Shown here piece by piece: positions 1 to 64,000 of a stretch of 64,000 bases of DNA (positions are counted from its first letter, which is position 1; each line of letters starts with the position of its first letter). The translations under genes were made by a program, and so were the position numbers. The stretch is taken from the IMG/VR virus record IMGVR_UViG_3300024272_000021, one strand, 5' to 3'. The notes beneath the pieces were generated by a model, which was not told the origin of the DNA, searched no databases, and saw only the letters and a list, made by a program, of their open reading frames with translations. Origin of the DNA: a virus. Taxonomy: Duplodnaviria; Heunggongvirae; Uroviricota; Caudoviricetes.

Positions 1-48
1 ATAATATAAATATAACCATTTTATCACCATGTTCAACTTCCACATAAT

Positions 49-90
49 TTAAAGGACTGCCAAAAATAACGGCAGTCCTTTATTTTTACT
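49..90. terminator. Perfect inverted repeat (aggactgcc...ggcagtcct) followed by a T-run, immediately past the recombinase stop codon
   Basis: hairpin plus ttatttttac read directly from the sequence. Confidence 0.5.
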
Positions 91-2023
91 TTATGCGCCT
101 TATCCACTTGCATATTTTTAATAACCCCATAAATGATACATTGAAGGTACACCTATATCCCTGTATGTACCCTTCAGTGTATAAATTGAAGAGCATATAG
201 GCATCCTCTTTTGTGCCAGCTATGTAGTTCTTATCTCGCGCTCTCGGTGTTCTTACTATAATCCCAGCGCTTTCAAGCTTATTGATGATTGGCATAAATA
301 CACTATAGTAGCCTTCTTTATAACCTTTGTTTGCAACCTTCTTGTGTAAATCTCCGAAGTGGAATTCTTTCATCTCAAATATAGTATCGATGATTGCTTT
401 CTTATATATGTCTATTGATCCTAAGCTAATGTCTATATGACCACTCATGATTTCATTGAGATTGCCGTTCATGTAAATATCTATTCCTCCGTTGTAATTA
501 ACAATGATTTTGTCTACGAGTAATTTTAATTGCTTTACAGTAAGCGTATCACTTGTAATAATTTCATCAAATAATAACAATGCTTTATTTAGTCCATCTT
601 TAACTTCTTTACTAGAGCTAGAAATACTTTGTTGTTCATCGATTTGAGTTTTTAAAGATTGGATATAATTTGATTTATCATTTATTGCTTGTTGATAAGT
701 TTCTTCAAGTATATCTTTCATTGCAGGATTTTTTATGATGTCTTTTACTTTTTGCTCCATAAGCATTTTTAATTCATTTGTATTTTTATCTAATTCTTTT
801 TGCAGGGCATCTATGGAGTTAATAGCATTGACATCACATACTTGTTTTAATTCTTTTTGAATAATGCTATCTAAATTCTCAATTGCTCCTTTTAAACTAT
901 GCCTACACTGTCTGAGATATACTTTAACAAATTCAATTAATTCATCTTCATATATTCGATTATGATTACAATAATTTGCGCCGTAAGAATTATATGTGGA
1001 GCATACATAATATCTTCTTTTACAAACGCCGCTTCTTGGAGTTAGAGGTTTGCCACAATCTCCGCAGAATATTAACCCAGTAAAGATATTAATATGTTTT
1101 CTCATTCCTTTATGATGTTTGGTTGCTCTTTCTTCTTTAATTCTTTGTGCAAGATAGAATGTTTCTTTATCTATAATTGCTTCATGATGATTTTCAAATA
1201 CTATATGTTCACTTTTATCTCTTTTGACGTTCTTTCCGTGAATTCCTAACACTTGCATCTTTCTTTGTACTAGTGTACCTATGTAGAATTCGTTACTGAT
1301 GATTCTTTTTATATGTGTTGAAGACCATAACGCGGCGGTAGTTCTCTTACTTGGATCTAGTCCACTTTCCTCTCTGATTCTTTCCAGTGCTTGTGTTGGG
1401 GTAGGAATTCCTTCATCATTAAGTATTCTTGCTATGTTCATTCCACCATAGCCATTGACGTATAAATCAAATATTTTTTTAATATATGTACTTGTAATAG
1501 GGTCTACTTCGAAGGCATGCTTTTTACCATATATTCTTCTATACCCATAAGGCACATTACTGATCCACTTACCCTCTTTTTGTTTTGAATGTATAACTGC
1601 ACGAACCTTTTTACTGGTATCTTTAACGAGCTTTTCATTTGCCCAGGTTGTGATACCAAGCATTGAATCATCATCTGTTAGGTTGTTGTAATTATCGCCT
1701 ATACTAATTAATTCAACTTGTTTTTGAATTAAGTCTTCATTGAATAACTGCACTCTGGCACTATGTCTTGCCAATCTAGATAAGTCTTTTACGATTATGC
1801 CTTCAATTAGTCCATCGTCGATATCTTGTTTTAGTCTATCAAATGCTGGTCGGCTCCAAAGATATCCGCTTATACCATCATCAACGTAAAATTCAGTGAT
1901 TTCATATCCACGTTCGTTGGCGAATTGTAAAATAATTTTTCTTTGATTTGCTATTGACATAGATTCAAAATTACAATTATCATCTTCACTTAATCTTAAA
2001 TATGCAACTCTTTGATTTGACAT
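86..2023 (-). CDS. Large serine recombinase (resolvase/invertase catalytic domain plus recombinase and zinc-ribbon region)
   Basis: N-terminal AYLRLSEDD...QRKIILQFA serine-recombinase motif; 645 aa; Cys cluster in the middle. Confidence 0.85.
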   Translation of the reverse strand: MSNQRVAYLRLSEDDNCNFESMSIANQRKIILQFANERGYEITEFYVDDGISGYLWSRPAFDRLKQDIDDGLIEGIIVKDLSRLARHSARVQLFNEDLIQKQVELISIGDNYNNLTDDDSMLGITTWANEKLVKDTSKKVRAVIHSKQKEGKWISNVPYGYRRIYGKKHAFEVDPITSTYIKKIFDLYVNGYGGMNIARILNDEGIPTPTQALERIREESGLDPSKRTTAALWSSTHIKRIISNEFYIGTLVQRKMQVLGIHGKNVKRDKSEHIVFENHHEAIIDKETFYLAQRIKEERATKHHKGMRKHINIFTGLIFCGDCGKPLTPRSGVCKRRYYVCSTYNSYGANYCNHNRIYEDELIEFVKVYLRQCRHSLKGAIENLDSIIQKELKQVCDVNAINSIDALQKELDKNTNELKMLMEQKVKDIIKNPAMKDILEETYQQAINDKSNYIQSLKTQIDEQQSISSSSKEVKDGLNKALLLFDEIITSDTLTVKQLKLLVDKIIVNYNGGIDIYMNGNLNEIMSGHIDISLGSIDIYKKAIIDTIFEMKEFHFGDLHKKVANKGYKEGYYSVFMPIINKLESAGIIVRTPRARDKNYIAGTKEDAYMLFNLYTEGYIQGYRCTFNVSFMGLLKICKWIRRIK

Positions 2024-2282
2024 TGATGTACCTCCTTTGTACTTTGTATGTACCTTAAATGTATTATATCATAATGCATAAAATTTTGTAAATAAAAAAA
2101 TATCAGACTATTGAGCCTGATACTTGGTTTTAATAAGTTCTTTAATAATTGATATAGTATCTTTGTTGCCGCCTATAAATGTAACTGTTCTATATTCATT
2201 ATTTGTATTTTGTTGTAGTTTATCTTCTTTTGATTTATGTATGTATATTGTTCTTTTCTCCATATGATCACCTATATAAAAA

Positions 2283-2312
2283 TAGCGGCGATATTTCTAT
2301 CGTCGCTATTAA
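2283..2312 (-). terminator. Rho-independent terminator downstream of the dUTPase gene
   Basis: agcggcgata/tatcgtcgct hairpin followed by a T-run on the minus strand. Confidence 0.5.
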
Positions 2313-2320
2313 GTTGTATA

Positions 2321-2887
2321 TTACTTTCCTGAACTACCAAGTGCTCCAAGACCACGTTCAGAAGGAATAGCCTTTAGATATTCGTATATCAGTTCTTCGA
2401 CTTCTACCTCTGGTACAGGAATGACTAGCGCCTGTGCAATAGCCTTGGAATACGGATAAACAATCATACACTCGTCAACTTCTTCTTCAGATAATTCAAA
2501 TGGTCCAAAGATGAGGTGATCTGGCTTACACATGAGTGCTGCGGTGTCCATCTTGTCAAGTTTAGAAATTACTACATCGCATTCTGTAGTATTAGTCAAC
2601 CCGACAAACCACTCATTTCGATACCCACTGTCTAGAACTCCACAACGGAGAGCAATACCCTTTGATCCAGTGCTACCACGCTCTCTAAGCAGGAACCCAT
2701 ATTCGGGATCACAACTACTTGCAATGCCAGTCGGAATTAGCTTGGTTTCATGAGGCATGATAACAATATAATCTTCATCAAAACAGGCATAGATATCAAA
2801 TCCCATATCTTCTTCGCGCTTGCTAGGAATAATTGCATTAGGTTTTACTTTAGCAAATTTAACGTTAGCTTTCATATATGCCTCCAA
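2321..2887 (-). CDS. dut: dUTP diphosphatase (trimeric dUTPase family)
   Basis: GFDIYA-type motif and C-terminal RGLGALGSSG motif V. Confidence 0.7.
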   Translation of the reverse strand: MEAYMKANVKFAKVKPNAIIPSKREEDMGFDIYACFDEDYIVIMPHETKLIPTGIASSCDPEYGFLLRERGSTGSKGIALRCGVLDSGYRNEWFVGLTNTTECDVVISKLDKMDTAALMCKPDHLIFGPFELSEEEVDECMIVYPYSKAIAQALVIPVPEVEVEELIYEYLKAIPSERGLGALGSSGK

Positions 2888-3196
2888 TTAAAATAGAAAG
2901 TGATTTATTATGTCGCCCAGAGTTGGAATATCAATGTTAGTATTCTTAATTGTATAAGCACCATAATCATGCATGTATTTCTTAAATAGATCATTGGCAT
3001 GCTCATATGCCTGAGATACTTCCTCGTAACGAGCTATCTGTTCTTCCTTCATCTTGGCTTCTACCGCCCTTTTGGTTTCCTCTTCCTGCTTCTTTAGACA
3101 TGCTGCTTCGCAATGCATACGCTCTGTAATAGAATCATAAATCTTGTCGCATATAGCGCACTTATACTGGGGCTTAGTGTACATCTTGTTTTCCAT
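2888..3196 (-). CDS. Hypothetical protein, CxxC zinc-finger N-terminus with a coiled-coil region
   Basis: ORF; conserved promoter motif 19 nt upstream. Confidence 0.45.
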   Translation of the reverse strand: MENKMYTKPQYKCAICDKIYDSITERMHCEAACLKKQEEETKRAVEAKMKEEQIARYEEVSQAYEHANDLFKKYMHDYGAYTIKNTNIDIPTLGDIINHFLF

Positions 3197-3214
3197 AATT
3201 CTTTACTCCTTTTA

Positions 3215-3233
3215 CATTAATTTTGTATTGTTA
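3215..3233 (-). promoter_or_regulatory. Conserved promoter/leader motif (plus-strand reading cattaattttgtattgtt)
   Basis: 19 nt upstream of the 2888-3196 start. Confidence 0.5.
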
Positions 3234-3428
3234 GTCGTTGATAATACGGTAGAGACCGCAATGACATTCTCCGGGCTCTCCTCTATCAATTTGTTCTCTA
3301 AACTCTTTGCAGATACACTTATTATCATCGTTAAAAGAAATTACACAGGCGCAATGGCCATTATTCTCTTTAATCTTGGCACGAATTTCTGCTACGAGTT
3401 CTTTGTCGGGGTTTGTAACTACTTTCAT
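3231..3428 (-). CDS. Small Cys-rich protein with a CHC motif resembling ferredoxin-thioredoxin reductase catalytic subunit
   Basis: GHCAC...CIC...CHCGLY pattern; sits inside the RNR/redox gene block. Confidence 0.3.
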   Translation of the reverse strand: MKVVTNPDKELVAEIRAKIKENNGHCACVISFNDDNKCICKEFREQIDRGEPGECHCGLYRIIND

Positions 3429-3916
3429 GATTCACTCACTACCTTTGCATATTGATTGTCACTGGCAAGCTTAATTCCCAAGGTCTGATCATAATGTGGT
3501 TGTTGGTTTGGGATATATCGTCCAAACTTTACTATGATTGGGCCGTAATACTTTAGCCATTCTAACTTATCTTGAATTTCTTCTTCTCTATAACCAGTGT
3601 AAATTACAACTTCGTCTGGACTCCAGTACCTGAAATTTAGCAGGAAACACTGTAGGTCATCCCAACTATCCATAGGCTCTAATCCACCACACACTACAGC
3701 TTTAGTAATTGGATTATCCATATATCTTTCAATTAGTGAATTGACATGGATGTTAATATCGGGGGCTTGTGCGAGAGCACTGTTTTGACAACAATGCTCG
3801 CCGCACTCCTTTTCGCATTTCCATGTACAAGATGGAAATCCTATCACCATAGCTGGTTTTTTATAGCTTGTAAAATCTTCGTCTCGAATTTCTTTCACAA
3901 TCATATTAATCACCAA
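3425..3916 (-). CDS. nrdG: Anaerobic ribonucleotide reductase activating protein (NrdG-like radical SAM)
   Basis: CTWKCEKEC cysteine cluster and VVCGGLEP motif; adjacent to NrdD. Confidence 0.55.
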   Translation of the reverse strand: MVINMIVKEIRDEDFTSYKKPAMVIGFPSCTWKCEKECGEHCCQNSALAQAPDINIHVNSLIERYMDNPITKAVVCGGLEPMDSWDDLQCFLLNFRYWSPDEVVIYTGYREEEIQDKLEWLKYYGPIIVKFGRYIPNQQPHYDQTLGIKLASDNQYAKVVSES

Positions 3917-4424
3917 TTATAGAAGTTTCACCATACATCTGCGCAGTATCATACCACTCTCTAGCAGAGAACTCCTTAAACCTTTCTTTACTATAAGATC
4001 TAGAAGGTGTTAAGAAACCAACAACTCTTTGATATGTATCGCAAGCGGGTTTACCACACTCAGGACAAATCTCAGCGTCTACAAATCCATGATGATTTTC
4101 ACATACATTAATTTTAGTGTTGTAGCAGAAATAGATAACGCCCTGGCTTGCAATGTAGTTGAGCATTTCCCAAGCCATATCTGCATTCGGGAAGTTATTG
4201 TCGATATTAATATGCGCTATAGCTCCACCTGAACACTTATTATCCAAGATGGCACTCGTTCTAATCTTTTCATTAATAGTACATTTTTCAGTGAGAGGGA
4301 TCCACTGATTACTGTAAATGAAATTGTCGTGTACATCGAAAAGAATATTATCTTTAGCACAAAGCTTTACTGCTGCTTGTTCTGCCAATTCTGTTACTTT
4401 TTTGACCAACTTATTTCTTACCAT
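3906..4424 (-). CDS. nrdD: Anaerobic ribonucleoside-triphosphate reductase NrdD, C-terminal piece (glycyl-radical and Zn-ribbon region)
   Basis: RVVGFLTP glycyl-radical-like motif and CPECGKPAC zinc ribbon; continues the 502-aa N-terminal piece. Confidence 0.7.
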   Translation of the reverse strand: MVRNKLVKKVTELAEQAAVKLCAKDNILFDVHDNFIYSNQWIPLTEKCTINEKIRTSAILDNKCSGGAIAHINIDNNFPNADMAWEMLNYIASQGVIYFCYNTKINVCENHHGFVDAEICPECGKPACDTYQRVVGFLTPSRSYSKERFKEFSAREWYDTAQMYGETSIIGD

Positions 4425-5350
4425 TTTGCTTTAATAGCATCTGGCCCTTTATTGAACCTGATATTAAATTGCTCAATAATATCAGGATTGTTTCGTAAAG
4501 ATGTTTTATAGTTTTCGGTTTTAAAACCAATATCTGTATCATATAAAATTTTATATTCCAAATGATGTTCTTGACAGTATTTTTTTGCTGCTATAACTTC
4601 TGCTTCGAATCTTTCTGGATTGGTATAATTTAAATGATCAGATGGTTTAATTTCAATTAAATATTTGTCGTTTACTAATGCATCTGGAGTATAATGACTG
4701 CTTTTTGATAATTTAATTTGAAAAGGTTCTACATCATAGCATTCAACTGCATCGTTTTGCTCGAATAGTATAAAATAATTTAATTCTAACAAACTTCTAA
4801 AATAAACGTCTTTTTGTCCTTTAATGGAAAACATATAACCTTGTATTCCTCTGCCCATTTTAGCGTTTTTATAACACCCTCTGGCCCATGCATCTGAAAA
4901 CTTTTTTGGATCATTCCAAATTTCTCCTGATGCATATTTTGTAATCAACGTATTTGATATTTTTTGTCTGATTTCTGGCGTTCTTTCATAGCCTACGGGC
5001 GTTATCCCTTTATGGGACGCGCTTAAGTGCTGCACTCTTTCGTCCGAAAACGTTTGTCCAAAGGATGAATTTCTGCGCCCATAACTTTTACTAGTTTGAG
5101 GATTTAAATTATTTATAATTGAATTCATTTGATGATATGAATAATCATATAACGTTGCAATTTCTCCAATGCATAATTGATATTCATCATACAATATTAA
5201 AACATATTGTAAATCTTTTTGAATTACACCATTAATAATTTGCATATCATCAATAACCAATAACGGTTTCTTGTAGTGTTGAATTATGATTTTATTTCCT
5301 GTAATTTCCACCTCTCCAAATATTTTTCCTGAAGAGTTTTTACAAAACAC
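4418..5350 (-). CDS. Homing endonuclease: NUMOD3-type DNA-binding repeats plus a C-terminal PD-(D/E)xK nuclease motif
   Basis: LSASHKGITP...TPEIRQKISNTL NUMOD-like repeats; YTPDALVNDKYLIEIKP matches PD...E-x-K; lies between the two NrdD pieces. Confidence 0.6.
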   Translation of the reverse strand: MFCKNSSGKIFGEVEITGNKIIIQHYKKPLLVIDDMQIINGVIQKDLQYVLILYDEYQLCIGEIATLYDYSYHQMNSIINNLNPQTSKSYGRRNSSFGQTFSDERVQHLSASHKGITPVGYERTPEIRQKISNTLITKYASGEIWNDPKKFSDAWARGCYKNAKMGRGIQGYMFSIKGQKDVYFRSLLELNYFILFEQNDAVECYDVEPFQIKLSKSSHYTPDALVNDKYLIEIKPSDHLNYTNPERFEAEVIAAKKYCQEHHLEYKILYDTDIGFKTENYKTSLRNNPDIIEQFNIRFNKGPDAIKAKW

Positions 5351-5640
5351 AAAATCACTTCTTTATTTATCATTTGTTAGTGAGCAATTAATAAGTTGGC
5401 GAAGATGGTTCTTCCAGGAGTGTCTTTACACTCGACCATCTTTCTCACGTTTCATTATAAGATTATATCGTGAGTTCAGACTTTCGCATCTCTGTATAAT
5501 ACCTGCAGAGTTCTACCATTAAGTCGTTCACGCTGCCATTACGCTTGCGCCTTGTTGTCCATCTCTGGAGTTTCAAGTCAATTAGGTAAAATTTTCTTAA
5601 AGTAGTTTATGGATTATGCTACTTTGTGCCCACACATTTT
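4425..5640 (-). mobile_element. Intervening sequence splitting nrdD: the endonuclease ORF plus a ~260-nt non-coding structured stretch (group I intron candidate; boundaries approximate)
   Basis: 5351-5613 has no ORF and no promoter motif; minus strand shows GACTTAATGG / CGAAAG / GTCTGAAC core-like elements; T4 nrdD carries a group I intron. Confidence 0.45.
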
Positions 5641-7122
5641 AGGCACCGACTCAATGTTGAAAGAATATTCATCAGTAAAGCTATCTTTAGTTTCATTGAG
5701 AACATTAAAGATCTTTTCTGCAAATTCCATACCTTCTTCGGTATAGAACTTATTACCAAACTCGTCAGTATGGACATATCCGAACTTTTCAATGGTTTCG
5801 TAAAGTCCGAGAATTCCAACCGTGCAATATTGCTTGTCAATTTCAATACCGCCATCACAATAATTTGGCAGAAGATTCTTTTCTACGTTCCTCTGAATGA
5901 TGTGTCTCACTCTATCAAGTACCTTGCAGCACAGATTAGTTCTTTTCTTAAGAAGACTCAGATACTTCTTTTCTGTCAGCTCTTCGCCTAGTTCGTAGAA
6001 AATGTGTACCAGATTGATTGTATTAACCTTAACGGAACCAATACTAAGAGCGGTGCCTCCAATAGAGTTAATGAAACCACTAAGCTTAGAGGTGTCTGAA
6101 AGGAGTCTACAACAATTACTTAGTGTAGTTACGTCGCTGCTTACAAAGAAATTAGAGTCGTTCCACTTACAGTTGTGGTCTGAGCACCATCTTGCAAATT
6201 CTTCATCGACAAACTTGCCGTTTTTATATAGCAAAGAATAAGTCAAGACCGGGAAGGTAAACATATTTTCCTGTCTAATAGCAGAAACAACTTCCATGAA
6301 TATCTTCTGATGTTTAATAAATTCATCCACATAATCAATAGCAAATGTGCCGTCAGGGAATTCAAGTCCTCCAAAAAGTGCTTCATAATATTCCCTGTCA
6401 AAGATTGAAACATTGACGAAAGCGCTCTGATCTATTCTCATAAAGGGCTGATTAAGTCTATAAATTAGTTTCTGGAATGACTGTCTCGCATAATAGTCTG
6501 GATTATTGATGATATAACCTGTTTCACAATCTTTCTTCCAGAAATAATAAGTCCATACGAGAATATTAGGAATTCCAACTGCGCCTGAAGACCTGTTGCT
6601 CATGAAGCTAATAAACTCAATTACATCATCTACAAATGTAGTAAGATGCTTAGGAGGCTGAGAATTATAATTTTTCAAAAAGAATAAGCCTTCTGTCGCA
6701 AGCCTAGTAAGATCATACGCATAACAGTATGGAACATATGTAGTGGATGGAAAATCATGAAGATAAAATCCTCCAGTATATTCTGTTTCCAACCATTCTT
6801 TTGCGGTCTTTAGTCCATATTCTTTTTTGAGTTCGTAAAAAATCTTATTTGCTGCAATAACCTTATCTATTGCCTTGCCCTTTTCAGTTCTAAAAGATGC
6901 AATATCTTTATTAGAAGCATTTGCATTTGCATCAATAGTAACGTCTGCTACATTCTTATCGACAAAAGCATCAATAAAATCTGAAAAATTCATCTGAGAT
7001 TCGTGAATACCATTTAGTATTTCAAGGTCTTCACCATATTTATCCTTTAATGCATTTAAGGCTCTTTCGAAATCCTTATTAAATTTTAATGTTATGTCCA
7101 TATTTACTGCTCTCCAATCCAT
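5614..7122 (-). CDS. nrdD: Anaerobic ribonucleoside-triphosphate reductase NrdD, N-terminal piece
   Basis: 502 aa with class III RNR-like body, ending ...ESVPKMCGHKVA at a stop codon. Confidence 0.7.
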   Translation of the reverse strand: MDWRAVNMDITLKFNKDFERALNALKDKYGEDLEILNGIHESQMNFSDFIDAFVDKNVADVTIDANANASNKDIASFRTEKGKAIDKVIAANKIFYELKKEYGLKTAKEWLETEYTGGFYLHDFPSTTYVPYCYAYDLTRLATEGLFFLKNYNSQPPKHLTTFVDDVIEFISFMSNRSSGAVGIPNILVWTYYFWKKDCETGYIINNPDYYARQSFQKLIYRLNQPFMRIDQSAFVNVSIFDREYYEALFGGLEFPDGTFAIDYVDEFIKHQKIFMEVVSAIRQENMFTFPVLTYSLLYKNGKFVDEEFARWCSDHNCKWNDSNFFVSSDVTTLSNCCRLLSDTSKLSGFINSIGGTALSIGSVKVNTINLVHIFYELGEELTEKKYLSLLKKRTNLCCKVLDRVRHIIQRNVEKNLLPNYCDGGIEIDKQYCTVGILGLYETIEKFGYVHTDEFGNKFYTEEGMEFAEKIFNVLNETKDSFTDEYSFNIESVPKMCGHKVA

Positions 7123-7310
7123 TCAACTGCTTCTTTAAAATCATAAACTACTCCATCGACCTCAAGCTTAGGAACGGTAACAAAACCCTTTTCCTGCATC
7201 AGCTCAACGTCGTTATTTTCCTCATAGTTAATGCCTTTCTGTTTCAGTTTGGATTCGAGTACGCGGCATTTAGGACAGTGTGTACTATATAGAACGATCT
7301 CCAATATCAA
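7104..7310 (-). CDS. nrdH: Glutaredoxin-like protein NrdH (thioredoxin fold, CPKC)
   Basis: 68 aa, CPKC active site, adjacent to RNR genes. Confidence 0.65.
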   Translation of the reverse strand: MILEIVLYSTHCPKCRVLESKLKQKGINYEENNDVELMQEKGFVTVPKLEVDGVVYDFKEAVEWIGEQ

Positions 7311-7321
7311 TCACCTCCTGC

Positions 7322-7879
7322 TTATTTAGTAAAACAATCCAAAATTATTTCAAGTACTTCCTCTGTTGCTCCTTCGGCATTGACATTGAATAGCTTCACG
7401 TCCTTCTTAAAACGAGAATAATACTTGGTCAATATTTCAAGCTGGTCATACCAATCAACCTGTTCATCTTGTAGCAATCTTTTAATAATCGCCATGTCGC
7501 TATCACCACGTTCTATCATGCGAAGGATGCGTGTGCGTACACTGGCATTAAAATAAATAATATAAATAGACCTTGTTGAATTATATCTCTTGAGTAATGT
7601 TTCTACTCCTGGGATGTCTACCACATACAAAGTGCATTCATCAAGCTGAGCGCTAGTTGTGCCATATCTGTTCCCGTCGTATTCGGTATAAGCCACAAGT
7701 TCTCCGAGATTATCAAATTCAGATTCTTCGATAAAGATATGGCCACGCTCACCATCGTATCGAGGTTTTCTTGTTGTGTAAGACTCTACAGACTTGTGAC
7801 CATATACTTTTTCTAAAAGATTCGCAATGGTACTTTTACCTGAAGCGCTTTTACCTACAAATAAGAATAAGGGATTCAT
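7322..7879 (-). CDS. Guanylate kinase-like nucleoside monophosphate kinase
   Basis: GKSASGKST P-loop; SYTTRKPRYDGERGHIF matches the guanylate kinase signature. Confidence 0.6.
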   Translation of the reverse strand: MNPLFLFVGKSASGKSTIANLLEKVYGHKSVESYTTRKPRYDGERGHIFIEESEFDNLGELVAYTEYDGNRYGTTSAQLDECTLYVVDIPGVETLLKRYNSTRSIYIIYFNASVRTRILRMIERGDSDMAIIKRLLQDEQVDWYDQLEILTKYYSRFKKDVKLFNVNAEGATEEVLEIILDCFTK

Positions 7880-7888
7880 CTGGACACC

Positions 7889-8620
7889 TCAATTCTTGAT
7901 TTTCAATAGAAGATCTCTGGTGATAAATCCAAGGCTTGCAGTCTCTATTTCATCTGTTATCTTTTCAATGCAAGTCTTAACTTCAGGATTGGCGGTGCCA
8001 TTTATGTTGCGTTCTTTAAAAATATGGGCATACTCTGTAAGATTGACCTTAAAAGTGAAATTAGACGGAATAGAAAGCATATAAAGACCACGCTTAACAT
8101 CCTTGTTGTTTTCCATACCTTTTAGAATGTAGCCATTTACTCCGCGAATGTAAGTATTTTCTCCGCATTCAATTTCGGACGGAAGTTCAATGCCGAGATA
8201 CTCAAGCGCTTCATCAGTGGGAATAATTTTGTCCTGATAATATTCAGACATCTCTCCATCTGAGAAATCCGCCAGTCTAGTAGAGGAACGAATAATACGG
8301 TTTTCCATACGCTTTGCGTGGGAATCAAGATCGTCCTGGCCTCCCCTATGTAGACCGTATACACTAATACTGAAATCTAGGAATCTGCTCATTGTAATAT
8401 GCTTAGGACACCACTTAAAAAGAGTATTCAGCCAACCCTGCAGCTTCTCAGTCGTATAAAGTAGAGCGCCTACCGGGCCATGTTCGGGATTAGTGTTGAT
8501 GCAGTTTGCTACTTCATTTCTAATGTCCATCTCAAGATCACGATTTAATGTGCGCTTAGATAGAAACATAGAGATAATTGCATCGTCCCAACCATCAATT
8601 CTATTTAGATATATCTCCAT
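7889..8620 (-). CDS. Putative flavin-dependent thymidylate synthase (ThyX-like)
   Basis: LHRGGQDDLDS fits an (R)HR-x7-S ThyX-like motif; sits in a dNTP-metabolism block. Confidence 0.35.
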   Translation of the reverse strand: MEIYLNRIDGWDDAIISMFLSKRTLNRDLEMDIRNEVANCINTNPEHGPVGALLYTTEKLQGWLNTLFKWCPKHITMSRFLDFSISVYGLHRGGQDDLDSHAKRMENRIIRSSTRLADFSDGEMSEYYQDKIIPTDEALEYLGIELPSEIECGENTYIRGVNGYILKGMENNKDVKRGLYMLSIPSNFTFKVNLTEYAHIFKERNINGTANPEVKTCIEKITDEIETASLGFITRDLLLKIKN

Positions 8621-8632
8621 ACATTTCCTCCA

Positions 8633-8944
8633 TTAAATTAGCTTTGCAAGTTTTTCTGCAAGAATACGTTTTGCATTTGCTTCAATAACATCTCCAATGG
8701 TTTTTTCTGTCTTTGCATTTACATATTCGTGCAATGACATGCCGCAAATTTTATGTTCATTACCCCAACGGCCACCACGAACAATATTGTCAATTTTGGC
8801 ATCTATGATCCTTTTAATTGAATCATCGAGATTCTTTAGAATAGCTTTTTCAACATAAGCATCCATGGCGATCTTGACTTTTTCTTCAAGCTCTTCATTT
8901 TCAAAACTAACATTCAAAATCATTTTAGGATTATTTCTGTTCAT
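8633..8944 (-). CDS. Hypothetical protein
   Basis: ORF with conserved promoter motif 11 nt upstream. Confidence 0.45.
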   Translation of the reverse strand: MNRNNPKMILNVSFENEELEEKVKIAMDAYVEKAILKNLDDSIKRIIDAKIDNIVRGGRWGNEHKICGMSLHEYVNAKTEKTIGDVIEANAKRILAEKLAKLI

Positions 8945-8956
8945 GAATTTCCTCCA

Positions 8957-9253
8957 TTAATTTTGTACTGTTTCCTTAGAATCTTTTTCGTCCTGCTTTA
9001 GAGCCTTGCTACAGAATTCCTCAACCTTCTTAAAGATTCTTTCATACTCACGATGGCTGCAATTAGGTTTATGCCAACCAGAAATCATCTTCATAATAGT
9101 CAGACATGCTGTGCGATAACCAAGAATCATTGCTTGGCCGCGCTCCTTGGTAAGAAAATCGCCCATAGCCTTTTTAAGTTCTTCATGACTCATTTCTGTC
9201 GTATCAACTTCGGCAACGGCTTCATCGATTTCTACATTCTTGTTTTCTTCCAT
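8957..9253 (-). CDS. Hypothetical protein
   Basis: ORF. Confidence 0.4.
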   Translation of the reverse strand: MEENKNVEIDEAVAEVDTTEMSHEELKKAMGDFLTKERGQAMILGYRTACLTIMKMISGWHKPNCSHREYERIFKKVEEFCSKALKQDEKDSKETVQN

Positions 9254-9316
9254 GTTGTCATCTCCTTTCTTATATCGGTATTAATATTATACCACATTAA
9301 TTTTGTATTGTCAAGA

Positions 9317-9796
9317 CTACTTGCGCAGTTTACCGCCCTTCATTGTTACTTTGGTCTTATTAAAATCCTTCAACATATCTTCAAACGGCTTATTGGCAGT
9401 AGAATGCTGGTTTGTTATAGTAAGATCACTTCTCTGTCTCGGCTGATAAGTTCTATTTTCCTGAGTAGTGCGCAGCTTTACAGAATTGCCCTGGAGAGAC
9501 TGGATCTTACTCTTGAATGCCTGTCCCTGCTGACTAGTAAGATAATCATACATGTCTTTAAGCAGTTCATTTTCTTCTTTGGCCGTCCTCCTACGAATAC
9601 GGGTTTCTCGAATAGCCTTATATACAAGATACCCTTGATACATATCTGTCGGAGAACTTAGCTCCGCTTCATGATAGAGGTCATTAAGCTCAGCTTCGGT
9701 CTGTTTAATAATTTCAAGATTCCTCTCATAGTTTTTGACAACATCTTGAAAAATTGTAATGATTGTGCTACTATAATTATTTACAATATTTGCCAT
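9317..9796 (-). CDS. Hypothetical protein, coiled-coil and basic
   Basis: ORF. Confidence 0.4.
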   Translation of the reverse strand: MANIVNNYSSTIITIFQDVVKNYERNLEIIKQTEAELNDLYHEAELSSPTDMYQGYLVYKAIRETRIRRRTAKEENELLKDMYDYLTSQQGQAFKSKIQSLQGNSVKLRTTQENRTYQPRQRSDLTITNQHSTANKPFEDMLKDFNKTKVTMKGGKLRK

Positions 9797-9970
9797 CCTT
9801 TTGTTCCTTTCAATTATTCACCATTTGCAATTATCCATGTCATCAACAAAAAACCAGATAATATGCCAATGGATAGTCCATTTAATAGATTATCCATATG
9901 TATCACCTCCACAAACATTAATTTTGTATTGTTATTATAACACATTTTAACATTTTGTCAAGTATAAAAG

Positions 9971-10003
9971 AGCGTATAGTTTACGCTATACACTCTTTTA
10001 ACA
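9971..10003 (-). terminator. Rho-independent terminator
   Basis: aagagcgtatag/ctatacactctt hairpin followed by a T-run on the minus strand. Confidence 0.45.
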
Positions 10004-10255
10004 TTTTATTCAGCTAGACTTTCTTCCAGATCATATAAGGCCATAACATCATTATTCCAAACGGCTGATATTACATAGTCGTAAAAATCTTCATCGTCAC
10101 AATGTTCTAGTAGATTCAAAAGCAACACTGCGGTATTAATGATTTTTTCCTTCAGTTCCATAATCTCACCTCTTATTATCAACCCAACATAACAGTCCGG
10201 TAAAAAATAGAATAAAAACACCAATTGCCACCAGAGTCTCCATCTTCAACCCTCC

Positions 10256-10522
10256 TTACTCTGAAATCAATACACAGTCATCGCTATGCACAAGATAAGT
10301 TGTTCCGTCTATTTTAATCTGTATCTGATCGCCGTCTTCATAGTCTCTCCAGCTCTGAACTTTGCCTTCGACAATAGTTCCATTGGGTAGACTTATAATT
10401 GCGCGATCAAAAGTGTATGTAGTATCAAACACGGTACGGTTGCCACAGCCAACAAGCATCAGAGTTACCAGAATGAGCACAACAACAAGTGCAAAAATCT
10501 TCTTCATATTTATATCCTCCAT
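10256..10522 (-). CDS. Putative lipoprotein
   Basis: signal peptide plus LVGCGN lipobox; start codon sits inside the promoter motif. Confidence 0.45.
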   Translation of the reverse strand: MEDINMKKIFALVVVLILVTLMLVGCGNRTVFDTTYTFDRAIISLPNGTIVEGKVQSWRDYEDGDQIQIKIDGTTYLVHSDDCVLISE

Positions 10523-10538
10523 TAATTTTGTATTGTTA
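10520..10538 (-). promoter_or_regulatory. Conserved promoter/leader motif that includes the ATG
   Basis: ccattaattttgtattgtt; start codon of 10256-10522 lies in the motif. Confidence 0.5.
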
Positions 10539-10567
10539 TAATATCAAATATTTTCCAGTATGTCAAG

Positions 10568-12505
10568 TTAAGTTTCACTACACAGTTTTAAGAATTCGTC
10601 TTCTGTAATGATCGGGACGTTTAGTTCAACAGCCTTCTTATATTTAGAAGATCCACTCTGTTCATTTGTAATTAAGAAATCTGTTTTCTTAGATACAGAC
10701 CCAACTGCTTTTGCGCCAAGAGATACTATTTTTTCGTTAATAGAATCTCTGGTGAAATGATTGAGTTTTCCAGTGACGCATAGAGATTTGCCATTAAACG
10801 GATTATCGCTAATACTCTTCTTTTCAGGAACTATAAAAGTCATCTCGTCAGCAAGCTTGAGAAGATCTGAGTAGTTATATTCTAAATAATTATCAAGATT
10901 ATCAGCCATAGTTTCACCAAAGTCATCCAGTGTATTCCACAGGAACCCATGAGAATATGCATCCATCCAATCGTGGAAATTACTATTAAACTTCTGAGAG
11001 ATGGTCTTGGCGGCAGAAAGGCCAATATTGGGGATTCCAAGTGCGGCAATAAAGTTCTCTAGCTTCACATTGCGTGATTTTTCAATAGCCAACAATAGTT
11101 TTTCAACCGATTTGGCCCCTAGGCCGTCGACTTTGATAAGTTGGTTATGGTAGTTTGAGAGCTTGTAAATATCGTAAAAACTATTGATATAACCAAGGGA
11201 AATTAGCTTCTCCAAAGTGGCTTCTGAAAGGCCATCGATGTTCATACACTTGCGACTTACAAAATGAGTAAACTGCGCAATCTTCTTAGCAGCACAATCA
11301 GGATTCATGCACATAAGAACCTGACTATTATCAGTATCTTTGATAACTGTTTCCGATCCACAACAAGGACACTTCTTAGGGATTTCTAAAATATTACTTC
11401 TAGTTAGATTGTCATCAATTTTGGGAATAACCATGTTGCTGCGATAAACAGTAATCGTATCTCCGATACCAAGTTCAAGCTGTTTAATAATAGATAGATT
11501 GTGCAGTGTAGCTCTTGTGGTTAAAGCTCCATCTAAATCAATTTCAGAAAAAATAGCAACTGGCGAAATAATACCCGTCCTTGTGGGATTCCACTCTACA
11601 TCAAGCAGCGTAGTTTCATATATATTATCCGCCCATTTGAGAGCCATTCTGCAGCCTTCATGATGAGACGTAGAAGCAAGAGACCTAGAATATTCTTTCA
11701 TACACATCTCAAAAATCAGACCATCAACAGGATAATTATAAGATTCTGGTGTCATTTCTTTTACACAAGCTTCAACTTCTCCCAGACACCTATCTACGGT
11801 TTCAAAACCCAGGTAATCTAGATACCCAAGTTCATCCCACTTAGAATCATATTTACCGTCTTCGTCATATAGATCAGATACACATTCAAATACTATATAG
11901 GAAAGATTTCTAGCTTTGGTGATATTTGTATCAAGGTTACGAAGGCTCCCTGCGGCCAGGTTACGAGGATGGGAATACTTATCCTCAAGAGTTTCATTAA
12001 TCTTATTAAAATTATCCCAAGAAACTACACATTCTCCACGAAGTTCTAGATCATAAGTATATGGAATATTCATAGGAAGATTACTAATCATCTTAGCTTG
12101 TTCGGTTACATCTTCACCAATAATTCCCGTACCTCTTGTGACGGCCTGTACAAATTTGCCATGACTGTATCGAACCACAAGCGTGAGACCATCAAGTTTA
12201 TAACTGCAATAGAATGCGTTGTCGCCAAGGAACTTTTTGATTTCATTGATGTCCTTAGTTTTTGCCGCAGACAGCATAGGTTTTGTATGTTCGACCTTAG
12301 TAAAACCTTCTAGAATGGAACCTTGCACCTTACGTGTCGGACTATTGGCAAGCCAGAAATTTGCTGCATTTTCTAGCTGTTCTAATTCATCATACATTCT
12401 GTCGTATTCTGTGTCGGTAATAACAGGTGAATCTAAATCATAATAAAGATAACAATGATGCAGCAGCTTTGCCGTTAGTTCTTTAATTTGTTCAATTTGA
12501 TTCAT
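10568..12505 (-). CDS. ligA: NAD-dependent DNA ligase LigA
   Basis: N-terminal YYDLDSPVITDTEYD, adenylation motif CSYKLDG, C-terminal zinc finger/HhH/BRCT region; 645 aa. Confidence 0.9.
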   Translation of the reverse strand: MNQIEQIKELTAKLLHHCYLYYDLDSPVITDTEYDRMYDELEQLENAANFWLANSPTRKVQGSILEGFTKVEHTKPMLSAAKTKDINEIKKFLGDNAFYCSYKLDGLTLVVRYSHGKFVQAVTRGTGIIGEDVTEQAKMISNLPMNIPYTYDLELRGECVVSWDNFNKINETLEDKYSHPRNLAAGSLRNLDTNITKARNLSYIVFECVSDLYDEDGKYDSKWDELGYLDYLGFETVDRCLGEVEACVKEMTPESYNYPVDGLIFEMCMKEYSRSLASTSHHEGCRMALKWADNIYETTLLDVEWNPTRTGIISPVAIFSEIDLDGALTTRATLHNLSIIKQLELGIGDTITVYRSNMVIPKIDDNLTRSNILEIPKKCPCCGSETVIKDTDNSQVLMCMNPDCAAKKIAQFTHFVSRKCMNIDGLSEATLEKLISLGYINSFYDIYKLSNYHNQLIKVDGLGAKSVEKLLLAIEKSRNVKLENFIAALGIPNIGLSAAKTISQKFNSNFHDWMDAYSHGFLWNTLDDFGETMADNLDNYLEYNYSDLLKLADEMTFIVPEKKSISDNPFNGKSLCVTGKLNHFTRDSINEKIVSLGAKAVGSVSKKTDFLITNEQSGSSKYKKAVELNVPIITEDEFLKLCSET

Positions 12506-12521
12506 TACATCTACCTCTTAT

Positions 12522-12920
12522 TCAATCATTCAATTCAATTTCCATAAACCCAACATAATCATAATATGTAGGGTAGCCATAATACATATGCACATATTTA
12601 TGTTCATCATCATCGTATTCAATGATTCCATAGTCAAAAGAAGAAAAATAGAGCCGCCCATTCTCATCTACTTCAAAAATTTCATCGAGGAATTTATAAT
12701 CTGTGCCTAACGTACCATCTTCATATCTTTCTACTAATTCAATTGAGCGAATTTCATGGCCTGCATAATGAATAAGATCAGACATTGGATGGAATAATGC
12801 ATTATCTAATTTATATTGTTCGATTTCTTTTCGAAGCCTGCTTGCCTTTTCTGCCAAAGGTTTTATTGCTTCTTCGGTCAATTTTAACTGCTTAACCATA
12901 TTTTCTAATGTTCTATCCAT
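12522..12920 (-). CDS. Hypothetical protein
   Basis: ORF. Confidence 0.4.
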   Translation of the reverse strand: MDRTLENMVKQLKLTEEAIKPLAEKASRLRKEIEQYKLDNALFHPMSDLIHYAGHEIRSIELVERYEDGTLGTDYKFLDEIFEVDENGRLYFSSFDYGIIEYDDDEHKYVHMYYGYPTYYDYVGFMEIELND

Positions 12921-12937
12921 GTTGCCACCTCGTAAAA

Positions 12938-13342
12938 CTATGATAAGTATTGTTCCAATTCTGCTATCTTCAGGTCTAATTCATTTTTATATCGTTCATT
13001 TTCTGCTTCATCACTCAACACTAAAAACTTATACCAACCATCCAAATTACTTTTAATATCGCTTATTAACTCTTGCGCTAAATCATTAACGTTCATATCG
13101 GAAAAGTCATGTAAAATTGCATTATCTTTTTCTTCGATAACAAAAACTCCGTAATTATAACTGGTCAATACCAACGTAAAATTCGAACCTTCTTCATCAA
13201 ATTCTGCAACACCATAACCTCTTGTATAGTAACCAATAAAAGCATCCAGTAGATCTACGGCAACATCGGTTATATAACTTGGACTTCCTAGAAAGTCTCC
13301 TAATTTAAAATCACACCAACCATATTCAGGATTTGTGATCAT
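12938..13342 (-). CDS. Hypothetical protein
   Basis: ORF. Confidence 0.4.
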   Translation of the reverse strand: MITNPEYGWCDFKLGDFLGSPSYITDVAVDLLDAFIGYYTRGYGVAEFDEEGSNFTLVLTSYNYGVFVIEEKDNAILHDFSDMNVNDLAQELISDIKSNLDGWYKFLVLSDEAENERYKNELDLKIAELEQYLS

Positions 13343-13777
13343 ATGATTTCACCTCGTTAATAATCCAGTTCATTTAGCCATTCTTCAAACTCTCTAAGTG
13401 TTTCCTCATTAGGAGACATCCAACCAGCGCAATACTTTTCATCCGAGAAATCATAATACAGTCTTTCGATAGTAGATTCGTCAACTAGAATTTCTCCATG
13501 TTTCTTTAAGTATGCAAAAATAAGTTCCATATCTTCAGGATGATTAAATCTCTGTATATTGTATCTTCTATAAGCTCTCATATGTCACCTTTTAATCCTC
13601 AATCTGATACCAGTCGCAATTGCCATCTGAAACTTCTACATACTCACGAGGGAATCTGCCCTTGCCATATTTATAAAGCTTTTCGGTTTTCTAATTGCTT
13701 CTTCCATAGAGCTTGCTTTTACTGGTGTAAGCCAAGAGCAAGCTACGCTGACCATATAAGTGTTCTGCTTCATATTC

Positions 13778-14125
13778 TTACCTCTTAAACTTCTTCATCT
13801 CTTCAATATCCTTCAGCGTCTGCCGATGATATTCTTCGTTTTCAAGATCTTCATAACAATACTCACATAGATATTCCTGTTCAATTTCGCCGGTAACAAC
13901 CGGGCAATCTTCATCGCCATACTTACAGCCATGCCATTTACAACAATGAGAGGCATGCACTCCGTTTCTATCGATTACTGTCACGGCACTATGGCCCTCC
14001 TCTAATACAAGCATCCCAAGTTTATTCTCTAACACATCTTTTATAGATACTCCAAATATATTAGCGATACCCTGTAAACTTACTTCTGTGTTTATTGTTA
14101 ATATATATTTATCATCATAATCCAT
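13778..14125 (-). CDS. Hypothetical Cys-rich protein
   Basis: ORF. Confidence 0.4.
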   Translation of the reverse strand: MDYDDKYILTINTEVSLQGIANIFGVSIKDVLENKLGMLVLEEGHSAVTVIDRNGVHASHCCKWHGCKYGDEDCPVVTGEIEQEYLCEYCYEDLENEEYHRQTLKDIEEMKKFKR

Positions 14126-14226
14126 GTTTATTTCTCCCCATTACCCATATTGTACAATACCTGATCTGACCAGGTTTCCAGTCAGGATGTTTCTTGCGAA
14201 TACGAGAATATATAAAGGAATATCTA

Positions 14227-14538
14227 TTAAACTTCTTCTTCATTGTCTTCCTGCATTTCGGGTTCTACATTGACAACTTCGTCCTCTTTATTTACATACA
14301 GAACAGCACCAAAGTTGAAATCATATCCGACTCTACCAGCACCATCCTTAAAACCAAATGCGGATACGCCTGTCTGTTCAGGGGTGTTAAAATCAAGCTG
14401 GATCTTCGGAATGGCAAGGTTCATAGGGCCAATATTAGACATTGCCTCACCAGTAAGGTCGGCAAAAAGTGCTCCATTTTCAGCATAAATCTTTACTCCA
14501 GTTAGTACAACGTTGCTATTTACTTCAATCTTACTCAT
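14227..14538 (-). CDS. Hypothetical protein with acidic C-terminus
   Basis: ORF. Confidence 0.4.
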   Translation of the reverse strand: MSKIEVNSNVVLTGVKIYAENGALFADLTGEAMSNIGPMNLAIPKIQLDFNTPEQTGVSAFGFKDGAGRVGYDFNFGAVLYVNKEDEVVNVEPEMQEDNEEEV

Positions 14539-14553
14539 ATTATTATTTCTCCT

Positions 14554-15003
14554 TTACTTTAGTAGATTTCCAACAACTTTATTTACAATAGCCATATCGG
14601 CTTTGCCCTTGAGGTTAGCAGCAACAAGCTTCATAATTGCGCCGCGATTAGGTTTAGTTAGTTCAATATTATTATCTATCGCATAACTAGTGACTAGTAC
14701 CTGAATTGCTACTTCATCAGTAATTAGACTTGGCGCAAATTCACGGATGACTTCCATCTGCTTCTTATAATCCTCTAGAAGATCTGCGCGAGCTTCGGGA
14801 CAAGTATCAATCATTTCCTGGGTAATTTTCTTGGCCTTTAGCAGCTCGGCATTAACTATATCTTCAGGAATATTATCTCTGCAGCCTTTGTCGATAGCAG
14901 TATTCTTAATTCTTGCAATTATAGTAGAGATAACACTTTTACGAAATTTATCTCCTGATTTTAGAGCCTGAACCATTTCAGACTGTAGCTGTTGTATTGT
15001 CAT
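14554..15003 (-). CDS. GatB/YqeY-domain protein
   Basis: 149-aa helical protein with YqeY-like N-terminal region (QSEMVQALKSGDK...). Confidence 0.4.
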   Translation of the reverse strand: MTIQQLQSEMVQALKSGDKFRKSVISTIIARIKNTAIDKGCRDNIPEDIVNAELLKAKKITQEMIDTCPEARADLLEDYKKQMEVIREFAPSLITDEVAIQVLVTSYAIDNNIELTKPNRGAIMKLVAANLKGKADMAIVNKVVGNLLK

Positions 15004-15238
15004 AGTTTATTCTCCTTTTATAGTAAAGTCTTTATAGTTATTTGCACGATTGCAATTCTTATGAGAACAATTAAGTTCACAGCCATACACATAGTAACTA
15101 TTCGCACAAAATTTACAAATATCGTCTTTTGCAATATTCATAAGATAATATTTATAATTATCATAATTATCTAAATGTGAGTATTCACAAAGCAAACAGT
15201 TATCTTTGTTCGCAAACTGTTGGTGACAAGTCTCACAT

Positions 15239-15613
15239 TCATATATCACTTTCATGTCGTTCTTTCACCTGCTTAAAATATTCGTCCCATGAAAACCACT
15301 GATCTTTTATTAAATGCCCAATTCTTAGAATTTTACTGCCCCAACCCTCGGTCTCAACACGACAATGCTGGCCTATAAGTTCTTCCCAAGATTCCACTTC
15401 GAAAGTTTTCATGATCTCAATAATTGCGCCATATCCATCCCGAGAATAATATTCTCCTGGCTCATTAAACCAATGGTCTAAGCAGTATCCACCAGTAGTG
15501 CAACCCCAGCTATTGCCTTCGACAGTAATATATACTGTAAGACAGCCATGGTCTTCGCCGAGTTTGGTGTGGGTAATCTTACCATTTAAAATCTCCGCAG
15601 CCATATCTTTCAC
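15239..15613 (-). CDS. Hypothetical protein
   Basis: ORF. Confidence 0.4.
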   Translation of the reverse strand: MKDMAAEILNGKITHTKLGEDHGCLTVYITVEGNSWGCTTGGYCLDHWFNEPGEYYSRDGYGAIIEIMKTFEVESWEELIGQHCRVETEGWGSKILRIGHLIKDQWFSWDEYFKQVKERHESDI

Positions 15614-16158
15614 CTCAAATATTCTATTTTCCTATTTCTGTAAGTCTGGCTCGGTTTATACTTAAATATCACTTCGCTAATATCAAACTCAAAATTATAC
15701 ATGTCTGAGTTATAATATACAATATCAGTTGGAATAGCACATCTTGGTGTACAAGTAAAAGATCTAATTGTTGCTTCAGCGGCAATCATATCTCGTTTCA
15801 TTCCATAACGTTTTAGCCATTTCTTATTTATACGATGCTTCTTATGCCAACGCGCCTGAATCAGAATTGGTACATCCCAATATATTCTACGAGGTGTTTC
15901 TAGCGTTTCGAACATTGAATTAAATAGCGGCATGTTGATCTGTGTATTTTCACAAGCAAATTCTGCATTACCAATTGAATTAAGATTGATTGCAACATCC
16001 GACTCTGCTTTATCGGATAGCGGTGTGATAAATTCTTCAATTGTGCAACCTTCCGAGAACACAACTTGATTATCTGCAAGGTCAGATATCCACACTTTGC
16101 CAGGACTAAATGTTGCTATATTGCCGTTCATTGTTTGTACCTCAATTTCCAATTTCAA
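15610..16158 (-). CDS. Hypothetical protein
   Basis: ORF. Confidence 0.4.
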   Translation of the reverse strand: MKLEIEVQTMNGNIATFSPGKVWISDLADNQVVFSEGCTIEEFITPLSDKAESDVAINLNSIGNAEFACENTQINMPLFNSMFETLETPRRIYWDVPILIQARWHKKHRINKKWLKRYGMKRDMIAAEATIRSFTCTPRCAIPTDIVYYNSDMYNFEFDISEVIFKYKPSQTYRNRKIEYLR

Positions 16159-17389
16159 TCAGATACTTAATAGTCATCTGCTCTTCTTTGTAAACAACAA
16201 TCTCATCATTCCTCAGCATTCCTCTATCAGCATGAGCATGGAGGCAATTTGCACCAGGCTGAAACTGCTGAAGTTTATTGTAGTCAAGATTATAATATTT
16301 GCTATCAAAATTGTATACATCATAAGGTGTGCCGTATGCTACATCAAACAATGCCATATAAGCTGTATTATTACCGCCATGTGCCCAATAAGAACCCGAC
16401 AGAGAAGTGTATCCAATAGACTTCTGGCACTTAGGGGCATAGTAGCAACCGTAACCAAACATCTTGCCCGTAATAACTGCATTAGTAGGTCTTAGCACCA
16501 GGCCAGTCTTAATGATGCTCCAGAAATTTTCACTTCTACTTCCGTGGAACAACAATCTTGTATCCTTAATACCATTCTCTGCAACAAACTTATCAAAACG
16601 CTCCTGAGTTTTAAGATTCTTAACTCGCCAAGCCTTCCTAAATTTGCCTGCAGATTCGTTCATCAGAGTCTTAATAAGTGCTACGTCATCTGCCGTAGTT
16701 TCCTCCATCTCAAGACCAAGCTCTTCCAGAATAGTCTGCTGTTTCTTTTCAACTGTCTCAACAGGTTCATTATCAGGTTTCACATAAATCTGGCCGCGCA
16801 TAACGTCAAGAAGATCCTGCTCCTTGGAGATAATCTGTGCAAAATCTTCAACCTTATTAGCAAGATAATCTCTAACATTGCCCATCTTTCTCGGAATAAC
16901 AGTAAATAGCTTAAGCAGATTATCGTTAAACTCTTCAACTGCAGAACAAGAATTTGCAAGTGTATCAATAATCTTCTGTGCTGCGTCAACCATATCCTGA
17001 GTAACGGCGGATGCCTTGACGGTATAGTTCTTCTGAATAGTTTCACGAGCTAGACTCTGGAGTTTTTCTACGATAGCTCTTATAGCAGCATTCTCAATTT
17101 CTTTATAGGGACTTTCAGGATTGGTAGAGGAAATTTCCTCCACCAAATCCTTCTTTAGGTCTGTTATGTCCTGATAGCCCTTCTTAAGCTTGCTGCTAAT
17201 TTGCGAATCCCACTTGGACATAGGATAATATCTTGTAGTCTTAGTGGCATCAACTCTGCCATATTCAACTCTAAACTGTCCATCCTCAGGGAAAAGATTA
17301 TAATACTTATTATTGTTTGCAGTTGTTACCATAATCAAATAAGTAGGTCTAATCTCTGCCATAACAAAGCCTCCTCTTACAGTTCGCAA
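16142..17389 (-). CDS. PARP-like ADP-ribosyltransferase with an N-terminal WGR domain and intact H-Y-E catalytic triad
   Basis: FRVEYGRVDA (WGR); LLFHGSRSENFWSIIKTGL, TGKMFGYGCYYA and RNDEIVVYK match the PARP1 catalytic motifs. Confidence 0.75.
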   Translation of the reverse strand: MRTVRGGFVMAEIRPTYLIMVTTANNNKYYNLFPEDGQFRVEYGRVDATKTTRYYPMSKWDSQISSKLKKGYQDITDLKKDLVEEISSTNPESPYKEIENAAIRAIVEKLQSLARETIQKNYTVKASAVTQDMVDAAQKIIDTLANSCSAVEEFNDNLLKLFTVIPRKMGNVRDYLANKVEDFAQIISKEQDLLDVMRGQIYVKPDNEPVETVEKKQQTILEELGLEMEETTADDVALIKTLMNESAGKFRKAWRVKNLKTQERFDKFVAENGIKDTRLLFHGSRSENFWSIIKTGLVLRPTNAVITGKMFGYGCYYAPKCQKSIGYTSLSGSYWAHGGNNTAYMALFDVAYGTPYDVYNFDSKYYNLDYNKLQQFQPGANCLHAHADRGMLRNDEIVVYKEEQMTIKYLIEIGN

Positions 17390-17802
17390 ATCACAATCTC
17401 AACATCTGTATCTTCAAATACTTCACAAATAATATCGTAAACCTTAGACCATTCAAGACGATCCAATCCTGAAGCTATACGGGGCATAGCCAGCTTAGTA
17501 ACACTCATGAAATCCATCCATTCCTTCATAGATTCAAGTGCTGCTCTTACAGATTCATAAGTAGGCTTGTGCCAATACTTAGGCTTAGTTACAAGATTAA
17601 AAACGTTATCAATAGGAAGTGCTTCACCGCCGCGATATTCATAATTGTCATAACTTCTAAAGAGCTTAAAGCGCATGTTATATACGGAATCAAAAATCTT
17701 TGCAATACCGGCTCCAAGTGCGAAATCGGAGCTGATGCAGTGTGCAAGATAATATCCCTGAGGCATAGTAAAGAGGTCACGCTTTTCAGTAGTAATAGTC
17801 AT
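17377..17802 (-). CDS. Macrodomain protein (TARG1/OARD1- and DarG-like ADP-ribose hydrolase)
   Basis: YYLAHCISSDFALGAGIAKIF closely resembles the TARG1-type motif; overlaps the PARP-like gene stop. Confidence 0.6.
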   Translation of the reverse strand: MTITTEKRDLFTMPQGYYLAHCISSDFALGAGIAKIFDSVYNMRFKLFRSYDNYEYRGGEALPIDNVFNLVTKPKYWHKPTYESVRAALESMKEWMDFMSVTKLAMPRIASGLDRLEWSKVYDIICEVFEDTDVEIVICEL

Positions 17803-17823
17803 AGTTTCATTTCTCCTTTATAA

Positions 17824-18633
17824 TTAATTTTGTATTGTTATAAATTCATCTTCAATTACCAGTACGTTTACTTTTCCAGAATGAGCAACACAAGAGTCAA
17901 TTCCGATATAACCATCGCCATAAAACGGATCAAACTTTGCATCTTCTCCAAACACATCACGATCTTCTACAATTGCCCATGCTTCTGAGGTGTGCCAATG
18001 TCCGAACACCAATGTCTTATCAGGGAGTAGACCTTGTTCTGCAAGTTCAAATGGGTTTCCCCATCTTGCCTCTTCCCACTGTCTTTTATTAGCTTCGCGC
18101 CAATTTTCCATCTTAGAAAGCTTCCTATTGCGAATATACTGCTTTGGCAAACCATCGTCGTTATTCAGCGGAACAAATGCATGTACAAAAATATGATTCT
18201 GCGTTTCGAAATAATCTACCATACTGTCAAGAAATACATGTGTTCGTGCCAAAGCCCTGTCGCAACATTCAGCAAAGGTATAACCTTCACCGGCATTTCC
18301 AAGTTCATTTATTGTTTGAACCGTACCATTAGAATAATCGTAACTCCATGCTTCTCCACGCTCACAACATTCTTCAAAGAGATCTTCGTGATTTCCACGT
18401 ATCAAAATTTTACGTGGAAGAGTTCTTAAATATTTCATTACTTCAAGCGGATTTGGACCTCTGTCCCAATTATCACCGCATGAGATAAGCCAATGGTTTT
18501 CGTTATTCGGATCGAAACCTGCCTCATCAAGTGCTTCTCGCATTTCTTTATAGAATCCATGTATATCCGAAACTACAAAGAATGTATTCATTTTCCCACC
18601 TCTTCTATCTTTTATATAGCTATTATACACCAT
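17824..18633 (-). CDS. Calcineurin-like metallophosphoesterase (PPP family, lambda-phosphatase-like)
   Basis: VVSDIHG, CGDNWDRGP and RGNHE motifs. Confidence 0.75.
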   Translation of the reverse strand: MVYNSYIKDRRGGKMNTFFVVSDIHGFYKEMREALDEAGFDPNNENHWLISCGDNWDRGPNPLEVMKYLRTLPRKILIRGNHEDLFEECCERGEAWSYDYSNGTVQTINELGNAGEGYTFAECCDRALARTHVFLDSMVDYFETQNHIFVHAFVPLNNDDGLPKQYIRNRKLSKMENWREANKRQWEEARWGNPFELAEQGLLPDKTLVFGHWHTSEAWAIVEDRDVFGEDAKFDPFYGDGYIGIDSCVAHSGKVNVLVIEDEFITIQN

Positions 18634-18649
18634 TAATTTTGTATTGTCA
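18631..18649 (-). promoter_or_regulatory. Conserved promoter/leader motif that includes the ATG
   Basis: cattaattttgtattgtcaag; start of 17824-18633. Confidence 0.5.
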
Positions 18650-18667
18650 AGATGTGGAATGTAAAAA

Positions 18668-18700
18668 ATAGACCGTAGATTTACTACGGCCTATTTATAT
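18668..18700 (-). terminator. Rho-independent terminator
   Basis: gaccgtag/ctacggcc hairpin followed by TATTTTTTAC on the minus strand. Confidence 0.5.
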
Positions 18701-18937
18701 TTAGTTATCCTTCTGTTTTGATGCAGTGCAATTTGTAGCTGCTATTGCTGGATCACTAGAGAGATCAAGTGTGATGGTGTCAAGGGTTATATTACCTTCA
18801 AGAGCTGTGACCGTAGAATTTGCACTCAAATCATTAGAGCAACGCGATGTAGCCCAAGCAATACCGTCTTGTGGCTTTGTTATATTAGTATGGTCAGAAT
18901 AAGAATACGCCCCACTCCTGTAACAATATTGGCACAT
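18701..18937 (-). CDS. Hypothetical protein
   Basis: ORF. Confidence 0.35.
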   Translation of the reverse strand: MCQYCYRSGAYSYSDHTNITKPQDGIAWATSRCSNDLSANSTVTALEGNITLDTITLDLSSDPAIAATNCTASKQKDN

Positions 18938-19008
18938 TGAAGTAGTTGGCGAATATACCGAACCACATTTAGGACATACCTATCCATAATTTAAAATATT
19001 TGCATTCA

Positions 19009-20133
19009 TTAAATCACCTTAAACATTTCATCTTCTTTATCAGAACCAAGAACATTACGAATGAAATCTGGTTTTGTAATTTCTTTAAACTGATTATTGC
19101 CCACACAAAGCTTATTATCAGTATAATTAAGCTGGGTAAAAACCACATTGGCTTCAACTTTGTTATTATACTGATTCAAATCTTTTTTAATCCTATCGAA
19201 AAGAGTATCGGTATTGAGATAACCAAAGCGAAGTTTACCCTGCCAAGGATTTTCTTCATTGGTTTTATCTACAATGCTTGCATTGATATTTTTCTTTTCA
19301 CATTCTGTTTCCATCGGACCAGCACCATGTCTGGTAATATAAGTACGTGAAACATAGTAGATATCTGTAGGAAGATTAAGAGCGGCAATATCTGCAGCAA
19401 TATTATAACCACCTACACTAGAGGGAGTAAGATGCGGAAAATTGCCTACATTGGACTGATCAAGAAGCAGACCCTGACCACCTTCATAGATAATAGTATC
19501 ATAAGAAGGATAAACCTCTTCAAACTGCTTAATCTGACAATTGTTTGTAATATAAGCCACTGCTCGCATCCAATTATCAAGGTTATAAAGCTCATCATTT
19601 TCAAATGCGCCGTTATATTCTTCCTGAATACGCTTTACTTTATTATATAGAGTATAAGAATCAAGTAATTCTGCCGCTTCAACAAGATAATGAGAGTTAG
19701 TGCTACGTTTAGACGCTTCAAAAATTCCCATACCACAGCTACCATGTTTCTTATTGCCGCGTTCAATCTCCTTCTTGCGATTCTGCATTATATCACAAGG
19801 AAGAATGACACGACAATGCGGATCGATATACACAGTTTCCTCAGTTAGCCAAAGAGTAATAGGGTCAAGAAGGAACTTATGATGATAGTAGGTATCGCCT
19901 CCAATCATATCGGAGGGACCAGTACAATGGAAGATGCGTCCACGCGCAGTATGTGCTCGCTGTGCCCCACCATTGTAGAGCACAGTCAGAACACGCTCAC
20001 CAGAACCAATTGCAGTTTCTCCTAGACAATAAGATACGAGACCCTTACCTTCATCGCCATAATTGGCCCCTACTACAACTTTGACTTTCTGATTCATAAT
20101 TATCTCCTTACCAAGAAATGCCGTTACTATCAA
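19009..20133 (-). CDS. Adenylosuccinate-synthetase-family enzyme, short form (PurZ-like candidate for 2-aminoadenine/Z-base synthesis)
   Basis: VVVGANYGDEGKG, NGGAQRAHT, IYEGGQGLLLD and SRTYITRHGAGPMETE align to PurA motifs; ~362-374 aa versus ~430 for cellular PurA. Confidence 0.65.
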   Translation of the reverse strand: MIVTAFLGKEIIMNQKVKVVVGANYGDEGKGLVSYCLGETAIGSGERVLTVLYNGGAQRAHTARGRIFHCTGPSDMIGGDTYYHHKFLLDPITLWLTEETVYIDPHCRVILPCDIMQNRKKEIERGNKKHGSCGMGIFEASKRSTNSHYLVEAAELLDSYTLYNKVKRIQEEYNGAFENDELYNLDNWMRAVAYITNNCQIKQFEEVYPSYDTIIYEGGQGLLLDQSNVGNFPHLTPSSVGGYNIAADIAALNLPTDIYYVSRTYITRHGAGPMETECEKKNINASIVDKTNEENPWQGKLRFGYLNTDTLFDRIKKDLNQYNNKVEANVVFTQLNYTDNKLCVGNNQFKEITKPDFIRNVLGSDKEDEMFKVI

Positions 20134-20953
20134 CGGTTACACCAGTATCATTTGCCATATGATCTCTAACAATATTAGAAATAATCTTGGGCAGTTCATC
20201 GGACTTCGCAATGTAAAGTCGTTCGCCTAGCACTTTGCCGAAGGAACTCTTAATACTATCTTTGTATATACAATAGGAGCTGTTATTAGTAATTGCAATA
20301 TGGTAAATATCAAACTTCTTACTTGCAGTTTCATACAGAACCTTAGTGTCTACATCTTCGGTGGATGCACCAAGAGTATTACCAAGGGCATAACCAGGAA
20401 GATAAGGATTGAGAGGCTCATCGCCAAGAGTAATGATAATGCCCTTTTTACCACGCTTCCAACAGTCAAGATTGGTATGATTCAGACCAAAATACCATGC
20501 GGCAGTGTAAGACTCAAAACCATTACCACCACCGCCACCTTCCATATAAATCTTAGTAGTCTGGTCTAGGATACGGATATCGCTTTCAAACTGTGTAGCC
20601 TGAATAGGTGCACGGTCATAAGCAAGATCTCCAATGCCCATCATCATGAACTCTACGTCCTTAACCTCAGAGTATAGAGAGGTCATAATTTCATCAAGCT
20701 TACCTGCACACATGGTTGCGGCAGGGCCCATAGAACCAGTAACATCAAGACCAAGAATAACGGGAATAGTTTCGGGATGTTCGTCGCTATCAAAACATTC
20801 ACGCATTACACCACGCGGGTTAAGCATAGGATCGAGCATCTTTGCACGATAAACATCCTGCGTAGAAGCTATAGACATAACATCTGCACTTGCAAAACCC
20901 CAATCACGAACAGTTGCTTTATAAGCAGCAGTAGTCCAAGTTCCGCCTCCCAT
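20108..20953 (-). CDS. vWA-domain protein (MIDAS DxSxS)
   Basis: ILGLDVTGSMG motif. Confidence 0.55.
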   Translation of the reverse strand: MGGGTWTTAAYKATVRDWGFASADVMSIASTQDVYRAKMLDPMLNPRGVMRECFDSDEHPETIPVILGLDVTGSMGPAATMCAGKLDEIMTSLYSEVKDVEFMMMGIGDLAYDRAPIQATQFESDIRILDQTTKIYMEGGGGGNGFESYTAAWYFGLNHTNLDCWKRGKKGIIITLGDEPLNPYLPGYALGNTLGASTEDVDTKVLYETASKKFDIYHIAITNNSSYCIYKDSIKSSFGKVLGERLYIAKSDELPKIISNIVRDHMANDTGVTVDSNGISW

Positions 20954-20955
20954 AA

Positions 20956-21552
20956 TTACTTATCCTCCTTCTCATCAACTTCTTCGTCCTCGTCAATGTC
21001 ACACATACCATCGAAAAGGCCATCAAACATATCATTCATTCCACCGTTCATCATAAACATCATGGGCATCATAGAAGACATGTCCATAGAACCAGAGGTC
21101 TTATTGCCACCCATCATCTGAGACATCATCATATACTGCATGATCTTGTTAGTGCCCTTCTTGCCCTTAAACAGATCGCTGCCGAACATAGAGACAACCT
21201 TACCATAAAAATAAGTATTACCCATAAAAACATGGCGTTCAGGCAGTACAGTTTCAACTGTAGAATCTTCGTAGTTAATAACAGTAATCTTATTCTTCTC
21301 TACCTCAATTACACACTTAGGCTTTCCAGCTACGAGAATAATATCGCCGATCTCAACCTTATTAGTCGGGATGATAAAAAAGAATTCTTCTCCAATGTTA
21401 AAAACAAAGTTGTCGCAGTTTGTAAGTCTGCCAGTCTTTACGTTATAATTCTTGTAACCGTTACTAGTCTTTACAGCAATACCACCGTTTACAGACAGCC
21501 TGCACATACCATTTGCGACCTTACCAAACATTCCATTCAAAGCATTCATCAT
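20956..21552 (-). CDS. Hypothetical protein with a Met/Gly-rich low-complexity stretch and acidic C-terminus
   Basis: ORF; MMMSQMMGGNKTSGSMDMSSMMPMMFMMNGGMNDMF. Confidence 0.4.
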   Translation of the reverse strand: MMNALNGMFGKVANGMCRLSVNGGIAVKTSNGYKNYNVKTGRLTNCDNFVFNIGEEFFFIIPTNKVEIGDIILVAGKPKCVIEVEKNKITVINYEDSTVETVLPERHVFMGNTYFYGKVVSMFGSDLFKGKKGTNKIMQYMMMSQMMGGNKTSGSMDMSSMMPMMFMMNGGMNDMFDGLFDGMCDIDEDEEVDEKEDK

Positions 21553-21655
21553 AATTATTGTCTCCCTTTTGTCATTAATTTTGTATTGTTACCCGATGCC
21601 ATTATTATACTTTATTATGCTATAATTGTCAATGGGTTGATCAGTTAAGTGTTTG

Positions 21656-22021
21656 TTAATCCAAATAACCTGATAGCATTTCGGTAAATTTTATTTCAGG
21701 AACAATGCCCCATTCAATCGCAGAAAAAATCTGACTTATGGCTACGCCTATACAAACTAATGATACTACACCAAGTACTACTGAAACAAATATTTCAAAT
21801 CCATCTAAATCATACTTAATTACTTTTTTTATTATAAAAATAGAGGCAATGATTGCGACAACACAAAATATCATACCAACACAATGTTTTGTAATTGCAT
21901 AAGCCTGATATCTACCAATAAAATCTAGCACCTGCGGCCAAACATTCTCTGCCGTCCAATCTATGGCTATACCAAATTTGTCACAAAGGTAATCTAGAAC
22001 CTTAATAATTTCTGCGCTCAT
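21656..22021 (-). CDS. Small membrane protein with two predicted TM helices
   Basis: hydrophobic segments MIFCVVAIIASIFII and VVLGVVSLVCIGVAI. Confidence 0.4.
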   Translation of the reverse strand: MSAEIIKVLDYLCDKFGIAIDWTAENVWPQVLDFIGRYQAYAITKHCVGMIFCVVAIIASIFIIKKVIKYDLDGFEIFVSVVLGVVSLVCIGVAISQIFSAIEWGIVPEIKFTEMLSGYLD

Positions 22022-22032
22022 ATTTTATCACC

Positions 22033-23124
22033 TCAATGTGCTGCTTTATCTGCTTCGTGGAGCTTCATGATGTCCTGATACAACTTTTCGCCCCACAACT
22101 TACGGTATTTATTGTGTAATTTTTCGTTGTTGTCCTTCTCCCAATAATAAGGTTGCATATGCCAACGAATCATAACTGCTACGTCAAGAATATTGCACGC
22201 CATATTATAGAACAAAACATCGTATGATCCTACATGTTCATGATTATAATAATGTGCCTGATCTGTAATTTCACCTTTACTATTTTTGAAAGTCTTGGTG
22301 AAACATTTACCATTGTCATGTAGGGCACCAGCACCTCTTAGCGCTATAGAATGGTCGTCAATATCACGAACATTTTCAAAAATATAATCTAACGCCTTCT
22401 CAGAATGTTGCCCTAGAGTAAGAGTATGATGTGAATTGTCTTGATTAAAGTAACTCACCGTAGACATCCAATCAAGAAAACTGCGGCTCTTACAAGAACC
22501 GTTGGAAAATTCAATTTGAATATCATTCCATCCCTCGTACCAATATGGCGGATCAAATGAACGATACATTCTTTCAATAACATATTCGGGAACATGTCGT
22601 TCACGTTCAGAACTGCGCCTAATGCATTCTTCATATGGAGTTGCCATAACGACGCAAATCTTTTCACAAGGGATCTTATTAAGCTGCTGCAGAAATACCA
22701 TACGTTCCTTATAATGATGGTTGCAAGCGTCATAGATGGCACTTTTACCGCTTGCGAGGCAGTTCTTGATGCGCTTATGTAATTCAACAAATAACTCGTT
22801 GTTCCTAGACTGTTCATTAATGTCTCCAAATAACTCGGCACGAAGAGCATCTGAGCTAAACACAGTAGCATCATATTTCTTGGCGAGTTCCTGAGAATAT
22901 GTAGACTTACCGCTACAGGGCAAACCAACCATCATAATAAGCTTCGGTTTGTTCATTCTGGCTACCTCTTCATCTGTTCCTATATGATCTACGTATGGAC
23001 CACAATTCATGCAACCTTCACAAAAATCATTGTCTTTACTCATTACAATGTGATCAATATCATATTGGCTTGGATGAAAAAAATCTATAAAACATTTCTT
23101 ACAAAGCTCTGCCATTTTAATCAC
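22033..23124 (-). CDS. Bifunctional P-loop polynucleotide-kinase-like domain plus C-terminal HD-domain phosphohydrolase (RNA end-healing enzyme candidate)
   Basis: MMVGLPCSGKST Walker A; C-terminal H...HD motifs (HHTLTLGQHSEK, LHDNGK); N-terminal Cys cluster. Confidence 0.55.
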   Translation of the reverse strand: MIKMAELCKKCFIDFFHPSQYDIDHIVMSKDNDFCEGCMNCGPYVDHIGTDEEVARMNKPKLIMMVGLPCSGKSTYSQELAKKYDATVFSSDALRAELFGDINEQSRNNELFVELHKRIKNCLASGKSAIYDACNHHYKERMVFLQQLNKIPCEKICVVMATPYEECIRRSSERERHVPEYVIERMYRSFDPPYWYEGWNDIQIEFSNGSCKSRSFLDWMSTVSYFNQDNSHHTLTLGQHSEKALDYIFENVRDIDDHSIALRGAGALHDNGKCFTKTFKNSKGEITDQAHYYNHEHVGSYDVLFYNMACNILDVAVMIRWHMQPYYWEKDNNEKLHNKYRKLWGEKLYQDIMKLHEADKAAH

Positions 23125-23927
23125 CCAATCTCTTTCTTAATAGCAATCCTCATGATGTTATACTGCACATCATCTAAAAGTTTATCTACATCTTTATTAA
23201 CTTCAATATCAGTTTTAGCAATAAACTCATCACACATTTTTTCAATATGATACATCGCCTTTTCAGCAATAGCGCGAGCCGCATCTAAGTGAAATGGCTC
23301 AAGTTTTACTCCAGTAAGATACGCTGCCTTCTTGGTGTGCAAACAATCTGCGTAAGATTCACCTGAAATATATCTTTCAATATATTCTTCTATCCGTAGC
23401 AAATGATGAAATTCCTTGGGTGAATATCCAAACTTCTCAATATCATCATGGTGTGATGGAGATTCATGCTCCATTTGCTCATATTTTCTACGAGCCAAAC
23501 CGCACATAGTTTTGACAGCTTTGCACGGATCATAGTTTGCAATTAACTCATTGTTTTGAATCAATCTATTCCACTCTTTTGCATACAGAGGATTTACGAT
23601 GCAATATGGCGAGAATAAAATTTCAAGAAAATTGAGATTACATTTGCGGAATGTCTGTAACATAAGACGGATATCTTTCCAGTCAGTGTGTGAGTCATCC
23701 TCTCTTATATATGTAGTACTAATAGGTTGACGATTCATTGCAATGTCTTCAAACGTTGGAGTAAGAATTAGTTTTGTATCTACATCCGAATACATTGTTT
23801 CTAAGCCATAATTTTGACTGCCTTGTAGTACTAAACACACAATTCTATCTTCGGGAAAGTGCCTGAGAGCATCATCATAATGCTCCCGAACACGGTCCAT
23901 GATATATTCATCACTGTGATAATTCAT
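23121..23927 (-). CDS. Pol-beta-superfamily nucleotidyltransferase (minimal NTase)
   Basis: LVLQGSQNYGLETMYSDVD matches the GS-x9-13-D-x-D signature. Confidence 0.55.
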   Translation of the reverse strand: MNYHSDEYIMDRVREHYDDALRHFPEDRIVCLVLQGSQNYGLETMYSDVDTKLILTPTFEDIAMNRQPISTTYIREDDSHTDWKDIRLMLQTFRKCNLNFLEILFSPYCIVNPLYAKEWNRLIQNNELIANYDPCKAVKTMCGLARRKYEQMEHESPSHHDDIEKFGYSPKEFHHLLRIEEYIERYISGESYADCLHTKKAAYLTGVKLEPFHLDAARAIAEKAMYHIEKMCDEFIAKTDIEVNKDVDKLLDDVQYNIMRIAIKKEIG

Positions 23928-23940
23928 TTAATCACCTTCA

Positions 23941-25374
23941 TTAATCTTGTATTGTTTCTTCTTCCTGTGCTTCTTCCATATCGGGTTCAACAGCTTCCTC
24001 CTTGATAATGCCTTCTAAAACTTTAAAATTAAAATTCTTATGCTTATATACTGCAATATTAGGACGATTTACAATACGAGCAACTACACCTTCGCGTACG
24101 TGAGTCTTACCAACGGGGTCAGGACCATCAAAGTACTGCTCTACCTTGCGCAGAACATACTCTCCAGGGTCAACTGCATATGCCTTATCATCGACATAAT
24201 AACCAGCTTCATCCTCTGCGACTTCGCACTTGAACTCAGGAATCATGAAAGTCTCAAATACAGGCACATACTTTACGCCCATCTGATCGCAACGCTGACG
24301 CATCTGCTCAGGAGACATTTCAACGACATCGCCATCTTCATTTACCTGAGTCATACGATAGACATAAACTTCACACTTAGGAGGAATTACAGTATCAAAT
24401 TCTAGCACATCCGGTGCAGAAGAAGTGTAAACAGTATTCCAACTACCCGCAGGGTCGCAACCATAGGAGAACACGGTCTCCTCACCGTACTGCTTAGTGA
24501 AAGCCTTGTCAGAAATCTTAGAGTTCTTAACAGAAGCCATAATAGGAGTCTGCGCATTTACGAAACCAACGATTTCGTAATATACAACCTCACCCTTGCG
24601 CAGCTTGCCGAAGAACTTCTTCGCCATTGCATGACGGAACTCGTTATCAGAGTAGAAACCACCATCATGAGTTTCGTCCAGTACGACACGACGGGTACCA
24701 GTTACATAGTCATACTCGTAATAGATATCACCGGGCTTACGAGTCAACTTCTGCCACAGAGTGCGCTTCTTCTGCTTACGCAGAGGCAGATAGCCAGTAC
24801 GACCAGAAGTTCCATGCATCTTAAGAGTTAGTTCTACAATATCACCGGTCTTAAATTCGCCAAGATTATATGCAAGCTGCGCAGTATCAATATGCTCATA
24901 AAAAGTTGGTGCAAAATTAGCCTTTGCTCTCTTACCACCACCATGATAAGTAGAAGATGCATGATTACGCTTTGGGATATACTTCTTACAAATTTCCTTA
25001 CCGTTCAGAACAGAAATAGTATCTCCTTCTCTAAGGTCGGATATCTTACAGAAATCAGCAAGACAAGTTAGAGGTAGAAATAGTCCATCAGACTTCTCAC
25101 CACGAAGCTTTAGTGCTTTAATGTTGCGCTTTTCAGGATCTAGATAACCACCACAGGTGTTACCATTTTCATCCTTGCGACGAACTAGGTCATTCACTCT
25201 ACAAAATTCTTCGGAGAGCTGTCCATCTACAGGGAAATATACACCAAGCTGTCCTTCAGTGTAGTCCATGGAAACGATTACGGAGTTGCCAAAACATTCA
25301 CCAATCTGTAGTCGGTCTGCGTTAGAATGCTTATGTACATTCTTTAGAGTAGTAATAAAACCAGTGTAAGCCAT
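23941..25374 (-). CDS. ATP-dependent RNA ligase (Rnl2/Rnl5-like) with an N-terminal OB-like domain
   Basis: motif I LTLKMHGTSG (K-x-H-G-x), ~180-aa N-terminal domain; adjacent to kinase-HD and NTase. Confidence 0.6.
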   Translation of the reverse strand: MAYTGFITTLKNVHKHSNADRLQIGECFGNSVIVSMDYTEGQLGVYFPVDGQLSEEFCRVNDLVRRKDENGNTCGGYLDPEKRNIKALKLRGEKSDGLFLPLTCLADFCKISDLREGDTISVLNGKEICKKYIPKRNHASSTYHGGGKRAKANFAPTFYEHIDTAQLAYNLGEFKTGDIVELTLKMHGTSGRTGYLPLRKQKKRTLWQKLTRKPGDIYYEYDYVTGTRRVVLDETHDGGFYSDNEFRHAMAKKFFGKLRKGEVVYYEIVGFVNAQTPIMASVKNSKISDKAFTKQYGEETVFSYGCDPAGSWNTVYTSSAPDVLEFDTVIPPKCEVYVYRMTQVNEDGDVVEMSPEQMRQRCDQMGVKYVPVFETFMIPEFKCEVAEDEAGYYVDDKAYAVDPGEYVLRKVEQYFDGPDPVGKTHVREGVVARIVNRPNIAVYKHKNFNFKVLEGIIKEEAVEPDMEEAQEEETIQD

Positions 25375-25378
25375 ATTA

Positions 25379-26284
25379 TCATCCTTCCTTTATTACAATT
25401 TCACAATAATAACCACAATAGTTATCAAGGTGACTTGCCATTTCCTTCATTGTAGTATTGAGAGCTTTGGCCTCTTTAGGAGAGCGACCACTTCGCACAT
25501 ATCCATTAAAGAACATTGCGGCAACCCATGGTGCAGAAAAATATTTTACGTTACCAGTAGAAATATGAGTCAGCTTAACCTGCCAATTATCCTCTGTCGC
25601 GTCTCCAATAATATCATCAGCTTTAGTATGACAACCCCACTGTACCATGCGAAGATCTTTCAAATATTCATTTTCTTTCTTGGTAAAGAGCATACCGGGA
25701 AGCTTCATAAATCTTCTATTATTCTCAACAATTATCTTTGGCTGAGTAACGGGTATTGCAGTTTTATCTATTGAATCAATACCTTCAACGCACTCTTTGA
25801 GCATCATGGCATCATCCATAGCATCATGAATCTGTTCAACATTTTCTACATGACGTACCAGCGCGATTAGTTTCTTAAGAGGAATACCTTTGATAGAAAG
25901 ATAAGCTTTGACCTCCTGTGCATAATCAATTAGCATTGTTCGAACAGAAACCGCAAAACTAATTGCACGAACATCGGTCATATACTTAACCGTTTTATCT
26001 ATAAATGTCTTGTCTCCGCTTCCATAACAGAAATAACTCGGTATGGTATTATCATTGGTATTGATTACAAAATCAAAAAAATCATTAAACGCCTGATCTG
26101 CGGTAGGAGCGTTTTCAAGCATTTCATTTGTAATACCAGTGAGTTCAGTGATAAAATTATTAACTTTATTTCCATTAACAGGCTTAACTAGAGTCTGAAA
26201 AGTCTTACCGGTTTCACTAACGCAACCAATAGAAATAATTCTTTCAGAAAACTGTGTGGCCTCGAAATCAAGATAAAAGTTCAT
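25379..26284 (-). CDS. DEDD-family 3'-5' exonuclease (DnaQ/RNase T-like)
   Basis: YLDFEAT (Exo I) and HDAMDDAMM (Exo III) motifs. Confidence 0.6.
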   Translation of the reverse strand: MNFYLDFEATQFSERIISIGCVSETGKTFQTLVKPVNGNKVNNFITELTGITNEMLENAPTADQAFNDFFDFVINTNDNTIPSYFCYGSGDKTFIDKTVKYMTDVRAISFAVSVRTMLIDYAQEVKAYLSIKGIPLKKLIALVRHVENVEQIHDAMDDAMMLKECVEGIDSIDKTAIPVTQPKIIVENNRRFMKLPGMLFTKKENEYLKDLRMVQWGCHTKADDIIGDATEDNWQVKLTHISTGNVKYFSAPWVAAMFFNGYVRSGRSPKEAKALNTTMKEMASHLDNYCGYYCEIVIKEG

Positions 26285-26354
26285 TAGTTGTTCCTCTCAA
26301 TTCGCATTAATTTTGTACTGTTATATTACCATATTTTCCCATAAAAGTCAATAG

Positions 26355-26375
26355 AAAAATAGCCAGAAACTCTGG
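26355..26375 (-). terminator. Rho-independent terminator
   Basis: agccaga/tctggct hairpin followed by ATTTTTCT on the minus strand. Confidence 0.45.
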
Positions 26376-26399
26376 CTATTTCGTTTATTTTATACAAAG

Positions 26400-26807
26400 T
26401 TAACCCTCATAAGTTGAAAATAATTTTGAAACAGACATGCCATTTACTCTTGCAAGATCAACAGCCAACGCAATAATGTTAGATTCCATACCAGCTCCAA
26501 TGCCGTCATAAAAATAACTTAGGAGTGAATCATAGGTGTCATGTTCACCGTCAGTCTCCCAGCCAATCATAAACTGGCCATTCACGGTAAAGAAGTTTGC
26601 AGCAGTTCCCATGTTGGAGCCCTTAGCGCTCCTCCACCAACCCCAAGTCTCTGGCCACTCAGGGGTTTCTTCAAGGGTCTTAAGATCCCTCTTATCAAGT
26701 TCCCAAATCTCATAATGGGGTTCATTAGAACCCTTATAAGTCATTTTCGCCTTAATTCCTAGGTCTTTAAAAGCATTTTGAATACCGTTACCTGCTAAAA
26801 TTTCCAT
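26400..26807 (-). CDS. Hypothetical protein
   Basis: ORF. Confidence 0.4.
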   Translation of the reverse strand: MEILAGNGIQNAFKDLGIKAKMTYKGSNEPHYEIWELDKRDLKTLEETPEWPETWGWWRSAKGSNMGTAANFFTVNGQFMIGWETDGEHDTYDSLLSYFYDGIGAGMESNIIALAVDLARVNGMSVSKLFSTYEG

Positions 26808-27191
26808 TTACGTTTCGTTCTCCTTTATTTCGATAGTTTTCCAACCGTTGGTGACAACAAATTCTGCGATCATATTACCACACTGTTGATTTGTTTTTTC
26901 TTTTTGTAGACGTTTCAATATAATATTAGTAATATATTTAATCATAATCTCGTCCATAGAACCGTATTTGCTTAACTCATCATAAACAGATTTTTCAGAA
27001 ATAGAGGAGAAATAATGAAAGTTGCCAAAGGCATCTATATTTAACTCCAATAACACCTGGCGTAATTCAACGGTTTCCAATGTCGCCCAATGAAAAATCG
27101 GCGTATCATTATATTTTTGAATTTTTATATTGTATTGAATATAGTCTACAAAAGCTTCTCTATGCGGTGTAACTTTATATCTAAATTTCAT
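26808..27191 (-). CDS. Hypothetical protein
   Basis: ORF. Confidence 0.4.
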   Translation of the reverse strand: MKFRYKVTPHREAFVDYIQYNIKIQKYNDTPIFHWATLETVELRQVLLELNIDAFGNFHYFSSISEKSVYDELSKYGSMDEIMIKYITNIILKRLQKEKTNQQCGNMIAEFVVTNGWKTIEIKENET

Positions 27192-27195
27192 TATA

Positions 27196-27972
27196 TTACT
27201 CCCAAATCCCAGATGATTCCTTCATGGCTTTAATTTGAGCCAAAACATCGCGCTTATGAATATTTTCCTCTAGCCATTCAATATAATCAGGTTCCTTTTT
27301 ATACACATCAATCAGACGTTTCCCATTATGCTTTCCAAAGGTTAATACATAATTTTCATCAAATGCTACAGGCCTATCAACTAAAACACCCTTTAAATAT
27401 TCAGGAATAGGCATGTCGATATTATTTCGACTACTCAGATAATCACATTCATGAACAAACAGTTCCATCTCGTTTTCAGGTTCAGGCAAAACAAGCTTCA
27501 TCTTCTTCGAAGTCGTCCACTCGCCAGAATGCCTCTCACACATACGAGCAATAGTTTCTTTAAGCTCGCTGCCAATATCATGTTCGATCTTTGCTTCTCG
27601 CACCCACTGTCCTGCAAGCATAGGATGATTATGTACCGAAAAGAGGGATTCTTTTACACCGCACTTCAGAGCATCATGAAAGAAGGGAATACATCTCATA
27701 GCATCTCTTTGAGTAGGATACTTAAATTTAGTTTTATTCGCCTTTAATCCCAACCTATAATTCATAATTTCAGCAAACATCACAATATGATAAATTTGTC
27801 CATGAGGCAAACACTGTGTCTTATTATGGAATTTACCACTAGTGCTTGAAGGTATTTCAAAGATATAATCAGGAATCTGTTCAATCATATCTTCACAATA
27901 AAACCTCATCTCTTCGGTCTCAAACTTTTCTAAATAAGGAGCAAATACTGCAATCTTTTCTTCTCTAGTCAT
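27196..27972 (-). CDS. HD-domain phosphohydrolase (DatZ-like dNTPase is one possibility)
   Basis: GKFHNK ... IPFFHDALK ... H/D spacing typical of the HD superfamily. Confidence 0.45.
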   Translation of the reverse strand: MTREEKIAVFAPYLEKFETEEMRFYCEDMIEQIPDYIFEIPSSTSGKFHNKTQCLPHGQIYHIVMFAEIMNYRLGLKANKTKFKYPTQRDAMRCIPFFHDALKCGVKESLFSVHNHPMLAGQWVREAKIEHDIGSELKETIARMCERHSGEWTTSKKMKLVLPEPENEMELFVHECDYLSSRNNIDMPIPEYLKGVLVDRPVAFDENYVLTFGKHNGKRLIDVYKKEPDYIEWLEENIHKRDVLAQIKAMKESSGIWE

Positions 27973-28145
27973 TCTCTTCTTCCTCGTCCCATATTAAATC
28001 AACTAAGCGTCCAAACTTTCCACAATTATCGCACTGGTCTTCGTAGGTGGTTAATATCATCTTTTTTATTATCTTTTTCGATGGCCTGCGTATTTGAACA
28101 TAACAAGCTTTACAATAATTACAATCTGACTCATAATAAGCCATT

Positions 28146-28913
28146 TTATTTCTCCTCAACTTTCTTATCTATAATTCCATATTGTTCAAATAAATGTCTT
28201 TGTGGAGCAAACTCTCCAAAGTACTTATTTTCTGCTTCTAACCGAGCTTTAATGGCGTCTTCTTTTGATACAAACGTACCAATATATATTTCTTTATTTT
28301 CCACTACAATTCTAGCTCTCCATTTTTGTGAATCCTTCTTAAAAGATACGCCAATGATTCCGCTTGTGTTATTACGTTGTATGCTTTTATTTCTTGCATT
28401 GTCGTTTTTAGTTGCATCTCTCAAATTGCTTTTTCTATTATCAAACGGGTTCCTATTATTATGGTCGCATAATTTATAATTTACAATCAATTGATGCAAT
28501 GGCAAATTTTTTCTTTTATGTTGCACATCAGCAGCAACGCCATGATATCCATCTGGATTAATTTTTTCTCTCCAGCAATAATCTTTAATCTTGTCAAAAT
28601 CTTCCCAATCAAAATAAAATGCCGTACCAGTATTATGACAATAACCAATGCCGTAATCATTTGAATAATCATAATCGTTGTATTCTTTATGAGTTTTAGA
28701 TGCAACTTCTTTGGCTATACATCCACAACTTTGTGATTCTTTATTGATTAATATGCTTTGTTGTACAACTTTTCTAGTGTGCTTATTACAACTACATTCG
28801 CATAACCATTGGGCATAATGTCCGCCACTAAGGTTAACATAGTCATCAGCTTGTTCGATTACGGTCCATCTGCCGAATACCATACCAGTTAAATCTTTTC
28901 TTGGTTTAACCAT
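28146..28913 (-). CDS. HNH homing endonuclease with a C-terminal AP2 DNA-binding domain
   Basis: CDHNNRNPFDNRKSNLR HNH motif; GVSFKKDSQKWRARI...GTFVSKEDAIKAR AP2-like. Confidence 0.7.
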   Translation of the reverse strand: MVKPRKDLTGMVFGRWTVIEQADDYVNLSGGHYAQWLCECSCNKHTRKVVQQSILINKESQSCGCIAKEVASKTHKEYNDYDYSNDYGIGYCHNTGTAFYFDWEDFDKIKDYCWREKINPDGYHGVAADVQHKRKNLPLHQLIVNYKLCDHNNRNPFDNRKSNLRDATKNDNARNKSIQRNNTSGIIGVSFKKDSQKWRARIVVENKEIYIGTFVSKEDAIKARLEAENKYFGEFAPQRHLFEQYGIIDKKVEEK

Positions 28914-28919
28914 AATTAT

Positions 28920-29342
28920 TCACTCCATATTATAAAACTCTTCACTAGCATATCCTCCATATGTAGAAAAAAATACTTTTTTAATTTTTAAATCACGGAT
29001 TAATTTTTCACAAGAACGACAAGGGCGAGCAAGCATTGGATCATTGTTTTTACTACCACGAAAAATGTATAATGTAACATCCTTAAATGAAATATCTTTT
29101 CGTCCCATCAACGGCTTCAAACACATTACTTCGGCGTGCATTGAATGTATAGTGTCCGCAGAAAATCTTTCCCTATTTAACATTTTTTGCAACGGCGAAC
29201 TTTTATGAGTATTAAACCCCGAAGATACAATATGATGACCAAGTACCGCTATACATCCTATTTTCGCATAAGGATAATCGGCAAGTTTACTCACTTCTTT
29301 GGCCATATTAAAATAGGCTCTATGGGCTTTACTCAGCGTCAT
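28920..29342 (-). CDS. dCMP/cytidine deaminase family protein
   Basis: HAEVMCL and PCRSC zinc-binding motifs. Confidence 0.7.
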   Translation of the reverse strand: MTLSKAHRAYFNMAKEVSKLADYPYAKIGCIAVLGHHIVSSGFNTHKSSPLQKMLNRERFSADTIHSMHAEVMCLKPLMGRKDISFKDVTLYIFRGSKNNDPMLARPCRSCEKLIRDLKIKKVFFSTYGGYASEEFYNME

Positions 29343-29713
29343 CCATTTCTTCCTCTTCTATAACATCAGGTTCATAATCATACAACTTTTTATCTTTTCG
29401 ATCCCGCGCACGGTCATAGTTCTTACGACTTTCAACCATTCGTGTTGCAGGGTGTATGGTCCATAGGTTGCGGCGTTCCTTAGCTTTTACTTTCTTCTGA
29501 TTCTTTTCAACCATCATATTCAACCCTTTCTAGTTGTTTTAGAATGCACTCTATGCACAATTCATATCCATCCCAATAATATAAATCATCGGATTCTTCG
29601 CCACATTTATCACAATAATACCGAACTACTTTATAATATTTACAAGCTTCATAAATACATGGAAATGGACAGCCAACACATTCATTTTCAATAACAATCA
29701 ATAAAACCACCAC

Positions 29714-29759
29714 CATTAATTTCGTATTGTTATTATACTACATTAATTTTGTATTGTCA
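29714..29759 (-). promoter_or_regulatory. Two tandem copies of the conserved motif
   Basis: cattaatttcgtattgtt at 29714 and cattaattttgtattgtcaag at 29741. Confidence 0.5.
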
Positions 29760-30336
29760 AGTCTCCCTTCTTAACTAACAGCCAGACTTCTTCATGTTCT
29801 ATACCAAAGTCCAACGCTTCACTATGATTCTGGACTAATACGTCTATGTGCTGACCTTTAACTGCGCCGCCAACATCTTGCACTTCTCGAAATCCGACTC
29901 CATCAATATAAATAAGAGATCCGTTAGGTAATACATTCCAATCTGCAGCTACAGTCCAGCCAATCTCGGTAGGTTTGCCCGATGCTGTCATATGATCGCC
30001 GTAACCACAAATATGTTCATATTCAGAATCACAATAATAAGTAATTTTAAAATCACCCATATAAACCAGTTCATATTCCGTAGTTTTTAGGTCAGAAATC
30101 GTTGTGTTTGCAGCAGTCAACTCTTTAGTCGTCCGATTAAGTTCAACGCCTAATTCATCTGATTTTCTAGACTCCAGCTCTAAGTTTTCAACGGTTGTTG
30201 AGAGTTCGTCCCTTGTTGCTTTTAGTTCACTATTTAGATACGCACCCCAAGCAAATAAAGACAAAATAAGCGCTGCAACAACAAAAGATATTATACTAAA
30301 AATTATAGACTTAATCATTTTCTCTAATCCTTTCAA
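29743..30336 (-). CDS. 3D-domain (MltA-like) cell-wall-associated protein with an N-terminal TM helix and coiled coil
   Basis: TM segment plus C-terminal DFKITYYCDSEYEH...ASGKPT...VAAD...IDGVG 3D-like motifs. Confidence 0.45.
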   Translation of the reverse strand: MKGLEKMIKSIIFSIISFVVAALILSLFAWGAYLNSELKATRDELSTTVENLELESRKSDELGVELNRTTKELTAANTTISDLKTTEYELVYMGDFKITYYCDSEYEHICGYGDHMTASGKPTEIGWTVAADWNVLPNGSLIYIDGVGFREVQDVGGAVKGQHIDVLVQNHSEALDFGIEHEEVWLLVKKGDLTIQN

Positions 30337-31438
30337 TTAACTTAGTAATAATATTCACTGCAACATTTATTTCCTCTTCTGTATTGTATTCATTTAATGT
30401 AAGGCGAATTGTATTAAATACTTGTTCATCTGTCAAACCAATACTTTTAAGAGTTTTGCTTGGTCTAGGACTATAAGAATTACAAGCTGAGCTTTTACTA
30501 ATATATAACCCCTGCAAAGAACAAAGAGTTACTAGGCGCTCTGCATTTACGCCATCTATAGTAAGAGAAATATTATTTTTAAGTCTAGCCTCAGATAAAT
30601 AGGTTCCGTTTAATGAAGTTCCATCAATCTGCAATAACTTATTTAAGAGTTTATTTCTAAGCTTTTCTATATACTCTGACGCATTATGTTGACGTGTAAT
30701 TTCAAGAGCTTTGCCAAAGGCGGCAATAAGGTGCGTAGGGTAAGTACCTCCACGAATTCCACTCTGTTGAGTACCATAAATCAGTGGATGTAAATTAATA
30801 CCTTTTCTTACGTATAGAATGCCAATACCCTTACAACATCCTAGTTTTTGCCCGGAAGCAGATAGCAGATCTATTCCGTATTTTTTTACGTCAATAGGCA
30901 TTTCGGGAAGAACTTGAGTAGCATCTACATGAAGCAACCCGCCATTATCATGTACGAGTTTAGAAATAGATTTAATATCTTGTATTACTCCAATTTCTGA
31001 ATTACCAAAGCATATACTGACTAAGAACTGATGCTTGATTTTTCTAGAAGAAAGAATTTTTTCTTGAAGATCTTCAAGATCAATAAAACCTTTCTGGTTA
31101 TTATTTACAAACATATAAAAATATTTAAACAGATTTTTCTCAATAAAACTATAAATAGAAGAATGCTCTAATTGTGTAGTAATTATATCCTGGGGATCAA
31201 TGCCTAAAATTGCAAGGCTATTACTTTCTGTGGCTCCCGATGTCCAGATAATCTCGCCTTCGTCGCAGTTAAGATCTGTTGCTACTATCTGTGCCGCATT
31301 GTTGATAATAAGACGGGCGTCGTCTCCCATAGCATGAGATGAGCTGGCGTTGCCCCAATGATTTGTAAGAACATCTGTAATTGTATCTATTACTTCTGGA
31401 TATGGTTTAGTGCTTGCCGCATTATCTAAATAGATCAT
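30311..31438 (-). CDS. Cysteine desulfurase (class V aminotransferase, NifS/IscS-like)
   Basis: MIYLDNAASTKP start, SASGQKLG PLP-lysine region, 375 aa. Confidence 0.7.
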   Translation of the reverse strand: MIYLDNAASTKPYPEVIDTITDVLTNHWGNASSSHAMGDDARLIINNAAQIVATDLNCDEGEIIWTSGATESNSLAILGIDPQDIITTQLEHSSIYSFIEKNLFKYFYMFVNNNQKGFIDLEDLQEKILSSRKIKHQFLVSICFGNSEIGVIQDIKSISKLVHDNGGLLHVDATQVLPEMPIDVKKYGIDLLSASGQKLGCCKGIGILYVRKGINLHPLIYGTQQSGIRGGTYPTHLIAAFGKALEITRQHNASEYIEKLRNKLLNKLLQIDGTSLNGTYLSEARLKNNISLTIDGVNAERLVTLCSLQGLYISKSSACNSYSPRPSKTLKSIGLTDEQVFNTIRLTLNEYNTEEEINVAVNIITKLIERIREND

Positions 31439-31516
31439 GGATGATTATTCCTTTCTACATTAATTTTGTATTGTTATTATATCATATATTTTTATTTTGT
31501 CAAGACATAAAAAATA

Positions 31517-31543
31517 GACCGAGGATTACTCCTCGGCCTTAAC
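31517..31543 (-). terminator. Rho-independent terminator
   Basis: gaccgagga/tcctcggcc hairpin followed by TATTTTTTATG on the minus strand. Confidence 0.5.
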
Positions 31544-31544
31544 A

Positions 31545-32453
31545 TTATTCAATATCAATGGGTATTACGGTGTTGCTGCCACCAGTAACCTGAGGAAGAG
31601 CACCATTCCAAGATTCATACTTCATCATTTCAAGTATTTCAGGCGTCAAAGATTCAGCGATAAGCTTATTTGCATCGGCTTCGGCCTGAGCACGAGTAAT
31701 TATTACGTGTGCATCTGCATCGGCGATTATCCTCGCCTTTTCAGCATCTGCCTCTGCAGCTATTCTTGCCTTTTCGGCGTCTGTTTCGGCGGCAATAATA
31801 TCGCGCTTAGCTGCTTCTTCTGCTTCCATAGTAAGGCGTTCCTGTTCGGTTTCTGCGGTCAGTTTTTCCTGAGTGGCCACCTGCTTATTTTCAACAGCAG
31901 CAGTAAAGGCGTCAGTAAAATCAATATCTTCAATAGATATACTAGTAACAGTTATGCCATAAGGAGAAAGATCTGTCTGCATCAGTTCTAGAATTTCAGT
32001 TGCGAGTATTCCGCGATTTTCTACTAGCGCTTCGGCAGAATAACGTGCTATTACAATCTTAGTATTTTCAGTAAGACGAGGCTGAATTAGAATCGCTTCA
32101 TAATCATTACCAACGGTAACAAACAGCGTCGGAGCACTCTGTTCATCGATGTTATAACTTACGCAAATCGAAACATCTACCTGCTGAATATCTGCCGAAA
32201 AAGCCATAGTGCTCATGTCGTACTTCTGTGTACGAGTACTGACAGAATTAATCTTGTCAAAAAAGCCCTTAACGTGAAAACCAGGAGCGAGAACTTCATC
32301 TTTTACTTTACCAAAGGTAGTTACAACGCCTACGCTTGCAGTGGGAACCTTACCAAAGAAACCATAAGAAGGTTCAAGAATGTCGATTACAATAAAGGTG
32401 AGAACGATACAACAGAGAACAGATAGGAATTTTGTCATACTAATTTCCTCCAT
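31545..32453 (-). CDS. SPFH/band-7 domain membrane protein with C-terminal tandem AE(A/T)DAEKARI repeats
   Basis: N-terminal TM, VVTTFGKVKDEVLAPGFHVK band-7 region, repeated AAETDAEKARIAAEADAEKARI. Confidence 0.6.
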   Translation of the reverse strand: MEEISMTKFLSVLCCIVLTFIVIDILEPSYGFFGKVPTASVGVVTTFGKVKDEVLAPGFHVKGFFDKINSVSTRTQKYDMSTMAFSADIQQVDVSICVSYNIDEQSAPTLFVTVGNDYEAILIQPRLTENTKIVIARYSAEALVENRGILATEILELMQTDLSPYGITVTSISIEDIDFTDAFTAAVENKQVATQEKLTAETEQERLTMEAEEAAKRDIIAAETDAEKARIAAEADAEKARIIADADAHVIITRAQAEADANKLIAESLTPEILEMMKYESWNGALPQVTGGSNTVIPIDIE

Positions 32454-32534
32454 TTATTTTATGGCAGTTAGGTCTGCCGCCCACACATCTGCTATTTGAT
32501 AAGTAGTTGCGCGTTTTGTTATCTTATCTACTCG

Positions 32535-32611
32535 TGGTCGGGGTGACAGGACTCGAACCTGCGGCCCCATGCTCCCAAAGCACGTGCGCTACCAAACTGC
32601 GCCACACCCCG
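32535..32611 (-). tRNA. tRNA-Pro (anticodon UGG), CCA encoded
   Basis: cloverleaf folded by hand: acceptor CGGGGTG/CACCCCG, anticodon loop TTTGGGA, T-arm GGTTCGAGTCC. Confidence 0.8.
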
Positions 32612-32734
32612 TTATGAAATTGACGGCTTGCATACTTTTGGCTAACGACTGCCGTCATGCCGAGTAAATTCATTACTATATCCCATTCTAACTTCTGCGA
32701 ACTATCACCTATATGGGCAAGTCGGTTAGTTCTG

Positions 32735-32844
32735 TGGTGGACGGGGAATGGATTCGAACCATCGTAGTTCATCTTTACCTAGGATAGTGTGACTGAACAC
32801 AGGACTTACACACCCTGCCCCTTTGACCACTCGGACACCCGTCC
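32735..32844 (-). tRNA. Class II tRNA, Tyr-like (GTA), 110 nt, with an apparent 8-nt anticodon loop and a 35-nt variable arm
   Basis: acceptor GGACGGG/CCCGTCC plus CCA; D-arm GTCCGAGTGGTCAAAGG resembles bacterial tRNA-Tyr; anticodon region CAGGG-TGTGTAAG-TCCTG. Confidence 0.55.
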
Positions 32845-32993
32845 ATAAATTGGTTCCGTTTTCAAAGTTACATCTCAGCTTACCGAAACGGTTTCCATAA
32901 ACTTTAGGCATCTCACTTTTTCGTTAGGTGCAACGCTGCTTCTAGTACCACATATTAGCCTGTGTTTGAGAAGTAGTAACAATCAACCCAGCC

Positions 32994-33069
32994 TGGTGCT
33001 ACAGATGGGAGTCGAACCCATAAACGCTTGATTTTGAGTCAAGATGATATGCCAATTCTCTACTGTAGC
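32994..33069 (-). tRNA. Class I tRNA with anticodon CAA (reads UUG), 76 nt, CCA encoded
   Basis: acceptor GCTACAG/CTGTAGC, anticodon stem CTTGA/TCAAG, loop CTCAAAA, T-arm GGGTTCGACTCCC. Confidence 0.65.
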
Positions 33070-33072
33070 ATA

Positions 33073-33159
33073 TGGTGCGCGTGAAGCGATTTGAACGCTC
33101 AATCCCTACCGGGCGCGAGATTTTAAGTCTCGAATGTATTCCGATTCCATCACACGCGC
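33073..33159 (-). tRNA. tRNA-Leu (anticodon UAA), class II, CCA encoded
   Basis: anticodon arm CGAGA-CTTAAAA-TCTCG, long variable arm, T-arm GCGTTCAAATCGC. Confidence 0.75.
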
Positions 33160-33344
33160 ATATTAAATCAGTATTTGAGCTATAGGACTTTCACCTATAG
33201 GAGCAATGGTTGGATTGACTGCGCATATCGTACCAACAGGTCTTTATTATAATCTCATAGGATTATATATTTGTAATAAAGCCGACCAAGCTTGTAATTA
33301 TTGCATTGCTTTTTCATATTTTGTACTTTTAAGAGATCTTCTAC

Positions 33345-33417
33345 CGAAGTCAATTGGACTTGAACCAAATCCCTGCGAGCTACGCACTCGCCGTGCTGTC
33401 CGCCTACACCAGACTTC
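33345..33417 (-). ncRNA. tRNA-like RNA with imperfect cloverleaf (stem-loop GCGAG-TGCGTAG-CTCGC, T-arm TTCAAGT), no CCA; sits immediately downstream of the Ro60-like gene
   Basis: 7-bp terminal stem GAAGTCT/AGACTTC, T-loop-like GGTTCAAGTCC, non-canonical position 33. Confidence 0.4.
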
Positions 33418-33530
33418 TAAATCCCTGCTCCCTAATAGATGCTATTGTACAGATAGCGTATTCTATTAGCTGTACGTGGAGCATACTCAATATGGCTTTG
33501 TACTCACTACTCAAATATTATATTTTTAAA

Positions 33531-35126
33531 TTACCAGGTTAGTGCTTCCTCAACAGGAGCATAACGTTCAGAGTTCAGAGTTTCCAGTAGACACTCATAA
33601 GGATCAGTCTTGCCACTCATGACCATCTTTGCAACGTTAACGGAGAAGCCGCTAACCAGTGCCACACCAAGTTCATTTTCCTTTACAGGAATAGTACCGG
33701 TGCGAGAATTTACATTCCAGAACACAAGACGAGGAATCTGGTATCCTGCATCCGCATACCTCTTAGCAATTACGTCGAACAGTCGCTTATCAGGATTGCT
33801 GCCATATCTACCATTACCACACCTTGCGCAACTGTTAAATTCCATATCAGAGATAATCAGAATATTCTTAGGTAGTTCTTCCTGATGCATATGGTTATTA
33901 ATTGCAGTAGTAAGAATTAGATCGAACACCTTTTCAATATTTGTATCTGCTACTTCATTATGTGCAAAAGCAATCTGAAGCTTGTCGTGAAGAGACTTTG
34001 CCTTGCTGAAATCAACAAACTGAGGATTATGAGAGAAGGTAATATACTTGTCCTTAAATCCACCAGAGGAATGTTCCGCAAAGTAAATAGCAAGTGCATT
34101 GGCAACGTCAAGTGCTGTTACATTAGAATGAGGATCGACAGTACAAGTCATGCTACCAGAACCATCGGCTACAACAATAGTATTGTCACAACCATTAACC
34201 ATGTCAGGCAGTGCCTTCCACAGAGCCTCAATTGTTGCATCTTTTGCACCTAGACGAGAATACCAGCCGCCGTTACCCATGTACTTATGAACAACATCAT
34301 GAGGGAACAGAGTGGATGCATTAATCTTAGTTTCACCCTTTTCAAGCTTGTTAAGATATTCTCGGCGACGAGTTTCATCGTTTCTCAGGAATGCATTATT
34401 GTAGATAAGGTTTGCGCGAGAAGGAACTGCTTCATACTTAATTTCAGACCAGTTCTTATCAGACATCTTAACTTCAACAACATCAAGATACTTGCGAAGC
34501 TTACTGAGTGCCTTACGATATTCGCGCTCGGTTATGTGCAGTGCCTTACACAGCTTCTTACCATATCCCTTAGTCTTTGCAGAGGATGTATTAATAGAAG
34601 GCATCCACTTTGCGATTAGAGAAATGGAGTTTCCTGCGTTCATATTATCCCAGTCCTGCTTAAGCTGCTGATCGATAATCTTGTATATTACTTCGGCTGA
34701 TCTCTTATTATCAAGCAGACACCATAGATCGTCATAACGACCATACTCTGAAATTAGATTGATAATAGGAATAACCCTTGCAGGATTAGTTTCAATTAGA
34801 TTTTCAAGTACTACTCTGAACAGCCTACGCTCTCCAAGACCGCCACGAACATCTCTGGCATAAAACAGCCACTTCATAGCGAGAATCTCATCCTCTGCAA
34901 AAACTTTCATGAATCTCTTTGCAACTTCCGCATCAGTCATCTTGCGAAGAGATGCGACTGCGAAATTCAAATCGAGTAGTTCCTTACCAGTGGTTCTAAA
35001 TCCAACCATTCCATTTTCAGTGATGGAAACATTGTACTCGTTGTTTAGAGTCTGCTTAACTGCGTTCATAAATTCCATTGTATTTTCCTCCATTTTTGAT
35101 TTTATTCCTAAAACCTCAAGACACAT
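33531..35126 (-). CDS. Helical N-terminal domain plus C-terminal vWA/MIDAS protein; Ro60/TROVE-vWA-like (DUF2828-type) architecture
   Basis: VVADGSGSM MIDAS motif about 200 aa from the C-terminus; long helical N-region; 531 aa. Confidence 0.5.
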   Translation of the reverse strand: MCLEVLGIKSKMEENTMEFMNAVKQTLNNEYNVSITENGMVGFRTTGKELLDLNFAVASLRKMTDAEVAKRFMKVFAEDEILAMKWLFYARDVRGGLGERRLFRVVLENLIETNPARVIPIINLISEYGRYDDLWCLLDNKRSAEVIYKIIDQQLKQDWDNMNAGNSISLIAKWMPSINTSSAKTKGYGKKLCKALHITEREYRKALSKLRKYLDVVEVKMSDKNWSEIKYEAVPSRANLIYNNAFLRNDETRRREYLNKLEKGETKINASTLFPHDVVHKYMGNGGWYSRLGAKDATIEALWKALPDMVNGCDNTIVVADGSGSMTCTVDPHSNVTALDVANALAIYFAEHSSGGFKDKYITFSHNPQFVDFSKAKSLHDKLQIAFAHNEVADTNIEKVFDLILTTAINNHMHQEELPKNILIISDMEFNSCARCGNGRYGSNPDKRLFDVIAKRYADAGYQIPRLVFWNVNSRTGTIPVKENELGVALVSGFSVNVAKMVMSGKTDPYECLLETLNSERYAPVEEALTW

Positions 35127-35279
35127 ATTACGTATTTAGATTAAAAGTCTAAGCGTTATATAAGGTTGCTGTTCGTGCCTTTGGAGGTTTTATTTCACGA
35201 GAGACAATAAATATTTCTTAATTCTTGGCAAGAAAAACTTAAATGAGATTGCTGTTTGTCTCTCTTATTAAATTAGGTT

Positions 35280-35396
35280 TGGTCGAGCGAGAATGAGTCG
35301 AACATCCGTCTGCGGCTCCCAAAGCAATATCAAATTGCAGTTAAAGTCTTCATCAAGACTCAATTTTACGCCGTGCTACCGTTGCACCATCGCTCG
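35280..35396 (-). tRNA. Elongated tRNA-like gene (117 nt) with a ~40-nt internal insertion, CCA encoded; anticodon unresolved (contains a TTTGGGA Pro-like loop sequence)
   Basis: acceptor CGAGCGA/TCGCTCG, D-arm GTGC-AACGGTA-GCAC, T-arm GGATG-TTCGACT-CATTC; internal hairpins GTCTT-GATG-AAGAC and GCAAT-TTGAT-ATTGC. Confidence 0.45.
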
Positions 35397-35405
35397 ATAT
35401 AAAGT

Positions 35406-35531
35406 TTGCCAGAGGTGGGGCTCGAACCCACGACCACGAGCTTACAAGGCTATATCTGTAAACTTGCTGTACGTGAAATTTTCATTTCACGTTGGTTGAT
35501 GTACGTGCTCTAACCAACTGAGCTACTCTGG
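35406..35531 (-). tRNA. Elongated tRNA-like gene (126 nt) with a ~50-nt insertion holding a perfect 9-bp hairpin and the ACAGCAA motif
   Basis: acceptor GCCAGAG/CTCTGGC, D-arm GCTC-AGTTGGTTA-GAGC, T-arm GTGGG-TTCGAGC-CCCAC; direct repeat ACGTACA flanks part of the insertion. Confidence 0.45.
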
Positions 35532-35537
35532 CATATA

Positions 35538-35651
35538 GTGTGGGAGAAAGGAGTTGAACCTTTAACACTCGGATTCCTTGAAAGCTTGCTGTTAGTGGCA
35601 ATCATGTCACATTTAAGACTTGTCTGATGCTCTGCCATTGAGCTACTCCCA
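35538..35651 (-). tRNA. Elongated tRNA-like gene (114 nt) with a ~40-nt insertion containing the ACAGCAA motif
   Basis: acceptor GTGGGAG/CTCCCAC, D-arm GCTC-AATGGCA-GAGC, T-arm AAAGG-TTCAACT-CCTTT. Confidence 0.45.
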
Positions 35652-35660
35652 CATATAAAG

Positions 35661-35763
35661 TTGCGGCGGATGAGATTCGAACTCATGTAGTATCCTTATA
35701 CTAGAACATTGCTGTATGTATCTTAACTAGATGCGTTAGCCTTAAACCACTCGGCCACCGCCG
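35661..35763 (-). tRNA. Class II Ser-like tRNA (103 nt) with an ~18-nt extra segment in the anticodon-arm region containing ACAGCAA
   Basis: GCGGCGG-TG-GCCGAGTGGTTTAAGGC 5' half matches bacterial tRNA-Ser; variable-arm hairpin TAGTAT-AAGG-ATACTA; T-arm ATGAG-TTCGAAT-CTCAT. Confidence 0.45.
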
Positions 35764-35998
35764 CATATTCAATTAGTGGGATTTTAGAGAACTCTCGGAA
35801 TCGAACCAAGAAGCAACATATTTCCAGTATGTTTATGTAAAAATTGCTGTTCGTGCCACCCACTCGATGCACTTTAAAGCTGCCACCAGACGTTCTCATG
35901 TTTCAAGACGCATAATTTAAAGGCGGTTCAGACCTTTTAAAAGTAGAAACATAATAACTTAAAATCTTATTAATCTTTAAATTTGCTGTATGCGTCTT

Positions 35999-36017
35999 TC
36001 ATTAATTTTGTACTGTC
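35999..36017 (-). promoter_or_regulatory. Conserved promoter-like motif copy placed to drive leftward transcription of tRNA array 2
   Basis: cattaattttgtactgtcg; only a 10-codon mini-ORF follows. Confidence 0.5.
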
Positions 36018-36083
36018 GTTTGAACTGGATACAGTATAACATATATTCCATGTTCTGTCAATAGGGTTTCTAAATCTTAACAA

Positions 36084-36156
36084 AGCGTCCCAGGAGAGAT
36101 TCGAACTCCCGATCCACGGCTTAGAAGGCCGTTGCCTTATCCACTGGGCCACTGGG
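36084..36156 (-). tRNA. tRNA-Arg (anticodon UCU)
   Basis: acceptor GTCCCAG/CTGGGAC, anticodon arm ACGGC-CTTCTAA-GCCGT, T-arm GGGAG-TTCGAAT-CTCTC. Confidence 0.8.
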
Positions 36157-36248
36157 ACATAAGTGCATGGTAGTATATTCTGACGTCACGCCCCCATGCT
36201 GAGCGACTCTTTATCCTGAGTAAGGCGTGTTATCCTTCCGAATAACTA

Positions 36249-36341
36249 TGGCGGAGGTGGTGAGCTTCGAACTCACGCGCCGCATTTCTGCGACCTAAGA
36301 GGTTAGCAACCCCTCCCCTTCAACCACTTGGGTACACCTCC
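36249..36341 (-). tRNA. tRNA-Ser (anticodon GCU), class II, CCA encoded
   Basis: acceptor GGAGGTG/CACCTCC, anticodon loop TTGCTAA, long variable arm, T-arm GTGAG-TTCGAAG-CTCAC. Confidence 0.75.
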
Positions 36342-36347
36342 ATAGAG

Positions 36348-36434
36348 CGGAAGGAGTGGGATTTGAACCCACGGTAGTTTTACCTACGCTGGTTTTCAAG
36401 ACCAGTGCAATAAACCGGACTCTGCCACCCTTCC
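36348..36434 (-). tRNA. tRNA-Ser (anticodon UGA), class II
   Basis: GGAAGGGTGGCAGAGTCCGG...CTGGTCTTGAAAACCAG resembles bacterial tRNA-Ser(UGA); T-arm GTGGG-TTCAAAT-CCCAC. Confidence 0.75.
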
Positions 36435-36577
36435 GTATAACAACTACTTATTTTCCAGCAGTCGAATTCTGCGCTTAATCTTGTTAATAATATTCTCATT
36501 CGCAACAGGATCTCGCTGCTGTAGCATATGCATTCTCATCTTAAGCATTTCAATCTTACTGTTCATCTTACTTCCTC

Positions 36578-36790
36578 CTAATTATGTGTCTTCCATACGA
36601 AGTTACAGTGCTTACTATCCGAACAATCACAAGTGTCATCGTTTGCACAAAAGAAACATGGTGAAATTCCCTTTGCACACTTCTCGAAGTCGGATTCCAT
36701 GTCCTTAAACATAGCCTTGAGGTTAGCAATTTCATCGAGCATATTCTGTCGTTCCATTGCTGTCAGTTCGTTATGCATTACTGTTACCAC
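36578..36790 (-). CDS. Hypothetical Cys-rich small protein
   Basis: ORF. Confidence 0.35.
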   Translation of the reverse strand: MVTVMHNELTAMERQNMLDEIANLKAMFKDMESDFEKCAKGISPCFFCANDDTCDCSDSKHCNFVWKTHN

Positions 36791-36810
36791 CTTTGTAATT
36801 TAATTTAATA

Positions 36811-36885
36811 TGGAGGCCCAAGTCGGGAACGATCCGACGACTAGGGGTTACAAATCCCTTATTTTGCCAACTAAACTATTGGGCC
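36811..36885 (-). tRNA. tRNA-Thr (anticodon UGU), CCA encoded
   Basis: acceptor GGCCCAA/TTGGGCC, anticodon loop TTTGTAA, T-arm GTCGG-ATCGTTC-CCGAC. Confidence 0.65.
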
Positions 36886-36932
36886 ATATCTTATGGAAGC
36901 TTCGTCTCAAACTGGTTTACCAACCATTAACT

Positions 36933-37451
36933 TTATGTTGTTATATTATATTTTTTACGACCTTTTCGTCCATTGCCTATGTTCCCTGCTTTATATGTTT
37001 CAGTTAAAGAATGACAATTAGGACAAAGAAGCTCTAAATTATCTTCTAAATTATTAGTATAATCTCCATCTTTATGATGAACCTCAAGCGGAATCTTTCC
37101 GGTAAATAAATTCATTTCATTCCAACCACATTTACAGCATTTGTTATCATATTTTTCAATCAAATATCTCTTTATATAGCTTGAAATTGCATAAGGTTTT
37201 ACAATTCCGTCCTCTTGTCCATTCTTCCATCTTTCTATATAATTTACATATTCAAAATCACGTTGACACTTCGGAGAGCAATATTTTTGATTTTCTAGAG
37301 GCATTTCCCTTCCACAGTTTATACAATATTTATGTTTCTTTTCTTTTCGAATATTATTATAAGACGCCGCACAACTATTATTACAAAACTGTTTTATTTT
37401 GTATTCACTAGGGCTCATTTCTTTAATAGGTATATCTTGATTGCAATACAA
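36933..37451 (-). CDS. HNH endonuclease embedded in the tRNA region; the reading frame stays open upstream to about 37690 without an ATG, so the true start is uncertain
   Basis: EVHHKDGDYTNNLEDNLELLCPNCH HNH motif plus several CxxC pairs; track start is a TTG codon. Confidence 0.6.
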   Translation of the reverse strand: MYCNQDIPIKEMSPSEYKIKQFCNNSCAASYNNIRKEKKHKYCINCGREMPLENQKYCSPKCQRDFEYVNYIERWKNGQEDGIVKPYAISSYIKRYLIEKYDNKCCKCGWNEMNLFTGKIPLEVHHKDGDYTNNLEDNLELLCPNCHSLTETYKAGNIGNGRKGRKKYNITT

Positions 37452-37916
37452 ACATTTATTTTTATTATTTTTATACCATGTATCACGTTGTTCTTGTGTT
37501 AATTTGCTCCAGTGACTGCATTTTTGAACGTTTTTATTTTTAAAATCTCCAATTACTCCCGTTTTTATGAATCCACAGTCTTGGCATTCTCCATTATATA
37601 AATAACGTCCATATTTATCTTTTTCTTCTAATAATTTAATAATTTTATATATGCCAAACTGGCATCCTACATAAATATTTGGATTTATCCCATAATATCA
37701 ATCACTTCTTTTGTTGATAATAAAATGGCTGGGGATAGAGGTTCTGCCCCCCTACTTTTTGAGTCAAAGTCAAATGTACTGCTATTATACGAATCCCCAT
37801 TAGGTGGTTAACTAACTCTCTTACAACAACCAAGGATCAACACAGATTCGAACTGAGTTCCCCACCAGCTTCACACCAACGCCAAAGCTTAAGACCCAAG
37901 GTTTAGAGTTTAATAT

Positions 37917-37992
37917 TGGAGCAATAGACGAGTCTCGAACTCGCAACCCTCGGCTTGGAAGGCCGATACTCTACCAATTGAGCTACTACTGC
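37917..37992 (-). tRNA. tRNA-Gly (anticodon UCC), CCA encoded
   Basis: acceptor GCAGTAG/CTATTGC, anticodon arm TCGGC-CTTCCAA-GCCGA, T-arm GCGAG-TTCGAGA-CTCGT. Confidence 0.8.
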
Positions 37993-37999
37993 ATGTTAG

Positions 38000-38143
38000 C
38001 GGCCACAGTAGGACTCGAACCTACAACCTACCGGTTATGGAGGGATAGAGGAGATTTGAACTCCTATACTTTCTTTCCCGGGAAAGAAAAACCTTCCAGA
38101 GCTATCCCACAGCCGGTTGCTCCACCATTAAGCTATGTGGCCA
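38000..38143 (-). tRNA. tRNA-Asn (GUU) interrupted inside the anticodon (CTGT|TAA) by a 71-nt insertion
   Basis: outer acceptor GGCCACA/TGTGGCC, D-arm GCTT-AATGGTG-GAGC, anticodon stem ACCGG/CCGGT, T-arm GTAGG-TTCGAGT-CCTAC are all perfect; removing 38038-38108 restores the canonical loop CTGTTAA. Confidence 0.7.
38038..38108 (-). mobile_element. 71-nt intervening element inside tRNA-Asn: a tRNA top-half/minihelix mimic with its own 7-bp acceptor stem (GGGATAG/CTATCCC), T-arm (AGGAG-TTCAAAT-CTCCT), a CTTTC-CCGG-GAAAG hairpin and a 3' TCCA tail
   Basis: folded by hand from the minus strand; no D-arm or anticodon arm. Confidence 0.6.
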
Positions 38144-38436
38144 CACAATTTAGTTTATATACATTCATAACTATAAACGCTACACTCTGGCTTAGACATC
38201 TGTTGAGTGGTCTACCAGAACCTCTCCTCGCATTTGTGTTACTCGCCTTACGTTTAAAGATATAAACTACATAAACTAAATCACGGAACTTTTCAGAATG
38301 ACGCCCGTTCACTAGGTCGTATCCGTTTCACATTATCCAAAATCCATTCTGATAACTATCATATATAAATCTAATTTCGCCCATATATCATTTCAGGGAT
38401 CGAATCAGACGCCACTCTGTGAACCGAGCAGGCTGA

Positions 38437-38512
38437 TGGTGAGCCATCTGGGAATCGAACCCAGGACACCATGATTAAAAGTCATGTGCTCTACCGACTG
38501 AGCTAATGGCTC
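38437..38512 (-). tRNA. tRNA-Lys (anticodon UUU), CCA encoded
   Basis: acceptor GAGCCAT/ATGGCTC, anticodon arm CATGA-CTTTTAA-TCATG, T-arm CTGGG-TTCGATT-CCCAG. Confidence 0.85.
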
Positions 38513-38612
38513 ATAAGATGCGCCGTTTTGCCCCGACGCTAGGCCAAACTAGATGGGCGGATTTTCCTCCGCATTGATAATCATAAAAGCATTCCTCATA
38601 CGAATCATCCCC

Positions 38613-38631
38613 CATTAATTTTGTATCGTTA
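38613..38631 (-). promoter_or_regulatory. Conserved promoter-like motif copy placed to drive leftward transcription of tRNA array 3
   Basis: cattaattttgtatcgtt with no ORF downstream, only tRNAs. Confidence 0.5.
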
Positions 38632-39041
38632 CTTGCTACTTCCCAGCCACGGAGCTAACCTACGAGCCTTGACCGCTCACCCAAACTCTTCGTCGTGGAT
38701 TTTGTAAAGCTTTAGCGGGTTCCGGGTTCAATCCCCTTCTTAACCCTCTTTACTACTTTGATAAACGACCTTTGACCAAACTAAACTTTGAAGTTTGAGC
38801 CTTGAACCTTAAGCTTTTGTCTTTCATCTTTACAGTATATCGCGTCGGATGATTGCCCGATGCTCCAATAGCATAATCTTTCCCAAAAAGATCGCTGTAT
38901 ATTATCATATACTTAAGATATCAGCTTAGCAGGCTGTTCTTCAAATTGAGATGTTTTATTTAACTTATTTATATCACTCTAAACATCAAAAAGACGAGAT
39001 AAGCAGTCGTTTAAGGTTTTCGGAAAGCAGCAAGTTACTAA

Positions 39042-39695
39042 TTAATACTCGAACTCAATTACGGTAAGTGCGTTAGACACGCTTAGGGCCGCATCAACTT
39101 CCGTAAGGAATTCATTAATCTCAGCTTCAAGATTTTCCATGATCTTTGCAACACCAAGAGGATCGATTAGATCATAGGTGTTATTCTCGATGTAAGTCTG
39201 TCGCAGAGCCTGCATGGCATCGCTGTCAACAGTCATCTTGGAATCCTTGGGCTGAGCCCCAATTACAGAGAGGACATACTGTTCAGCTCGCTTCTCAATC
39301 GCTTCGCCGCTGTTACGGTTCAGTTCATTCTGTGCGTTCTGATGCTGATAAGTGATGGTTCGAAGCATCTGCTCCTTAAACTCTACACCATGATTCTTAG
39401 CTTCAATAGCCTCGGCCACAGTATATTCCTTACCACCAATCGTAACTTTGGTATTGGCGTTAGAAAGCACTACGGCTCTCTTCATAGCATCGCGACGAGC
39501 CATTAGATCGCAAGCCTTCTGATAACCACTCTTGATGCTATCCTTGAAGTTAGCAAGAGTCATGCCATTAATCTTCTCGGCGGAATGCTTTACCGCCAGT
39601 ACATACGAGACATTGTTGATAGCCTTAGAAATTCGGGAATCCATGGTCTTGAGTTCAGCCAGAGCCTTATGGATCGTCATCTTCTCAGTAGTCAT
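39042..39695 (-). CDS. Hypothetical protein in a locally GC-richer segment
   Basis: ORF; composition visibly differs from its surroundings. Confidence 0.45.
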   Translation of the reverse strand: MTTEKMTIHKALAELKTMDSRISKAINNVSYVLAVKHSAEKINGMTLANFKDSIKSGYQKACDLMARRDAMKRAVVLSNANTKVTIGGKEYTVAEAIEAKNHGVEFKEQMLRTITYQHQNAQNELNRNSGEAIEKRAEQYVLSVIGAQPKDSKMTVDSDAMQALRQTYIENNTYDLIDPLGVAKIMENLEAEINEFLTEVDAALSVSNALTVIEFEY

Positions 39696-39811
39696 TTTCT
39701 TGTCCTCCTAATTAACTTTGATCTTTCATTCATTTTGTGTTGTGTTGTTTCCTTTGAACTGGATTTATTATATCACACTTTCCAGAATTTGTCAACACCT
39801 TTATTTGTTAA

Positions 39812-40189
39812 TTAATTGTTATCGTAAAAATGTCGTTCGTTCAGATACTTCTCAATGTTATCCGCAATCTTACGGAAGTCATCTACATACTTGGCAAGTC
39901 TCTTATTCATGCTATTGTGATATGTCTCGGTGAGTCTATCACAGGCAATCGCCTTACCGCGCTGCTCATTCCATTCATCTTCGGGATGAAGCTTTGCTAC
40001 GGCCTTATACTTACGGTTCATGTCAAACTTAGAATGATTATAAGTGTTACTTATCTGCATTCCAGATGTTACACACGGGATAAACTTATTGTTTATCATA
40101 TTCTCCGCGTCAAAATAACATCCATCAATTTCAGCTACTACAACACCATTGTCCTTGTCAGTAATGTAATTAACTCGCTTGTTATCCAT
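39812..40189 (-). CDS. Hypothetical protein
   Basis: ORF; promoter motif at 40202. Confidence 0.4.
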   Translation of the reverse strand: MDNKRVNYITDKDNGVVVAEIDGCYFDAENMINNKFIPCVTSGMQISNTYNHSKFDMNRKYKAVAKLHPEDEWNEQRGKAIACDRLTETYHNSMNKRLAKYVDDFRKIADNIEKYLNERHFYDNN

Positions 40190-40257
40190 TGTCTTGCTCC
40201 TTCATTAATTTTGTTTTGTTGACCGTGTATATATATTACCATATATTCCCAAATTTG

Positions 40258-40974
40258 TCAAGGGGTTTCTGAAATATTTTTTTCATCCCTTTTCTGAACG
40301 AGGTAATCATATAGTTCTCCGGCGGTTTTAAGATCTTCACTACCTTCTATTAGCCAACGCATAATAATAGGATCCTCACCTTTGCCATAGTCCATCTCGG
40401 GATCAAAAAACTGTGGTTCAAGTTCTTCTTCAAGAGCATCAACCACACCTTCAAAAATATCGGTTAACATATTACTCTCAAAATAAACATTTAGAATCTT
40501 TTCGAGTGAGCGTAGATTATCCCAATAATTATCTAGCGTGTTTATGATATCACAGAACGTCTTCTTGTTCATCTCGAATTCATCTCCACTTTCTTTCCTT
40601 TTATAATCCCTTATATTTTTAAGTTCCCGCCGTGAAAGATTGTCTAGACGCTTTGAATACTGGTCACAAATATTTCCTAAGATACCATGCATCCAGCGCT
40701 GAAACTCGACTTCCTTAGGTTCCTGAGGATAAGTATAGTTGTCGACCGTTTCTCCCCAAGGTAGGTATCTGGACGAGCAGAGGCTCCATCCAGTTAGAGT
40801 TGGTTCAGCATAATACATAGTGTCGCATCTCAGACCGACTAAATATTTACCAGTATCTTCTTGGTGATAAAACCTTATTGGCTCACCACCCTGAAAACCA
40901 GTATATGTATATCCATCTTCTGGTCGAATAAGTTTGCGCACGATACGTTGGCGTAGGTTGTTAAATAACTTCAT
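40258..40974 (-). CDS. Hypothetical protein
   Basis: ORF. Confidence 0.4.
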   Translation of the reverse strand: MKLFNNLRQRIVRKLIRPEDGYTYTGFQGGEPIRFYHQEDTGKYLVGLRCDTMYYAEPTLTGWSLCSSRYLPWGETVDNYTYPQEPKEVEFQRWMHGILGNICDQYSKRLDNLSRRELKNIRDYKRKESGDEFEMNKKTFCDIINTLDNYWDNLRSLEKILNVYFESNMLTDIFEGVVDALEEELEPQFFDPEMDYGKGEDPIIMRWLIEGSEDLKTAGELYDYLVQKRDEKNISETP

Positions 40975-40985
40975 AAGCGCACCTC

Positions 40986-41345
40986 TTATTCCATAATAAT
41001 ACGATATCTTTCTTCACCTATTTGTTCTATCAAACCATAACAATGGAACTCCGTATCCCTCTGCAGTTCCCAAAACAGTAATCTTGTCTTTCCTTCAAAA
41101 ATACAATTATATACCTGAATATCTCCATCAATCTTAACACCCATAACAACGGTATTGTCATTCTTAACAGTAAAAATTGCACAATAATCACAATCATGTT
41201 CTTCTAGAAGCTCGTACATGAACCCAGGAACATCTTTATCCGTTAGAAGAATACTCGCATACTGACCGCAACCACATTTACATATGGGTGCCTGCAGAAA
41301 ATTCTTGTTTTTGTCCAGTCCGTAGTAAGCAAACGTTGTTTTCAT
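40986..41345 (-). CDS. Hypothetical Cys-rich protein
   Basis: ORF; promoter motif at 41389. Confidence 0.4.
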   Translation of the reverse strand: MKTTFAYYGLDKNKNFLQAPICKCGCGQYASILLTDKDVPGFMYELLEEHDCDYCAIFTVKNDNTVVMGVKIDGDIQVYNCIFEGKTRLLFWELQRDTEFHCYGLIEQIGEERYRIIME

Positions 41346-41413
41346 ATGATTGTATCTCCTTTTGTCAATTTATGGAAGAATTATACCACATTAATTTTGT
41401 GCTGTCAAGAGGG

Positions 41414-44400
41414 TTATAGATTTTCCTTAATCAAATAGTTCGTAATCCACGGCTCATACTCGTCCAATTTAACCCACTGCCCATCTACCTTCCGGCTTTT
41501 CTGTCTCTCTTCCGCATAGAACTTAATAATAACTCCACTATCAAAAGGCTTCTTCTGATACAGCATCTTCTGTAGCTTATAAATTACAGTTTCCCCTGTT
41601 CCAAGCATATAGACAGTAATCTTGGGTGAATACTTAGTATCTACCGATATTACCAGTCCTGTGTTTTCCAATTTAGGATCGACATAAGATATGTAGCCTA
41701 AATACTCTCGTTCTGCGTCCAGTCTTTCAACAAGAGGAAGTTCTTCATTAGGGATATCGTTAATAACCTCATTGAGAAGTGCTTCCATTGATTCAGGATC
41801 GAACCTGTATTGCTTCTCCGTTTCCGTAACAGCATACTTCTGAACCAGTTCTACTGGGAAAATGAGCTTGTCTTTCTTAATTATCTTCTTACCATAATAG
41901 TTATCGTAAAGGTCGCATACCTTAAGAAGCCTTAAGCTATTTCCAAACTCCTCGAAATACCCTAGCTTAATAAGAATCTCGCGCTGACGACTATTGCCAG
42001 GGAAGACTTTAAGCATATCTACAAAGGAATTAAAACGTATGTCTTTCATGGCATAAAGATTATTTCCTACTTCTACATTACAGTACTTAACGGCACCCAC
42101 TCCCTTGTAAATACTGTTGGTTTCCCTATCAATGTTATAATCAGCGTTAGAATGTCGGAACTTAATAGGCTTCAATTCTATACCAAAGTAATTCATTTCA
42201 GAAATAAGATTAGCTGTTCTTTCCATATCGCCGCTATACAAAGACAGCGCAACCGTAAAGTATTCCAGAGGATAATGAGCCTTCAAATAAGCACCATAAA
42301 GGCTATCAATTGCAACAGACAGACTATGTGAAGCATTGAAGGAATAATGCGCAGCATCTTCTACGACCTGCCAAGTCTCATTAAACCCTTCTTCTTTGCC
42401 AACATTCGCAACCCAACCGTTCAATAGCTTCTCTTTCAGTTCCTTGAGCTCGTCCTCCTTAAACTTCTTCTTTGCAATTTTCTTGATAATATCATATGTT
42501 CCCTTTTCCTCGATACCCAACCAAACCAGATACTTCATAATACTTTCCTGATAAATTAGGTAATGGAAAGAATCCTCTAGAATATCATCAAGATCCTTAA
42601 CTCCAGTAGTATAAGGCAGTCTATCGACGAAATTGCTCAGCAGCGATGCAAAGCCAGGACGAATTGCGGCTACATACGCAGAAAGCTCTGCAAGATTGCG
42701 CGGTTTATACTTCTTTAGAATCTGCTTATCATAATCAGAGTCGGCCTGATTGATTGTGGTAGTAATTCCCTTAGCATAAAGATCCCATACTCTATCATCG
42801 CAATTTTTAATTAAAGTTGAAATATCATCAATAGGTCTTCCGATTAGCTTATAGACTTCGTTTATAATCTGATACACGACTACGGTTAAGTAATCGTTTT
42901 TTAAGAATTTGTAAACATCACAATTATAGCCATCAAGGCAACAACAAGTCACGTCTCCAACTTTAACCAATCCTACAATTTCTGAAATCTTATCATTAGA
43001 AAGTAGGAAAGAACAAGGAGAAGGCGCTACACTTTCAACAACGCCACGGAACACCTTGCTATCTTCAATTAGTTGTTTCCATTCGGGATGGTCCTCATAG
43101 GCTTCCAAATTCTTTGCAATCTCATCGTATTCAGAAATGTGCATATCATTTGCCTTGCACCAAAGCCTAAATGCAGAAGATTCCTGCAACGGCTTATATG
43201 CAATCATATAATAAATGCCATCTTCGCCTAGAATATCTTTACTAGCCTGAATAACAGGTGTGACATCCGCCCAGTTTAGATCTATATCCGGGAGGCTGCG
43301 ACTGGAGAGAATACGTTCTGCCGACATAAATCTAGTCGGGTAAAGTGTAATTGGTGCGCTAATTCTATCTACTTCTGTTAGTCCTAGAAGCTTATTTACA
43401 TAGAAGGAAACAGCACTGCCTCGTCCGCTTCTGGTAAGTATCGCACCATATTCTTCGACTGCCTTTTTGACAATGTAATGGTCCAGAATAAAGTAATCCG
43501 CCATACCGCAATCTTCTATGATTTTGTATTCATATTTGATCTGCTTGATATATTCCTTCCACTTTTCCTTTGGCACATTATTCTTTTCTTTTGCCCATCC
43601 TTCATTGATTAGCTTCTGAAGAACTTTGTTACTGTTACCTTCAGTAATCTTAGGAATCTTAAATTCCTTATCAAGATGAATACCTTCAGAATTATCAAAT
43701 ACCAAAGTATTATTCAGTGCTTCTGTTACTTCTTCTTTGGTTAAAACACCTTGCTCTTCGTATCTCTTATAAATTTCATCAGAGTCAGGATAATCAAGTA
43801 CAAAACCGCCTTCTTCCTCATATACAATTCCCTTTGCCTTTAGAAACAGATCTCTGTTTTTTGCATCATTAGGATAAATATAATGAGAGTCATTGGCATG
43901 GATTAAAGCAACTCCATATTTTCTATGCACATCAAGAATTTTTCTATTATATTCTTTTTGCTTGTCATCCACATGGGCCTGCACTTCTAAGAAAAAATTA
44001 CTCTTAAAATGATTTCTGACGGGAATCAAAAACTTCTCTTCCCAACCATCCTTAAACATTCGTCCTGCAATACAAGCGGTGGTTACTACTACTTCATCCG
44101 CAGGCAATGACAAAAGAAGATTCAGATCAATCCTAGGCTTATAATAGTAACCACTGGTATTAGCGACAGACATAATTTTATTAATTTTTTCTCTTGCGTT
44201 TTCGGTCATTGCAACAAGCATAATATGATGCATAGCTCTAGAAGACTTATCATTGATATCATCTACATAATAAGCCTCTACACCATATATACACTTAAGT
44301 CCATGCTCATTACACAGAGTATGGGCCTCGAAGATATTCCCTTGATACCCATGCTCTGTTGTAAAATATGTGGTATGCCCCAGTTCTTTTGCACGATTAA

Positions 44401-44482
44401 TGTAATCAATTGGTTTTGAGATACAGTCTAGGGTTCTCAAATTTGAATACATTGTATGTTTGTGATAATTATTATATCTCAT
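41414..44482 (-). CDS. dnaE: DNA polymerase III alpha subunit (DnaE-like, N-terminal PHP domain)
   Basis: N-terminal YHKHTMYS PHP motif; 1022 aa; start codon inside the promoter motif. Confidence 0.85.
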   Translation of the reverse strand: MRYNNYHKHTMYSNLRTLDCISKPIDYINRAKELGHTTYFTTEHGYQGNIFEAHTLCNEHGLKCIYGVEAYYVDDINDKSSRAMHHIMLVAMTENAREKINKIMSVANTSGYYYKPRIDLNLLLSLPADEVVVTTACIAGRMFKDGWEEKFLIPVRNHFKSNFFLEVQAHVDDKQKEYNRKILDVHRKYGVALIHANDSHYIYPNDAKNRDLFLKAKGIVYEEEGGFVLDYPDSDEIYKRYEEQGVLTKEEVTEALNNTLVFDNSEGIHLDKEFKIPKITEGNSNKVLQKLINEGWAKEKNNVPKEKWKEYIKQIKYEYKIIEDCGMADYFILDHYIVKKAVEEYGAILTRSGRGSAVSFYVNKLLGLTEVDRISAPITLYPTRFMSAERILSSRSLPDIDLNWADVTPVIQASKDILGEDGIYYMIAYKPLQESSAFRLWCKANDMHISEYDEIAKNLEAYEDHPEWKQLIEDSKVFRGVVESVAPSPCSFLLSNDKISEIVGLVKVGDVTCCCLDGYNCDVYKFLKNDYLTVVVYQIINEVYKLIGRPIDDISTLIKNCDDRVWDLYAKGITTTINQADSDYDKQILKKYKPRNLAELSAYVAAIRPGFASLLSNFVDRLPYTTGVKDLDDILEDSFHYLIYQESIMKYLVWLGIEEKGTYDIIKKIAKKKFKEDELKELKEKLLNGWVANVGKEEGFNETWQVVEDAAHYSFNASHSLSVAIDSLYGAYLKAHYPLEYFTVALSLYSGDMERTANLISEMNYFGIELKPIKFRHSNADYNIDRETNSIYKGVGAVKYCNVEVGNNLYAMKDIRFNSFVDMLKVFPGNSRQREILIKLGYFEEFGNSLRLLKVCDLYDNYYGKKIIKKDKLIFPVELVQKYAVTETEKQYRFDPESMEALLNEVINDIPNEELPLVERLDAEREYLGYISYVDPKLENTGLVISVDTKYSPKITVYMLGTGETVIYKLQKMLYQKKPFDSGVIIKFYAEERQKSRKVDGQWVKLDEYEPWITNYLIKENL

Positions 44483-44498
44483 CTGTCTGCCCCGTTCT

Positions 44499-44517
44499 CA
44501 TTAATTTTGTATTGTTA
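44499..44517 (-). promoter_or_regulatory. Conserved promoter/leader motif upstream of the polymerase gene
   Basis: cattaattttgtattgtt 17 nt upstream of the 44482 start. Confidence 0.5.
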
Positions 44518-44541
44518 CCTTATCACAAAATTCATCCTTTG

Positions 44542-46017
44542 TCAAGACATAGATATAATTTCATAATCTTCAATAATAAACTGAGCGGTAGACCTGCCTT
44601 GATACCTATTAATACTGCACCTACCTGCAACATTAAGTACAAGTTCGTTAGCTATATATCCATTAGCAAAGTCTAATAGTTCATCATCGTCCTTGCACTT
44701 AAATTTACAATATTTAATTCCATTATGCATAAAAGTCACGGAATCTGCATTCGCTCCCATAATTAAACAAGCTCCTAGAGAAACAGGAACATTCTCCAAG
44801 ACAATCATAGGCTCTTCAATTCCATTTCCGTAAATCCATTTACTGTTATCAATGGCCTGAATGAAATCCGCCTCAATATCATCAGCGTCAAGCACAAAAT
44901 CACAATAAATAGTATCGTCATATTCAATGTTTTCAAGCGCTTCATTCAGTGCATCGCGAGCTTCTAAAAGATTTTCTTCATCGATTTCCGTTCCGAACGC
45001 ATTAGAGTGGCCCATATTCCAATTAAAAAGCTTTGTAGAATCTAGTAACGCCTTTAAATCTTTAACGGGAGACTTATTGCAATTCCTACAGCTGCCACCG
45101 AAAATCCCCTTAGAATATTCCCTTAAAAGAATACAAGGTTTGCCTGCCCAATCAGCCAAACGCATTGCTGCCAATCCAATTATACCCGGATCTGCATCAT
45201 CAGGTGCAGCCATCATAAGAATTTTATCTTCTGGATTAATATCGGCCTTAAGCTCGTCGCACAATTCATCTCTCATTTTATCTTGCCTAGATTTTGCGTT
45301 TTTACATAGCCTTGCTGCGCGAGTATAAATATCTTCGCTTATAACCTCACTACTACCTCGTTTCTTATATGGGAATACTTCGTCCGTTTCAATAAAAGCT
45401 CTAAATAATAGATCTCGATCTTCATAGCTTCCAATACGAATCATTCCGTTACAAATAGGGGTCCAGTACCATGAGATGTTATGAATATTAATTTCGCCTT
45501 TTGTGCTAAATTCTTGTGCTTTGTCGAGCGCTTTAAGAAATTTATTATTAATGTGCCTCATTCCGGTCTCGATATAATAGCGAGTCTGATGGTTCTTAAT
45601 TGACATAACGTCGGAAATATTTCCAAAAGCAACTAGATCTAAAAAGTCATTTGCATAATCATATAATAGATAATCATCGAGCGCTCTTAAGAATTCATAC
45701 ACGATGCCTACACCTGAAAAATCTTTACAAGTATAATTATCACTAGACTGATTATTAACAATAATTGCTTTGCATTCTTCTGCTCGATCTTCGACTTGAT
45801 GGTGGTCCAAACAAATGCAATCAATTCCATTCTGAATTAGTTCATTAAGTTCTTTAACATCATTAGAACCTGCATCTGGAATGATAAGTAATCGAGTTCC
45901 TTTCGGAATCTTGAAATCTCCATTGTTCATTTTACTAAGACCGTGTGATTTATTGTTATTATGTATGATATATTGCACGGGATAATTCGGGTTTAACCTT
46001 TTAATATAATTGTACAT
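44542..46017 (-). CDS. DHH-family phosphoesterase (RecJ-like)
   Basis: LLIIPDAGSND and ICLDHHQVED DHH motifs; 491 aa. Confidence 0.6.
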   Translation of the reverse strand: MYNYIKRLNPNYPVQYIIHNNNKSHGLSKMNNGDFKIPKGTRLLIIPDAGSNDVKELNELIQNGIDCICLDHHQVEDRAEECKAIIVNNQSSDNYTCKDFSGVGIVYEFLRALDDYLLYDYANDFLDLVAFGNISDVMSIKNHQTRYYIETGMRHINNKFLKALDKAQEFSTKGEINIHNISWYWTPICNGMIRIGSYEDRDLLFRAFIETDEVFPYKKRGSSEVISEDIYTRAARLCKNAKSRQDKMRDELCDELKADINPEDKILMMAAPDDADPGIIGLAAMRLADWAGKPCILLREYSKGIFGGSCRNCNKSPVKDLKALLDSTKLFNWNMGHSNAFGTEIDEENLLEARDALNEALENIEYDDTIYCDFVLDADDIEADFIQAIDNSKWIYGNGIEEPMIVLENVPVSLGACLIMGANADSVTFMHNGIKYCKFKCKDDDELLDFANGYIANELVLNVAGRCSINRYQGRSTAQFIIEDYEIISMS

Positions 46018-46244
46018 AGCTGCCGCACTTGTATAGCCGTCAGGGATCGCAGTCTACTAAAACTGCGATATCATCACCCCTTTCGAAATGCTTATCAAAG
46101 CACTTGACTGCATCTTCAATATTGTTTAGATTTTCATATTCGTTACAACATGAAGAATTAAGATTTAAATATCCTTCTGGATCTTCAATTCCACGATTCA
46201 AAAGCACAGTTTCTATTACCTGCGTCGTGTCATTTAGCGAATTT

Positions 46245-47303
46245 TCATATAATCTGTACTTCATTTGTATCCTCCAATTCATTTTGTATTGTTAATTGCA
46301 ATTTATCCCAATCTTCCTTAAACATCCATCTATAGCCGCCTGCAAATTCTTTTCTTTTATGACAACAGGCACTAATATTTTTACGGTTTATCTTTGTTTT
46401 CTTTTCAGCTTCTTGTAAGCTATTATAAGTATTCACTAGTTCATTATTTGTCGCAATTTGAAAAACCACTTTTTTATTATTGCCAGTATACTTATTATAA
46501 TAATTTTTTATTACTCCTTGCTCGTAATCTTTTTTATATTCCCAAACAAATCCTCCAGCAGACGCATTATTGTCATAATTATCACAACACCTATAAATAC
46601 TTCCATAATTTATTCCTGTTATAAGATAAGCATCATATGCAGACTTATATTCAGCAATATATTCTCCGTCTAATGTTAATTGAATTACTTCATCACCATT
46701 ACCATAATTAGGGTTTTTATCTCCAGAAAAATCTTTATGATTATCTCTCATTTTTTGTAAAATTTCGTCGCTTAAATTTTCCTTTTTATGAGCTTCTCGA
46801 TTTTTAGCCTTTGACTCATCAGTATGTTTGCGACCATACATTGGGGTATTCTTAGGGTCAGACATTCGATCTTTAGCTATTACCCTTGCTTTTTCTCTCC
46901 TAGTTTCATCTTTCCACACTTCTTTTAATATTGTTCTAATTTTATTTTTTGTTTCTTCGGATACTGCTCTACCTAAGGTCCCTTCTCCTCCATCCGTTTC
47001 GTTATATCCAAAAGATGGATTATTATATTTACGACAATTAGACTTATAAATGCTTATTAGTTCGATTTCTTTATTCTTTGCTTCATTTTCCGTAAGTTCA
47101 CCGGAGATAATAATATGTTCAAAATTATCCCATCCATACTTATTAATCGCTCTATAAAATACAATTTGATTCCTATAATTATAACCATTAATTCCCCATC
47201 GCTCTTCTGGTCTTTTGCTTGTAATCCCAATATACACTTTATTATTAATTTTGTTTTTATGCATATAAACGCACCAAATTCTATTATTTAATTCTTCAGT
47301 CAT
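46245..47303 (-). CDS. GIY-YIG homing endonuclease with NUMOD3-like repeats (freestanding)
   Basis: CVYMHKNKINNKVYIGIT GIY-YIG motif followed by repeated S/T-x-E-T/S-K-x-K-I/N helices. Confidence 0.7.
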   Translation of the reverse strand: MTEELNNRIWCVYMHKNKINNKVYIGITSKRPEERWGINGYNYRNQIVFYRAINKYGWDNFEHIIISGELTENEAKNKEIELISIYKSNCRKYNNPSFGYNETDGGEGTLGRAVSEETKNKIRTILKEVWKDETRREKARVIAKDRMSDPKNTPMYGRKHTDESKAKNREAHKKENLSDEILQKMRDNHKDFSGDKNPNYGNGDEVIQLTLDGEYIAEYKSAYDAYLITGINYGSIYRCCDNYDNNASAGGFVWEYKKDYEQGVIKNYYNKYTGNNKKVVFQIATNNELVNTYNSLQEAEKKTKINRKNISACCHKRKEFAGGYRWMFKEDWDKLQLTIQNELEDTNEVQII

Positions 47304-48346
47304 AGTTCATTGTCTTCCAATTTATCTATATTTTCAATTTCGTTTTTTAATATATATTCAAATTCTTTTTTTAACCCATCGCAAGGAGCGGCCTTATCAT
47401 TGAGATCTAAGTTGTATTCCCATTGCCAAAACTTAATCTCCAGTGTCCTCATTTTACAAAATTCACGCAACACATCAATATTTCTCTTGGTATTTTCTAA
47501 CGGAAGATCCTTATCGAGCATGAATGTCACGGACTTAGGATTAAGCGACATTAAAAGTCTCGCCTGCACAGTACTCAAAGAATTACTGCCAAGTGCAACC
47601 GCATTATTATAACCCCACGAATCCAATTTAAGTACACTTTTTTCACTTTCAAACACCAAAATATCTCCTTCATATAATGTGTCATAATTTTCACTAAAAC
47701 CAAAAAGAGTCTGTGCCATCGGGCCTTGTACTAAAAACAAATATTTTGCTTCATATTCAGACAATTCAAAATTAGCCCTGCCCTTTACCGCCATAATTTC
47801 TCCAGTGGCAGTTCTAATTGGTAGGGTTATTCTTTGACTTTCCGTATCATAACCAATATTCCATTTCCGTTGTGTTAAAAGATCAATTCCATCTTTCAAC
47901 CATGCCAAATTTGGTACATCTTCATACTGTTTTAGAACTTCTTCTGGATACGTCTTAATATCTACACCATCTTTTCGTCTTTGAATATTATTATAGATAT
48001 CTCCGAACAATCCCACTCTTTTTTTATAATTATATAGAGATTCAATGCCAGTTTCTTGTTTAATAACATTAAGAACATCCTTAAACTTAATTCCCTTTTC
48101 TTTTACAATATATGTTATTAAATCATAACTAACATTTCGCTCATAATCCTTTACAAATAAATTTTCATTATTTTGCAAACGAATTACAACAGCAGTAGGG
48201 TTCATACCATATTCAAAAGCACATCTGATTTCCTTATTTCGGATTCGCACCTTATCAAATCCGAAGGTTTCAAGAATGTGCTGGATTAATTCTGGATTAT
48301 CTATTAGTTTGCTCTTTACTTCTTCCAGCACATCCTTCACCTCCAT
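47300..48346 (-). CDS. DnaG-like DNA primase (TOPRIM domain)
   Basis: GDILVFESEKSV TOPRIM glutamate and FMLDKDLP DxD motif. Confidence 0.65.
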   Translation of the reverse strand: MEVKDVLEEVKSKLIDNPELIQHILETFGFDKVRIRNKEIRCAFEYGMNPTAVVIRLQNNENLFVKDYERNVSYDLITYIVKEKGIKFKDVLNVIKQETGIESLYNYKKRVGLFGDIYNNIQRRKDGVDIKTYPEEVLKQYEDVPNLAWLKDGIDLLTQRKWNIGYDTESQRITLPIRTATGEIMAVKGRANFELSEYEAKYLFLVQGPMAQTLFGFSENYDTLYEGDILVFESEKSVLKLDSWGYNNAVALGSNSLSTVQARLLMSLNPKSVTFMLDKDLPLENTKRNIDVLREFCKMRTLEIKFWQWEYNLDLNDKAAPCDGLKKEFEYILKNEIENIDKLEDNEL

Positions 48347-48362
48347 TAATTTTGTGCTGTTA
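48344..48362 (-). promoter_or_regulatory. Conserved promoter/leader motif that includes the primase ATG
   Basis: ccattaattttgtgctgtt. Confidence 0.5.
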
Positions 48363-48398
48363 TCATAGCACTTTTTGTCGTTTTTGTCAAGTCCCTGT

Positions 48399-49976
48399 TT
48401 ACTTTTCCGTATTAATTAACTTATGCGTGGGCCTTGCTTTAGCAGTCTCGTAGAATCCGCAAAAATCACCATCATATCTTACAAGATACGCAACACCAGT
48501 ATCATTACTATCCGCGCCACGACGGCATTTATCTATAAAGAACAATCTCCATACCTTACTTCTATCTGGCAAAAACTCTTCCTCATACCATGATCCATCT
48601 TCTCTCTGTTTGAGTCTAAACGGATTAATATAATATGGACTGCTCGGATCAAGTTCAAGATCGGTTACCTTTCTAAACATAATAAGATTAGACAAAGTTT
48701 CCTTTATAGCACGGCTATTAGAAAGACAGCTTGCATCAATCCAACAGCGATTGAGCGAATTAAGCGCCAGCTGTACGGTCATCAAACCAATAGCATTGTA
48801 CTTCATGGCTATTTCCGTTAGACTTCTAGTGTCCCTAACTAGGCTCATCCAAAAAGTATCGTTGTTTCCACTGTCCATTGAAAGCTTAAAAGTATCTACT
48901 AGAAATCCAGTATAACCGCCGCGTGTAATATCCTTTTTTATAATTTGGCATGTTAGTCTTGCGTCAGCGTCGCTTAGACTAGTAACTTTGATAGACTTAG
49001 CATAATTCTGCTCCCAGTATGTTTGAGCTTCCTGAATTTTCTGCCTATCTTTATCCGTTAAATTACCAGAAGAAAGTTTCTTTTTGCTAATCTTCCAATA
49101 ATCTAGGCACCTTGTCAACGTCCATATGAGAAACTGGATATTAACATCAGATACAGAACTTTCGTTTGTTACAATAGTAAATCTTTCTCCCTGAGATATT
49201 AGACCCATAAGTACAGTAACCATATAAGTTGATTTACCTGCACCAGAGTGAGCTGCCCAACAGTTTAAGGTTCCGTGTTTCACACCAAGTATATCTGAAC
49301 TCATAAATGGGAATGTTTTGATTGCGTCTCCCTTAACGTTTATACCTGCTTCGCCAAAACTAACACCCATTTCTTCCTTGTTTTCCAACCTTTCAATAAA
49401 TGCATCATTGAAGTTAATATATCCCTCCTCAACGATCTTGGAGCTATTTATCTTAGTATCCAGAGTTGATAAAGTTCCCTCATAAAAGTCAATAACTTCT
49501 GATGCACTCAACTTCTTAAACAGCTGGTAAGGAACAACTCTCTTTCCGTTATCCAAAATCATTTCATCGAGAAGGTTAAAATTCTTTCTAGAAAGAGCCA
49601 ACATGATATTACTCTTGTTCAGATCGTCCAGGAAAGAATCGTAGTTCTTTAGTGAAACCGCATCCATAACATTCTGAATCTGTCGGAAACCACCAAATTC
49701 ATTGTTAATCTTGTTTTTTAAATCCTCGCTTGCGTTTGACAAAAATGTAATTTCATCAAAAATATGATATCTTTTGTCTCTAATCTGCTTTCCAATTGTA
49801 AACAGCATACGACCAGACTTAGTTATAAAATCATTAGAGGATAAGCCGCAATCATCATACAGAGTTAGGTCGTTAAGAAGGCATCCGCAAACATTTCCCT
49901 CTTCGGTTAATCTTGATTCCAAAAGTCTTTCGTCATAAAGATCAAACACTCCACCAATAAACTGATTCTTGTCCAT
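48399..49976 (-). CDS. dnaB: Replicative DNA helicase (DnaB family)
   Basis: Walker A AHSGAGKST, RecA-like C-domain, N-terminal helical domain; 525 aa. Confidence 0.75.
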   Translation of the reverse strand: MDKNQFIGGVFDLYDERLLESRLTEEGNVCGCLLNDLTLYDDCGLSSNDFITKSGRMLFTIGKQIRDKRYHIFDEITFLSNASEDLKNKINNEFGGFRQIQNVMDAVSLKNYDSFLDDLNKSNIMLALSRKNFNLLDEMILDNGKRVVPYQLFKKLSASEVIDFYEGTLSTLDTKINSSKIVEEGYINFNDAFIERLENKEEMGVSFGEAGINVKGDAIKTFPFMSSDILGVKHGTLNCWAAHSGAGKSTYMVTVLMGLISQGERFTIVTNESSVSDVNIQFLIWTLTRCLDYWKISKKKLSSGNLTDKDRQKIQEAQTYWEQNYAKSIKVTSLSDADARLTCQIIKKDITRGGYTGFLVDTFKLSMDSGNNDTFWMSLVRDTRSLTEIAMKYNAIGLMTVQLALNSLNRCWIDASCLSNSRAIKETLSNLIMFRKVTDLELDPSSPYYINPFRLKQREDGSWYEEEFLPDRSKVWRLFFIDKCRRGADSNDTGVAYLVRYDGDFCGFYETAKARPTHKLINTEK

Positions 49977-50494
49977 TAAAAATCATCCTCCAAGTCCGCC
50001 AAAGATCTACGTTTATTATTACTATTATTAGTTACCGGGGCATAGAAGGTTTCATCAACTTGTACTTTAGGCTTAGGTGTTTCTTTTGCCTTGGATTTAA
50101 AGTCGCCCAATTTATTCTTAAGAATAGTACTCAAATATCTAATACGACCAAACTCAACATTATCTAGTCTATAAACTATGTCTATTAAATAAGATTTATT
50201 TTCTTCTAAGTATTGTCCAATTACCTCATTGGAAGCCACTTTATTCCATATAGCCCATTCTTTCCAGAGAACAGTATTGATTATCTCTTTTCGCCCAATA
50301 ATATCGCAAATTAGACGATATACCTTGTCTTTATCTGCTGCAGTTTTCTCTTTTTTCGCAAGGTCGTCTTCATATTCACTTTGACTGCAAAAATAAGCAC
50401 GTTTTTCTTTGCCATTACGGTCATATGTAATCACAAGATGCGCCATTGTTTTATCTAGTGAATTGCCACAGATACGACATTTTACCTTTGCCAT
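49976..50494 (-). CDS. Hypothetical protein with an N-terminal zinc ribbon
   Basis: CRICGN...C motif. Confidence 0.4.
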   Translation of the reverse strand: MAKVKCRICGNSLDKTMAHLVITYDRNGKEKRAYFCSQSEYEDDLAKKEKTAADKDKVYRLICDIIGRKEIINTVLWKEWAIWNKVASNEVIGQYLEENKSYLIDIVYRLDNVEFGRIRYLSTILKNKLGDFKSKAKETPKPKVQVDETFYAPVTNNSNNKRRSLADLEDDF

Positions 50495-50530
50495 TTATGC
50501 CCTTCCTTTCTAGTCTATAAATAAAAAAAG

Positions 50531-50563
50531 GAGGAGACAGCCTCCCGCCTCCTCCTTTCAATT
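50531..50563 (-). terminator. Rho-independent terminator
   Basis: aggaggag...ctcctcct hairpin followed by a TTTTTTTATTTAT run on the minus strand. Confidence 0.55.
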
Positions 50564-50565
50564 TC

Positions 50566-51717
50566 TTACTCAAATACTGCCAGAATTTCCTTTAGTACGT
50601 CTTCATCTTCAATCTGATCCAACTTTACACCAGTGGCGGCAATTAGTTCCTTAACTTGCTTCTTCTGTTCGGCAGTACCAGCCTTGTTCTTATTGCGGAT
50701 CATGGTTCGAACTGCATCAAAATCAAATTCTAGCTCAACCTCTTCATCTAGCGCATCATCCATATCGAAGGGAATCTCGTCATCTTCCTCTTCATCCTCT
50801 AGTTCGTCTACTACAGGAATAGGTTCGGGCTCAACTACCTTAGGCTTCTTAGGAACGACTCCATCGGACTTTCCCAGCTTCATAGCGATAGCTTCTTCGA
50901 CTGCCTTTATAAAATTCTCTGCATTAAAGTCGATCTTGGCCACAATATACTCAAAGTGACTCTTGCAGTCGATTGCATTATCATCGTCCGCAAAAACCAT
51001 AACTCTCTTGCGATCAACAAGTTCTCCAACCTTATCGATCTTCTTTGTAAAGGCATTCTTCTTTTCTTCAATATTCTCAATGGTATTTTCAAAATAGCAC
51101 ATTGCTACTAGATTTACCTTGTCCTTAAGTGCATTGTAATACTTATTATCAAGATTACAAGTAAGCTGCTCAAACTGTACCTTTGTAATCGTATCTTCCT
51201 TAACCTTTGCCTTAGTATGGCCGATCTCTAGAATGCTATATCCAGCCTCCTGTAGCTTTAGAACCTGCTGAATCATAAGGTTAGTAGCCCTATTTTCTCC
51301 AGCCTGATATCCCTTATATGCCTGCTTAATGCTCTTTGCTCTCTCATTAAGTTCGCAAGTAGCATTCCACTCAGCCACTACATAATCTTCTACGATTCTT
51401 GCATATTCATCAAGACTATCAATTGCCACAAACTTAGTATCAGGATAAGCCTCCTTGTTAGTGCAAAGTTCCTTTACAATTGCAACAAAAGTCTTAAAAT
51501 CAGGTGCTACATCGCCGAATGCATCAGGAATATGCCTCGGTCTATTCTCGCCGCCACATGTAATAATAAATGTACCTTCATTGCTACCAGTCTTTAGCTT
51601 ACCAATTTCATAAACCAGTGTAGTTTTACCAATACCGCCAACACCATTAATAATATATGAGTAATCTTCAAACTTTTCACTCATCTTATAAGTAATGCCA
51701 AACTTTCTTTCCGCCAT
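50566..51717 (-). CDS. P-loop NTPase with an acidic C-terminal tail (putative replication/recombination ATPase or helicase loader)
   Basis: GVGGIGKTT Walker A; EDEEEDDEIPFDMDD tail; lies between SSB-like and helicase genes. Confidence 0.5.
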   Translation of the reverse strand: MAERKFGITYKMSEKFEDYSYIINGVGGIGKTTLVYEIGKLKTGSNEGTFIITCGGENRPRHIPDAFGDVAPDFKTFVAIVKELCTNKEAYPDTKFVAIDSLDEYARIVEDYVVAEWNATCELNERAKSIKQAYKGYQAGENRATNLMIQQVLKLQEAGYSILEIGHTKAKVKEDTITKVQFEQLTCNLDNKYYNALKDKVNLVAMCYFENTIENIEEKKNAFTKKIDKVGELVDRKRVMVFADDDNAIDCKSHFEYIVAKIDFNAENFIKAVEEAIAMKLGKSDGVVPKKPKVVEPEPIPVVDELEDEEEDDEIPFDMDDALDEEVELEFDFDAVRTMIRNKNKAGTAEQKKQVKELIAATGVKLDQIEDEDVLKEILAVFE

Positions 51718-51743
51718 CTCTTATAGTCTCCTTTAACTCATTA

Positions 51744-52907
51744 TTATAAATCGTCTTCTTCACTATCAAATATATTAGCTCTAGCTTCATGCATGTCATC
51801 CGCAGAATATAGAGTATCCTGAGGAACGTTTTTCTTAGGATTGAGCTTTGTGAATCTGAGCTCACTAATTCTATCTCCAACTACTCGGCCACCTAGTTCA
51901 CGCTTAACATCTTCGAAGTCAAGCAATCCACACTCAATATCTTCCCTTGTTGCTTCATCAAGCATATCCATTGTCACTTCAACAATTTCGGCACCATTAA
52001 TAACCTTGAGAATTAGACCGATTTCTTTGATCTTTTCATCACCGGAAAACTTTTCCTTTAGACGCTCAAGCTTCTTTTCATCGTTTTCTTTAATCGCTAC
52101 GGATAGCGGCATAAAGCCATTTTTCTTCAGACTATTATCATAATAAGAAGTCCAACCATTCAGAAAACATCTGCCAGTTTCTTCATAGCGACTATCATCC
52201 CAAACATTCTCATCAAAAAATAGGTCAGCCCTAAGCTCCGTTTCAGGTACAGAATCCTCTGATGCAAGAATGACTCTTGTTACACGATAATTGGTATAAT
52301 ACCTATTCTTATCCGCATTATAAGAAATATCATAATTTCCACTAATATGGAACAGCTTATCCTTAAACTTATCAGACGCAGCTACCTTAGCTACATATTC
52401 TGCAAAATCCCATTCAGACAAAAATACCTTCTTCTTTGCCAGAGATTTTTCGAGAGCAGCCTTGGCATCATTTAGATTATAAATGCCAATCTCTTCCATG
52501 GCCTCATCGGTAGCATTATTCTTTTCAAAGGCTGTAATAAGGTTCTGTACCTTATACCTCATCGCAACATCACCAGTATCACAGGTAAATTTTCTAAATC
52601 CTGCCACTTTGTCGATCTGTTCTGCATCAAATCTCTTTTCCCACGGAATCGTAATTGTCTTTCCCTTGCTTACCTTACCGTTAGCATCAGTAGTAGACTT
52701 GCTTAGAGTCTGAATAGTATTCTTTTCATCCTTACTCCATTTACCACCCTGGGCTGTACATAGTACCCTATTGGTACCACTAACACAATTAAATCTTACC
52801 GTTGTCATTGTCCATCCGCTCTTAAATGTTTGCTTATCTATAGGATGGAATTTTTCACTATCCTTACCTAGGACAATCTTCCCTGTAAAGTTAAAAATAT
52901 TTGCCAT
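51744..52907 (-). CDS. Putative single-stranded DNA-binding protein (OB fold, acidic C-terminal tail)
   Basis: N-terminal OB-like region and C-terminal DSEEDDL tail; replication neighbourhood. Confidence 0.4.
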   Translation of the reverse strand: MANIFNFTGKIVLGKDSEKFHPIDKQTFKSGWTMTTVRFNCVSGTNRVLCTAQGGKWSKDEKNTIQTLSKSTTDANGKVSKGKTITIPWEKRFDAEQIDKVAGFRKFTCDTGDVAMRYKVQNLITAFEKNNATDEAMEEIGIYNLNDAKAALEKSLAKKKVFLSEWDFAEYVAKVAASDKFKDKLFHISGNYDISYNADKNRYYTNYRVTRVILASEDSVPETELRADLFFDENVWDDSRYEETGRCFLNGWTSYYDNSLKKNGFMPLSVAIKENDEKKLERLKEKFSGDEKIKEIGLILKVINGAEIVEVTMDMLDEATREDIECGLLDFEDVKRELGGRVVGDRISELRFTKLNPKKNVPQDTLYSADDMHEARANIFDSEEDDL

Positions 52908-52922
52908 GTTTCTTTTATCTCC

Positions 52923-53273
52923 TTAATTCAATTCTTTGCAATGGTCGCAATCTCCGTTGCACTCTTCTTCAATTAGAATGTCAGAGAAACCATCTTCAAA
53001 TATCTCACTTAGAGTCTCAAGCAGTTCTTCCATAGTATCAGATTCGAAAACATTTTCCATGATATTATACTTAACTCTTTCATAATCCGAACTATTCCTC
53101 ATTGAAAAAGCATGAAACCAATTTTCGTCGCAGCAACAAGTTACATAAAACACCGGAACGTCTGCCGCTTTAGTGAGTTCGATGAAATGAGTTTCGTTAA
53201 GATCATTTACCAGAATACTTTCGCTAACCATAGTTCCCTGATATACCATATTCAAATCTCCTTTGACATTCAT
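52923..53273 (-). CDS. Hypothetical acidic protein
   Basis: ORF; start codon inside promoter motif variant. Confidence 0.4.
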   Translation of the reverse strand: MNVKGDLNMVYQGTMVSESILVNDLNETHFIELTKAADVPVFYVTCCCDENWFHAFSMRNSSDYERVKYNIMENVFESDTMEELLETLSEIFEDGFSDILIEEECNGDCDHCKELN

Positions 53274-53282
53274 TTTGTACTG

Positions 53283-53492
53283 TTAGTAATATCTGTTATC
53301 CATATTAACATCATAAAAATAATAGATGTCTTCCTTTTGTTCGCCTAAATTCAAAGCTTTAGTAATCCCGCATGTCGGGCAGTTGGTCATAATGTATAAC
53401 TTTTCAATAGAAACTTCTTGGGGTATTTGATAGATTCTCCCACAACCCGTACATTGTAACCACGTTTTTGTTTTCTTTCCATCTATATTCAC
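53283..53492 (-). CDS. Hypothetical zinc-ribbon protein
   Basis: CTGCG...CPTCG; promoter motif at 53527. Confidence 0.4.
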   Translation of the reverse strand: MNIDGKKTKTWLQCTGCGRIYQIPQEVSIEKLYIMTNCPTCGITKALNLGEQKEDIYYFYDVNMDNRYY

Positions 53493-53919
53493 TCATATTT
53501 TGCCTCCCTCCTTATCGTCTCAAAGCCATTCATTTTGTACTGTAGACCTTATTTATAAATGCATTATACCATACTTCGTCCGACTTGTCAAGTGTTCCCT
53601 CCCCAGCCGCCATATTACCTATAATACAATATATAATTCCATTACATCACTTTTAATATAACATTTTTCACTATCGATATAGACCTCCGTAAGTTCGTCC
53701 ATATTTATGTATCGCTTTTCATCCTCAATTATGAGGCCGATGCGCTCTCCGTCCATAAAGGGACAGAGAACACATCCATTCATTCTTTGGTTCCCATACA
53801 ACAGGTGCTTAATTTGTACGTTTGCCTTTCTGTTGTTTAAAACATTAAACTTCTCTATAAAATCTCTTACAATAAAACTTGATAACATTTGCCTATACCC
53901 CCTAGAAGCTGTCAATAAT

Positions 53920-54894
53920 TTATATGAAATCTTTAAAGCGGTGTGTCAAATTATCTACATAACTATCTGAATGAAAACCATATTTACCAGCTAAATCATA
54001 ACCATCTTCGGATTTTAAGAAACTTTTTAATTCAAGTCCTGTTTCTTGCATCCCTTGATTTAGGTAATGATACATGCCACTGATGTGTATATTCTTCATC
54101 GTTAGCCCGGGGATACCAACGTGTTCTCTAAAATTTTGTACTTTTCTATATACCCATCGAAAATTTCTGTCATCTGAATCGGCTGCATGTGTGTTATCTC
54201 TTTCTTTATACAAATTCCCAATCCCAATTAATTTTTTAACTCTCAATGATTCTCCGTAACACATATATTCAGTTTCGTCGAATGCTTTAATTAAAAAATT
54301 ATACAGCCTATCAGTTAACTTTATCCTCCTTCCGTCTGGAAAGTATAGCATCCTTTCCCTTGAATCGACCATGGACTTATTTATCTTAACCAGGTCGCTC
54401 ATACTTGGTCCAGAAATGCCCTCCCATAAGCACTCTAATATAGCCTTATCAGTCCAGTTATATAACCGATCCTCAATTTCCGTTATCTCTTCTCTGCTTA
54501 AGAACTTCATACTATCTGGCGGAATGCATGGTTTTAATAATTCTATAGTAATATTGTCATATGATTCCGTTGTTTGTTCCTTATGATAATAACGTCGCCA
54601 TGCACAATATGCCTTTAAAATTGTATTGTAATTCAAAAGCACATAAACTGATTTAGCTTTAAACTCCTTATACATCCCTAAAATTTCTTCTTCGTTAAAT
54701 TGGTTACAGTCCTTATGATTCTTTTCTTCAAATGGTTCCGTTTTTCTAAAAAGACTATACAATGATGTTCGAGCTATAACTCTAGACCTCATATAGTCTT
54801 TTATAAAACCTTCTTTCATTTCAGATTGATACATGATATTGCCACCCCTTTGTGGATTATTATATACAACGAACACCTGTTTGTCAATTAACAA
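53920..54894 (-). CDS. Hypothetical protein, possibly a degenerate tyrosine-recombinase-like protein
   Basis: 324 aa directly upstream of the integrase; weak HxxxxY-like C-terminal pattern only. Confidence 0.35.
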   Translation of the reverse strand: MLIDKQVFVVYNNPQRGGNIMYQSEMKEGFIKDYMRSRVIARTSLYSLFRKTEPFEEKNHKDCNQFNEEEILGMYKEFKAKSVYVLLNYNTILKAYCAWRRYYHKEQTTESYDNITIELLKPCIPPDSMKFLSREEITEIEDRLYNWTDKAILECLWEGISGPSMSDLVKINKSMVDSRERMLYFPDGRRIKLTDRLYNFLIKAFDETEYMCYGESLRVKKLIGIGNLYKERDNTHAADSDDRNFRWVYRKVQNFREHVGIPGLTMKNIHISGMYHYLNQGMQETGLELKSFLKSEDGYDLAGKYGFHSDSYVDNLTHRFKDFI

Positions 54895-54907
54895 TTGTTG
54901 GAATATT

Positions 54908-55882
54908 TTAAATCATATCGTCCAAAATATTCGCAGCCTGCTTCTGTCTTTCCTTAGACAATTCTGCGTATCTTTGTGTAGTTGAAACGTTCTTATGATT
55001 CAACTGTTTTGCGCACAAATAAATGTCACCAGTTGCTTCATACAGATTTGTAGCACAAGAATGACGCATAACATGAGGAGTAACATGTTTATCCGTTACT
55101 CCTTTTGAATACTTTTTAAGCAATTCTGCGACCATGTCATCACTTAGGCGTTGATCACGCTGTGAAATAAACAATGCCTGAGAAGTATAATCAGAAAAAT
55201 ATCTCTTTCTGTCTTCAAGCCATGATATGATTTGTGCTTTCAGATTATCCCCAAACATTATATAATTATCATAATCTCCCTTTTCAGTAATTCTAATTTG
55301 ATTATGCTTGAAATCAATATCTTCTATATCAATCTGTATAATTGCTGATACACGAAGTCCAGTACTAAAACCCAACTTCAAAAGACAAAGATCTCTATTT
55401 TTAAACTTATCTTGTGCATTCATTTCAATGTTATGTATTATTTTTGTAATTTCTTCAGGTGTCAAATATGTTACCTTAGGATTATCCTTCATTTTAGGTC
55501 TTTGTGTATTTGCTACCGGATTCATGTTAATATAATCAGGGACTAAAAACTGAAAAAACGAATTAAGTGCAGACCATTGCACACTCCTTATACTATCCGA
55601 TGTTCTTTCCATTTTTCCATTTACCTCTTTAGTTCTCAAAGAAGCAATATATTTATTAATATGAAGGGGTTTTATCTTCAAATAAAACTGTTCATCATTT
55701 TTCCCCTTAAACGTAAAATTCAAAAACGAAATTACGCAATTGATATATCTATATGCAGTATCATAAGATTTACCAGAACCTACAAGACTATAATAATATT
55801 CACTAATAATATGAGGAACATCATTAAGTCTATTCAAAATCTTTCTTTCCAATTTCTGTTCTTTTTCCAACCTACCACTCAA
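54908..55882 (-). CDS. Tyrosine recombinase/integrase (XerC/XerD-like)
   Basis: GLRVSAIIQ (catalytic Arg), HVMRHSCATNLYEATGD...LNHKNVSTTQRYAELS (H-x-x-R-H, nucleophilic Tyr). Confidence 0.85.
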   Translation of the reverse strand: MSGRLEKEQKLERKILNRLNDVPHIISEYYYSLVGSGKSYDTAYRYINCVISFLNFTFKGKNDEQFYLKIKPLHINKYIASLRTKEVNGKMERTSDSIRSVQWSALNSFFQFLVPDYINMNPVANTQRPKMKDNPKVTYLTPEEITKIIHNIEMNAQDKFKNRDLCLLKLGFSTGLRVSAIIQIDIEDIDFKHNQIRITEKGDYDNYIMFGDNLKAQIISWLEDRKRYFSDYTSQALFISQRDQRLSDDMVAELLKKYSKGVTDKHVTPHVMRHSCATNLYEATGDIYLCAKQLNHKNVSTTQRYAELSKERQKQAANILDDMI

Positions 55883-56306
55883 TGTAAGTCCCCTCCTTTT
55901 TAATTTTATCAGATCTCCAAGAAAAAAAGACTATAGATATAAGAATCCACCAACCAACATTATATCTAAAAATTGTAGCAAGAATCATGAGAAAGATATA
56001 CCATACCCAGCCAAGAAACATACCGCTAATATCAAAGTCATTCATTTTCTTTTCAACGGGCATATGTACTTTGCTATTTCTTTTATCTGTTACAGCGATA
56101 AAGAATTTTTGAAAATACTTATCTGGCGCACGCCAAGTACATTCATTTATTCTATATATATATCGGTTATGTTCTGTATCATAACAAATAAAAGTCGCTT
56201 CTACCTTCTCCCCTGCTTCATTTAGAATAAAAATAGTACCGGTATAATATTTTTCACCATCTACAATAAAATAATTCCGATACATCAAACGATCTCCTCC
56301 AAACAA
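55872..56306 (-). CDS. Hypothetical membrane protein (two C-terminal TM helices)
   Basis: GMFLGWVWYIFLMILATIF and WWILISIVFFSW. Confidence 0.4.
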   Translation of the reverse strand: MFGGDRLMYRNYFIVDGEKYYTGTIFILNEAGEKVEATFICYDTEHNRYIYRINECTWRAPDKYFQKFFIAVTDKRNSKVHMPVEKKMNDFDISGMFLGWVWYIFLMILATIFRYNVGWWILISIVFFSWRSDKIKKEGTYIEW

Positions 56307-56505
56307 GAAATTGCTTCTTCTAGTGCATCAATTGCTGCTTCTAGGTTTTCCTGTGCTTCAGCTGAGTTTATTCCATTATCAGATTCTAGAAGGCTTTCGG
56401 GCATATTATCATATGCTTCCTGTTCTTCGTCCAATATATTTCGCACCAGATCTTCAATTTTCCGCACAGCTTCCAGGATCTTTTTTCTTCTTGCTTTGTT
56501 CATAA

Positions 56506-56745
56506 TTACATACCTCCAGAAATTGTTGTCATATAATCATTAATCATTTGTTTTCTAGTCTTCCTTTTCTGCTTGACCAATTCTCTCTGTCTCCAATACT
56601 GGTGTTCTTCATTCTTTACAAGATGTCGGCACTCCTTCTGTAGACAATTCTTGCACTTCATCTGTTTGACAGTCATATTACAATGATGATAACGACAGTA
56701 AGCCGCCACGTTATTAGACTGAGTATGAAACAGACACTCTTTCAT
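56506..56745 (-). CDS. Hypothetical Cys/His-rich zinc-finger protein
   Basis: ORF; promoter motif at 56775. Confidence 0.4.
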   Translation of the reverse strand: MKECLFHTQSNNVAAYCRYHHCNMTVKQMKCKNCLQKECRHLVKNEEHQYWRQRELVKQKRKTRKQMINDYMTTISGGM

Positions 56746-56822
56746 AATATACCACCCTTTCCCTTATTTTAAATCATTAATTTTGAATTGTCAAGATTAT
56801 CAATTTAGAATATTGTGAATAT

Positions 56823-57338
56823 TTACATTCGCATCCTCTTTTCAAATGCTTTCTTGTATGGTTCAAATTCTTTTACTTCGTCGTAACCTATTCTTTCGAG
56901 AATCTTAACTCTTTCTTCTTCATCAAGAATTCTAGTTATCTTAATTCTGTCGGCTATAACCCAGAGACGATCACCCGACTCTCTAAAATTATAAAAGCCT
57001 CCATCAGGAAGTCTATCTGTAAAACATTTCTTTGGCAGTGCTACAACAGTATTCGTATAATCTATATCCGCTGCGTATTCTACTTCACACCATACTCTCT
57101 TAAATTTCTTACCTCTTTGAGATTTATATGTGCCATCTGCACTCATAAGCCACGGCGCACTTGGCATTGTCGCACCAATATGCCACCCAGGACGATGTGC
57201 AAATCCTTTATGCTCCATAATAATCTCAGCAGGAATCCATTCATTCACCAGCGTTTCCTTTGTCTTTCCAATAAAAAGAGGGAAGAGCTTCCCGTCTTCC
57301 CTCTTTTCAAATAACTTATATCCCATTCTTGTTTTCAT
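56823..57338 (-). CDS. Hypothetical protein
   Basis: ORF. Confidence 0.4.
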   Translation of the reverse strand: MKTRMGYKLFEKREDGKLFPLFIGKTKETLVNEWIPAEIIMEHKGFAHRPGWHIGATMPSAPWLMSADGTYKSQRGKKFKRVWCEVEYAADIDYTNTVVALPKKCFTDRLPDGGFYNFRESGDRLWVIADRIKITRILDEEERVKILERIGYDEVKEFEPYKKAFEKRMRM

Positions 57339-57350
57339 AATCTTACCTCC

Positions 57351-57767
57351 TTATTTCAGTTGCAGAGTTTCAAGCGGCGGCAACTTCCCACCACGTCTTA
57401 CACCACGATCATATTCCATATCAATATAATCCTGATAGTCTTTTATTATCTTTTCAGGAACTTTAATTCCATATTCCTTGCATTTCTCTAGCGCCCATAC
57501 GGTTGCATAATATTCTTCTTCACATCTTCTCATGCCTGTTGTAGTAGTTTCAAGATGCCCAATTTCATGCAACAACGTAAATGTACTCTGCACACTATTT
57601 GCAGCTTTCCATTTACACACCCTTCTTTTCTTTACATGTGCATGTGTTCTCCGCCAGTCATTACTACATTTAGATCCATCGCATAAATCCACTCGATATT
57701 TCTTAACTATATCTGCCTGAATTTCAGCATATTTCATACTCCGACATCCTTTCTTTATATTCTTCAT
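57351..57767 (-). CDS. HExxH zinc-metallopeptidase-like protein (ImmA/IrrE- or SprT-like)
   Basis: TLLHEIGHLE motif with a downstream EEYYAT. Confidence 0.4.
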   Translation of the reverse strand: MKNIKKGCRSMKYAEIQADIVKKYRVDLCDGSKCSNDWRRTHAHVKKRRVCKWKAANSVQSTFTLLHEIGHLETTTTGMRRCEEEYYATVWALEKCKEYGIKVPEKIIKDYQDYIDMEYDRGVRRGGKLPPLETLQLK

Positions 57768-58524
57768 AGCCTTCTTCAGTCAAAAATCTCTTAGCTTCCT
57801 TAAGACTAGCTACCGTAATTTCATGTGTATCAAGATTAGTTTTAGCAATAATAGGAATGTATTCGTTATTGCCAATCCATTTTCTGCCTTCAGAGAACAT
57901 CACTCTTCCGCGCTTCCACTTCTTACCGCCACTTCCGTTAGAATACTGATAACCTCTAACTTCCTTCTTAGTTTTCATTACTCAAACCTCCATTCATCGG
58001 GAAACATTCTCCAACCTGCATTTATCATGTCTTCAAACTGAATGCAATAGCACTGATTCTGTTCGTAAGAATCTATATTGCACCATAAATTTCCAGTAAG
58101 CCTCTCATATCTTTCTTCTGCCTTTTCCCATATCATTTCAACAAAATCAAGATGTTCCATATTTTCACCAGTTTTGACGTTTATAAATTTTAACATTATT
58201 TATTCCTCCTTTTGATTACCAAAGATTTTCGCCAAGTACTTGCAAATTGCAGCCCTTACTGTTTCCAGTAATAGGAATCCAACGCTCACCATAACCGTCA
58301 ACACAAAGGACCATATATGCCTCGTCGCTCGTCCATCTATTCTTCATGACCTTATACTGAACACCATCCCAACCACACTTTGCCTTAGCGACTACTTCGG
58401 ACAGTAGACTAATATACTCTCGCATGTCTTTTTGTGCGTCGGTATATTCTGACTCTGAAATCTCTACATAACCCTTATCTCTGAGACACCAACCATAAGT
58501 ATAATTTTTCATATTCATTCCTCC

Positions 58525-58794
58525 TTACACATTCAATGTCTGAGTTTCAGTCATAATAACGAAGCTGCAGTTATATTCAAAATCATAACTATAACCAGTT
58601 GCTCCAGGCGCAACTTCATATCCAGAAGTGTCAAATACACCAAAGTATTCACACTTTTCCATATGATTCATATCACTAAACTCCCAGAATTCATCTTCGT
58701 TTTCAAACTGAAATACAGAGATTTTATCTGCGGATTCACCACGGAATACCCAATCGGATTCAAATATCTTTTTCATAAAATCATCACCATTCAT
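58525..58794 (-). CDS. Hypothetical protein
   Basis: ORF; start codon inside promoter motif variant. Confidence 0.4.
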   Translation of the reverse strand: MNGDDFMKKIFESDWVFRGESADKISVFQFENEDEFWEFSDMNHMEKCEYFGVFDTSGYEVAPGATGYSYDFEYNCSFVIMTETQTLNV

Positions 58795-58803
58795 TTTGTA
58801 TTG

Positions 58804-59481
58804 TTAATGCTGATGGAATACAACTGCCTTAAGTTTCTTAGACCAACATGCGCCGCAAGCAGAACAAGTAGATTCCCTTCCAGGACACATAAAAGCGTTC
58901 TTAGGAATTTCAGGATTCAACCTCTTATCATCAAAATCTACATATGCTACACCAAGTCCATGAGGATTCGGAACGTCCCACAACTTATCCCATGCAGAGA
59001 ACATGATATTAAGATTATCGGGCAGTTTTCCGTTCTTGTCAATGTAATCGTTTACCATTTCGTACTGCTTAGTAAAGGCCATGTACTTTGTGTTAGGAGT
59101 CTTATTACACACATCCACAAGTCTTACAAGGAAGGCCATATCAGGAAAATCACCGCTATCAAAAATTCTTACCTTGGGAAGTCCAGAAAACTTTACCTTG
59201 TAGTAAACCTGCTCGAAGAAATTATCGGGATCGTCATAATACAGTCTCAGGTTTCTGTAATATGCCGCCTGCACAGTTGTCATCACCTGAAATCCCTTAT
59301 TCGCATAACATGTTGCTCTACAAGGTGCGTCACTACGACATACACAAGTAGGAAATGCAAGATTCAAACAAGCCTTACCAGTTTTGCTATTGTTATTATT
59401 CATATTAATTTCATTGCTCTTATTGGCAAGAAGGTCAATATACTCCTGACGGCTCATCGTGAAATCCTTTTTCTGTTTCAT
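58804..59481 (-). CDS. Hypothetical protein with N- and C-terminal cysteine clusters
   Basis: CVCRSDAPCRATC and CPGRESTCSACGAC. Confidence 0.4.
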   Translation of the reverse strand: MKQKKDFTMSRQEYIDLLANKSNEINMNNNNSKTGKACLNLAFPTCVCRSDAPCRATCYANKGFQVMTTVQAAYYRNLRLYYDDPDNFFEQVYYKVKFSGLPKVRIFDSGDFPDMAFLVRLVDVCNKTPNTKYMAFTKQYEMVNDYIDKNGKLPDNLNIMFSAWDKLWDVPNPHGLGVAYVDFDDKRLNPEIPKNAFMCPGRESTCSACGACWSKKLKAVVFHQH

Positions 59482-60461
59482 GTTATTACCTCCTTATTCT
59501 TCTTCCAATTCACTTATATAATCCTGTAGATTCCATACGAGAGACGCTGCATTTTCAAGATCGCGAATAGTTCTCATTGCGTAAGGTTCCTTTTCAGAAA
59601 GTTCCTTCATCTGAGATTCAAGCAGTTCAGCCACAAAAGCAATTGCATCATCAATTTCACACGCAACAATCATATTGCGCTTCATAATATTGTCAAGATC
59701 CATTCTCTTCATATTTACCACCTATCTATTGTTCTTTTAATGTCTCTATCAAACGGTTCATATTCCAGACTAACTCCATATGCCATATCAATAGCTTCGA
59801 GAATCATGTCTTCAAATCCTATAAGTCCGTTCCAACACAGATATTCTGCAAGAAAATCTTTGCCAGACATATTCAGTATCTCTTCATCAGGAGTCGTGTC
59901 ATCCTCGTCATATCCAAGGCGCTGGCGCATTTCCTTCATTACACATTCAGGTACCTCAGGATGTTCCATGATAAAATGCTTAATATCCATTATTCTTCCT
60001 CCTCATCGTCATCGTCCAAACATGTAACTTCTACATCGTCATACATTGTGTTGGCAACAGGGTAATGCATATCTTCATCAAACTCTTCATATCCCTTTTC
60101 AAATGCCATATCATAGTTATCTGCCTCGACTTCATATGCGTGACACTGAGTAAAAATTACGACATACTTTTTCATTCGTTTTCCTCTCCCTTATATACTC
60201 CAATAACATGTTCATGAGTGTAATCCTCACAATCAGAATCTGCCCATACAAGACAATCTACAAAGTCATCATCACGTTCAAATTCTATTGTCTTTCTATT
60301 GACATGATAATGTGGTCTCACCAGACAAATATCCTGCACTATATAATTATTATTATCACAAATATAAACACCAAGTTCAGGTGGAATTTCTGGTTCGTTC
60401 ATATCCATGATTTCTGCGATAATTTTATATTTGCCGAACGGAATCACAAGTTTGTTTTCCA

Positions 60462-60962
60462 TTATTCTTCCTCCTCTTCGGGATAAATTACATCCAGAAT
60501 ATACTCAAACCCAAGCATTTCAATCTCGCTATCATTGAACCCAAGATAATCCAACGTGTCATAAGTCTCTCCAATACTTGCATGAGTTTCTTCAATCCAT
60601 TCGATACATTTCTTGAGCAGCTTTTCCATCCTCCGATAGTCAATTCCATTACTACTTAGAAATACTTCTCTCTGAATATAAACCAGCAAATCGTAAGTTT
60701 CAATTTGCGCCAGTTCCCTTGCACACTCAAAGATTGCTTTTTCAAAATCTCTTGTCATGAATAGAAACTTGCCAATTGCTTCTGCCGCGTCATGGCGATC
60801 ATCTATTGCGTTTATCTGGTCTTCATACCATGCTTCGTCTCTAAATGTGCTTTGTCCATATTCAGCAATGTACTGAATTGCAGTTCGGAAAATAATGTCT
60901 CCCGAGCATCCATACTTATTTCTGATAGTATCTAACTTCTGTTTGGATTCTGTGTACTTCAT
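60462..60962 (-). CDS. Hypothetical acidic protein (last of a run of small acidic ORFs at 59494-60962)
   Basis: ORF. Confidence 0.4.
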   Translation of the reverse strand: MKYTESKQKLDTIRNKYGCSGDIIFRTAIQYIAEYGQSTFRDEAWYEDQINAIDDRHDAAEAIGKFLFMTRDFEKAIFECARELAQIETYDLLVYIQREVFLSSNGIDYRRMEKLLKKCIEWIEETHASIGETYDTLDYLGFNDSEIEMLGFEYILDVIYPEEEEE

Positions 60963-61339
60963 AATTAAACCTCCTTAATGTACAATCATCTTCCACAAGT
61001 CAGCAATTATATCATGAATTGCGTTTACGATTGCCTCTTTATCGTCAAATTCTTCATCTGTGATGTAACCGAAATCTCTTAAGCTAATCTGTTCTTCATC
61101 ATCGATTGTAATAACTATTCTTGTTTCGTTCATAATTAAATCCTTTCTTTTAAATTAAAATGGTAATGTATCAAACGGCAAATGTTTATCACACCATCTG
61201 TATAACCTCGGAAAGTGTTCCATCATATAAGCCCAGAAATTCCATCGTCTGGTTTCTCTTTTATATTCTTCATTGCCGTATTTCATAGTTTGACCCCCTA
61301 TTTCCTTAAATATTATATACACTCATGAATTTTGTAAGC

Positions 61340-61640
61340 TCTCTTTAATAGTCTCATGTTCGAGCTGCATGAGCCTGTTACCCAGATCTTGAACCTGGGG
61401 ATACCCAGGTTGTGGATCTGGGTTACAGGGGTTGTTGCAGCTTGGCTGAAGTTAATTCCCTTGTGTATATTGGCGCTTATACCCAACGCACTCTGTATTT
61501 CTGTAGATATCTCTTTATTAGTTTCATATTCTGATCCTGCTGAGAAAGTTACCAGCAAGGAAGCCGGTAGATAGACCGGCTGTAGTGCTGGTAAATTGAG
61601 CTTACAAAGGATCATAATTGAATTGAAATACCTTGTGCGT
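61340..61640. other. GC-richer non-coding segment with nested palindromes (candidate structured ncRNA, operator set or replication origin)
   Basis: GTTACCCAGATC...GATCTGGGTTAC, CCTGGG-gata-CCCAGG, ACCAGCA[...CCGGT-agatag-ACCGG...]TGCTGGT; the only ORFs here are short overlapping antisense pairs. Confidence 0.4.
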
Positions 61641-61668
61641 TTACAGTATCTATCTGTACTATGTTATT

Positions 61669-62604
61669 TTACTTTACGCCAAGTTCTACCATTCTCTTAT
61701 TGAAGTCAAAGTTGTTATCCTTAATAACCTTCTTCATAAGAGCAAACATTCTCCATCCTTCTCCCTGATATTCATCAAGCATTAGATTGAGATAATACTT
61801 TGCAGCAAGTCCGGTGAGTTCAGCTCCATTATCATCAATATAACAATTATGAAACATCACCAGATTCTTAAGAGTATAATAAGCGCCCTCTCCTTTGAAA
61901 GCATCAATCCATGCTTTACTCTTAGGAGTGTTATAAGGAAGCTTAATCATATCCTTCATGAAGTCCTTAAGATAACTATACAGAGAACTGTAACTAGCTG
62001 CGTACTTGAAATACATAATCTTGCTCATCAACGGACGATAAAGTTTCTTGTTGAGGTCTTCTACAAAGATATCAGTTCCCTTCACTCTCTTATAAGGAAC
62101 TCCCTTACACTTCTTAGTAGGAAGTTTATCCACATAATCCTTCAGTTTTTCCACATAGTCACATGCTACGTCAATAACAACTTCCTTAGTAAAGAAGTGG
62201 CTTCTCTCGTCAAGACTTTCCTTGTCGCTGATTTCAAGTCTGCTAAGAACTTTCACCTCTTCAAGCATCATATCAAAAGTATACTGATAACTATACATCC
62301 TGCGAAGACAATCGGTATAGCCCTCGTCTCTTCCATCATAAGACTTGTAGTTGAGCATCTGGAACATCTGAGCCATAACAAATCTTCTGTGAAGCTTAGT
62401 GTTCCTTACATATCCATTAGCAAAAATCTGTTCTGCAATAGGATCAGGTTTATTAGTAACAACAACAGGCTGTCCATCTTCGTTAATCACCACAGAAATA
62501 GTTGCGCCGGGTTTAAGTCCCTGAGGAAGATCGATGTTAAAATACTTTCCAGTGTTAATACCTGCGTTATTAAGTTTTTCCATTCTTTCTTTTTTGTTCA
62601 TCAT
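61669..62604 (-). CDS. Hypothetical protein
   Basis: 311-aa ORF. Confidence 0.45.
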   Translation of the reverse strand: MMNKKERMEKLNNAGINTGKYFNIDLPQGLKPGATISVVINEDGQPVVVTNKPDPIAEQIFANGYVRNTKLHRRFVMAQMFQMLNYKSYDGRDEGYTDCLRRMYSYQYTFDMMLEEVKVLSRLEISDKESLDERSHFFTKEVVIDVACDYVEKLKDYVDKLPTKKCKGVPYKRVKGTDIFVEDLNKKLYRPLMSKIMYFKYAASYSSLYSYLKDFMKDMIKLPYNTPKSKAWIDAFKGEGAYYTLKNLVMFHNCYIDDNGAELTGLAAKYYLNLMLDEYQGEGWRMFALMKKVIKDNNFDFNKRMVELGVK

Positions 62605-62624
62605 AATATCATTCTCCTTATCTT

Positions 62625-63098
62625 TTAATTATTTATTATCCACTTCTTAAGTATTACCAAGTCAGGATATCCCTTAGACTGCCAAAACCATTTTCCAAGC
62701 CTATCTTCATCCCATACAAATTTCTTTTCCAGTATCATGCACAAGATATAACCTTCAAGTCTAGCTCGTGCAATTTCTCTCCTTTCTGCTTTCATTAGCT
62801 GAACATCTGAAATTTCTTCAATTGGAAGCGCTTTAAAGTATGTACGTCTTTTCTTATCACTCCTTTCACTCGGTAATGAAACCCTGTAAATGCTATACAG
62901 AACATGAATACAACCAAGAATCAACTCCATTCCTATGAGCGGAGATGTTTTGCTATCGTAACACAAATATCTTGATGCATCGTATTCTCCCTCCTTAATT
63001 AGAAAGTCTTTACCCACCTTCATAGTTCGTTTCTCAAAGTCAATGTGAAATGTTTCTCCATTTGAAACTCTTTCGACCAACTCCTCATAGATTGTCAT
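62625..63098 (-). CDS. Hypothetical protein
   Basis: ORF. Confidence 0.4.
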   Translation of the reverse strand: MTIYEELVERVSNGETFHIDFEKRTMKVGKDFLIKEGEYDASRYLCYDSKTSPLIGMELILGCIHVLYSIYRVSLPSERSDKKRRTYFKALPIEEISDVQLMKAERREIARARLEGYILCMILEKKFVWDEDRLGKWFWQSKGYPDLVILKKWIINN

Positions 63099-63139
63099 AT
63101 TTACCTCCTTTTTTTGTTAGATGCTCAACAGTTACGGTA

Positions 63140-63900
63140 TATATCTTTATCTGTCTCATATGTCCTGAAGCGAGAAGCCTAAGACGACGCGGCTTCCCGT
63201 AAATAGACGGGTAGGAGCGTCGTATTGGGCTTATTATAGCTTCAGGAAAATTGAATTAACTGCCTTGCTATCTATTGGTATACTCCATAGGTTACTCATA
63301 ATATTGGTGCGTTCCTTTACTGGATTCATATTGCACGCAATTGCCAGATTTGAGGCCACGAAACCAGTCGGATATGACTCATGTTTCTGGCCTCCAATCT
63401 GGGTTAAATAGCGTGAGATTGAATTTTTATTACCTTGTAACCTGTCGCCGCACTATGAATTTAAATTACTCACAGCCATGATGCATTTCTTTATTGGTTT
63501 CATATTAGGAAGCTTATACGCCCAAGGTGCGAGCGTGATCTGCACGAATTCCTGGTTATTGGCGGAGATCCGCCGAGAGCCTGGAATTAGTGCGAATATG
63601 CTCGTACCGCCCCAGTTATAAGCTTCACAATTAAAATTAGCTGCCTTGTAATTTACCGTTGCATTACACTTGAATTACTCAACAACGTTGGTACATTTCT
63701 CTAACTGTTTCATATAAGAGGCAAATGCCTGCTGAGGCGGGATACACTTGCAGATAGGCAGTGGTGTATCCCGACAGAAGCAGGTCTATTCGCCTTCTAT
63801 TGAATTCCGTTGCCTTGTAATTCGCTGCTGTACTACAGAAGATGTCATATGGTTCTTACCAAGGTGTCATATACAGCTCGGTTTGTTATCAGCGCATTCT
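63140..63900. repeat. Non-coding array of four to five degenerate ~170-200-bp units, each with a semi-conserved AT-rich leader (attgaatt..ctgccttg(c/t)aa) and a different GC-rich imperfect palindrome
   Basis: unit starts near 63140, 63250, 63421, 63630 and 63795; stems such as CCTGAAGC...GCTTCAGG, CCAGATTTGAGGCC...GGCCTCCAATCTGG, CGGGATACAC...GTGTATCCCG. Confidence 0.5.
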
Positions 63901-64000
63901 TCATACACCTAAGACTCAGAAAACCTTCGATTTCCTTATCTGTCTTATTTCTATTAGCTGCCACATTCTTACCCGTACCTCTTAGGATGGTGTAATCTTC

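Follow-up and report, generated by a model that had tools for sequence, protein, structure and literature searches.

Two phages of Bacillus provide the closest described systems. SPBRE, the SPbeta repeated element of the Bacillus subtilis prophage SPbeta (Lazarevic 1999, cited in Kohm et al., NAR 2023, PMC10516654), is the operator of the master repressor MrpR (YopR, SroF), which binds it at 10 promoters, as established by ChAP-seq, EMSA and lacZ fusions that were repressed 5-fold (PMC10516654). In phage phi3T the box is asymmetric and 26 bp long. SroF occupies it as a monomer, recognising 24 of these base pairs, and a crystal structure of the bound form is available (bioRxiv 10.1101/2025.11.27.690993). 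In both phages the box is dispersed through the early region.

The window, the whole 64-kb stretch of DNA analysed here, is from an SPbeta-like Firmicutes phage of about 165 kb, whose host is possibly a member of the Lachnospiraceae. The sole match in a bacterial genome collection was a Faecalimonas (Lachnospiraceae) MAG, and the genes have GGAGG ribosome-binding sites and TTGACA/TATAAT promoters. A link to Bacteroidetes, whose -7 box the plus-strand reading of the motif had been said to match, though in the wrong direction, was rejected on these grounds.

Like SPBRE, the motif repeated along the window is dispersed, asymmetric, A/T-rich and co-oriented with the genes. Both belong to sigma-A promoters, where they supply the -35 box and spacer (register +26) or come straight after the -10 box, and in both phages an integrase-fold repressor is encoded in a matching gene neighbourhood. 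SPbeta copies read TAGACAAATACAAATAATATGTATATAAT (-35 box, spacer, -10 box) or sit just after the -10 box; the corresponding window copies (type II, below) read cTTGACAATACAAAATTAATGTGGTATAAT, and others abut the -10 box. The 5' halves are alike, GACA(A)ATAC, with a consensus of ACAAATACAAATAATATGTAT in SPbeta and ACAATACAAAATTAATG in the window. In contrast, the repressors share only about 23-25% identity, copy number is about 11 in 134 kb for SPbeta and about 26 in 64 kb for the window, the hosts differ (Bacillus, as against probably clostridial Lachnospiraceae) and many window copies, unlike those of SPbeta, are promoterless.

The phi3T box, TTAAGAATA-AAAAT-AAAATTACTA, matches the window motif, TTAACAATA-C-AAAATTAATG, at 16 of the 19 outer-block positions, a level reached by random AT-rich 20-mers in 7 of 200,000 trials. 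The blocks are separated by 1 nt in the window and by 5 nt in phi3T, making the window site about 4 bp shorter. Copies are similarly dense in phi3T (20 in 40 kb), and all are sense-oriented in both. As in the window, many phi3T copies, which lie 14-55 nt ahead of start codons, lack a consensus promoter, and some run into the 3' end of the gene before them. Unlike in phi3T, neither arbitrium genes nor a Sar-like antirepressor were recognised in the window. Coliphage P1 offers a parallel in C1, a single monomeric repressor with many asymmetric operators of about 17 bp that overlap promoters over a large phage genome. However, protein, fold and sequence are all unrelated, and P1 has a Gram-negative host.

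Motif copies and their registers with host promoters

The motif T(A/G)ACA(A/G)TACAAAAT(T/G)AATG occurs 25 to 27 times on the minus (coding) strand of the window and about once on the plus strand, with about one copy expected by chance. It is thus real, as the preliminary description had it from about 24 gene starts, and its span was also correctly given (outermost copies 3215-3231 and 58788-58804; Table 1). Scanning with AACAATACAAAATTA (≤ 2 mismatches) gave 24 matches, 22 of them on the minus strand (shuffled controls: mean 0.93, maximum 3), and the 17-mer ACAATACAAAATTAATG (≤ 3 mismatches) gave 27 minus-strand matches and one on the plus strand. Two matches with 3 mismatches are doubtful, 36925-36941 and 54613-54629, the latter within the repressor ORF. 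Information content falls steeply beyond the motif limits.

In 17 of 27 copies the motif is in fixed register with a sigma-A promoter (TTGACA-17-TATAAT). It is present in 16 of the window's 22 strongest minus-strand promoters. Three registers were distinguished: the -10 box directly abuts the motif (type I), the motif supplies the -35 box and spacer and so occupies -35 to -12 (type II), or it lies 13-23 nt downstream of the -10 box (type III). Most copies are built into strong host promoters in this way, as -35 box and spacer or over the transcription start region, and the promoter at 29760-29732 carries two putative operators in tandem. A second, TTGACA-like element, CTTGACAAA, had been reported upstream; it does recur, but it is the -35 hexamer of TTGACA-N17-TATAAT, whose -10 box had been overlooked.

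Of about 26 copies in the window, 8 are promoterless, and in relatives this is true of 170 of 292 distinct contexts (58%); promoter scores at these sites equal background in both. The positions of the promoterless copies coincide exactly with gene junctions, and ribosome-binding sites follow directly.

The real genes begin 10-43 nt beyond the motif, after GGAGG sites. The ATG of the motif, from which leaderless or near-leaderless mRNAs had been proposed, is rarely a start codon: it opens an ORF of ≤ 10 codons in 20 of 26 copies, with the Shine-Dalgarno sequence and the actual start codon following at that distance. Two copies, at 35999 and 38613, had been thought to precede only tRNA genes. 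An array does follow 38613 (tRNA-Lys at 38437-38512), but between 36000 and the second tRNA array lie small ORFs, a long tRNA-like gene (35539-35652) and a DUF2828 gene.

Table 1. Motif copies and features of the repressor region in the window (types as defined in the text)
Positions	Strand	Feature	Promoter	Context
58788-58804	-	motif	promoterless	stop of upstream gene (58804-59481) is TAA of 'TAACA'; same gene end in relatives L116, L122, L128, L130, L132
56775-56791	-	motif, type II	56794-56766 (TTGACA-17-TAAAAT)	heads operon of small genes, integrase and MrpR-like gene
54908-55882	-	tyrosine integrase gene, YopP homologue		immediately upstream of repressor gene, as in SPbeta
54859-54887	-	repressor gene promoter	consensus TTGACA-17-TATAAT	without motif
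53920-54834	-	MrpR/YopR/SroF-like integrase-fold protein gene, 304 aa		candidate motif binder; Pfam and PDB matches
53527-53543	-	motif, type III	53591-53563 (TTGACA-17-TATAAT)	19 nt downstream of -10 box
53267-53283	-	motif	promoterless	gene junction; second copy downstream of repressor gene
48344-48360	-	motif, type I	48390-48362	-10 box abuts
46276-46292	-	motif	promoterless	upstream of N-terminal RecJ-like fragment
44499-44515	-	motif, type I	44545-44517	upstream of DNA polymerase III alpha-like gene
41389-41405	-	motif, type II	41408-41380 (TTGACA-17-TATAAT)	
40203-40219	-	motif, type III	40261-40233	
39727-39743	-	motif, type III, 2 mismatches	39795-39767	
38613-38629	-	motif	promoterless	100 nt upstream of tRNA-Lys and first tRNA array
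36925-36941	-	degenerate motif (3 mismatches), doubtful		TATAAT 3 nt upstream
36000-36016	-	motif, type III	36061-36033 (TTGACA-17-TATACT)	
31458-31474	-	motif, type I	31503-31476	terminator 31539-31516 precedes
29741-29757	-	motif, type II	29760-29732	stop codon of upstream gene within motif
29714-29730	-	motif, type I	29760-29732	tandem with 29741-29757
26305-26321	-	motif, type I	26351-26323	terminator hairpin 26357-26381 precedes
23939-23955	-	motif	promoterless	stop of RNA-ligase-like gene is TAA of 'TTAATG'
21573-21589	-	motif, type III	21632-21604	
18631-18647	-	motif, type II	18650-18622	directly after strong terminator 18696-18666
17822-17838	-	motif	promoterless	stop codon of upstream gene within motif
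10520-10536	-	motif, type I	10566-10538	
9916-9932	-	motif, type I	9961-9934	after terminator 9987-9971
9295-9311	-	motif, type II	9314-9286	
8955-8971	-	motif	promoterless	stop of upstream gene is TAA of 'TTAATG'
3215-3231	-	motif	promoterless	stop of upstream gene is TAA of 'TAACA'

The candidate repressor and its relatives

The motif is probably the operator, equivalent to SPBRE and the SroF box, of the MrpR/YopR/SroF homologue encoded at 53920-54834, a link suggested by homology (about 25% identity) and by analogy. This protein matches the Pfam families MrpR_N_CB (2e-12) and MrpR_C_cat (8.5e-5) and the PDB structures of YopR/MrpR, 8bj6 and 8a0a (E = 1.5e-12 across residues 1-266). It has I140/S141 in place of the first catalytic Arg, no HxxR and no Tyr aligned at the nucleophile position.

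Gene order is the same as in SPbeta, running from the YopP-like integrase through the repressor gene to a replication module with YorJ-, YorK- and YorL-like genes. The promoter of the upstream operon (56794) bears the motif, as the SPbeta yopM promoter does, and the operon resembles yopM-yopR (sroA-F). The motif is absent from the repressor gene's own promoter in the window and in all 17 relatives examined. The spacer of that promoter contains a LexA-box-like palindrome, CGAAC-N4-GTTTG (54870-54883). In phi3T and SPbeta the SOS-like box is at the antirepressor gene instead, and the logic of the switch may therefore differ from theirs.

Motif and repressor gene co-occur on the same contigs, and the boxes are clade-specific, none being found in a different repressor clade. 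Relatives carrying the repressor gene (L116-L132) have > 100 motif copies, all of them on the sense strand. The motif is exact while its flanks are 70-80% identical or beyond alignment, and it is constant among repressors that are 55-96% identical.

Alternative explanations

The motif had been regarded as a phage-specific promoter class. Recognition by phage machinery (a phage RNA polymerase, or a sigma or appropriator factor) with transcription starting just downstream would suit its form since, at about 18 nt, contiguous, highly conserved, strictly oriented and 10-43 nt before gene starts, it resembles the promoters of T7-like single-subunit RNA polymerases (about 18-23 bp). Promoterless copies exist, one of them ahead of a tRNA array, and SPbeta-like phages encode the polymerase YonO (PMC5467207). 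However, YonO of SPbeta uses a single start site, upstream of yonK, for one late operon (PMC5467207), and among roughly the 40 largest window proteins Pfam matched neither a sigma factor nor an RNA polymerase. The motif is instead locked onto consensus host promoters, whose hexamers it overlaps in fixed registers, a trait of operators rather than of an independent promoter. In the window, motifs that come after a terminator always have a sigma-A promoter, so no transcription unit there has the motif as its sole promoter. With the homologous boxes of SPbeta and phi3T experimentally established as repressor sites, a phage-specific promoter is very unlikely.

Hardly more credible, and if anything slightly less so, is an mRNA leader element 5' of the ribosome-binding site, acting as translation enhancer or standby site, mini-ORF or processing target. 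The motif is always on the sense strand, directly precedes the Shine-Dalgarno sequence (often ATGGAGG) and holds two TAA codons besides an ATG; promoterless copies inside operons are transcribed, and the region around the motif is unusually unstructured (MFE -5.2 versus -9.6 kcal/mol in controls), as befits an accessible leader. Yet type II copies are not transcribed from their own promoter, 18631-18647 directly following a strong terminator, and in type I the predicted start lies within the motif while the untranscribed 5' half is equally conserved. ORFs opening at the motif ATG are inconsistent in length and frame. The earlier view that the motif is a DNA-level signal for control of transcription and not a purely translational one stands, since one copy stands ahead of tRNA genes, for which translation is irrelevant, and full length is kept both upstream of the predicted start and where the start falls inside. 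A shared core of strong host-type promoter cassettes (spacer, -16 region, initially transcribed sequence), spread by duplication and recombination with no dedicated binding protein, is likewise improbable. Other phages with MrpR homologues do have conserved promoter spacers (FADO, TTGACAaaTGATAcAAATAATGATATAAT; Thrax5, TTGACA-N5-AAAAATAATGATATAAT), the type II ATG overlaps a TRTG -16 element and gene modules are reshuffled among relatives. However, a passive promoter remnant would not be exact in 170 promoterless contexts and three registers, homology breakpoints show no excess at the motif (11 of 25 motif sites versus 27 of 75 motif-less gene starts) and the homologous boxes are proven protein-binding sites.

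A predicted prophage switch

As the operator of a master repressor, the motif would be bound by a protein with the tyrosine-recombinase fold that has lost catalysis. Judging from the phi3T structure, the monomer would wrap a long asymmetric site, which would explain a motif of about 18 bp that is non-palindromic and found in a single orientation. At copies within sigma-A promoters, bound repressor would block binding or escape of RNA polymerase, silencing nearly all early transcription units of the prophage, including those for replication, nucleotide metabolism and tRNAs; its inactivation would release all of them simultaneously. Local promoter repression cannot account for the promoterless copies, which, just 5' of ribosome-binding sites, would also suit a promoter or leader element. 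In the weakest step of the scheme, these junction copies would be extra binding sites, probably acting as conditional roadblocks to read-through in the one-directional gene array. The switch is already known from the Bacillus phages SPbeta and phi3T; if this reading is true, it is now found in an uncultured gut phage family.

Form of the motif and its host-type promoters

The 15-mer AACAATACAAAATTA (≤ 2 mismatches) has 24 matches in the window (22 on the minus strand), whereas dinucleotide-preserving shuffles of the window average 0.93 matches and never exceed 3. The extended pattern ACAATACAAAATTAATG (≤ 3 mismatches) matches 27 times on the minus strand and once on the plus strand. These counts confirm the conserved motif where the preliminary description had placed it. 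It spans T(A/G)ACA(A/G)TACAAAAT(T/G)AATG, with information content at background level on either side. The minus strand also holds every gene and all 10 to 13 tRNA genes of the window. The motif, like the boxes of SPbeta (SPBRE) and phi3T (the SroF box), occurs as many dispersed, asymmetric copies oriented with the genes (25 to 27 minus versus 1 plus).

Start codons are found 10 to 43 nt 3' of the motif, after GGAGG-type ribosome-binding sites, while the motif's own ATG opens an ORF of ≤ 10 codons in 20 of 26 copies. These positions of the real gene starts rule out leaderless mRNAs, which had been proposed from the ATG within the motif. A link to Bacteroidetes, or to crAss-like phages, is ruled out by the GGAGG sites, by TTGACA/TATAAT promoters and by the only match among species genomes, a Lachnospiraceae metagenome-assembled genome (MAG).

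The second upstream element noticed earlier, CTTGACAAA, is indeed present, but as the -35 hexamer of a consensus sigma-A/sigma-70 promoter rather than a separate motif. Reading of the flanks revealed TATAAT (often TGnTATAAT) 17 nt beyond it, which had been missed. When every position was scored with a simple -35/-10 weight matrix (strong, > 11; background 95th percentile, 9.9), a strong promoter was found at 17 of the 27 copies, in three fixed registers. In type I (seven copies) the -10 hexamer ends one base before ACA and the predicted start lies inside the motif. In type II (five copies) the motif makes up the 3' half of the -35 box and the 17-nt spacer (cTTGACAATACAAAATTAATGTGGTATAAT). In type III (five copies) the -10 box is 13 to 23 nt upstream. 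Overlap with a sigma-A core is absent at eight real copies of the window and in 58% of the contexts in relatives.

The motif is carried by 16 of the 22 strongest minus-strand promoters of the window, and a second promoter scan recovered the same 12-of-12 and 11-of-12 promoters. After each of four strong terminators (Table), the next promoter bears the motif. The motif is a real element of transcription control.

Two strong promoters, besides that of the repressor-like gene, lack it. One follows a terminator and precedes the gene for a large serine recombinase; the other lies within an aminotransferase gene, ahead of a 3D-domain gene that ends in tandem predicted operators. The genes behind these promoters may be expressed during lysogeny.

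Table. Coordinates of features in the window
Feature	Position	Remark
Large serine recombinase gene	86-2023	
Motif-free promoter	2063-2092	ahead of recombinase gene
Strong terminators	9987; 18696; ~26370; 31539	
PARP-like catalytic domain	16142-17362	
Adenylosuccinate synthetase homologue	19009-20097	362 aa; Pfam Adenylsucc_synt, 4e-24
AAA_33 kinase-like	22033-23010	
RNA ligase-like	23941-25374	PHA02142 OB fold + RNA_ligase
Tandem predicted operators	29757; 29730	end of 3D-domain gene
Motif-free promoter	30408-30436	ahead of 3D-domain gene
tRNA region	32500-38650	
DUF2828/DUF7788 protein gene	33531-35093	inside tRNA region
Long Rfam tRNA matches	35539-35652; 38000-38142	
RecJ-like, larger ORF	44542-46017	
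RecJ-like, 74-aa ORF	46040-46264	matches YorK N-terminus
GIY-YIG/NUMOD homing endonuclease gene	46245-47303	
ORF downstream of repressor gene	53619-53888	
Repressor-like gene	53920-54834	minus strand
Repressor-gene promoter	54859-54887	no motif
LexA/Cheo-box-like palindrome	54870-54883	CGAAC-ACCT-GTTTG
Integrase gene	54908-55882	matches yopP
Operon promoter	56794	carries motif

The repressor-like protein and its putative operators

MrpR, the master repressor of SPbeta, has a recombinase fold, lacks recombinase activity and is monomeric (Kohm et al., PMC10516654). The structure of phi3T SroF was solved on a 26-bp box, where one monomer clamps the DNA, reads 24 of the 26 bp and forms an interface of about 1,700 square angstroms; SroF has multiple sites genome-wide, and its antirepressor Sar is under LexA control (Chmielowska et al., bioRxiv 10.1101/2025.11.27.690993).

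The window encodes a protein with the Pfam domain MrpR_N_CB (48 bits, cut-off 27) and a partial MrpR_C_cat match that stays under its cut-off (22.8 bits versus 27). With phmmer, residues 1-266 matched the PDB YopR/MrpR chains 8bj6, 8bjv and 8a0a, and 9rd5, which is deposited only as 'Core-binding (CB) domain-containing protein' (E = 1.5e-12 to 2e-11). Its domain sequence places the protein in the MrpR/YopR/SroF family. As is characteristic of that family, the catalytic residues of tyrosine recombinases have been lost: Arg-I is replaced (I140/S141 opposite V137/S138 of MrpR), HxxR is missing (the sequence there is K247-N-I-H250) and L296 stands opposite the nucleophile Y304. As a control, the SPBc2 record has E136, the published c2 mutation. 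Recombination at the motif by this protein is unlikely, given that the catalytic residues are absent. Equivalents of the SroF DNA-reading residues are invariant at 5 of 10 aligned positions, compared with 28% of all columns, which is weakly suggestive of conservation, the numbering and alignment being uncertain.

Pfam also identified, among the genes of the window, DNA polymerase III alpha-like, NAD-dependent ligase, NrdD, RecJ-like, AAA_24/Sak4-like and DnaB-like helicase proteins, the large serine recombinase and a tyrosine integrase. By tblastn the integrase matches yopP, and the replication genes, downstream of the repressor-like gene, match yorJ, yorK and yorL. The same order, repressor-like gene then replication module, is found in E3, Thrax5, FADO and phi3T; the genomic context is that of the family. 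The operon promoter upstream of the integrase and repressor-like genes carries the motif, just as SPBRE is found at the yopM promoter of SPbeta. The consensus promoter immediately ahead of the repressor-like gene lacks the motif, both in the window and in 17 of 17 relatives.

The 17-nt spacer of this motif-free promoter holds a LexA/Cheo-box-like palindrome (CGAACACCTGTTTG); GAACN4GTT[TC] matches only three sites in the whole 64 kb. The half-sites are kept in the closest relatives (L116-L121), with a variable central 4 nt (ACAT, AAGT, ACGT, AGGT), and a different palindrome, ATGAATATTCAT, which is perfect, occupies the same spacer in another clade (L122-L127 and L130). In phi3T and SPbeta, by contrast, it is the antirepressor gene and not the repressor gene that has the SOS box. 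The ORF that follows the repressor-like gene was considered as an antirepressor but has no similarity to phi3T Sar.

A consensus for SPBRE, ACAAATACAAA(T/A)AATATGTAT, was derived from the SPbeta genome, where 11 copies are all oriented with the downstream gene. Most read TAGACAAATACAAATAATATGTATATAAT, with -35 and -10 boxes separated by a 17-nt spacer, and their register (+26) equals that of type II copies; at yopV and yonX SPBRE lies just past the -10 box, as in type I. The 5' half GACA-ATAC is common to SPBRE and the window motif. The published phi3T box is antisense to genes and in the sense direction reads TTAAGAATA-AAAAT-AAAATTACTA, while the commonest form of the window motif is TTAACAATA-C-AAAATTAATG. 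The outer blocks agree at 16 of 19 positions, although the linker is 5 nt in phi3T and 1 nt here. At least 16 matches occurred in 7 of 200,000 random AT-rich 20-mers (~3.5e-5), a figure that is indicative only, as the alignment was picked post hoc. These similarities point to kinship between the motif and the experimentally defined boxes.

The window motif has no match in SPbeta, phi3T, E3 or FADO and a single one in Thrax5. SPBRE is absent from the window family, in which the phi3T box has at most one match per locus. Strong enrichment of the phi3T box is confined to phi3T itself, and SPBRE is present in SPbeta alone. Each repressor clade has its own box, and the window motif occurs only alongside window-family repressors. 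Geobacillus virus E3, Thrax5 and Bacillus phage FADO, which encode MrpR homologues, have conserved promoter-spacer sequences of their own (for example, TTGACAaaTGATAcAAATAAT(G/C)ATATAAT in FADO and TTGACA-N5-AAAAATAATGATATAAT in Thrax5; ~15 to 20 copies per 40 kb), which are candidate lineage-specific operators.

Relatives and readings of the motif

A nucleotide search with 10 kb of the window gave no match among 50,697 phage records, and relatives were therefore traced by means of the motif and of the repressor protein. The exact 17-mer is present in > 112 IMG/VR stretches, many from contigs of 150 to 170 kb, with repressor homologues (55 to 84% identity) on the same contigs. A search of metagenomes for the repressor found 717 homologues at E ≤ 1e-5, of which the 120 listed are 78 to 96% identical, on contigs of up to 176 kb. 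Of 185,579 species genomes only one gave a match, on a contig of 162.5 kb from a Faecalimonas sp. MAG (Lachnospiraceae); Faecalimonas is a tentative host, as the assignment is based on metagenomic binning.

At loci with the repressor gene all copies of the motif (> 100) are in the sense orientation and none is antisense, at 5 to 11 per 20 kb. In relatives the motif is exact while its flanks are 64 to 86% identical or past alignment. It stays the same with repressors of 96% down to 55% identity, and the searches turned up no intermediate clade, so co-variation within the family is uninformative.

Module order differs between L116, one of the closest relatives, and window positions 35999-40688: the blocks 40688-40202, 38637-38452, 36162-35999 and 39795-38956 are consecutive in L116, and several block ends coincide with motif or promoter sites. 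The idea that the motif is a hotspot of module exchange came from 14% of block ends lying near it (3.3% at random), but the signal was gone under a gene-start control, breakpoints being found at 11 of 25 motif sites and 27 of 75 motif-free gene starts. Homology breakpoints are simply located at gene junctions.

The sequence shows that the motif sits in fixed registers over host-type promoter cores and that the window encodes, not far away, a homologue of the cognate repressor family. The motif is best explained as an operator bound by a master repressor with the MrpR/SroF-type integrase fold, in an abundant, uncultured family of gut phages. By homology, the repressor-like protein would bind each copy as a monomer, which would account for the asymmetry and single orientation of the motif. 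Once bound it would occlude either the -35 box together with the spacer or the stretch between about -1 and +30. In lysogeny practically every early transcription unit would then be silent, and inactivation of the repressor would free them together.

The preliminary description had favoured a phage-specific promoter class read by a phage RNA polymerase or sigma factor. This is disfavoured: the motif is tied to the hexamers of host promoters, no terminator in the window is followed by a motif lacking a sigma-A promoter, and Pfam found no such polymerase or sigma factor among ~40 proteins of the window, with ~100 kb of the genome lying beyond it. A promoter of the YonO type was rejected, as YonO of SPbeta uses a single start site. 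A purely RNA-level role is disfavoured since type II copies are outside the transcript of their own promoter, the 5' half of type I copies is upstream of the predicted start yet conserved equally, and one copy precedes tRNA genes. Nor was any conserved RNA hairpin found at the motif, where the region is less structured than controls and Rfam matches are tRNAs only. A passive remnant of a promoter cassette is likewise disfavoured, as the motif is exact even in promoter-free contexts and the apparent enrichment of breakpoints at the motif vanishes under the gene-start control.

Promoterless copies, neighbouring genes and wider meaning

No promoter accompanies eight good copies of the window, nor does one occur in 170 of the 292 distinct contexts from relatives; in the latter the median promoter score is 5.08 (background, 4.99). 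Promoterless copies are exactly at gene junctions within operons, with a ribosome-binding site 0 to 10 nt after, and the stop codon of the upstream gene very often falls inside the motif (TAA of "TAACA" in 42 cases, TAA of "TTAATG" in 33). All 20 phi3T boxes in 40 kb are also below our promoter threshold; many are located 14 to 55 nt 5' of a start codon, and in one case box and preceding gene end overlap. Boxes without a promoter are not peculiar to the window family. Published accounts give no explanation for the many boxes away from recognisable promoters, here and in phi3T.

Our preferred, though doubtful, reading is that promoterless copies could act as conditional roadblocks to RNA polymerase. 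A clamp-like monomer with the interface described for SroF, combined with one-directional genes, should obstruct the polymerase well. Repressor-dependent roadblocks might then place a distributed lock on read-through over the ~60-kb one-directional array in lysogeny, lost upon inactivation. Two motif copies lie ~380 and ~640 nt downstream of the repressor-like gene, after which no terminator is predicted. Alternatively, the copies may be weak promoters for which a -10-like element suffices (CAAAAT in the motif of the window and TAAAAT in that of phi3T), or they may have a function in mRNA leaders. If the roadblock reading is true, elongation block would be a second mode of action for integrase-fold repressors, phi3T included.

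Several other genes of the window deserve mention. The RecJ-like gene is apparently split, with the homing endonuclease gene directly upstream of its pieces; an intron, a frameshift or a disruption associated with the endonuclease could be the reason. The adenylosuccinate synthetase homologue is PurA or PurZ-like, PurZ being a marker of phages with 2-aminoadenine in place of adenine. In the tRNA region ARAGORN found 10 tRNAs and Rfam 12 matches, three at loci that ARAGORN missed; two of these three are unusually long and may be intron-containing. The PARP-like, RNA ligase-like and AAA_33 proteins, together with the tRNA genes, look like a toolkit for RNA repair or ADP-ribosylation.

Until now, descriptions of master repressors that combine the integrase fold with dispersed operators have been confined to SPbeta-like Bacillus phages. 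The candidate operators described here would extend this system to abundant uncultured phages of ~150 to 176 kb and widen its host range, and the operator consensus, with the promoter/operator map of the early region, would aid prediction of transcription units and of lysogeny control.

Follow-up and report, generated by a model that had tools for sequence, protein, structure and literature searches.

The window analysed here, a stretch of 64,000 nucleotides, comes from a large phage that appears to infect clostridia-like bacteria. A sequence-only reading had placed three ORFs between positions 16142 and 18633 and had described them as a functional trio consisting of a WGR-PARP, a TARG1/DarG-class macrodomain and a PPP-family phosphoesterase. 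The three ORFs were found at these coordinates, all on the minus strand, and two of the start codons were revised. Read along the minus strand, the features of the locus are the following:

18666-18696, minus strand: terminator-like hairpin (13-bp stem followed by a T run) closing the upstream transcription unit
18622-18650, minus strand: sigma-70-type promoter match, TTGACA - 17 nt - TATAAT (12/12), a consensus match that predicts transcription
17824-18591, minus strand: metallophosphoesterase of the lambda-phosphatase/ApaH PPP type, 255 aa (Pfam Metallophos and motifs)
17377-17802, minus strand: predicted TARG1-type macrodomain ADP-ribosylhydrolase, 141 aa, with an AAGGAGA ribosome-binding site ahead of the ATG
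17584-17586, minus strand: codon of macrodomain K73 (TARG1 K84)
17461-17463, minus strand: codon of macrodomain D114 (TARG1 D125)
16142-17362, minus strand: PARP, 406 aa plus stop, with GAGGAGG 8 nt before an ATG that lies 14 nt past the macrodomain stop codon
17165-17347, minus strand: WGR domain of PARP, about aa 6-66, aligned to the PARP2 WGR domain (beta-sheet plus helix in the model), with the motifs NNNKYY, Y34-G35-R36 (17255-17263) and KKGY
16787-17095, minus strand: helical (regulatory-type) domain of PARP, about aa 90-192, from the PARP1/2 helical-domain alignment and model helices 92-191
16145-16714, minus strand: ART catalytic domain of PARP, about aa 217-406 (Pfam PARP and alignments)
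16544-16546, 16442-16444 and 16202-16204, minus strand: codons of the ART triad H273, Y307 and E387
14554-16131, minus strand: downstream co-directional ORFs (173, 124 and 82 aa) and a YqeY-like gene (14554-15003)

For PARP, the ATG at 17362 is more likely than the TTG at 17389 because of the GAGGAGG motif upstream and because database homologues begin likewise. For the phosphoesterase, the ATG at 18591 is more likely than a start at 18633 because the latter position falls within the predicted promoter. Ahead of the phosphoesterase, macrodomain and PARP genes, a terminator is followed by a sigma-70-type promoter match without a mismatch, which makes co-transcription of all three probable, with the phosphoesterase as the probable first gene of the unit. 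The macrodomain and PARP genes each have their own ribosome-binding site. No terminator was found between PARP and the downstream ORFs; within the clade, no conserved downstream partner was found and the gene 3' of PARP varies among relatives. The 2.5-kb region had no megablast match in 50,697 phage records, and relatives were recognised at the protein level only. They belong to a family of large phages (about 100-200 kb) related to Clostridium phage c-st, whose hosts appear to be clostridia-like. Recombinases are encoded by the same phage.

The domain organisation of the PARP was established with a profile of 11 homologues and a structure model. The window protein matches Pfam PARP (E 4e-22, exceeding the cut-off), and the family profile matches human PARP2 (E 2.7e-32) in one stretch running through the WGR, helical and ART domains. 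The window PARP itself matches neither Pfam WGR nor PARP_reg; among the 11 homologues, Pfam WGR (PF05406) matches seven (best E 2.7e-11) and PARP_reg (PF02877) only two. Residues 134-250 align to the PARP1/2 helical domain, both with phmmer and with the family profile. In the AF2 model (pLDDT 81.7) helices occupy residues 92-191. Foldseek ranked the PARP1 WGR-CAT chain, in a DNA-bound structure, first among the matches of this model, and PARP2 on a DNA break also stood among the best. The residues H273, Y307 and E387 align to PARP1 H862, Y896 and E988 and are invariant among the 11 homologues and likewise among 60 sequences, so that the catalytic residues are kept on careful alignment and the WGR domain and complete H-Y-E signature proposed earlier both stand, in a protein more likely of 406 than of 415 aa. 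The NAD+-site residues of PARP1-3-like enzymes are kept in the ART domain as well. The H-Y-E triad alone does not discriminate between poly- and mono-transferases. No NCBIfam model matched the protein.

These features assign the phage protein, from its sequence and model, to PARP clade 1 (PARP1-3-like) with a WGR-HD-ART architecture and a predicted transferase activity. With human PARP2, PARP3 and the WGR-HD-ART core of PARP1 it shares the domain order, the NNNKYY and (W/Y)GR motifs, the triad and the NAD+-site residues. It differs in being only about 16-18% identical in structural alignments, in its length of 406 aa with neither N-terminal extension, zinc fingers nor BRCT domain, and in the replacement of the WGR Trp by Tyr (EYGRVD). 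Tyr at this position is usual among bacterial PARPs, which likewise combine a WGR with a catalytic domain and have a helical region missed by Pfam (PMC5966428). The bacterial and phage enzymes compared were those of Herpetosiphon aurantiacus, C. difficile CD160, the 'clade 1' Cytophagales and Clostridiales, and gp031 of Cellulophaga phage phi4:1; the window PARP is 25-40% identical to phage and Cytophagales homologues, and the characterised bacterial PARPs all fall outside the window-phage clade. Homologues were found in at least 290 IMG/VR stretches and among more than 4,600 database proteins. WGR-PARP genes are already annotated in Cellulophaga, Klebsiella and Xanthomonas phages, and papers from 2014 and 2022 had described WGR-PARPs of phages and bacteria (PMC4245714, PMC9503650). 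The unusual character claimed for a phage WGR-PARP was therefore overstated.

The 141-aa product of the gene upstream of PARP matches human TARG1 over its full length (residues 3-139, E 4e-26, about 40% identity). DarG is matched at E 4e-11, and among PDB chains the macrodomain is far closer to TARG1 (4e-26) than to DarG (0.025). K73 and D114 correspond to TARG1 Lys84 and Asp125, an equivalence checked through chain offsets and PMC8501950, and K73 is aligned to the catalytic Lys of DarG, K80. K73 is invariant in all 78 members of the phage macrodomain family, whereas D114 is kept in 57 of the 78, Asn or Gly replacing the TARG1 Asp in about a quarter of the family. The Pfam Macro score of the window protein (16.3 bits) lies below the cut-off of 22, and the NCBIfam DarG model covers the macro part only, with 30.7 bits where the cut-off is 250. 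From its sequence the protein is a TARG1-type predicted hydrolase, in agreement with the class first proposed. A DarG antitoxin was rejected as its identity: the C-terminal DarT-binding domain is absent from the 141-aa protein, and the neighbour is a PARP, not DarT. DarTG is likewise a two-gene system combining a transferase with a macrodomain of this class; its writer is DarT, not an H-Y-E PARP with a WGR domain.

The macrodomain class raises the possibility of a counter-defence eraser that strips ADP-ribose added by a host transferase (DarT2-type or similar) from phage DNA or RNA, with PARP unrelated and merely co-transcribed. On enzymatic grounds, such a role in countering DarTG-type defence is plausible. 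TARG1 undoes the modification made by DarT and relieves its toxicity (PMC8501950), and experiments have shown that phage macrodomains can act as anti-DarTG2 factors (PMC13309987). AdfM of phiKZ (gp104), an eraser of this kind, is a distant homologue with its catalytic Lys aligned, and TARG1-like genes stand alone in phages LP65, Fnu1 and G. We nevertheless consider this reading unlikely in view of the distribution of the two genes. In 79 of 80 IMG/VR loci, PARP is preceded on its own strand by the macrodomain gene. After clustering of PARPs at 90% identity this gene was found upstream in 42 of 49 clusters and was absent or further away in the other seven; it was also upstream in 11 of the 17 genome-collection contigs with a PARP identity of at least 46%. 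The adjacency holds over PARP identities from 54% to 92%, even where the macrodomain is down to 26-40% identity, which is unexpected for independent functions. Among the IMG/VR loci, two subtypes of the macrodomain can be seen. The near-obligate adjacency thus points to a matched writer and eraser rather than to an anti-DarTG role.

In loci without the macrodomain (L092, L118, L123, L125 and others), no ADP-ribose hydrolase domain was seen in the gene directly upstream of PARP. With an HMM of the 78 family members, no TARG1-type neighbour of distant PARPs was detected in Cytophagales chromosomes, three huge-phage loci, phi4:1 or XacN1; in Klebsiella phage FBKp34 a TARG1-type gene was found 2.4 kb upstream of PARP with the same HMM. 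The distant PARPs without such a neighbour indicate that the pairing is specific to the window-phage clade. The bacteria studied have a PARG (DUF2263) as their eraser, with its gene located elsewhere in the genome, whereas in the window phage the TARG1-type gene is directly upstream of PARP. A crude motif test of the six frames of the window revealed neither a PARG signature (GGG-x6-8-QEE) nor a Nudix box; with no PARG motif, the paired model does not account for what becomes of released chains, if chains are made. Each enzyme type was known in phages before; the fixed PARP/TARG1-type pairing is the new part.

The conserved unit across relatives is the macrodomain-PARP pair only. The phosphoesterase is a lineage-specific neighbour outside this module. 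It belongs to the PPP family, as had been proposed, since the metal-binding motifs (DxH, GDxxDRG, GNHE) common to lambda phosphatase, ApaH, PrpE and the bacterial Pnkp phosphoesterase module are kept (D9-I-H11, G-D40-N-W-D43-R44-G and G-N67-H68-E) and Pfam Metallophos matches at E 3.8e-13; a lambda phosphatase match has E 8e-10. Among PDB chains, the best relatives are lambda phosphatase (5e-11) and ApaH (3e-7), with PP1 also among them, in alignments confined to the N-terminal 70-90 residues or so. NCBIfam matches are all far below cut-offs. The likeness to ADP-ribose/cADPR phosphodiesterases suggested by the sequence-only reading did not hold: no ADPRibase-Mn chain occurs among the best 60 of 95 PDB matches (E<=10) of the family profile, nor among the best matches of the single sequence.

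If the phosphoesterase assisted the pair by breaking down ADP-ribose, its cyclic form or related nucleotides derived from NAD, the one predicted promoter common to the three genes of the window phage and the short gaps between them would be explained. Such a trio appears very improbable, as only 9 of 80 related loci have the phosphoesterase along with the pair, and in those nine a DHH/RecJ-type gene stands between the two. In these loci the phosphoesterase always lies beside genes for an RNA ligase or a PNK-like kinase. It occurs in three lineages, each time within about 1-5 kb of kinase and ligase genes, as separate genes with no fusion. A single kinase-phosphoesterase-ligase family, phrog_8238, is matched in one part by the neighbouring kinase and in the adjoining part by the phosphoesterase (1e-10 for the phosphoesterase), and weak Pnkp-type matches were also seen with TIGR04075 (0.0019) and the C. 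thermocellum Pnkp phosphatase (4j6o, 0.026). The gene more probably belongs to the adjoining RNA-repair set of kinase, phosphoesterase and ligase, and a phosphoesterase beside the pair should not be assigned to an ADP-ribose pathway in annotation.

The genomic context of the pair is one of replication, repair and nucleotide metabolism. Recurrent neighbours in the 49 clusters are DNA Pol III alpha (23), NAD-dependent ligase (13), NrdD (13), an ERCC4-type nuclease (11) and a PD-(D/E)XK nuclease (10), and in locus L044 the LigA gene abuts the macrodomain gene. Combined with the homology, the architecture, the catalytic residues and the gene linkage, this context leads us to favour, with modest confidence, a two-gene ADP-ribosylation module in which a TARG1-type eraser is matched to a writer of WGR-HD-ART type gated by DNA breaks. 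The predicted activity, break gating, targets and biological role would be as follows. The pair, set among these genes, would be transcribed from the consensus host-type promoter in the window phage. By analogy with PARP1-3 and the DNA-dependent PARP of Herpetosiphon, the WGR domain may bind where replicating or damaged DNA is nicked or broken, and this binding would relieve inhibition by the helical domain. The H-Y-E active site would then use NAD+ to ADP-ribosylate PARP itself, other proteins on Glu/Asp, or DNA. The Lys73/Asp114 pair of the macrodomain would finally strip protein- or DNA-proximal ADP-ribose and reset the mark. Bacterial PARPs are active in vitro, the Herpetosiphon enzyme being DNA-dependent (PMC8120803, PMC5966428), and human TARG1 is functionally paired with a PARP1-type writer, the two enzymes writing and erasing DNA ADP-ribosylation (PMC11102865).

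Two further readings concern the pair. Firstly, PARP could be an NAD+-consuming or ADP-ribosylating toxin checked enzymatically by the macrodomain, in a toxin-antitoxin-like, addiction or exclusion system that stabilises a plasmid-like prophage or excludes rival phages. Two-gene transferase-macrodomain modules are known (DarTG, and sirtuin-macro pairs, PMC9503650), the neutraliser gene stands first, and the phage has recombinases and is related to c-st, a plasmid-prophage. We regard such a system as quite improbable: PARP retains a WGR and a helical regulatory domain, which are characteristic of gated enzymes and not of constitutive toxins, the macrodomain is a bare 141-aa domain with no toxin-binding extension, and the pair lies inside replication/repair operons with a strong promoter common to other genes. 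In addition, no PADLOC defence-system model matched PARP. Secondly, the pair might reversibly cap nucleic-acid ends or bases with ADP-ribose instead of marking proteins, which we judge rather unlikely. The ADP-ribose would be attached through phosphate at RNA ends or at nicks and breaks in DNA, or through a base in the single-stranded DNA of replication intermediates. The modification would then determine when the phage nucleases, its RNA ligase and its NAD-dependent DNA ligase can act, or protect ends against host exonucleases. On this reading, the human PARP1-TARG1 DNA-ADP-ribosylation axis would have a minimal viral counterpart in the pair.

For the favoured module of matched writer and eraser, the clade offers a compact and abundant pair, a 406-aa writer and a 141-aa eraser, each of which is predicted to act on the other's product. 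What has been reported so far for prokaryotic and phage PARPs is the in-vitro automodification of two bacterial enzymes only. The pair is a tractable system in which to ask whether DNA-break-gated ADP-ribosylation with TARG1-type reversal already operates in bacterial viruses, and on which targets. As minor observations on the locus, a neighbouring gene encodes an adenylosuccinate-synthetase homologue that is a candidate PurZ, and the Rfam search returned tRNAs only.

Three co-directional ORFs span 16142-18633 on the minus strand of the window. The coordinates of the sequence-only reading were those of the longest ORFs; the three ORFs stand, and internal ATGs fit better as the starts of PARP and of the phosphoesterase gene. 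For PARP, the better supported start is the ATG at 17362 (406 aa), which lies 14 nt past the stop codon of the macrodomain gene and carries GAGGAGG 8 nt 5' of it; the identical 406-aa protein is called in at least 24 metagenomic contigs. For the phosphoesterase gene, it is the ATG at 18591 (255 aa), the start at 18633 being overlapped by a promoter match. The following features were identified:

18696-18666 (-), terminator-like hairpin of 13 bp, followed by the promoter match, ahead of the phosphoesterase gene
18650-18622 (-), promoter, perfect consensus match TTGACA-17-TATAAT
17802-17377 (-), macrodomain gene, with its own AAGGAGA ribosome-binding site

Because this hairpin and promoter lie ahead and no terminator-like site was found downstream of PARP as far as 14000, the three genes and four small downstream ORFs are probably transcribed together by host polymerase as a single unit in this phage, as judged solely from consensus matches. 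A second perfect TTGACA-17-TATAAT match (21604-21632, -) precedes the upstream operon, which comprises a 198-aa ORF, a vWA-like gene and an adenylosuccinate-synthetase homologue and ends at the terminator 18666-18696.

The domains and the H-Y-E triad first attributed to PARP were confirmed. Pfam PARP matches residues 243-404 (E 4e-22) and phmmer aligns residues 134-356 with the PARP1 helical and ART domains. The window protein itself has no Pfam match to WGR or PARP_reg; a profile of 11 homologues, 7 of which match Pfam WGR and 2 PARP_reg, aligns with human PARP2 in a single stretch from WGR through ART (E 2.7e-32). A tyrosine replaces the WGR tryptophan (EYGRVD), a state common among bacterial PARPs (PMC5966428). 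Residues H273, Y307 and E387 align with PARP1 H862, Y896 and E988, and K314, S315 and Y318 with K903, S904 and Y907. Across a 60-sequence alignment (members 36-94% identical to the window protein) as well as among the 11 sequences, H273, Y307, K314 and E387 never vary; neither do S315 and Y318 among the 11, and Y318 is nearly constant among the 60. The AlphaFold model (pLDDT 81.7) comprises an N-terminal beta-sheet-plus-helix domain, helices at 92-191 and an ART fold. Its best Foldseek match is the PARP1 WGR-CAT chain on a DNA double-strand break (4dqy_C, TM 0.66), with PARP2 on DNA also among the best. The sequence would be compatible with either chain-making or single-unit ADP-ribosylation.

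An alignment of the 141-aa macrodomain protein with human TARG1 spans the full length (E 4e-26, about 40% identity), and the protein had been correctly assigned to the TARG1/DarG class. Its similarity to TARG1 far exceeds that to DarG, whose models match more weakly (PADLOC 4e-11; NCBIfam 30.7 bits, cut-off 250). The catalytic lysine of TARG1, K84 (K80 in DarG; PMC8501950), has its counterpart in K73, which never varies among the 78 family members gathered. D114 corresponds to TARG1 D125; the Asp is kept in the window protein and in 57 of the 78 members, and 19 have Asn or Gly instead, a count that pools the whole family. The anti-DarT2 factor AdfM of phage phiKZ is a distant relative with the lysine in common. 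Macrodomains beside PARP fall into two groups, about 52-87% and 26-40% identical to that of the window (loci L037-L111), both retaining the catalytic Lys, and in most loci of either group the PARP next to them shows the same level of identity (55-60%). The eraser gene would thus seem to have evolved faster or to have been replaced.

The extent of linkage was assessed across 80 IMG/VR loci with a PARP sharing 54-92% identity with the window protein. All but one of them (79) have a TARG1-type gene upstream of PARP on the same strand, usually directly adjacent. When PARPs were collapsed at 90% identity, the macrodomain gene was found within 6 kb in 42 of the 49 clusters, and no other gene family was comparable. 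In some loci an insert of ~0.8 kb splits the two genes; in contig L044 (5228-6014) and the similar L045-L051, it is an ORF that resembles homing endonucleases and has an AP2-type motif, and the NAD-dependent DNA ligase gene ligA directly abuts the macrodomain gene. A counter-defence eraser of the AdfM type is enzymatically plausible; it would however leave this linkage to PARP unexplained.

No TARG1-type neighbour of PARP was found in Cytophagales chromosomes (about 40% identity), huge phages, Cellulophaga phage phi4:1 or Xanthomonas phage XacN1. Since these more distant PARPs lack it, the pairing is a trait of this clade of large phages related to Clostridium phage c-st and not of all phage PARPs. 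Klebsiella phage FBKp34 has a TARG1-type gene 2.4 kb upstream of PARP, and phages LP65, Fnu1 and G have TARG1-type genes alone. The chromosomes of the Cytophagales Fibrisoma and Spirosoma have, immediately upstream of PARP, a gene with a pPIWI_RE_Z domain and, after PARP, a small conserved ORF homologous to gp030 of phi4:1 (PARP-flanking ORFs: L131 5310-5801, L143 5432-5830; L136 7182-7496; L002 6157-6621). These genes appear to form a separate PARP-centred module, perhaps linked to defence. Annotated vWA proteins adjoin or lie near PARP in XacN1 and another phage contig (L004 6240-6890; L173 3185-3856). In the window, 20108-20953 (-) encodes a 281-aa protein with a MIDAS-like DVTGSMG motif (phrog_2971; no Pfam match). 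The association of vWA with PARP may be recurrent.

The third gene had been proposed to complete a functional trio. This is poorly supported: the phosphoesterase is found in 9 of the 80 loci, beside RNA-repair genes, and the macrodomain-PARP pair alone is conserved. Its PPP-family assignment holds (DxH, GDxxDRG and GNHE motifs), and among solved structures it is closest to lambda phosphatase (5e-11), ApaH (3e-7) and PP1; the C. thermocellum Pnkp phosphatase module matches weakly (0.026). The suggested ADP-ribose/cADPR phosphodiesterase activity found no backing, as the best 60 of 95 PDB matches with E<=10 include no ADPRibase-Mn chain. NCBIfam matches are all far under cut-offs and cover the first 70-100 residues only. 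Three observations indicate that the gene travels with RNA-repair genes: the gene orders of two loci (RNA ligase, kinase-HD, phosphoesterase, DHH/RecJ-like, macrodomain, PARP in L042; kinase-HD, Thg1-like, phosphoesterase, RecJ-like, macrodomain, PARP in L010); an RNA ligase, an RlaP-like nucleotidyltransferase and a PNK-like kinase 3.4-6.8 kb upstream in the window phage (22033-25374, -); and the matching of consecutive segments of phrog_8238, a kinase-phosphoesterase-ligase family, by kinase and phosphoesterase. Its most likely role would thus be the healing of RNA ends, at about even odds; it may also be a protein phosphatase or Ap4A hydrolase.

Within a phage of ~170 kb, the window corresponds to the arm for replication and nucleotide metabolism, with Pol III alpha, a RecJ-like nuclease, primase, DnaB, a Sak4-like protein, NAD-dependent LigA, NrdD/G, dUTPase and 10-12 tRNAs. 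Recurrent neighbours of the pair among the 49 PARP clusters were:

Pol III alpha, 23 of 49
LigA, 13 of 49
NrdD, 13 of 49
ERCC4-type nuclease, 11 of 49
PD-(D/E)XK nuclease, 10 of 49

Combined, homology, conserved catalytic residues, tight linkage and the replication and repair context make a matched writer-eraser pair the best-supported reading, from which we infer activity, targets and role. PARP would be gated by DNA breaks via its WGR and helical domains, by analogy with PARP1-3 and the Herpetosiphon enzyme, which needs DNA (PMC8120803). The macrodomain protein would take off proximal ADP-ribose from Glu/Asp or DNA, as TARG1 does (PMC8501950, PMC11102865). A toxin-antitoxin-like pair, with precedent in DarTG and sirtuin-macro systems, is argued against by the regulated PARP architecture and the operon context.

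Contrary to what had been thought, a WGR-PARP is not unusual in a phage. Phage PARPs (Aeh1, phi4:1) were described in 2014, when viral TARG1-like genes were also remarked on (PMC4245714), PARPs are among the commonest viral ADP-ribosyltransferases (PMC9503650), and GenBank already annotates them; bacterial 'clade 1' Clostridiales PARPs of this architecture were catalogued in 2018 (PMC5966428). Among viral transferase-hydrolase pairs, a 2022 survey names only a few, ART-ARG and sirtuin-macro being examples (PMC9503650), and no account of a conserved operon of the PARP/TARG1 type came up in a limited literature search. What appears to be new is this conserved pairing; each enzyme type was already known in phages.

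Pol III alpha of the window shares 58% identity with its counterpart in Clostridium phage c-st and 52% with those of phiCD211-type phages, and bins of related contigs are mostly Clostridia, which makes a clostridial-type host likely. The phage may be temperate or live as a plasmid prophage, as c-st does, to judge from a large serine recombinase gene and two tyrosine integrase genes next to each other (86-2023, - and 53920-55882, -). One operon upstream of the pair, the divergent adenylosuccinate-synthetase homologue (19009-20133, -) matches phrog_1211 (phage PurZ-type, 8e-42); NCBIfam PurA (2e-19) and PurZ (5.8e-7) are both far under cut-offs, and an ordinary PurA is the best solved relative. 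This phage may or may not make 2-aminoadenine DNA. The anaerobic ribonucleotide reductase (3906-7122, -) is apparently split into an N-terminal part (5614-7122) and a C-terminal part (3906-4424) with a TnsA-like endonuclease ORF (4418-5350) in between, which suggests a mobile insertion or intron. In the tRNA cluster (32535-38512, -; 12 tRNAs by Rfam), two tRNAs (35539-35652, 38000-38142) may contain introns, since they are unusually long and were found by Rfam and missed by ARAGORN.

What the first reader, a model, noticed from the sequence alone, without database searches (positions are those of the whole stretch)
35160..35990. Array of elongated tRNA-like genes with internal insertions and a repeated TTGCTGT motif
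Between the Ro60-like gene and tRNA-Arg lie at least four minus-strand genes with perfect 7-bp acceptor stems, normal D-arms and T-arms, but 103-126 nt long. Each carries an 18-50-nt extra segment between the D-arm and the variable/T-arm region, so a normal anticodon arm cannot be drawn. The extra segments contain stable small hairpins (for example the 9-bp ACGTGAAAT-GAAA-ATTTCACGT) and a shared motif: plus strand a-a-TTGCTGT-(a/t)(c/t)GT, seven same-orientation copies. One case has a 7-nt direct repeat (ACGTACA) flanking the insert. These look like intron-containing or otherwise processed tRNAs, of a different kind from the minihelix insert in tRNA-Asn.
Basis: seen in the sequence. Interest (0 to 1): 0.7.

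Follow-up and report, generated by a model that had tools for sequence, protein, structure and literature searches.

The report
tRNA-mimic partner RNAs of Ro60-like protein
The odd "long tRNAs" belong to an array of eight small RNA genes that share one conserved handle (a short helix followed by ACAGCAA), sit in front of a Ro60-like protein gene in many unrelated phages, and are most likely tRNA-mimicking partner RNAs of that protein, not tRNAs with introns.

Summary
Window 35117-35998 (minus strand) holds eight tightly packed RNA units. They lie behind a near-consensus sigma-70 promoter and directly upstream of a 515-aa DUF2828/DUF7788 gene. My AlphaFold model of that protein matches only Ro60/TROVE structures over its full length.

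All units share a module: a covarying helix (H1) whose 5' strand abuts ACAGCAA. In three stand-alone units H1 joins the RNA ends and encloses a small payload, for example a tRNA-Lys-like anticodon hairpin. In five tRNA-like units H1 is a hairpin on an extra arm. In two of these the arm interrupts the 5' strand of the anticodon stem.

In 80 loci chosen only by protein similarity, ACAGCAA is the commonest 7-mer in the flanks: 365 sense, 17 antisense, about 24 expected. The module also flanks homologues in Felix O1-like, Listeria, Bacillus, Enterococcus, Vibrio and Mycobacterium phages. Rfam 15 has no matching family, and I found no paper describing it.

Best reading: a new class of Y-RNA-like partners of a Ro60-like protein that display tRNA or anticodon-loop mimics. 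Protein binding and function are inferred, not shown. The intron reading is unlikely but not excluded.

The parts
36033..36061 (-). Sigma-70-type promoter for the array: TTGACA, 17-nt spacer, TATACT, with a TG extension
   Evidence: Matches 11 of 12 consensus positions and is the best site in 33400-36500. No terminator-like site lies between it and the protein gene. Equivalent promoters precede the arrays in L001 and L003.
35904..35998 (-). Stand-alone unit u1: H1 AAGACGCAT/ATGCGTCTT (9 Watson-Crick bp) closes the RNA; ACAGCAA at 35989-35983
   Evidence: minimum-free-energy fold z = -3.5. Orthologous first units occur in L001, L002, L008 and L011.
35775..35897 (-). tRNA-like unit A: acceptor GAGAAC/GTTCTC, T arm 35810-35794, H1 hairpin GTGC..GCAC, ACAGCAA at 35850-35844. 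The hairpin loop GAGTGGG pairs with CCCACT (35780-35775) just 3' of the acceptor, forming a pseudoknot.
   Evidence: The loop-trailer pairing covaries: GGGTGGG/CCCACC in L002 and GGACGGC/GCCGTC in L103. Covariance model R1 scores it 29 bits.
35662..35764 (-). tRNA-like unit B (103 nt): class-II-like body with a long D loop and a 6-bp extra arm; ACAGCAA at 35715-35709 preceded by a weak 4-bp hairpin ATCT/AGAT; no recognisable anticodon loop
   Evidence: R1 scores it 37.6 bits; Rfam tRNA gives only 14.5 bits.
35539..35652 (-). tRNA-like unit C (114 nt): acceptor, D and T arms; the anticodon loop is replaced by 48 nt carrying ACAGCAA at 35592-35586; no clean anticodon hairpin in this copy
   Evidence: Rfam tRNA 50.3 bits with a 48-nt insertion; R1 51.5 bits. 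Orthologues in L001, L003 and L013 carry a GGG (Pro-like) loop.
35407..35532 (-). tRNA-like unit T (126 nt): a 52-nt extra arm (35503-35452) is inserted between nt 28 and 29 of the anticodon stem. The arm holds H1 hairpin 35492-35471 and ACAGCAA 35470-35464. The remaining inner hairpin AGC-CTTGTAA-GCT (35451-35439) is Thr-UGU-like.
   Evidence: RNAalifold on 10 homologues finds the acceptor, D stem, H1 hairpin, the inner 3-bp/7-nt-loop hairpin and the T arm. The full structure is 96.8% paired with 19 of 29 pairs compensatory. Fold z = -5.0.
35280..35396 (-). tRNA-like unit D (114 nt plus encoded CCA): a 43-nt arm is inserted after GCG of the anticodon stem. H1 hairpin is AGTCTT-GATG-AAGACT, with variant motif ACTGCAA at 35341-35335. 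The inner hairpin GC-TTTGGGA-GC is Pro-UGG-like.
   Evidence: The outer stem covaries: GCG/CGC here, GTG/CAC in L002, ACG/CGT in L001. R1 scores it 59.6 bits.
35198..35264 (-). Stand-alone unit u7: H1 GAGAGACAA/TTGTCTCTC (9 Watson-Crick bp); ACAGCAA at 35255-35249; hairpin payload
   Evidence: z = -3.5. Orthologues occur in L001, L002, L007 and L013.
35117..35181 (-). Stand-alone unit u8, in the 5' leader of the protein gene: H1 AAGGCACG/TGTGTCTT; ACAGCAA at 35172-35166. The payload is an anticodon-stem-loop mimic, TTAGA-CTTTTAA-TCTAA (35152-35136), which is tRNA-Lys-UUU-like.
   Evidence: The positional orthologue in every related locus has H1 with compensatory changes and a Lys-, Asn-, Tyr- or Cys-like 7-nt loop.
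33531..35078 (-). Gene for a 515-aa DUF2828 + DUF7788 (vWA) protein with a Ro60-like fold; proposed protein partner of the RNAs
   Evidence: Pfam PF11443 and PF25043; PHROG 850 'RNA-binding protein'. The AF2 model has pLDDT 83 and pTM 0.83. The top 8 Foldseek PDB matches are all Ro60/TROVE, E 2e-9 to 3e-6, with TM about 0.54 for the best six; only vWA domains follow.

Best explanation
The region is one operon: a strong promoter, eight small non-coding RNA genes, then the gene for a Ro60-like (DUF2828) protein.

Every RNA carries the same handle. It is a roughly 9-bp helix (H1, often AAGRC.../...GYCUU-G) whose 5' strand runs directly into single-stranded ACAGCAA. I propose that this handle is the binding site for the Ro60-like protein. 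That would make these RNAs the functional analogues of the Y RNAs that bind canonical Ro60.

The rest of each RNA is a tRNA-shaped payload.
- In stand-alone units, H1 is formed by the 5' and 3' ends. It encloses an anticodon-stem-loop mimic, a T-arm, or in other phages a whole permuted tRNA-like domain as in YrlA.
- In the elongated tRNAs the topology is reversed. The ends lie at a normal acceptor stem, so RNase P/Z-type processing is expected. H1 is closed into a hairpin on an extra arm; in T and D that arm projects from the 5' strand of the anticodon stem.

These RNAs are therefore most likely stable, non-decoding tRNA mimics held on a Ro60-like ring. They are probably not precursors that lose an intron.

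Shown here: the shared module and its covariation, the tRNA-like architecture, the tight and strand-specific linkage to DUF2828 genes across phage groups, and the Ro60-like fold.

Inferred: physical binding, co-transcription and processing, and non-decoding status.

Speculative: the ribonucleoprotein presents tRNA or anticodon-loop baits in the conflict over tRNA cleavage and repair. The leader copy u8 may let the protein regulate its own translation.
For: 1. Module and clustering. There are 7 ACAGCAA and 1 ACTGCAA on one strand within 830 nt, against 2 in the other 63 kb. Each is preceded by a helix strand.
2. H1 is an RNA helix. In 56 distinct stand-alone units from many phages all 9 pairs show double changes (for example AU 30, GC 12, UA 8, CG 5 at one pair). 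Covariation is 0.62 against 0.20 in shuffles and 0.05-0.23 when the partner is slid.
3. tRNA-like class. RNAalifold, given no structure, recovers the acceptor, D stem, H1 hairpin, a 3-bp/7-nt-loop inner hairpin and the T arm. The full structure is 96.8% paired with 19 of 29 pairs compensatory.
4. Linkage to the protein.
- In 80 IMG/VR loci picked only by protein similarity (37-79% identity), ACAGCAA is the single most frequent 7-mer in the +-2.5 kb flanks on the gene's strand: 365 against 17 antisense and about 24 expected. 78 of 80 loci have at least one copy.
- The reverse test agrees. A scan for the RNA pattern alone gave 127 matches. 19 lie in loci holding a DUF2828 gene, and all 19 have a closing helix under a loose criterion (at most 1 mismatch in 8, G-U allowed) that 49 other matches also meet. 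None of the 59 matches without a helix has the gene.
- The module flanks homologues in Vibrio KVP40, Enterococcus VRE9_3, Bacillus PK-3, Felixounavirus Andreotti, Listeria LP-125 and Mycobacterium LeBron.
5. Protein fold. Full-length structural matches are only to Ro60/TROVE, including Thermus phage phiLo Ro60 (9kop) and Xenopus Ro bound to Y RNA (1yvp).
6. Payloads mimic tRNA parts.
- In 118 stand-alone units, 35 predicted hairpins have a 7-nt loop with U at position 2 and a purine at position 6, against 1 in shuffles. CTTTTAA (Lys) occurs 8 times and CTGTTAA (Asn) 7 times. 22 payloads carry a T-loop.
- There are 107 distinct tRNA-like+module RNAs with many anticodon-like loops.
7. Evidence against decoding. 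Orthologues keep the tRNA body but switch the loop: TGT in the window, TTT in L001, GTT in L007-9, GTA in L011. T and D duplicate canonical Thr-TGT and Pro-TGG tRNAs of the same phage.
8. Operon layout. Promoter at 36061-36033 and no terminator before the gene.
9. Precedent. Bacterial and phage Ro60 genes lie next to Y RNAs whose effector domain mimics tRNA (PMC4201824). Thermus phage Ro60 binds two upstream Y-like RNAs (PMC12135203). For the Felixounavirus Bas63, the authors speculated that the Ro60-like gp130 next to the tRNA array might use Y RNAs (PMC11482910).
Against: - No experiment shows binding, RNA size or stability. All support is comparative.
- The motif differs from the GNCGAA motif and bulged helix of canonical Y RNAs. 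Rfam's YrlA model does not recognise the module. It gives only sub-threshold hits to the tRNA-like parts: 24 bits in the window and 39.8 bits in LeBron.
- Bas63 gp130 expressed alone, from a plasmid or from T7, countered the ppl defence. At least that activity does not need phage-encoded RNAs.
- If the arm were removed from T or D, a perfect 5-bp anticodon stem with a canonical 7-nt loop would result. D also carries an encoded CCA like the real tRNAs of this phage. Both fit an intron or real-tRNA reading equally well.
- The percentage paired for H1 is partly circular, because units were selected for at least 8 of 9 pairs.
- A second helix in a fixed register next to the motif is not supported.
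- Units B and C in the window do not fold convincingly.
Confidence: 0.65

Rival explanations
1. Intron-containing tRNAs. The 22-52-nt segment is excised by a protein-dependent pathway and the exons are ligated into working tRNAs. The pathway might involve recognition by the Ro60-like protein, an unknown endonuclease, and the phage's own kinase and RNA ligase. This could make tRNA supply conditional.
For: - Removing the insert from T or D leaves a perfect 5-bp anticodon stem, a 7-nt loop with U33 and a purine at 37, and sensible anticodons (UGU, UGG). The same holds for many homologues.
- D and its orthologues encode CCA.
- The phage carries a kinase, an RlaP nucleotidyltransferase, an RNA ligase and an RNase T cassette at 22033-26284. 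Listeria phage LP-125 has RtcB 1.3 kb from its DUF2828 gene.
Against: - The same module occurs in at least 118 RNAs with no exons, where its helix joins the RNA ends.
- The inserts are far too small for self-splicing, and no group I or II core was found. Rfam gave only 14-18-bit chance hits to the GAAA hairpin.
- The site is inside a stem strand at a three-way junction, not a bulge-helix-bulge. No splicing endonuclease gene was seen in the ORFs I scanned.
- Anticodons switch among close orthologues and duplicate canonical tRNAs.
- B and C would not give a usable anticodon arm after excision.
Confidence: 0.1
2. The helix+ACAGCAA element is mainly a cis-acting processing or regulatory signal of the operon. 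It could be a cleavage or stability site that cuts the polycistronic transcript into units, or a translational operator for the protein gene. It would not be a handle of trans-acting ribonucleoprotein RNAs.
For: - Units are packed 5-15 nt apart behind one promoter.
- One unit always sits in the leader about 40 nt before the start codon.
- In KVP40 the only copy is in the 5' UTR, and its candidate helix GACAT/ATGTC would include the start codon.
Against: - In Felixounavirus and LeBron the units lie downstream of the gene, scattered among tRNAs.
- A pure processing signal does not explain the conserved tRNA and anticodon-loop payloads, or the hairpin-closed version buried inside tRNA-like bodies.
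- This explanation is compatible with, rather than exclusive of, protein binding.
Confidence: 0.12
3. They are working, aminoacylated decoding tRNAs that permanently carry an extra arm on the anticodon stem.
For: - Intact acceptor, D and T arms.
- Canonical anticodon-like loops in T, D and many homologues.
- Encoded CCA on D.
Against: - From general knowledge of ribosome-tRNA contacts, a 43-52-nt arm at bp 28-30 sits where the ribosome contacts the anticodon stem.
- Loops of 8 nt (L002) and missing loops (B, C) occur.
- Anticodon identity is not conserved, while the acceptor stem stays the same or nearly so.
- Payloads in the same family can be bare hairpins.
Confidence: 0.05
4. They are decayed tRNA pseudogenes, or tRNA genes hit by a small mobile repeat (a MITE-like element), with no RNA-level function.
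For: The elements are repeated and sit in a tRNA-rich region that also holds homing endonuclease genes: HNH at 36933-37451 and GIY-YIG at 46245-47303.
Against: - Copies share only the 7-nt motif and a few helix positions. The helices differ by compensatory changes.
- Unit order is syntenic in phages at 63-81% protein identity.
- The motif shows extreme strand bias relative to the gene, 365 to 17.
- Acceptor stems are perfect. None of this is expected for decaying or recently mobile DNA.
Confidence: 0.03

Closest known systems
YrlA-type bacterial Y RNAs with Ro60/Rsr (Rfam RF02553; Chen et al. 2014, PMC4201824)
   Same: - Small RNAs encoded next to a Ro60-fold protein gene.
- A protein-binding stem plus a domain that mimics tRNA (T arm, D arm, acceptor-like stem).
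- Several RNAs can occur per locus.
- Some DUF2828-linked units (Bacillus PK-3, Andreotti, LeBron) have the same permuted order of T arm, acceptor hairpin, D arm enclosed by the terminal stem. The LeBron unit scores 39.8 bits on the YrlA model.
   Different: - The protein belongs to another sequence family (DUF2828/DUF7788, not Pfam TROVE; 11-16% identity to Ro60 structures).
- The conserved RNA element is helix+ACAGCAA, not the GNCGAA motif.
- In the window, the tRNA-like members are not permuted. Their ends are at the acceptor stem and the handle is an arm on the anticodon stem.
- Many members carry only an anticodon-hairpin mimic.
- Arrays reach 8-10 units.
- No window unit reaches the YrlA threshold (24 bits against 69).
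Thermus phage phiLo Ro60 with Yrl1/Yrl2 (PMC12135203; PDB 9kop, 9l5y)
   Same: A phage-encoded Ro60-fold protein with small RNAs encoded just upstream that it binds. It is the best structural match of the window protein.
   Different: - A canonical TROVE protein.
- Its RNAs have a CGAA-bulge stem.
- Two RNAs, not described as tRNA or anticodon mimics.
Bas63 (Felixounavirus) gp130, a Ro60-like counter-defence protein (PMC11482910)
   Same: - A Ro60-like protein directly upstream of the phage tRNA array.
- The homologous position in Felixounavirus Andreotti is the DUF2828 gene, with three ACAGCAA units hidden in gaps of the tRNA array.
- The authors guessed that some 'tRNAs' are Y RNAs.
   Different: - No RNA partner was identified there.
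- gp130 alone countered the ppl defence.
- That gp130 is the DUF2828 homologue is my inference from genus and gene position. I did not check it by sequence.
tRNAs with introns: bacterial and phage group I introns, and archaeal bulge-helix-bulge introns including non-canonical positions
   Same: An extra segment interrupts the anticodon arm of an otherwise normal cloverleaf. Removing it from T or D would restore a canonical arm.
   Different: - 22-52 nt with no ribozyme core.
- Forms a three-way junction inside a stem strand, not a bulge-helix-bulge.
- The same element occurs outside tRNAs.
Phage T4 stable RNAs species 1 and 2 (rnaC, rnaD) in the tRNA cluster
   Same: Stable, tRNA-cluster-encoded small RNAs with tRNA-like features and unknown function.
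   Different: They have no helix+ACAGCAA module. T4 is not among the listed phages with a DUF2828 homologue.

Membership tests
Canonical tRNA (Rfam RF00005 / ARAGORN) | 7-bp acceptor stem, D arm and T arm in cloverleaf order | tested here: met
   B, C, T and D have perfect 7-bp acceptors plus D and T arms. Arms covary in the T class.
Canonical tRNA (Rfam RF00005 / ARAGORN) | Continuous 5-bp anticodon stem with a 7-nt loop; detected by standard tRNA finders | tested here: not met
   ARAGORN finds none of them. Rfam reaches threshold only for C, by skipping 48 nt. B scores 14.5 bits, T scores 16.5 bits for its 3' part only, and D gets no hit. The stem is interrupted in T and D and absent in B and C.
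Intron-containing tRNA (group I or II self-splicing) | Intron with a catalytic core (group I P3-P9, or group II domains) | tested here: not met
   Inserts are 22-52 nt. The only Rfam intron hits are 14-18-bit chance matches of the GAAA hairpin to group II domain 5.
Intron-containing tRNA (archaeal-type, enzyme-spliced) | Bulge-helix-bulge motif at the two splice sites, and a splicing endonuclease | tested here: not met
   By inspection of the covariation-supported structure, the insert forms a three-way junction off one strand. No endonuclease of that kind appeared among the ORFs scanned against Pfam. Not every ORF was scanned.
Y RNA / YrlA (partner RNAs of Ro60) | Encoded adjacent to, and on the same strand as, a Ro60-fold protein gene | tested here: met
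   The protein has a Ro60-like fold. RNAs lie immediately upstream on the same strand. The linkage holds in 78 of 80 independent loci.
Y RNA / YrlA (partner RNAs of Ro60) | Terminal stem with the conserved Ro-binding element (bulged helix / GNCGAA motif) | tested here: not met
   A terminal stem exists in stand-alone units, but the conserved element is ACAGCAA. The YrlA model scores 24 and 18.6 bits against a threshold of 69.
Y RNA / YrlA (partner RNAs of Ro60) | A second domain that mimics tRNA | tested here: met
   tRNA-like bodies. Anticodon-loop and T-loop payloads are enriched 35 to 1 over shuffles.
Y RNA / YrlA (partner RNAs of Ro60) | Physical binding to the Ro60 protein | not testable with these tools
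   Needs RIP/CLIP, gel-shift assays or a structure.
Proposed DUF2828-associated ACAGCAA RNAs (defined here) | Helix of about 9 bp whose 5' strand is followed at once by AC(A/U/C)GCAA, either closing the RNA or closed as a hairpin | tested here: met
   Clear in six of the eight window units (u1, u7, u8, A, T, D). The helix in B and C is only a weak hairpin seen by inspection, which the helix scan did not report. H1 covaries across 56 units.

The most novel reading that the evidence does not exclude
The Ro60-like protein and its ACAGCAA RNAs could form a phage counter-defence particle that displays a changeable library of tRNA and anticodon-loop baits. The commonest baits are Lys-UUU and Asn-GUU; Tyr, Thr, Pro, Ser and Cys types also occur. 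The particle would trap, sense or misdirect host enzymes that attack tRNA anticodon loops, or feed damaged tRNAs to the phage's RNA-repair enzymes. Anticodon nucleases such as PrrC, RloC, colicin-E5-like enzymes, PARIS and retron effectors are named here from my own knowledge. Rapid switching of the displayed anticodon between related phages would then be an arms-race signature.
Probability: 0.2. Interest if true: 0.9.

Novelty: new variant of a known kind. Interest (0 to 1): 0.78.

Why it matters
- DUF2828 "RNA-binding" or "Ro-like" proteins are annotated in over 700 sequenced phages. These include much-used model and therapy phages: Felix O1-like coliphages and Salmonella phages, Listeria phages such as LP-125, Enterococcus and Staphylococcus phages, KVP40 and cluster L mycobacteriophages. 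No RNA partner is known for them.
- A sequence signature that pinpoints their likely partner RNAs makes the biology directly testable by pull-downs, motif mutants and array deletions.
- It explains unannotated gaps and odd "tRNA-like" calls in phage tRNA arrays.
- It extends the Ro60/Y-RNA principle (a ring protein plus a tRNA-mimic RNA) to a second protein family with a different RNA code and a reversed RNA topology.
- One family member already counters a bacterial defence (Bas63 gp130). The payloads look like the anticodon loops that defence nucleases cut. The system may therefore be a widespread, unrecognised layer of the phage-host conflict over tRNA.
- Practically, these genes should not be annotated as tRNAs, pseudogenes or small ORFs. 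The ORFs at 35510-35686 and 35723-35899 are spurious overlaps.

Tried and rejected
- Nucleotide search of 50,697 phage records with the 1-kb region found no match. Relatives had to be reached through the protein.
- Rfam at E up to 10 over the region returned only tRNA, two sub-threshold YrlA hits and chance hits. The 24-bit YrlA hit runs from the T arm of unit C into the D arm of unit T. It reflects two adjacent tRNA-like genes, not a permuted RNA, because the 7-bp acceptors pair within units, not between them.
- Group II domain-5 hits to the GAAA hairpin (14-18 bits) were rejected as chance.
- A second helix in a fixed register, pairing the 5 nt after the motif with the 5 nt before H1's 3' strand, is not supported. 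It was 40% paired, equal to shuffles. AU-rich base helices can be drawn by eye in individual units, but in variable registers.
- A sequence search of the PDB with the protein found nothing relevant. Only the fold comparison worked.
- T4 rnaC and rnaD have no module.
14% of random positions pass. I therefore relied on covariation and on motif statistics from protein-selected loci.
- Covariance model R1 does not separate these RNAs from ordinary tRNAs. Canonical Lys scores 48.7 bits against 37.6 for B. It shows tRNA-likeness only.
- Literature searches for DUF2828, Ro-like, Y RNA with phage, and the motif string found no description of these RNAs. The library lacks most subscription journals, so prior description cannot be excluded.
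- MITE/pseudogene, DNA-level repeat and terminator readings were rejected because of strand bias, compensatory changes and synteny.
Full report
**What is in the sequence**

On the minus strand between 35998 and 35117 lie eight closely packed units.
- B, 35764-35662, 103 nt
- C, 35652-35539, 114 nt
- T, 35532-35407, 126 nt
- D, 35396-35283, 114 nt

Each has a perfect 7-bp acceptor stem and recognisable D and T arms. ARAGORN reports none of them. Rfam's tRNA model passes its threshold only for C, by skipping 48 nt.

The 9-bp hairpin and the ACGTACA repeat in T are present. The repeated motif reads ACAGCAA on the gene strand. Seven exact copies and one ACTGCAA variant fall within 830 nt, all on one strand. 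The whole 64-kb window has only two other copies.

I add three things:
- A fifth tRNA-like unit, A (35897-35775).
- Three non-tRNA units: u1 35998-35904, u7 35264-35198 and u8 35181-35117.
- A near-consensus promoter (TTGACA-17-TATACT, 36061-36033), with no terminator before the downstream gene.

**The common module**

In every unit ACAGCAA is immediately preceded by one strand of a helix, which I call H1.

In u1, u7 and u8 the partner strand lies 39-69 nt downstream, so H1 joins the two ends of the unit. Examples are AAGACGCAT/ATGCGTCTT and GAGAGACAA/TTGTCTCTC, each 9 Watson-Crick pairs.

In A, T and D the partner lies just upstream, so H1 is a hairpin followed by the motif. In D it is AGTCTT-GATG-AAGACT-tta-ACTGCAA. 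B and C show only a weak hairpin before the motif, seen by inspection and not reported by the helix scan.

The two forms are circular permutations of one design: H1, then single-stranded ACAGCAA, then the rest of the RNA.

Across 56 distinct stand-alone units from many phages, all nine H1 pairs show changes on both sides. The covariation score is 0.62, against 0.20 for shuffles and 0.05-0.23 when the partner is slid. The units were selected for pairing, so the percentage paired is circular, but the variety of pair types is not.

The outer helix positions (AAGRC/GYCUU) and a G after the 3' strand are conserved. A second helix in a fixed register beside the motif is not supported.

**The tRNA-like units**

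For the T class, ten homologues from different phages were folded with RNAalifold without any input structure. It returned the acceptor, the D stem, the H1 hairpin, a 3-bp hairpin with a 7-nt loop, and the T arm. With the two outer anticodon-stem pairs added, the structure is 96.8% paired and 19 of 29 pairs show compensatory changes. None of 500 shuffles reached this.

The "insert" in this class is therefore an extra arm between nt 28 and 29 of the anticodon stem. In the window T reads CG [52 nt] AGC-CUUGUAA-GCU-CG. D has the same plan one pair further in: GCG [43 nt] GC-UUUGGGA-GC-CGC. Its outer stem covaries between phages.

Unit A has a pseudoknot. Its H1 loop GAGUGGG pairs with CCCACU just 3' of the acceptor, and both sides change together in L002 and L103.

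B and C in this window have no convincing anticodon hairpin. C-type orthologues elsewhere do.

**Link to the neighbouring protein**

The gene at 35078-33531 encodes a DUF2828 + DUF7788 protein, placed in PHROG 850 "RNA-binding protein". Its sequence matches nothing relevant in the PDB.

An AlphaFold2 model was built from 46 diverse homologues and reached pLDDT 83 and pTM 0.83. Over its full length it matches only Ro60/TROVE structures: Thermus phage phiLo Ro60, Xenopus Ro with and without RNA, and Deinococcus Rsr. E-values run from 2e-9 to 3e-6, with TM about 0.54 for the best six. After these come only isolated vWA domains.

Homologues occur in 704 phage records. Three tests support the linkage:
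- Close relatives from gut metagenomes have syntenic arrays of 4-10 units upstream of the gene.
- In 80 IMG/VR loci chosen only by protein similarity (37-79% identity), ACAGCAA is the most frequent of all 7-mers in the flanks on the gene's strand. It occurs 365 times, against 17 antisense and about 24 expected. 78 of 80 loci have at least one copy.
- A blind scan for AAAGACNCNNACAGCAA gave 127 matches. 19 lie in loci holding a DUF2828 gene, and all 19 have a closing helix under a loose criterion (at most 1 mismatch in 8, G-U allowed) that 49 other matches also meet. None of the 59 matches without a helix has the gene.

The module also flanks the homologues of well-known, very distant phages:
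- KVP40
- Enterococcus VRE9_3
- Bacillus PK-3
- Felixounavirus Andreotti, with three units hidden between annotated tRNAs
- Listeria LP-125
- mycobacteriophage LeBron

**What the RNAs carry**

Payloads of 118 distinct stand-alone units have a median length of 40 nt. Their predicted hairpins include 35 with a 7-nt loop, U at position 2 and a purine at position 6, against 1 in shuffled controls. The commonest loops are CUUUUAA (tRNA-Lys-like, 8) and CUGUUAA (tRNA-Asn-like, 7). Twenty-two payloads contain a T-loop.

The window's u8 carries UUAGA-CUUUUAA-UCUAA. Some units in other phages enclose a T arm, an acceptor-like hairpin and a D arm, which is the YrlA layout. The LeBron one scores 39.8 bits on Rfam YrlA, below the threshold of 69.

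I found 107 distinct tRNA-like+module RNAs. Their inner loops resemble Asn, Ser, Cys, Thr, Lys, Arg, Pro, Asp, Ile and other anticodon loops.

Close orthologues of T keep the body but change the loop: TGT here, TTT in L001, GTT in L007-9, GTA in L011, and an 8-nt loop in L002. In the window, T and D repeat the anticodons of ordinary phage tRNAs, Thr-TGT at 36811-36885 and Pro-TGG at 32535-32611.

**Interpretation**

The best-supported reading is that these are partner RNAs of the Ro60-like protein. They would be analogous to Y RNAs, in which a terminal stem binds Ro60 and a second domain mimics tRNA (PMC4201824; PMC12135203). H1+ACAGCAA would be the protein handle, and the tRNA-like body or anticodon hairpin would be the displayed domain.

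- Shown: the module, its covariation, the architecture, the linkage and the fold.
- Inferred: binding, co-transcription and processing, and the non-decoding status.

The intron reading is weakened in several ways. The same element occurs in exon-less RNAs. It is too small for self-splicing. It forms a three-way junction inside a stem strand. Anticodons switch between orthologues and duplicate canonical tRNAs. B and C have no arm to restore.

The intron reading is kept alive by three facts. Excision from T or D would give a perfect anticodon arm. D encodes CCA. The phage also has a kinase, RlaP, RNA ligase and RNase T cassette at 22033-26284.

A cis-regulatory role for the leader copy u8 is plausible and compatible with binding. 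In KVP40 the sole copy lies in the 5' UTR, and its candidate helix would include the start codon.

**Function**

Function is open. A preprint reports that the Ro60-like gp130 of the Felixounavirus Bas63 counters the ppl defence. It does so even when expressed alone, and the authors guessed that some neighbouring "tRNAs" are Y RNAs (PMC11482910). That gp130 is the DUF2828 homologue is my inference from genus and gene position.

The prevalence of Lys- and Asn-type loops, their rapid switching, and the RNA-repair genes suggest a role in the conflict over tRNA cleavage, as decoys, sensors or a repair platform. This is speculation.

**Novelty**

Rfam 15 has no family matching the module. Six literature searches found no description of an RNA partner for DUF2828 proteins. 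The library is incomplete, so prior description cannot be excluded.

Conceptually this is a new variant of the Ro60/Y-RNA kind. It has a different protein family, a different RNA motif, large arrays, anticodon-hairpin payloads and a non-permuted tRNA topology with the handle on the anticodon stem.

Noticed in passing
window 38000-38142 (-): A tRNA (Rfam 56.4 bits; ARAGORN misses it) with a roughly 70-nt insert in the anticodon-loop region. The insert itself contains an acceptor/T-arm-like minihelix (GGGATAG...GGAGTTCAAATCTCC...CTATCCC). It has no ACAGCAA module, so it is a different kind of insert from the array.
   Followed up: partly
window 22033-26284 (-): An RNA-repair-like cassette on the same strand: AAA_33 kinase, RlaP nucleotidyltransferase ('RNA repair pathway'), an RNA ligase with a PHA02142 OB domain, and an RNase T-family exonuclease.
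   Followed up: partly
window 35775-35862 (-), unit A: The loop of the H1 hairpin (GAGTGGG) pairs with CCCACT just after the acceptor stem, forming a pseudoknot. Both sides change together in L002 and L103.
   Followed up: yes
L004 2960-3030 (Vibrio phage KVP40): KVP40's only ACAGCAA lies in the 5' UTR of its DUF2828 gene. The flanking GACAT could pair with ATGTC, which includes the start codon. This looks like a translational operator.
   Followed up: no
L134 2465-3016 (Listeria phage LP-125): A ROOL-RNA-like match (87.4 bits, just under the gathering score of 99.1) lies about 1 kb upstream of the DUF2828 gene. An RtcB ligase gene lies 1.3 kb downstream of it.
   Followed up: no
L133 5712-6940 (Escherichia phage Andreotti, Felixounavirus): Three unannotated ACAGCAA units (H1 AGACCNNTT/..GGTCT-GG) fill gaps between annotated tRNA genes downstream of the DUF2828 ('vWFA') gene. 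One encloses a permuted T-arm/acceptor/D-arm domain.
   Followed up: partly
L002 3503-3627; L155 and L206 (rows): Some tRNA-like+module RNAs have unusual inner loops. L002 has an 8-nt loop (CTTTGTAA). L155 and L206 have loops that would read stop codons if decoded: CTTCAAA (UCA) and CTTTAAA (UUA).
   Followed up: no
window 37729-37799 (-): An Rfam tRNA hit (43.7 bits) that ARAGORN does not report. It has an atypical T arm (GGGGGGCAGAACCTCT).
   Followed up: no
window 35510-35686, 35723-35899 (-), 35293-35499 (+): ORFs of 58-68 codons overlap the RNA units and are almost certainly spurious. The longest ORF of the protein gene starts at 35126 inside u8. Database homologues and the ribosome-binding site point to the ATG at 35078.
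   Followed up: yes
window 86-2023, 16142-17389, 36933-37451, 46245-47303 (-): Other context genes: a large serine recombinase, a PARP-family ADP-ribosyltransferase, an HNH endonuclease inside the tRNA region, and a GIY-YIG/NUMOD homing endonuclease.
   Followed up: no
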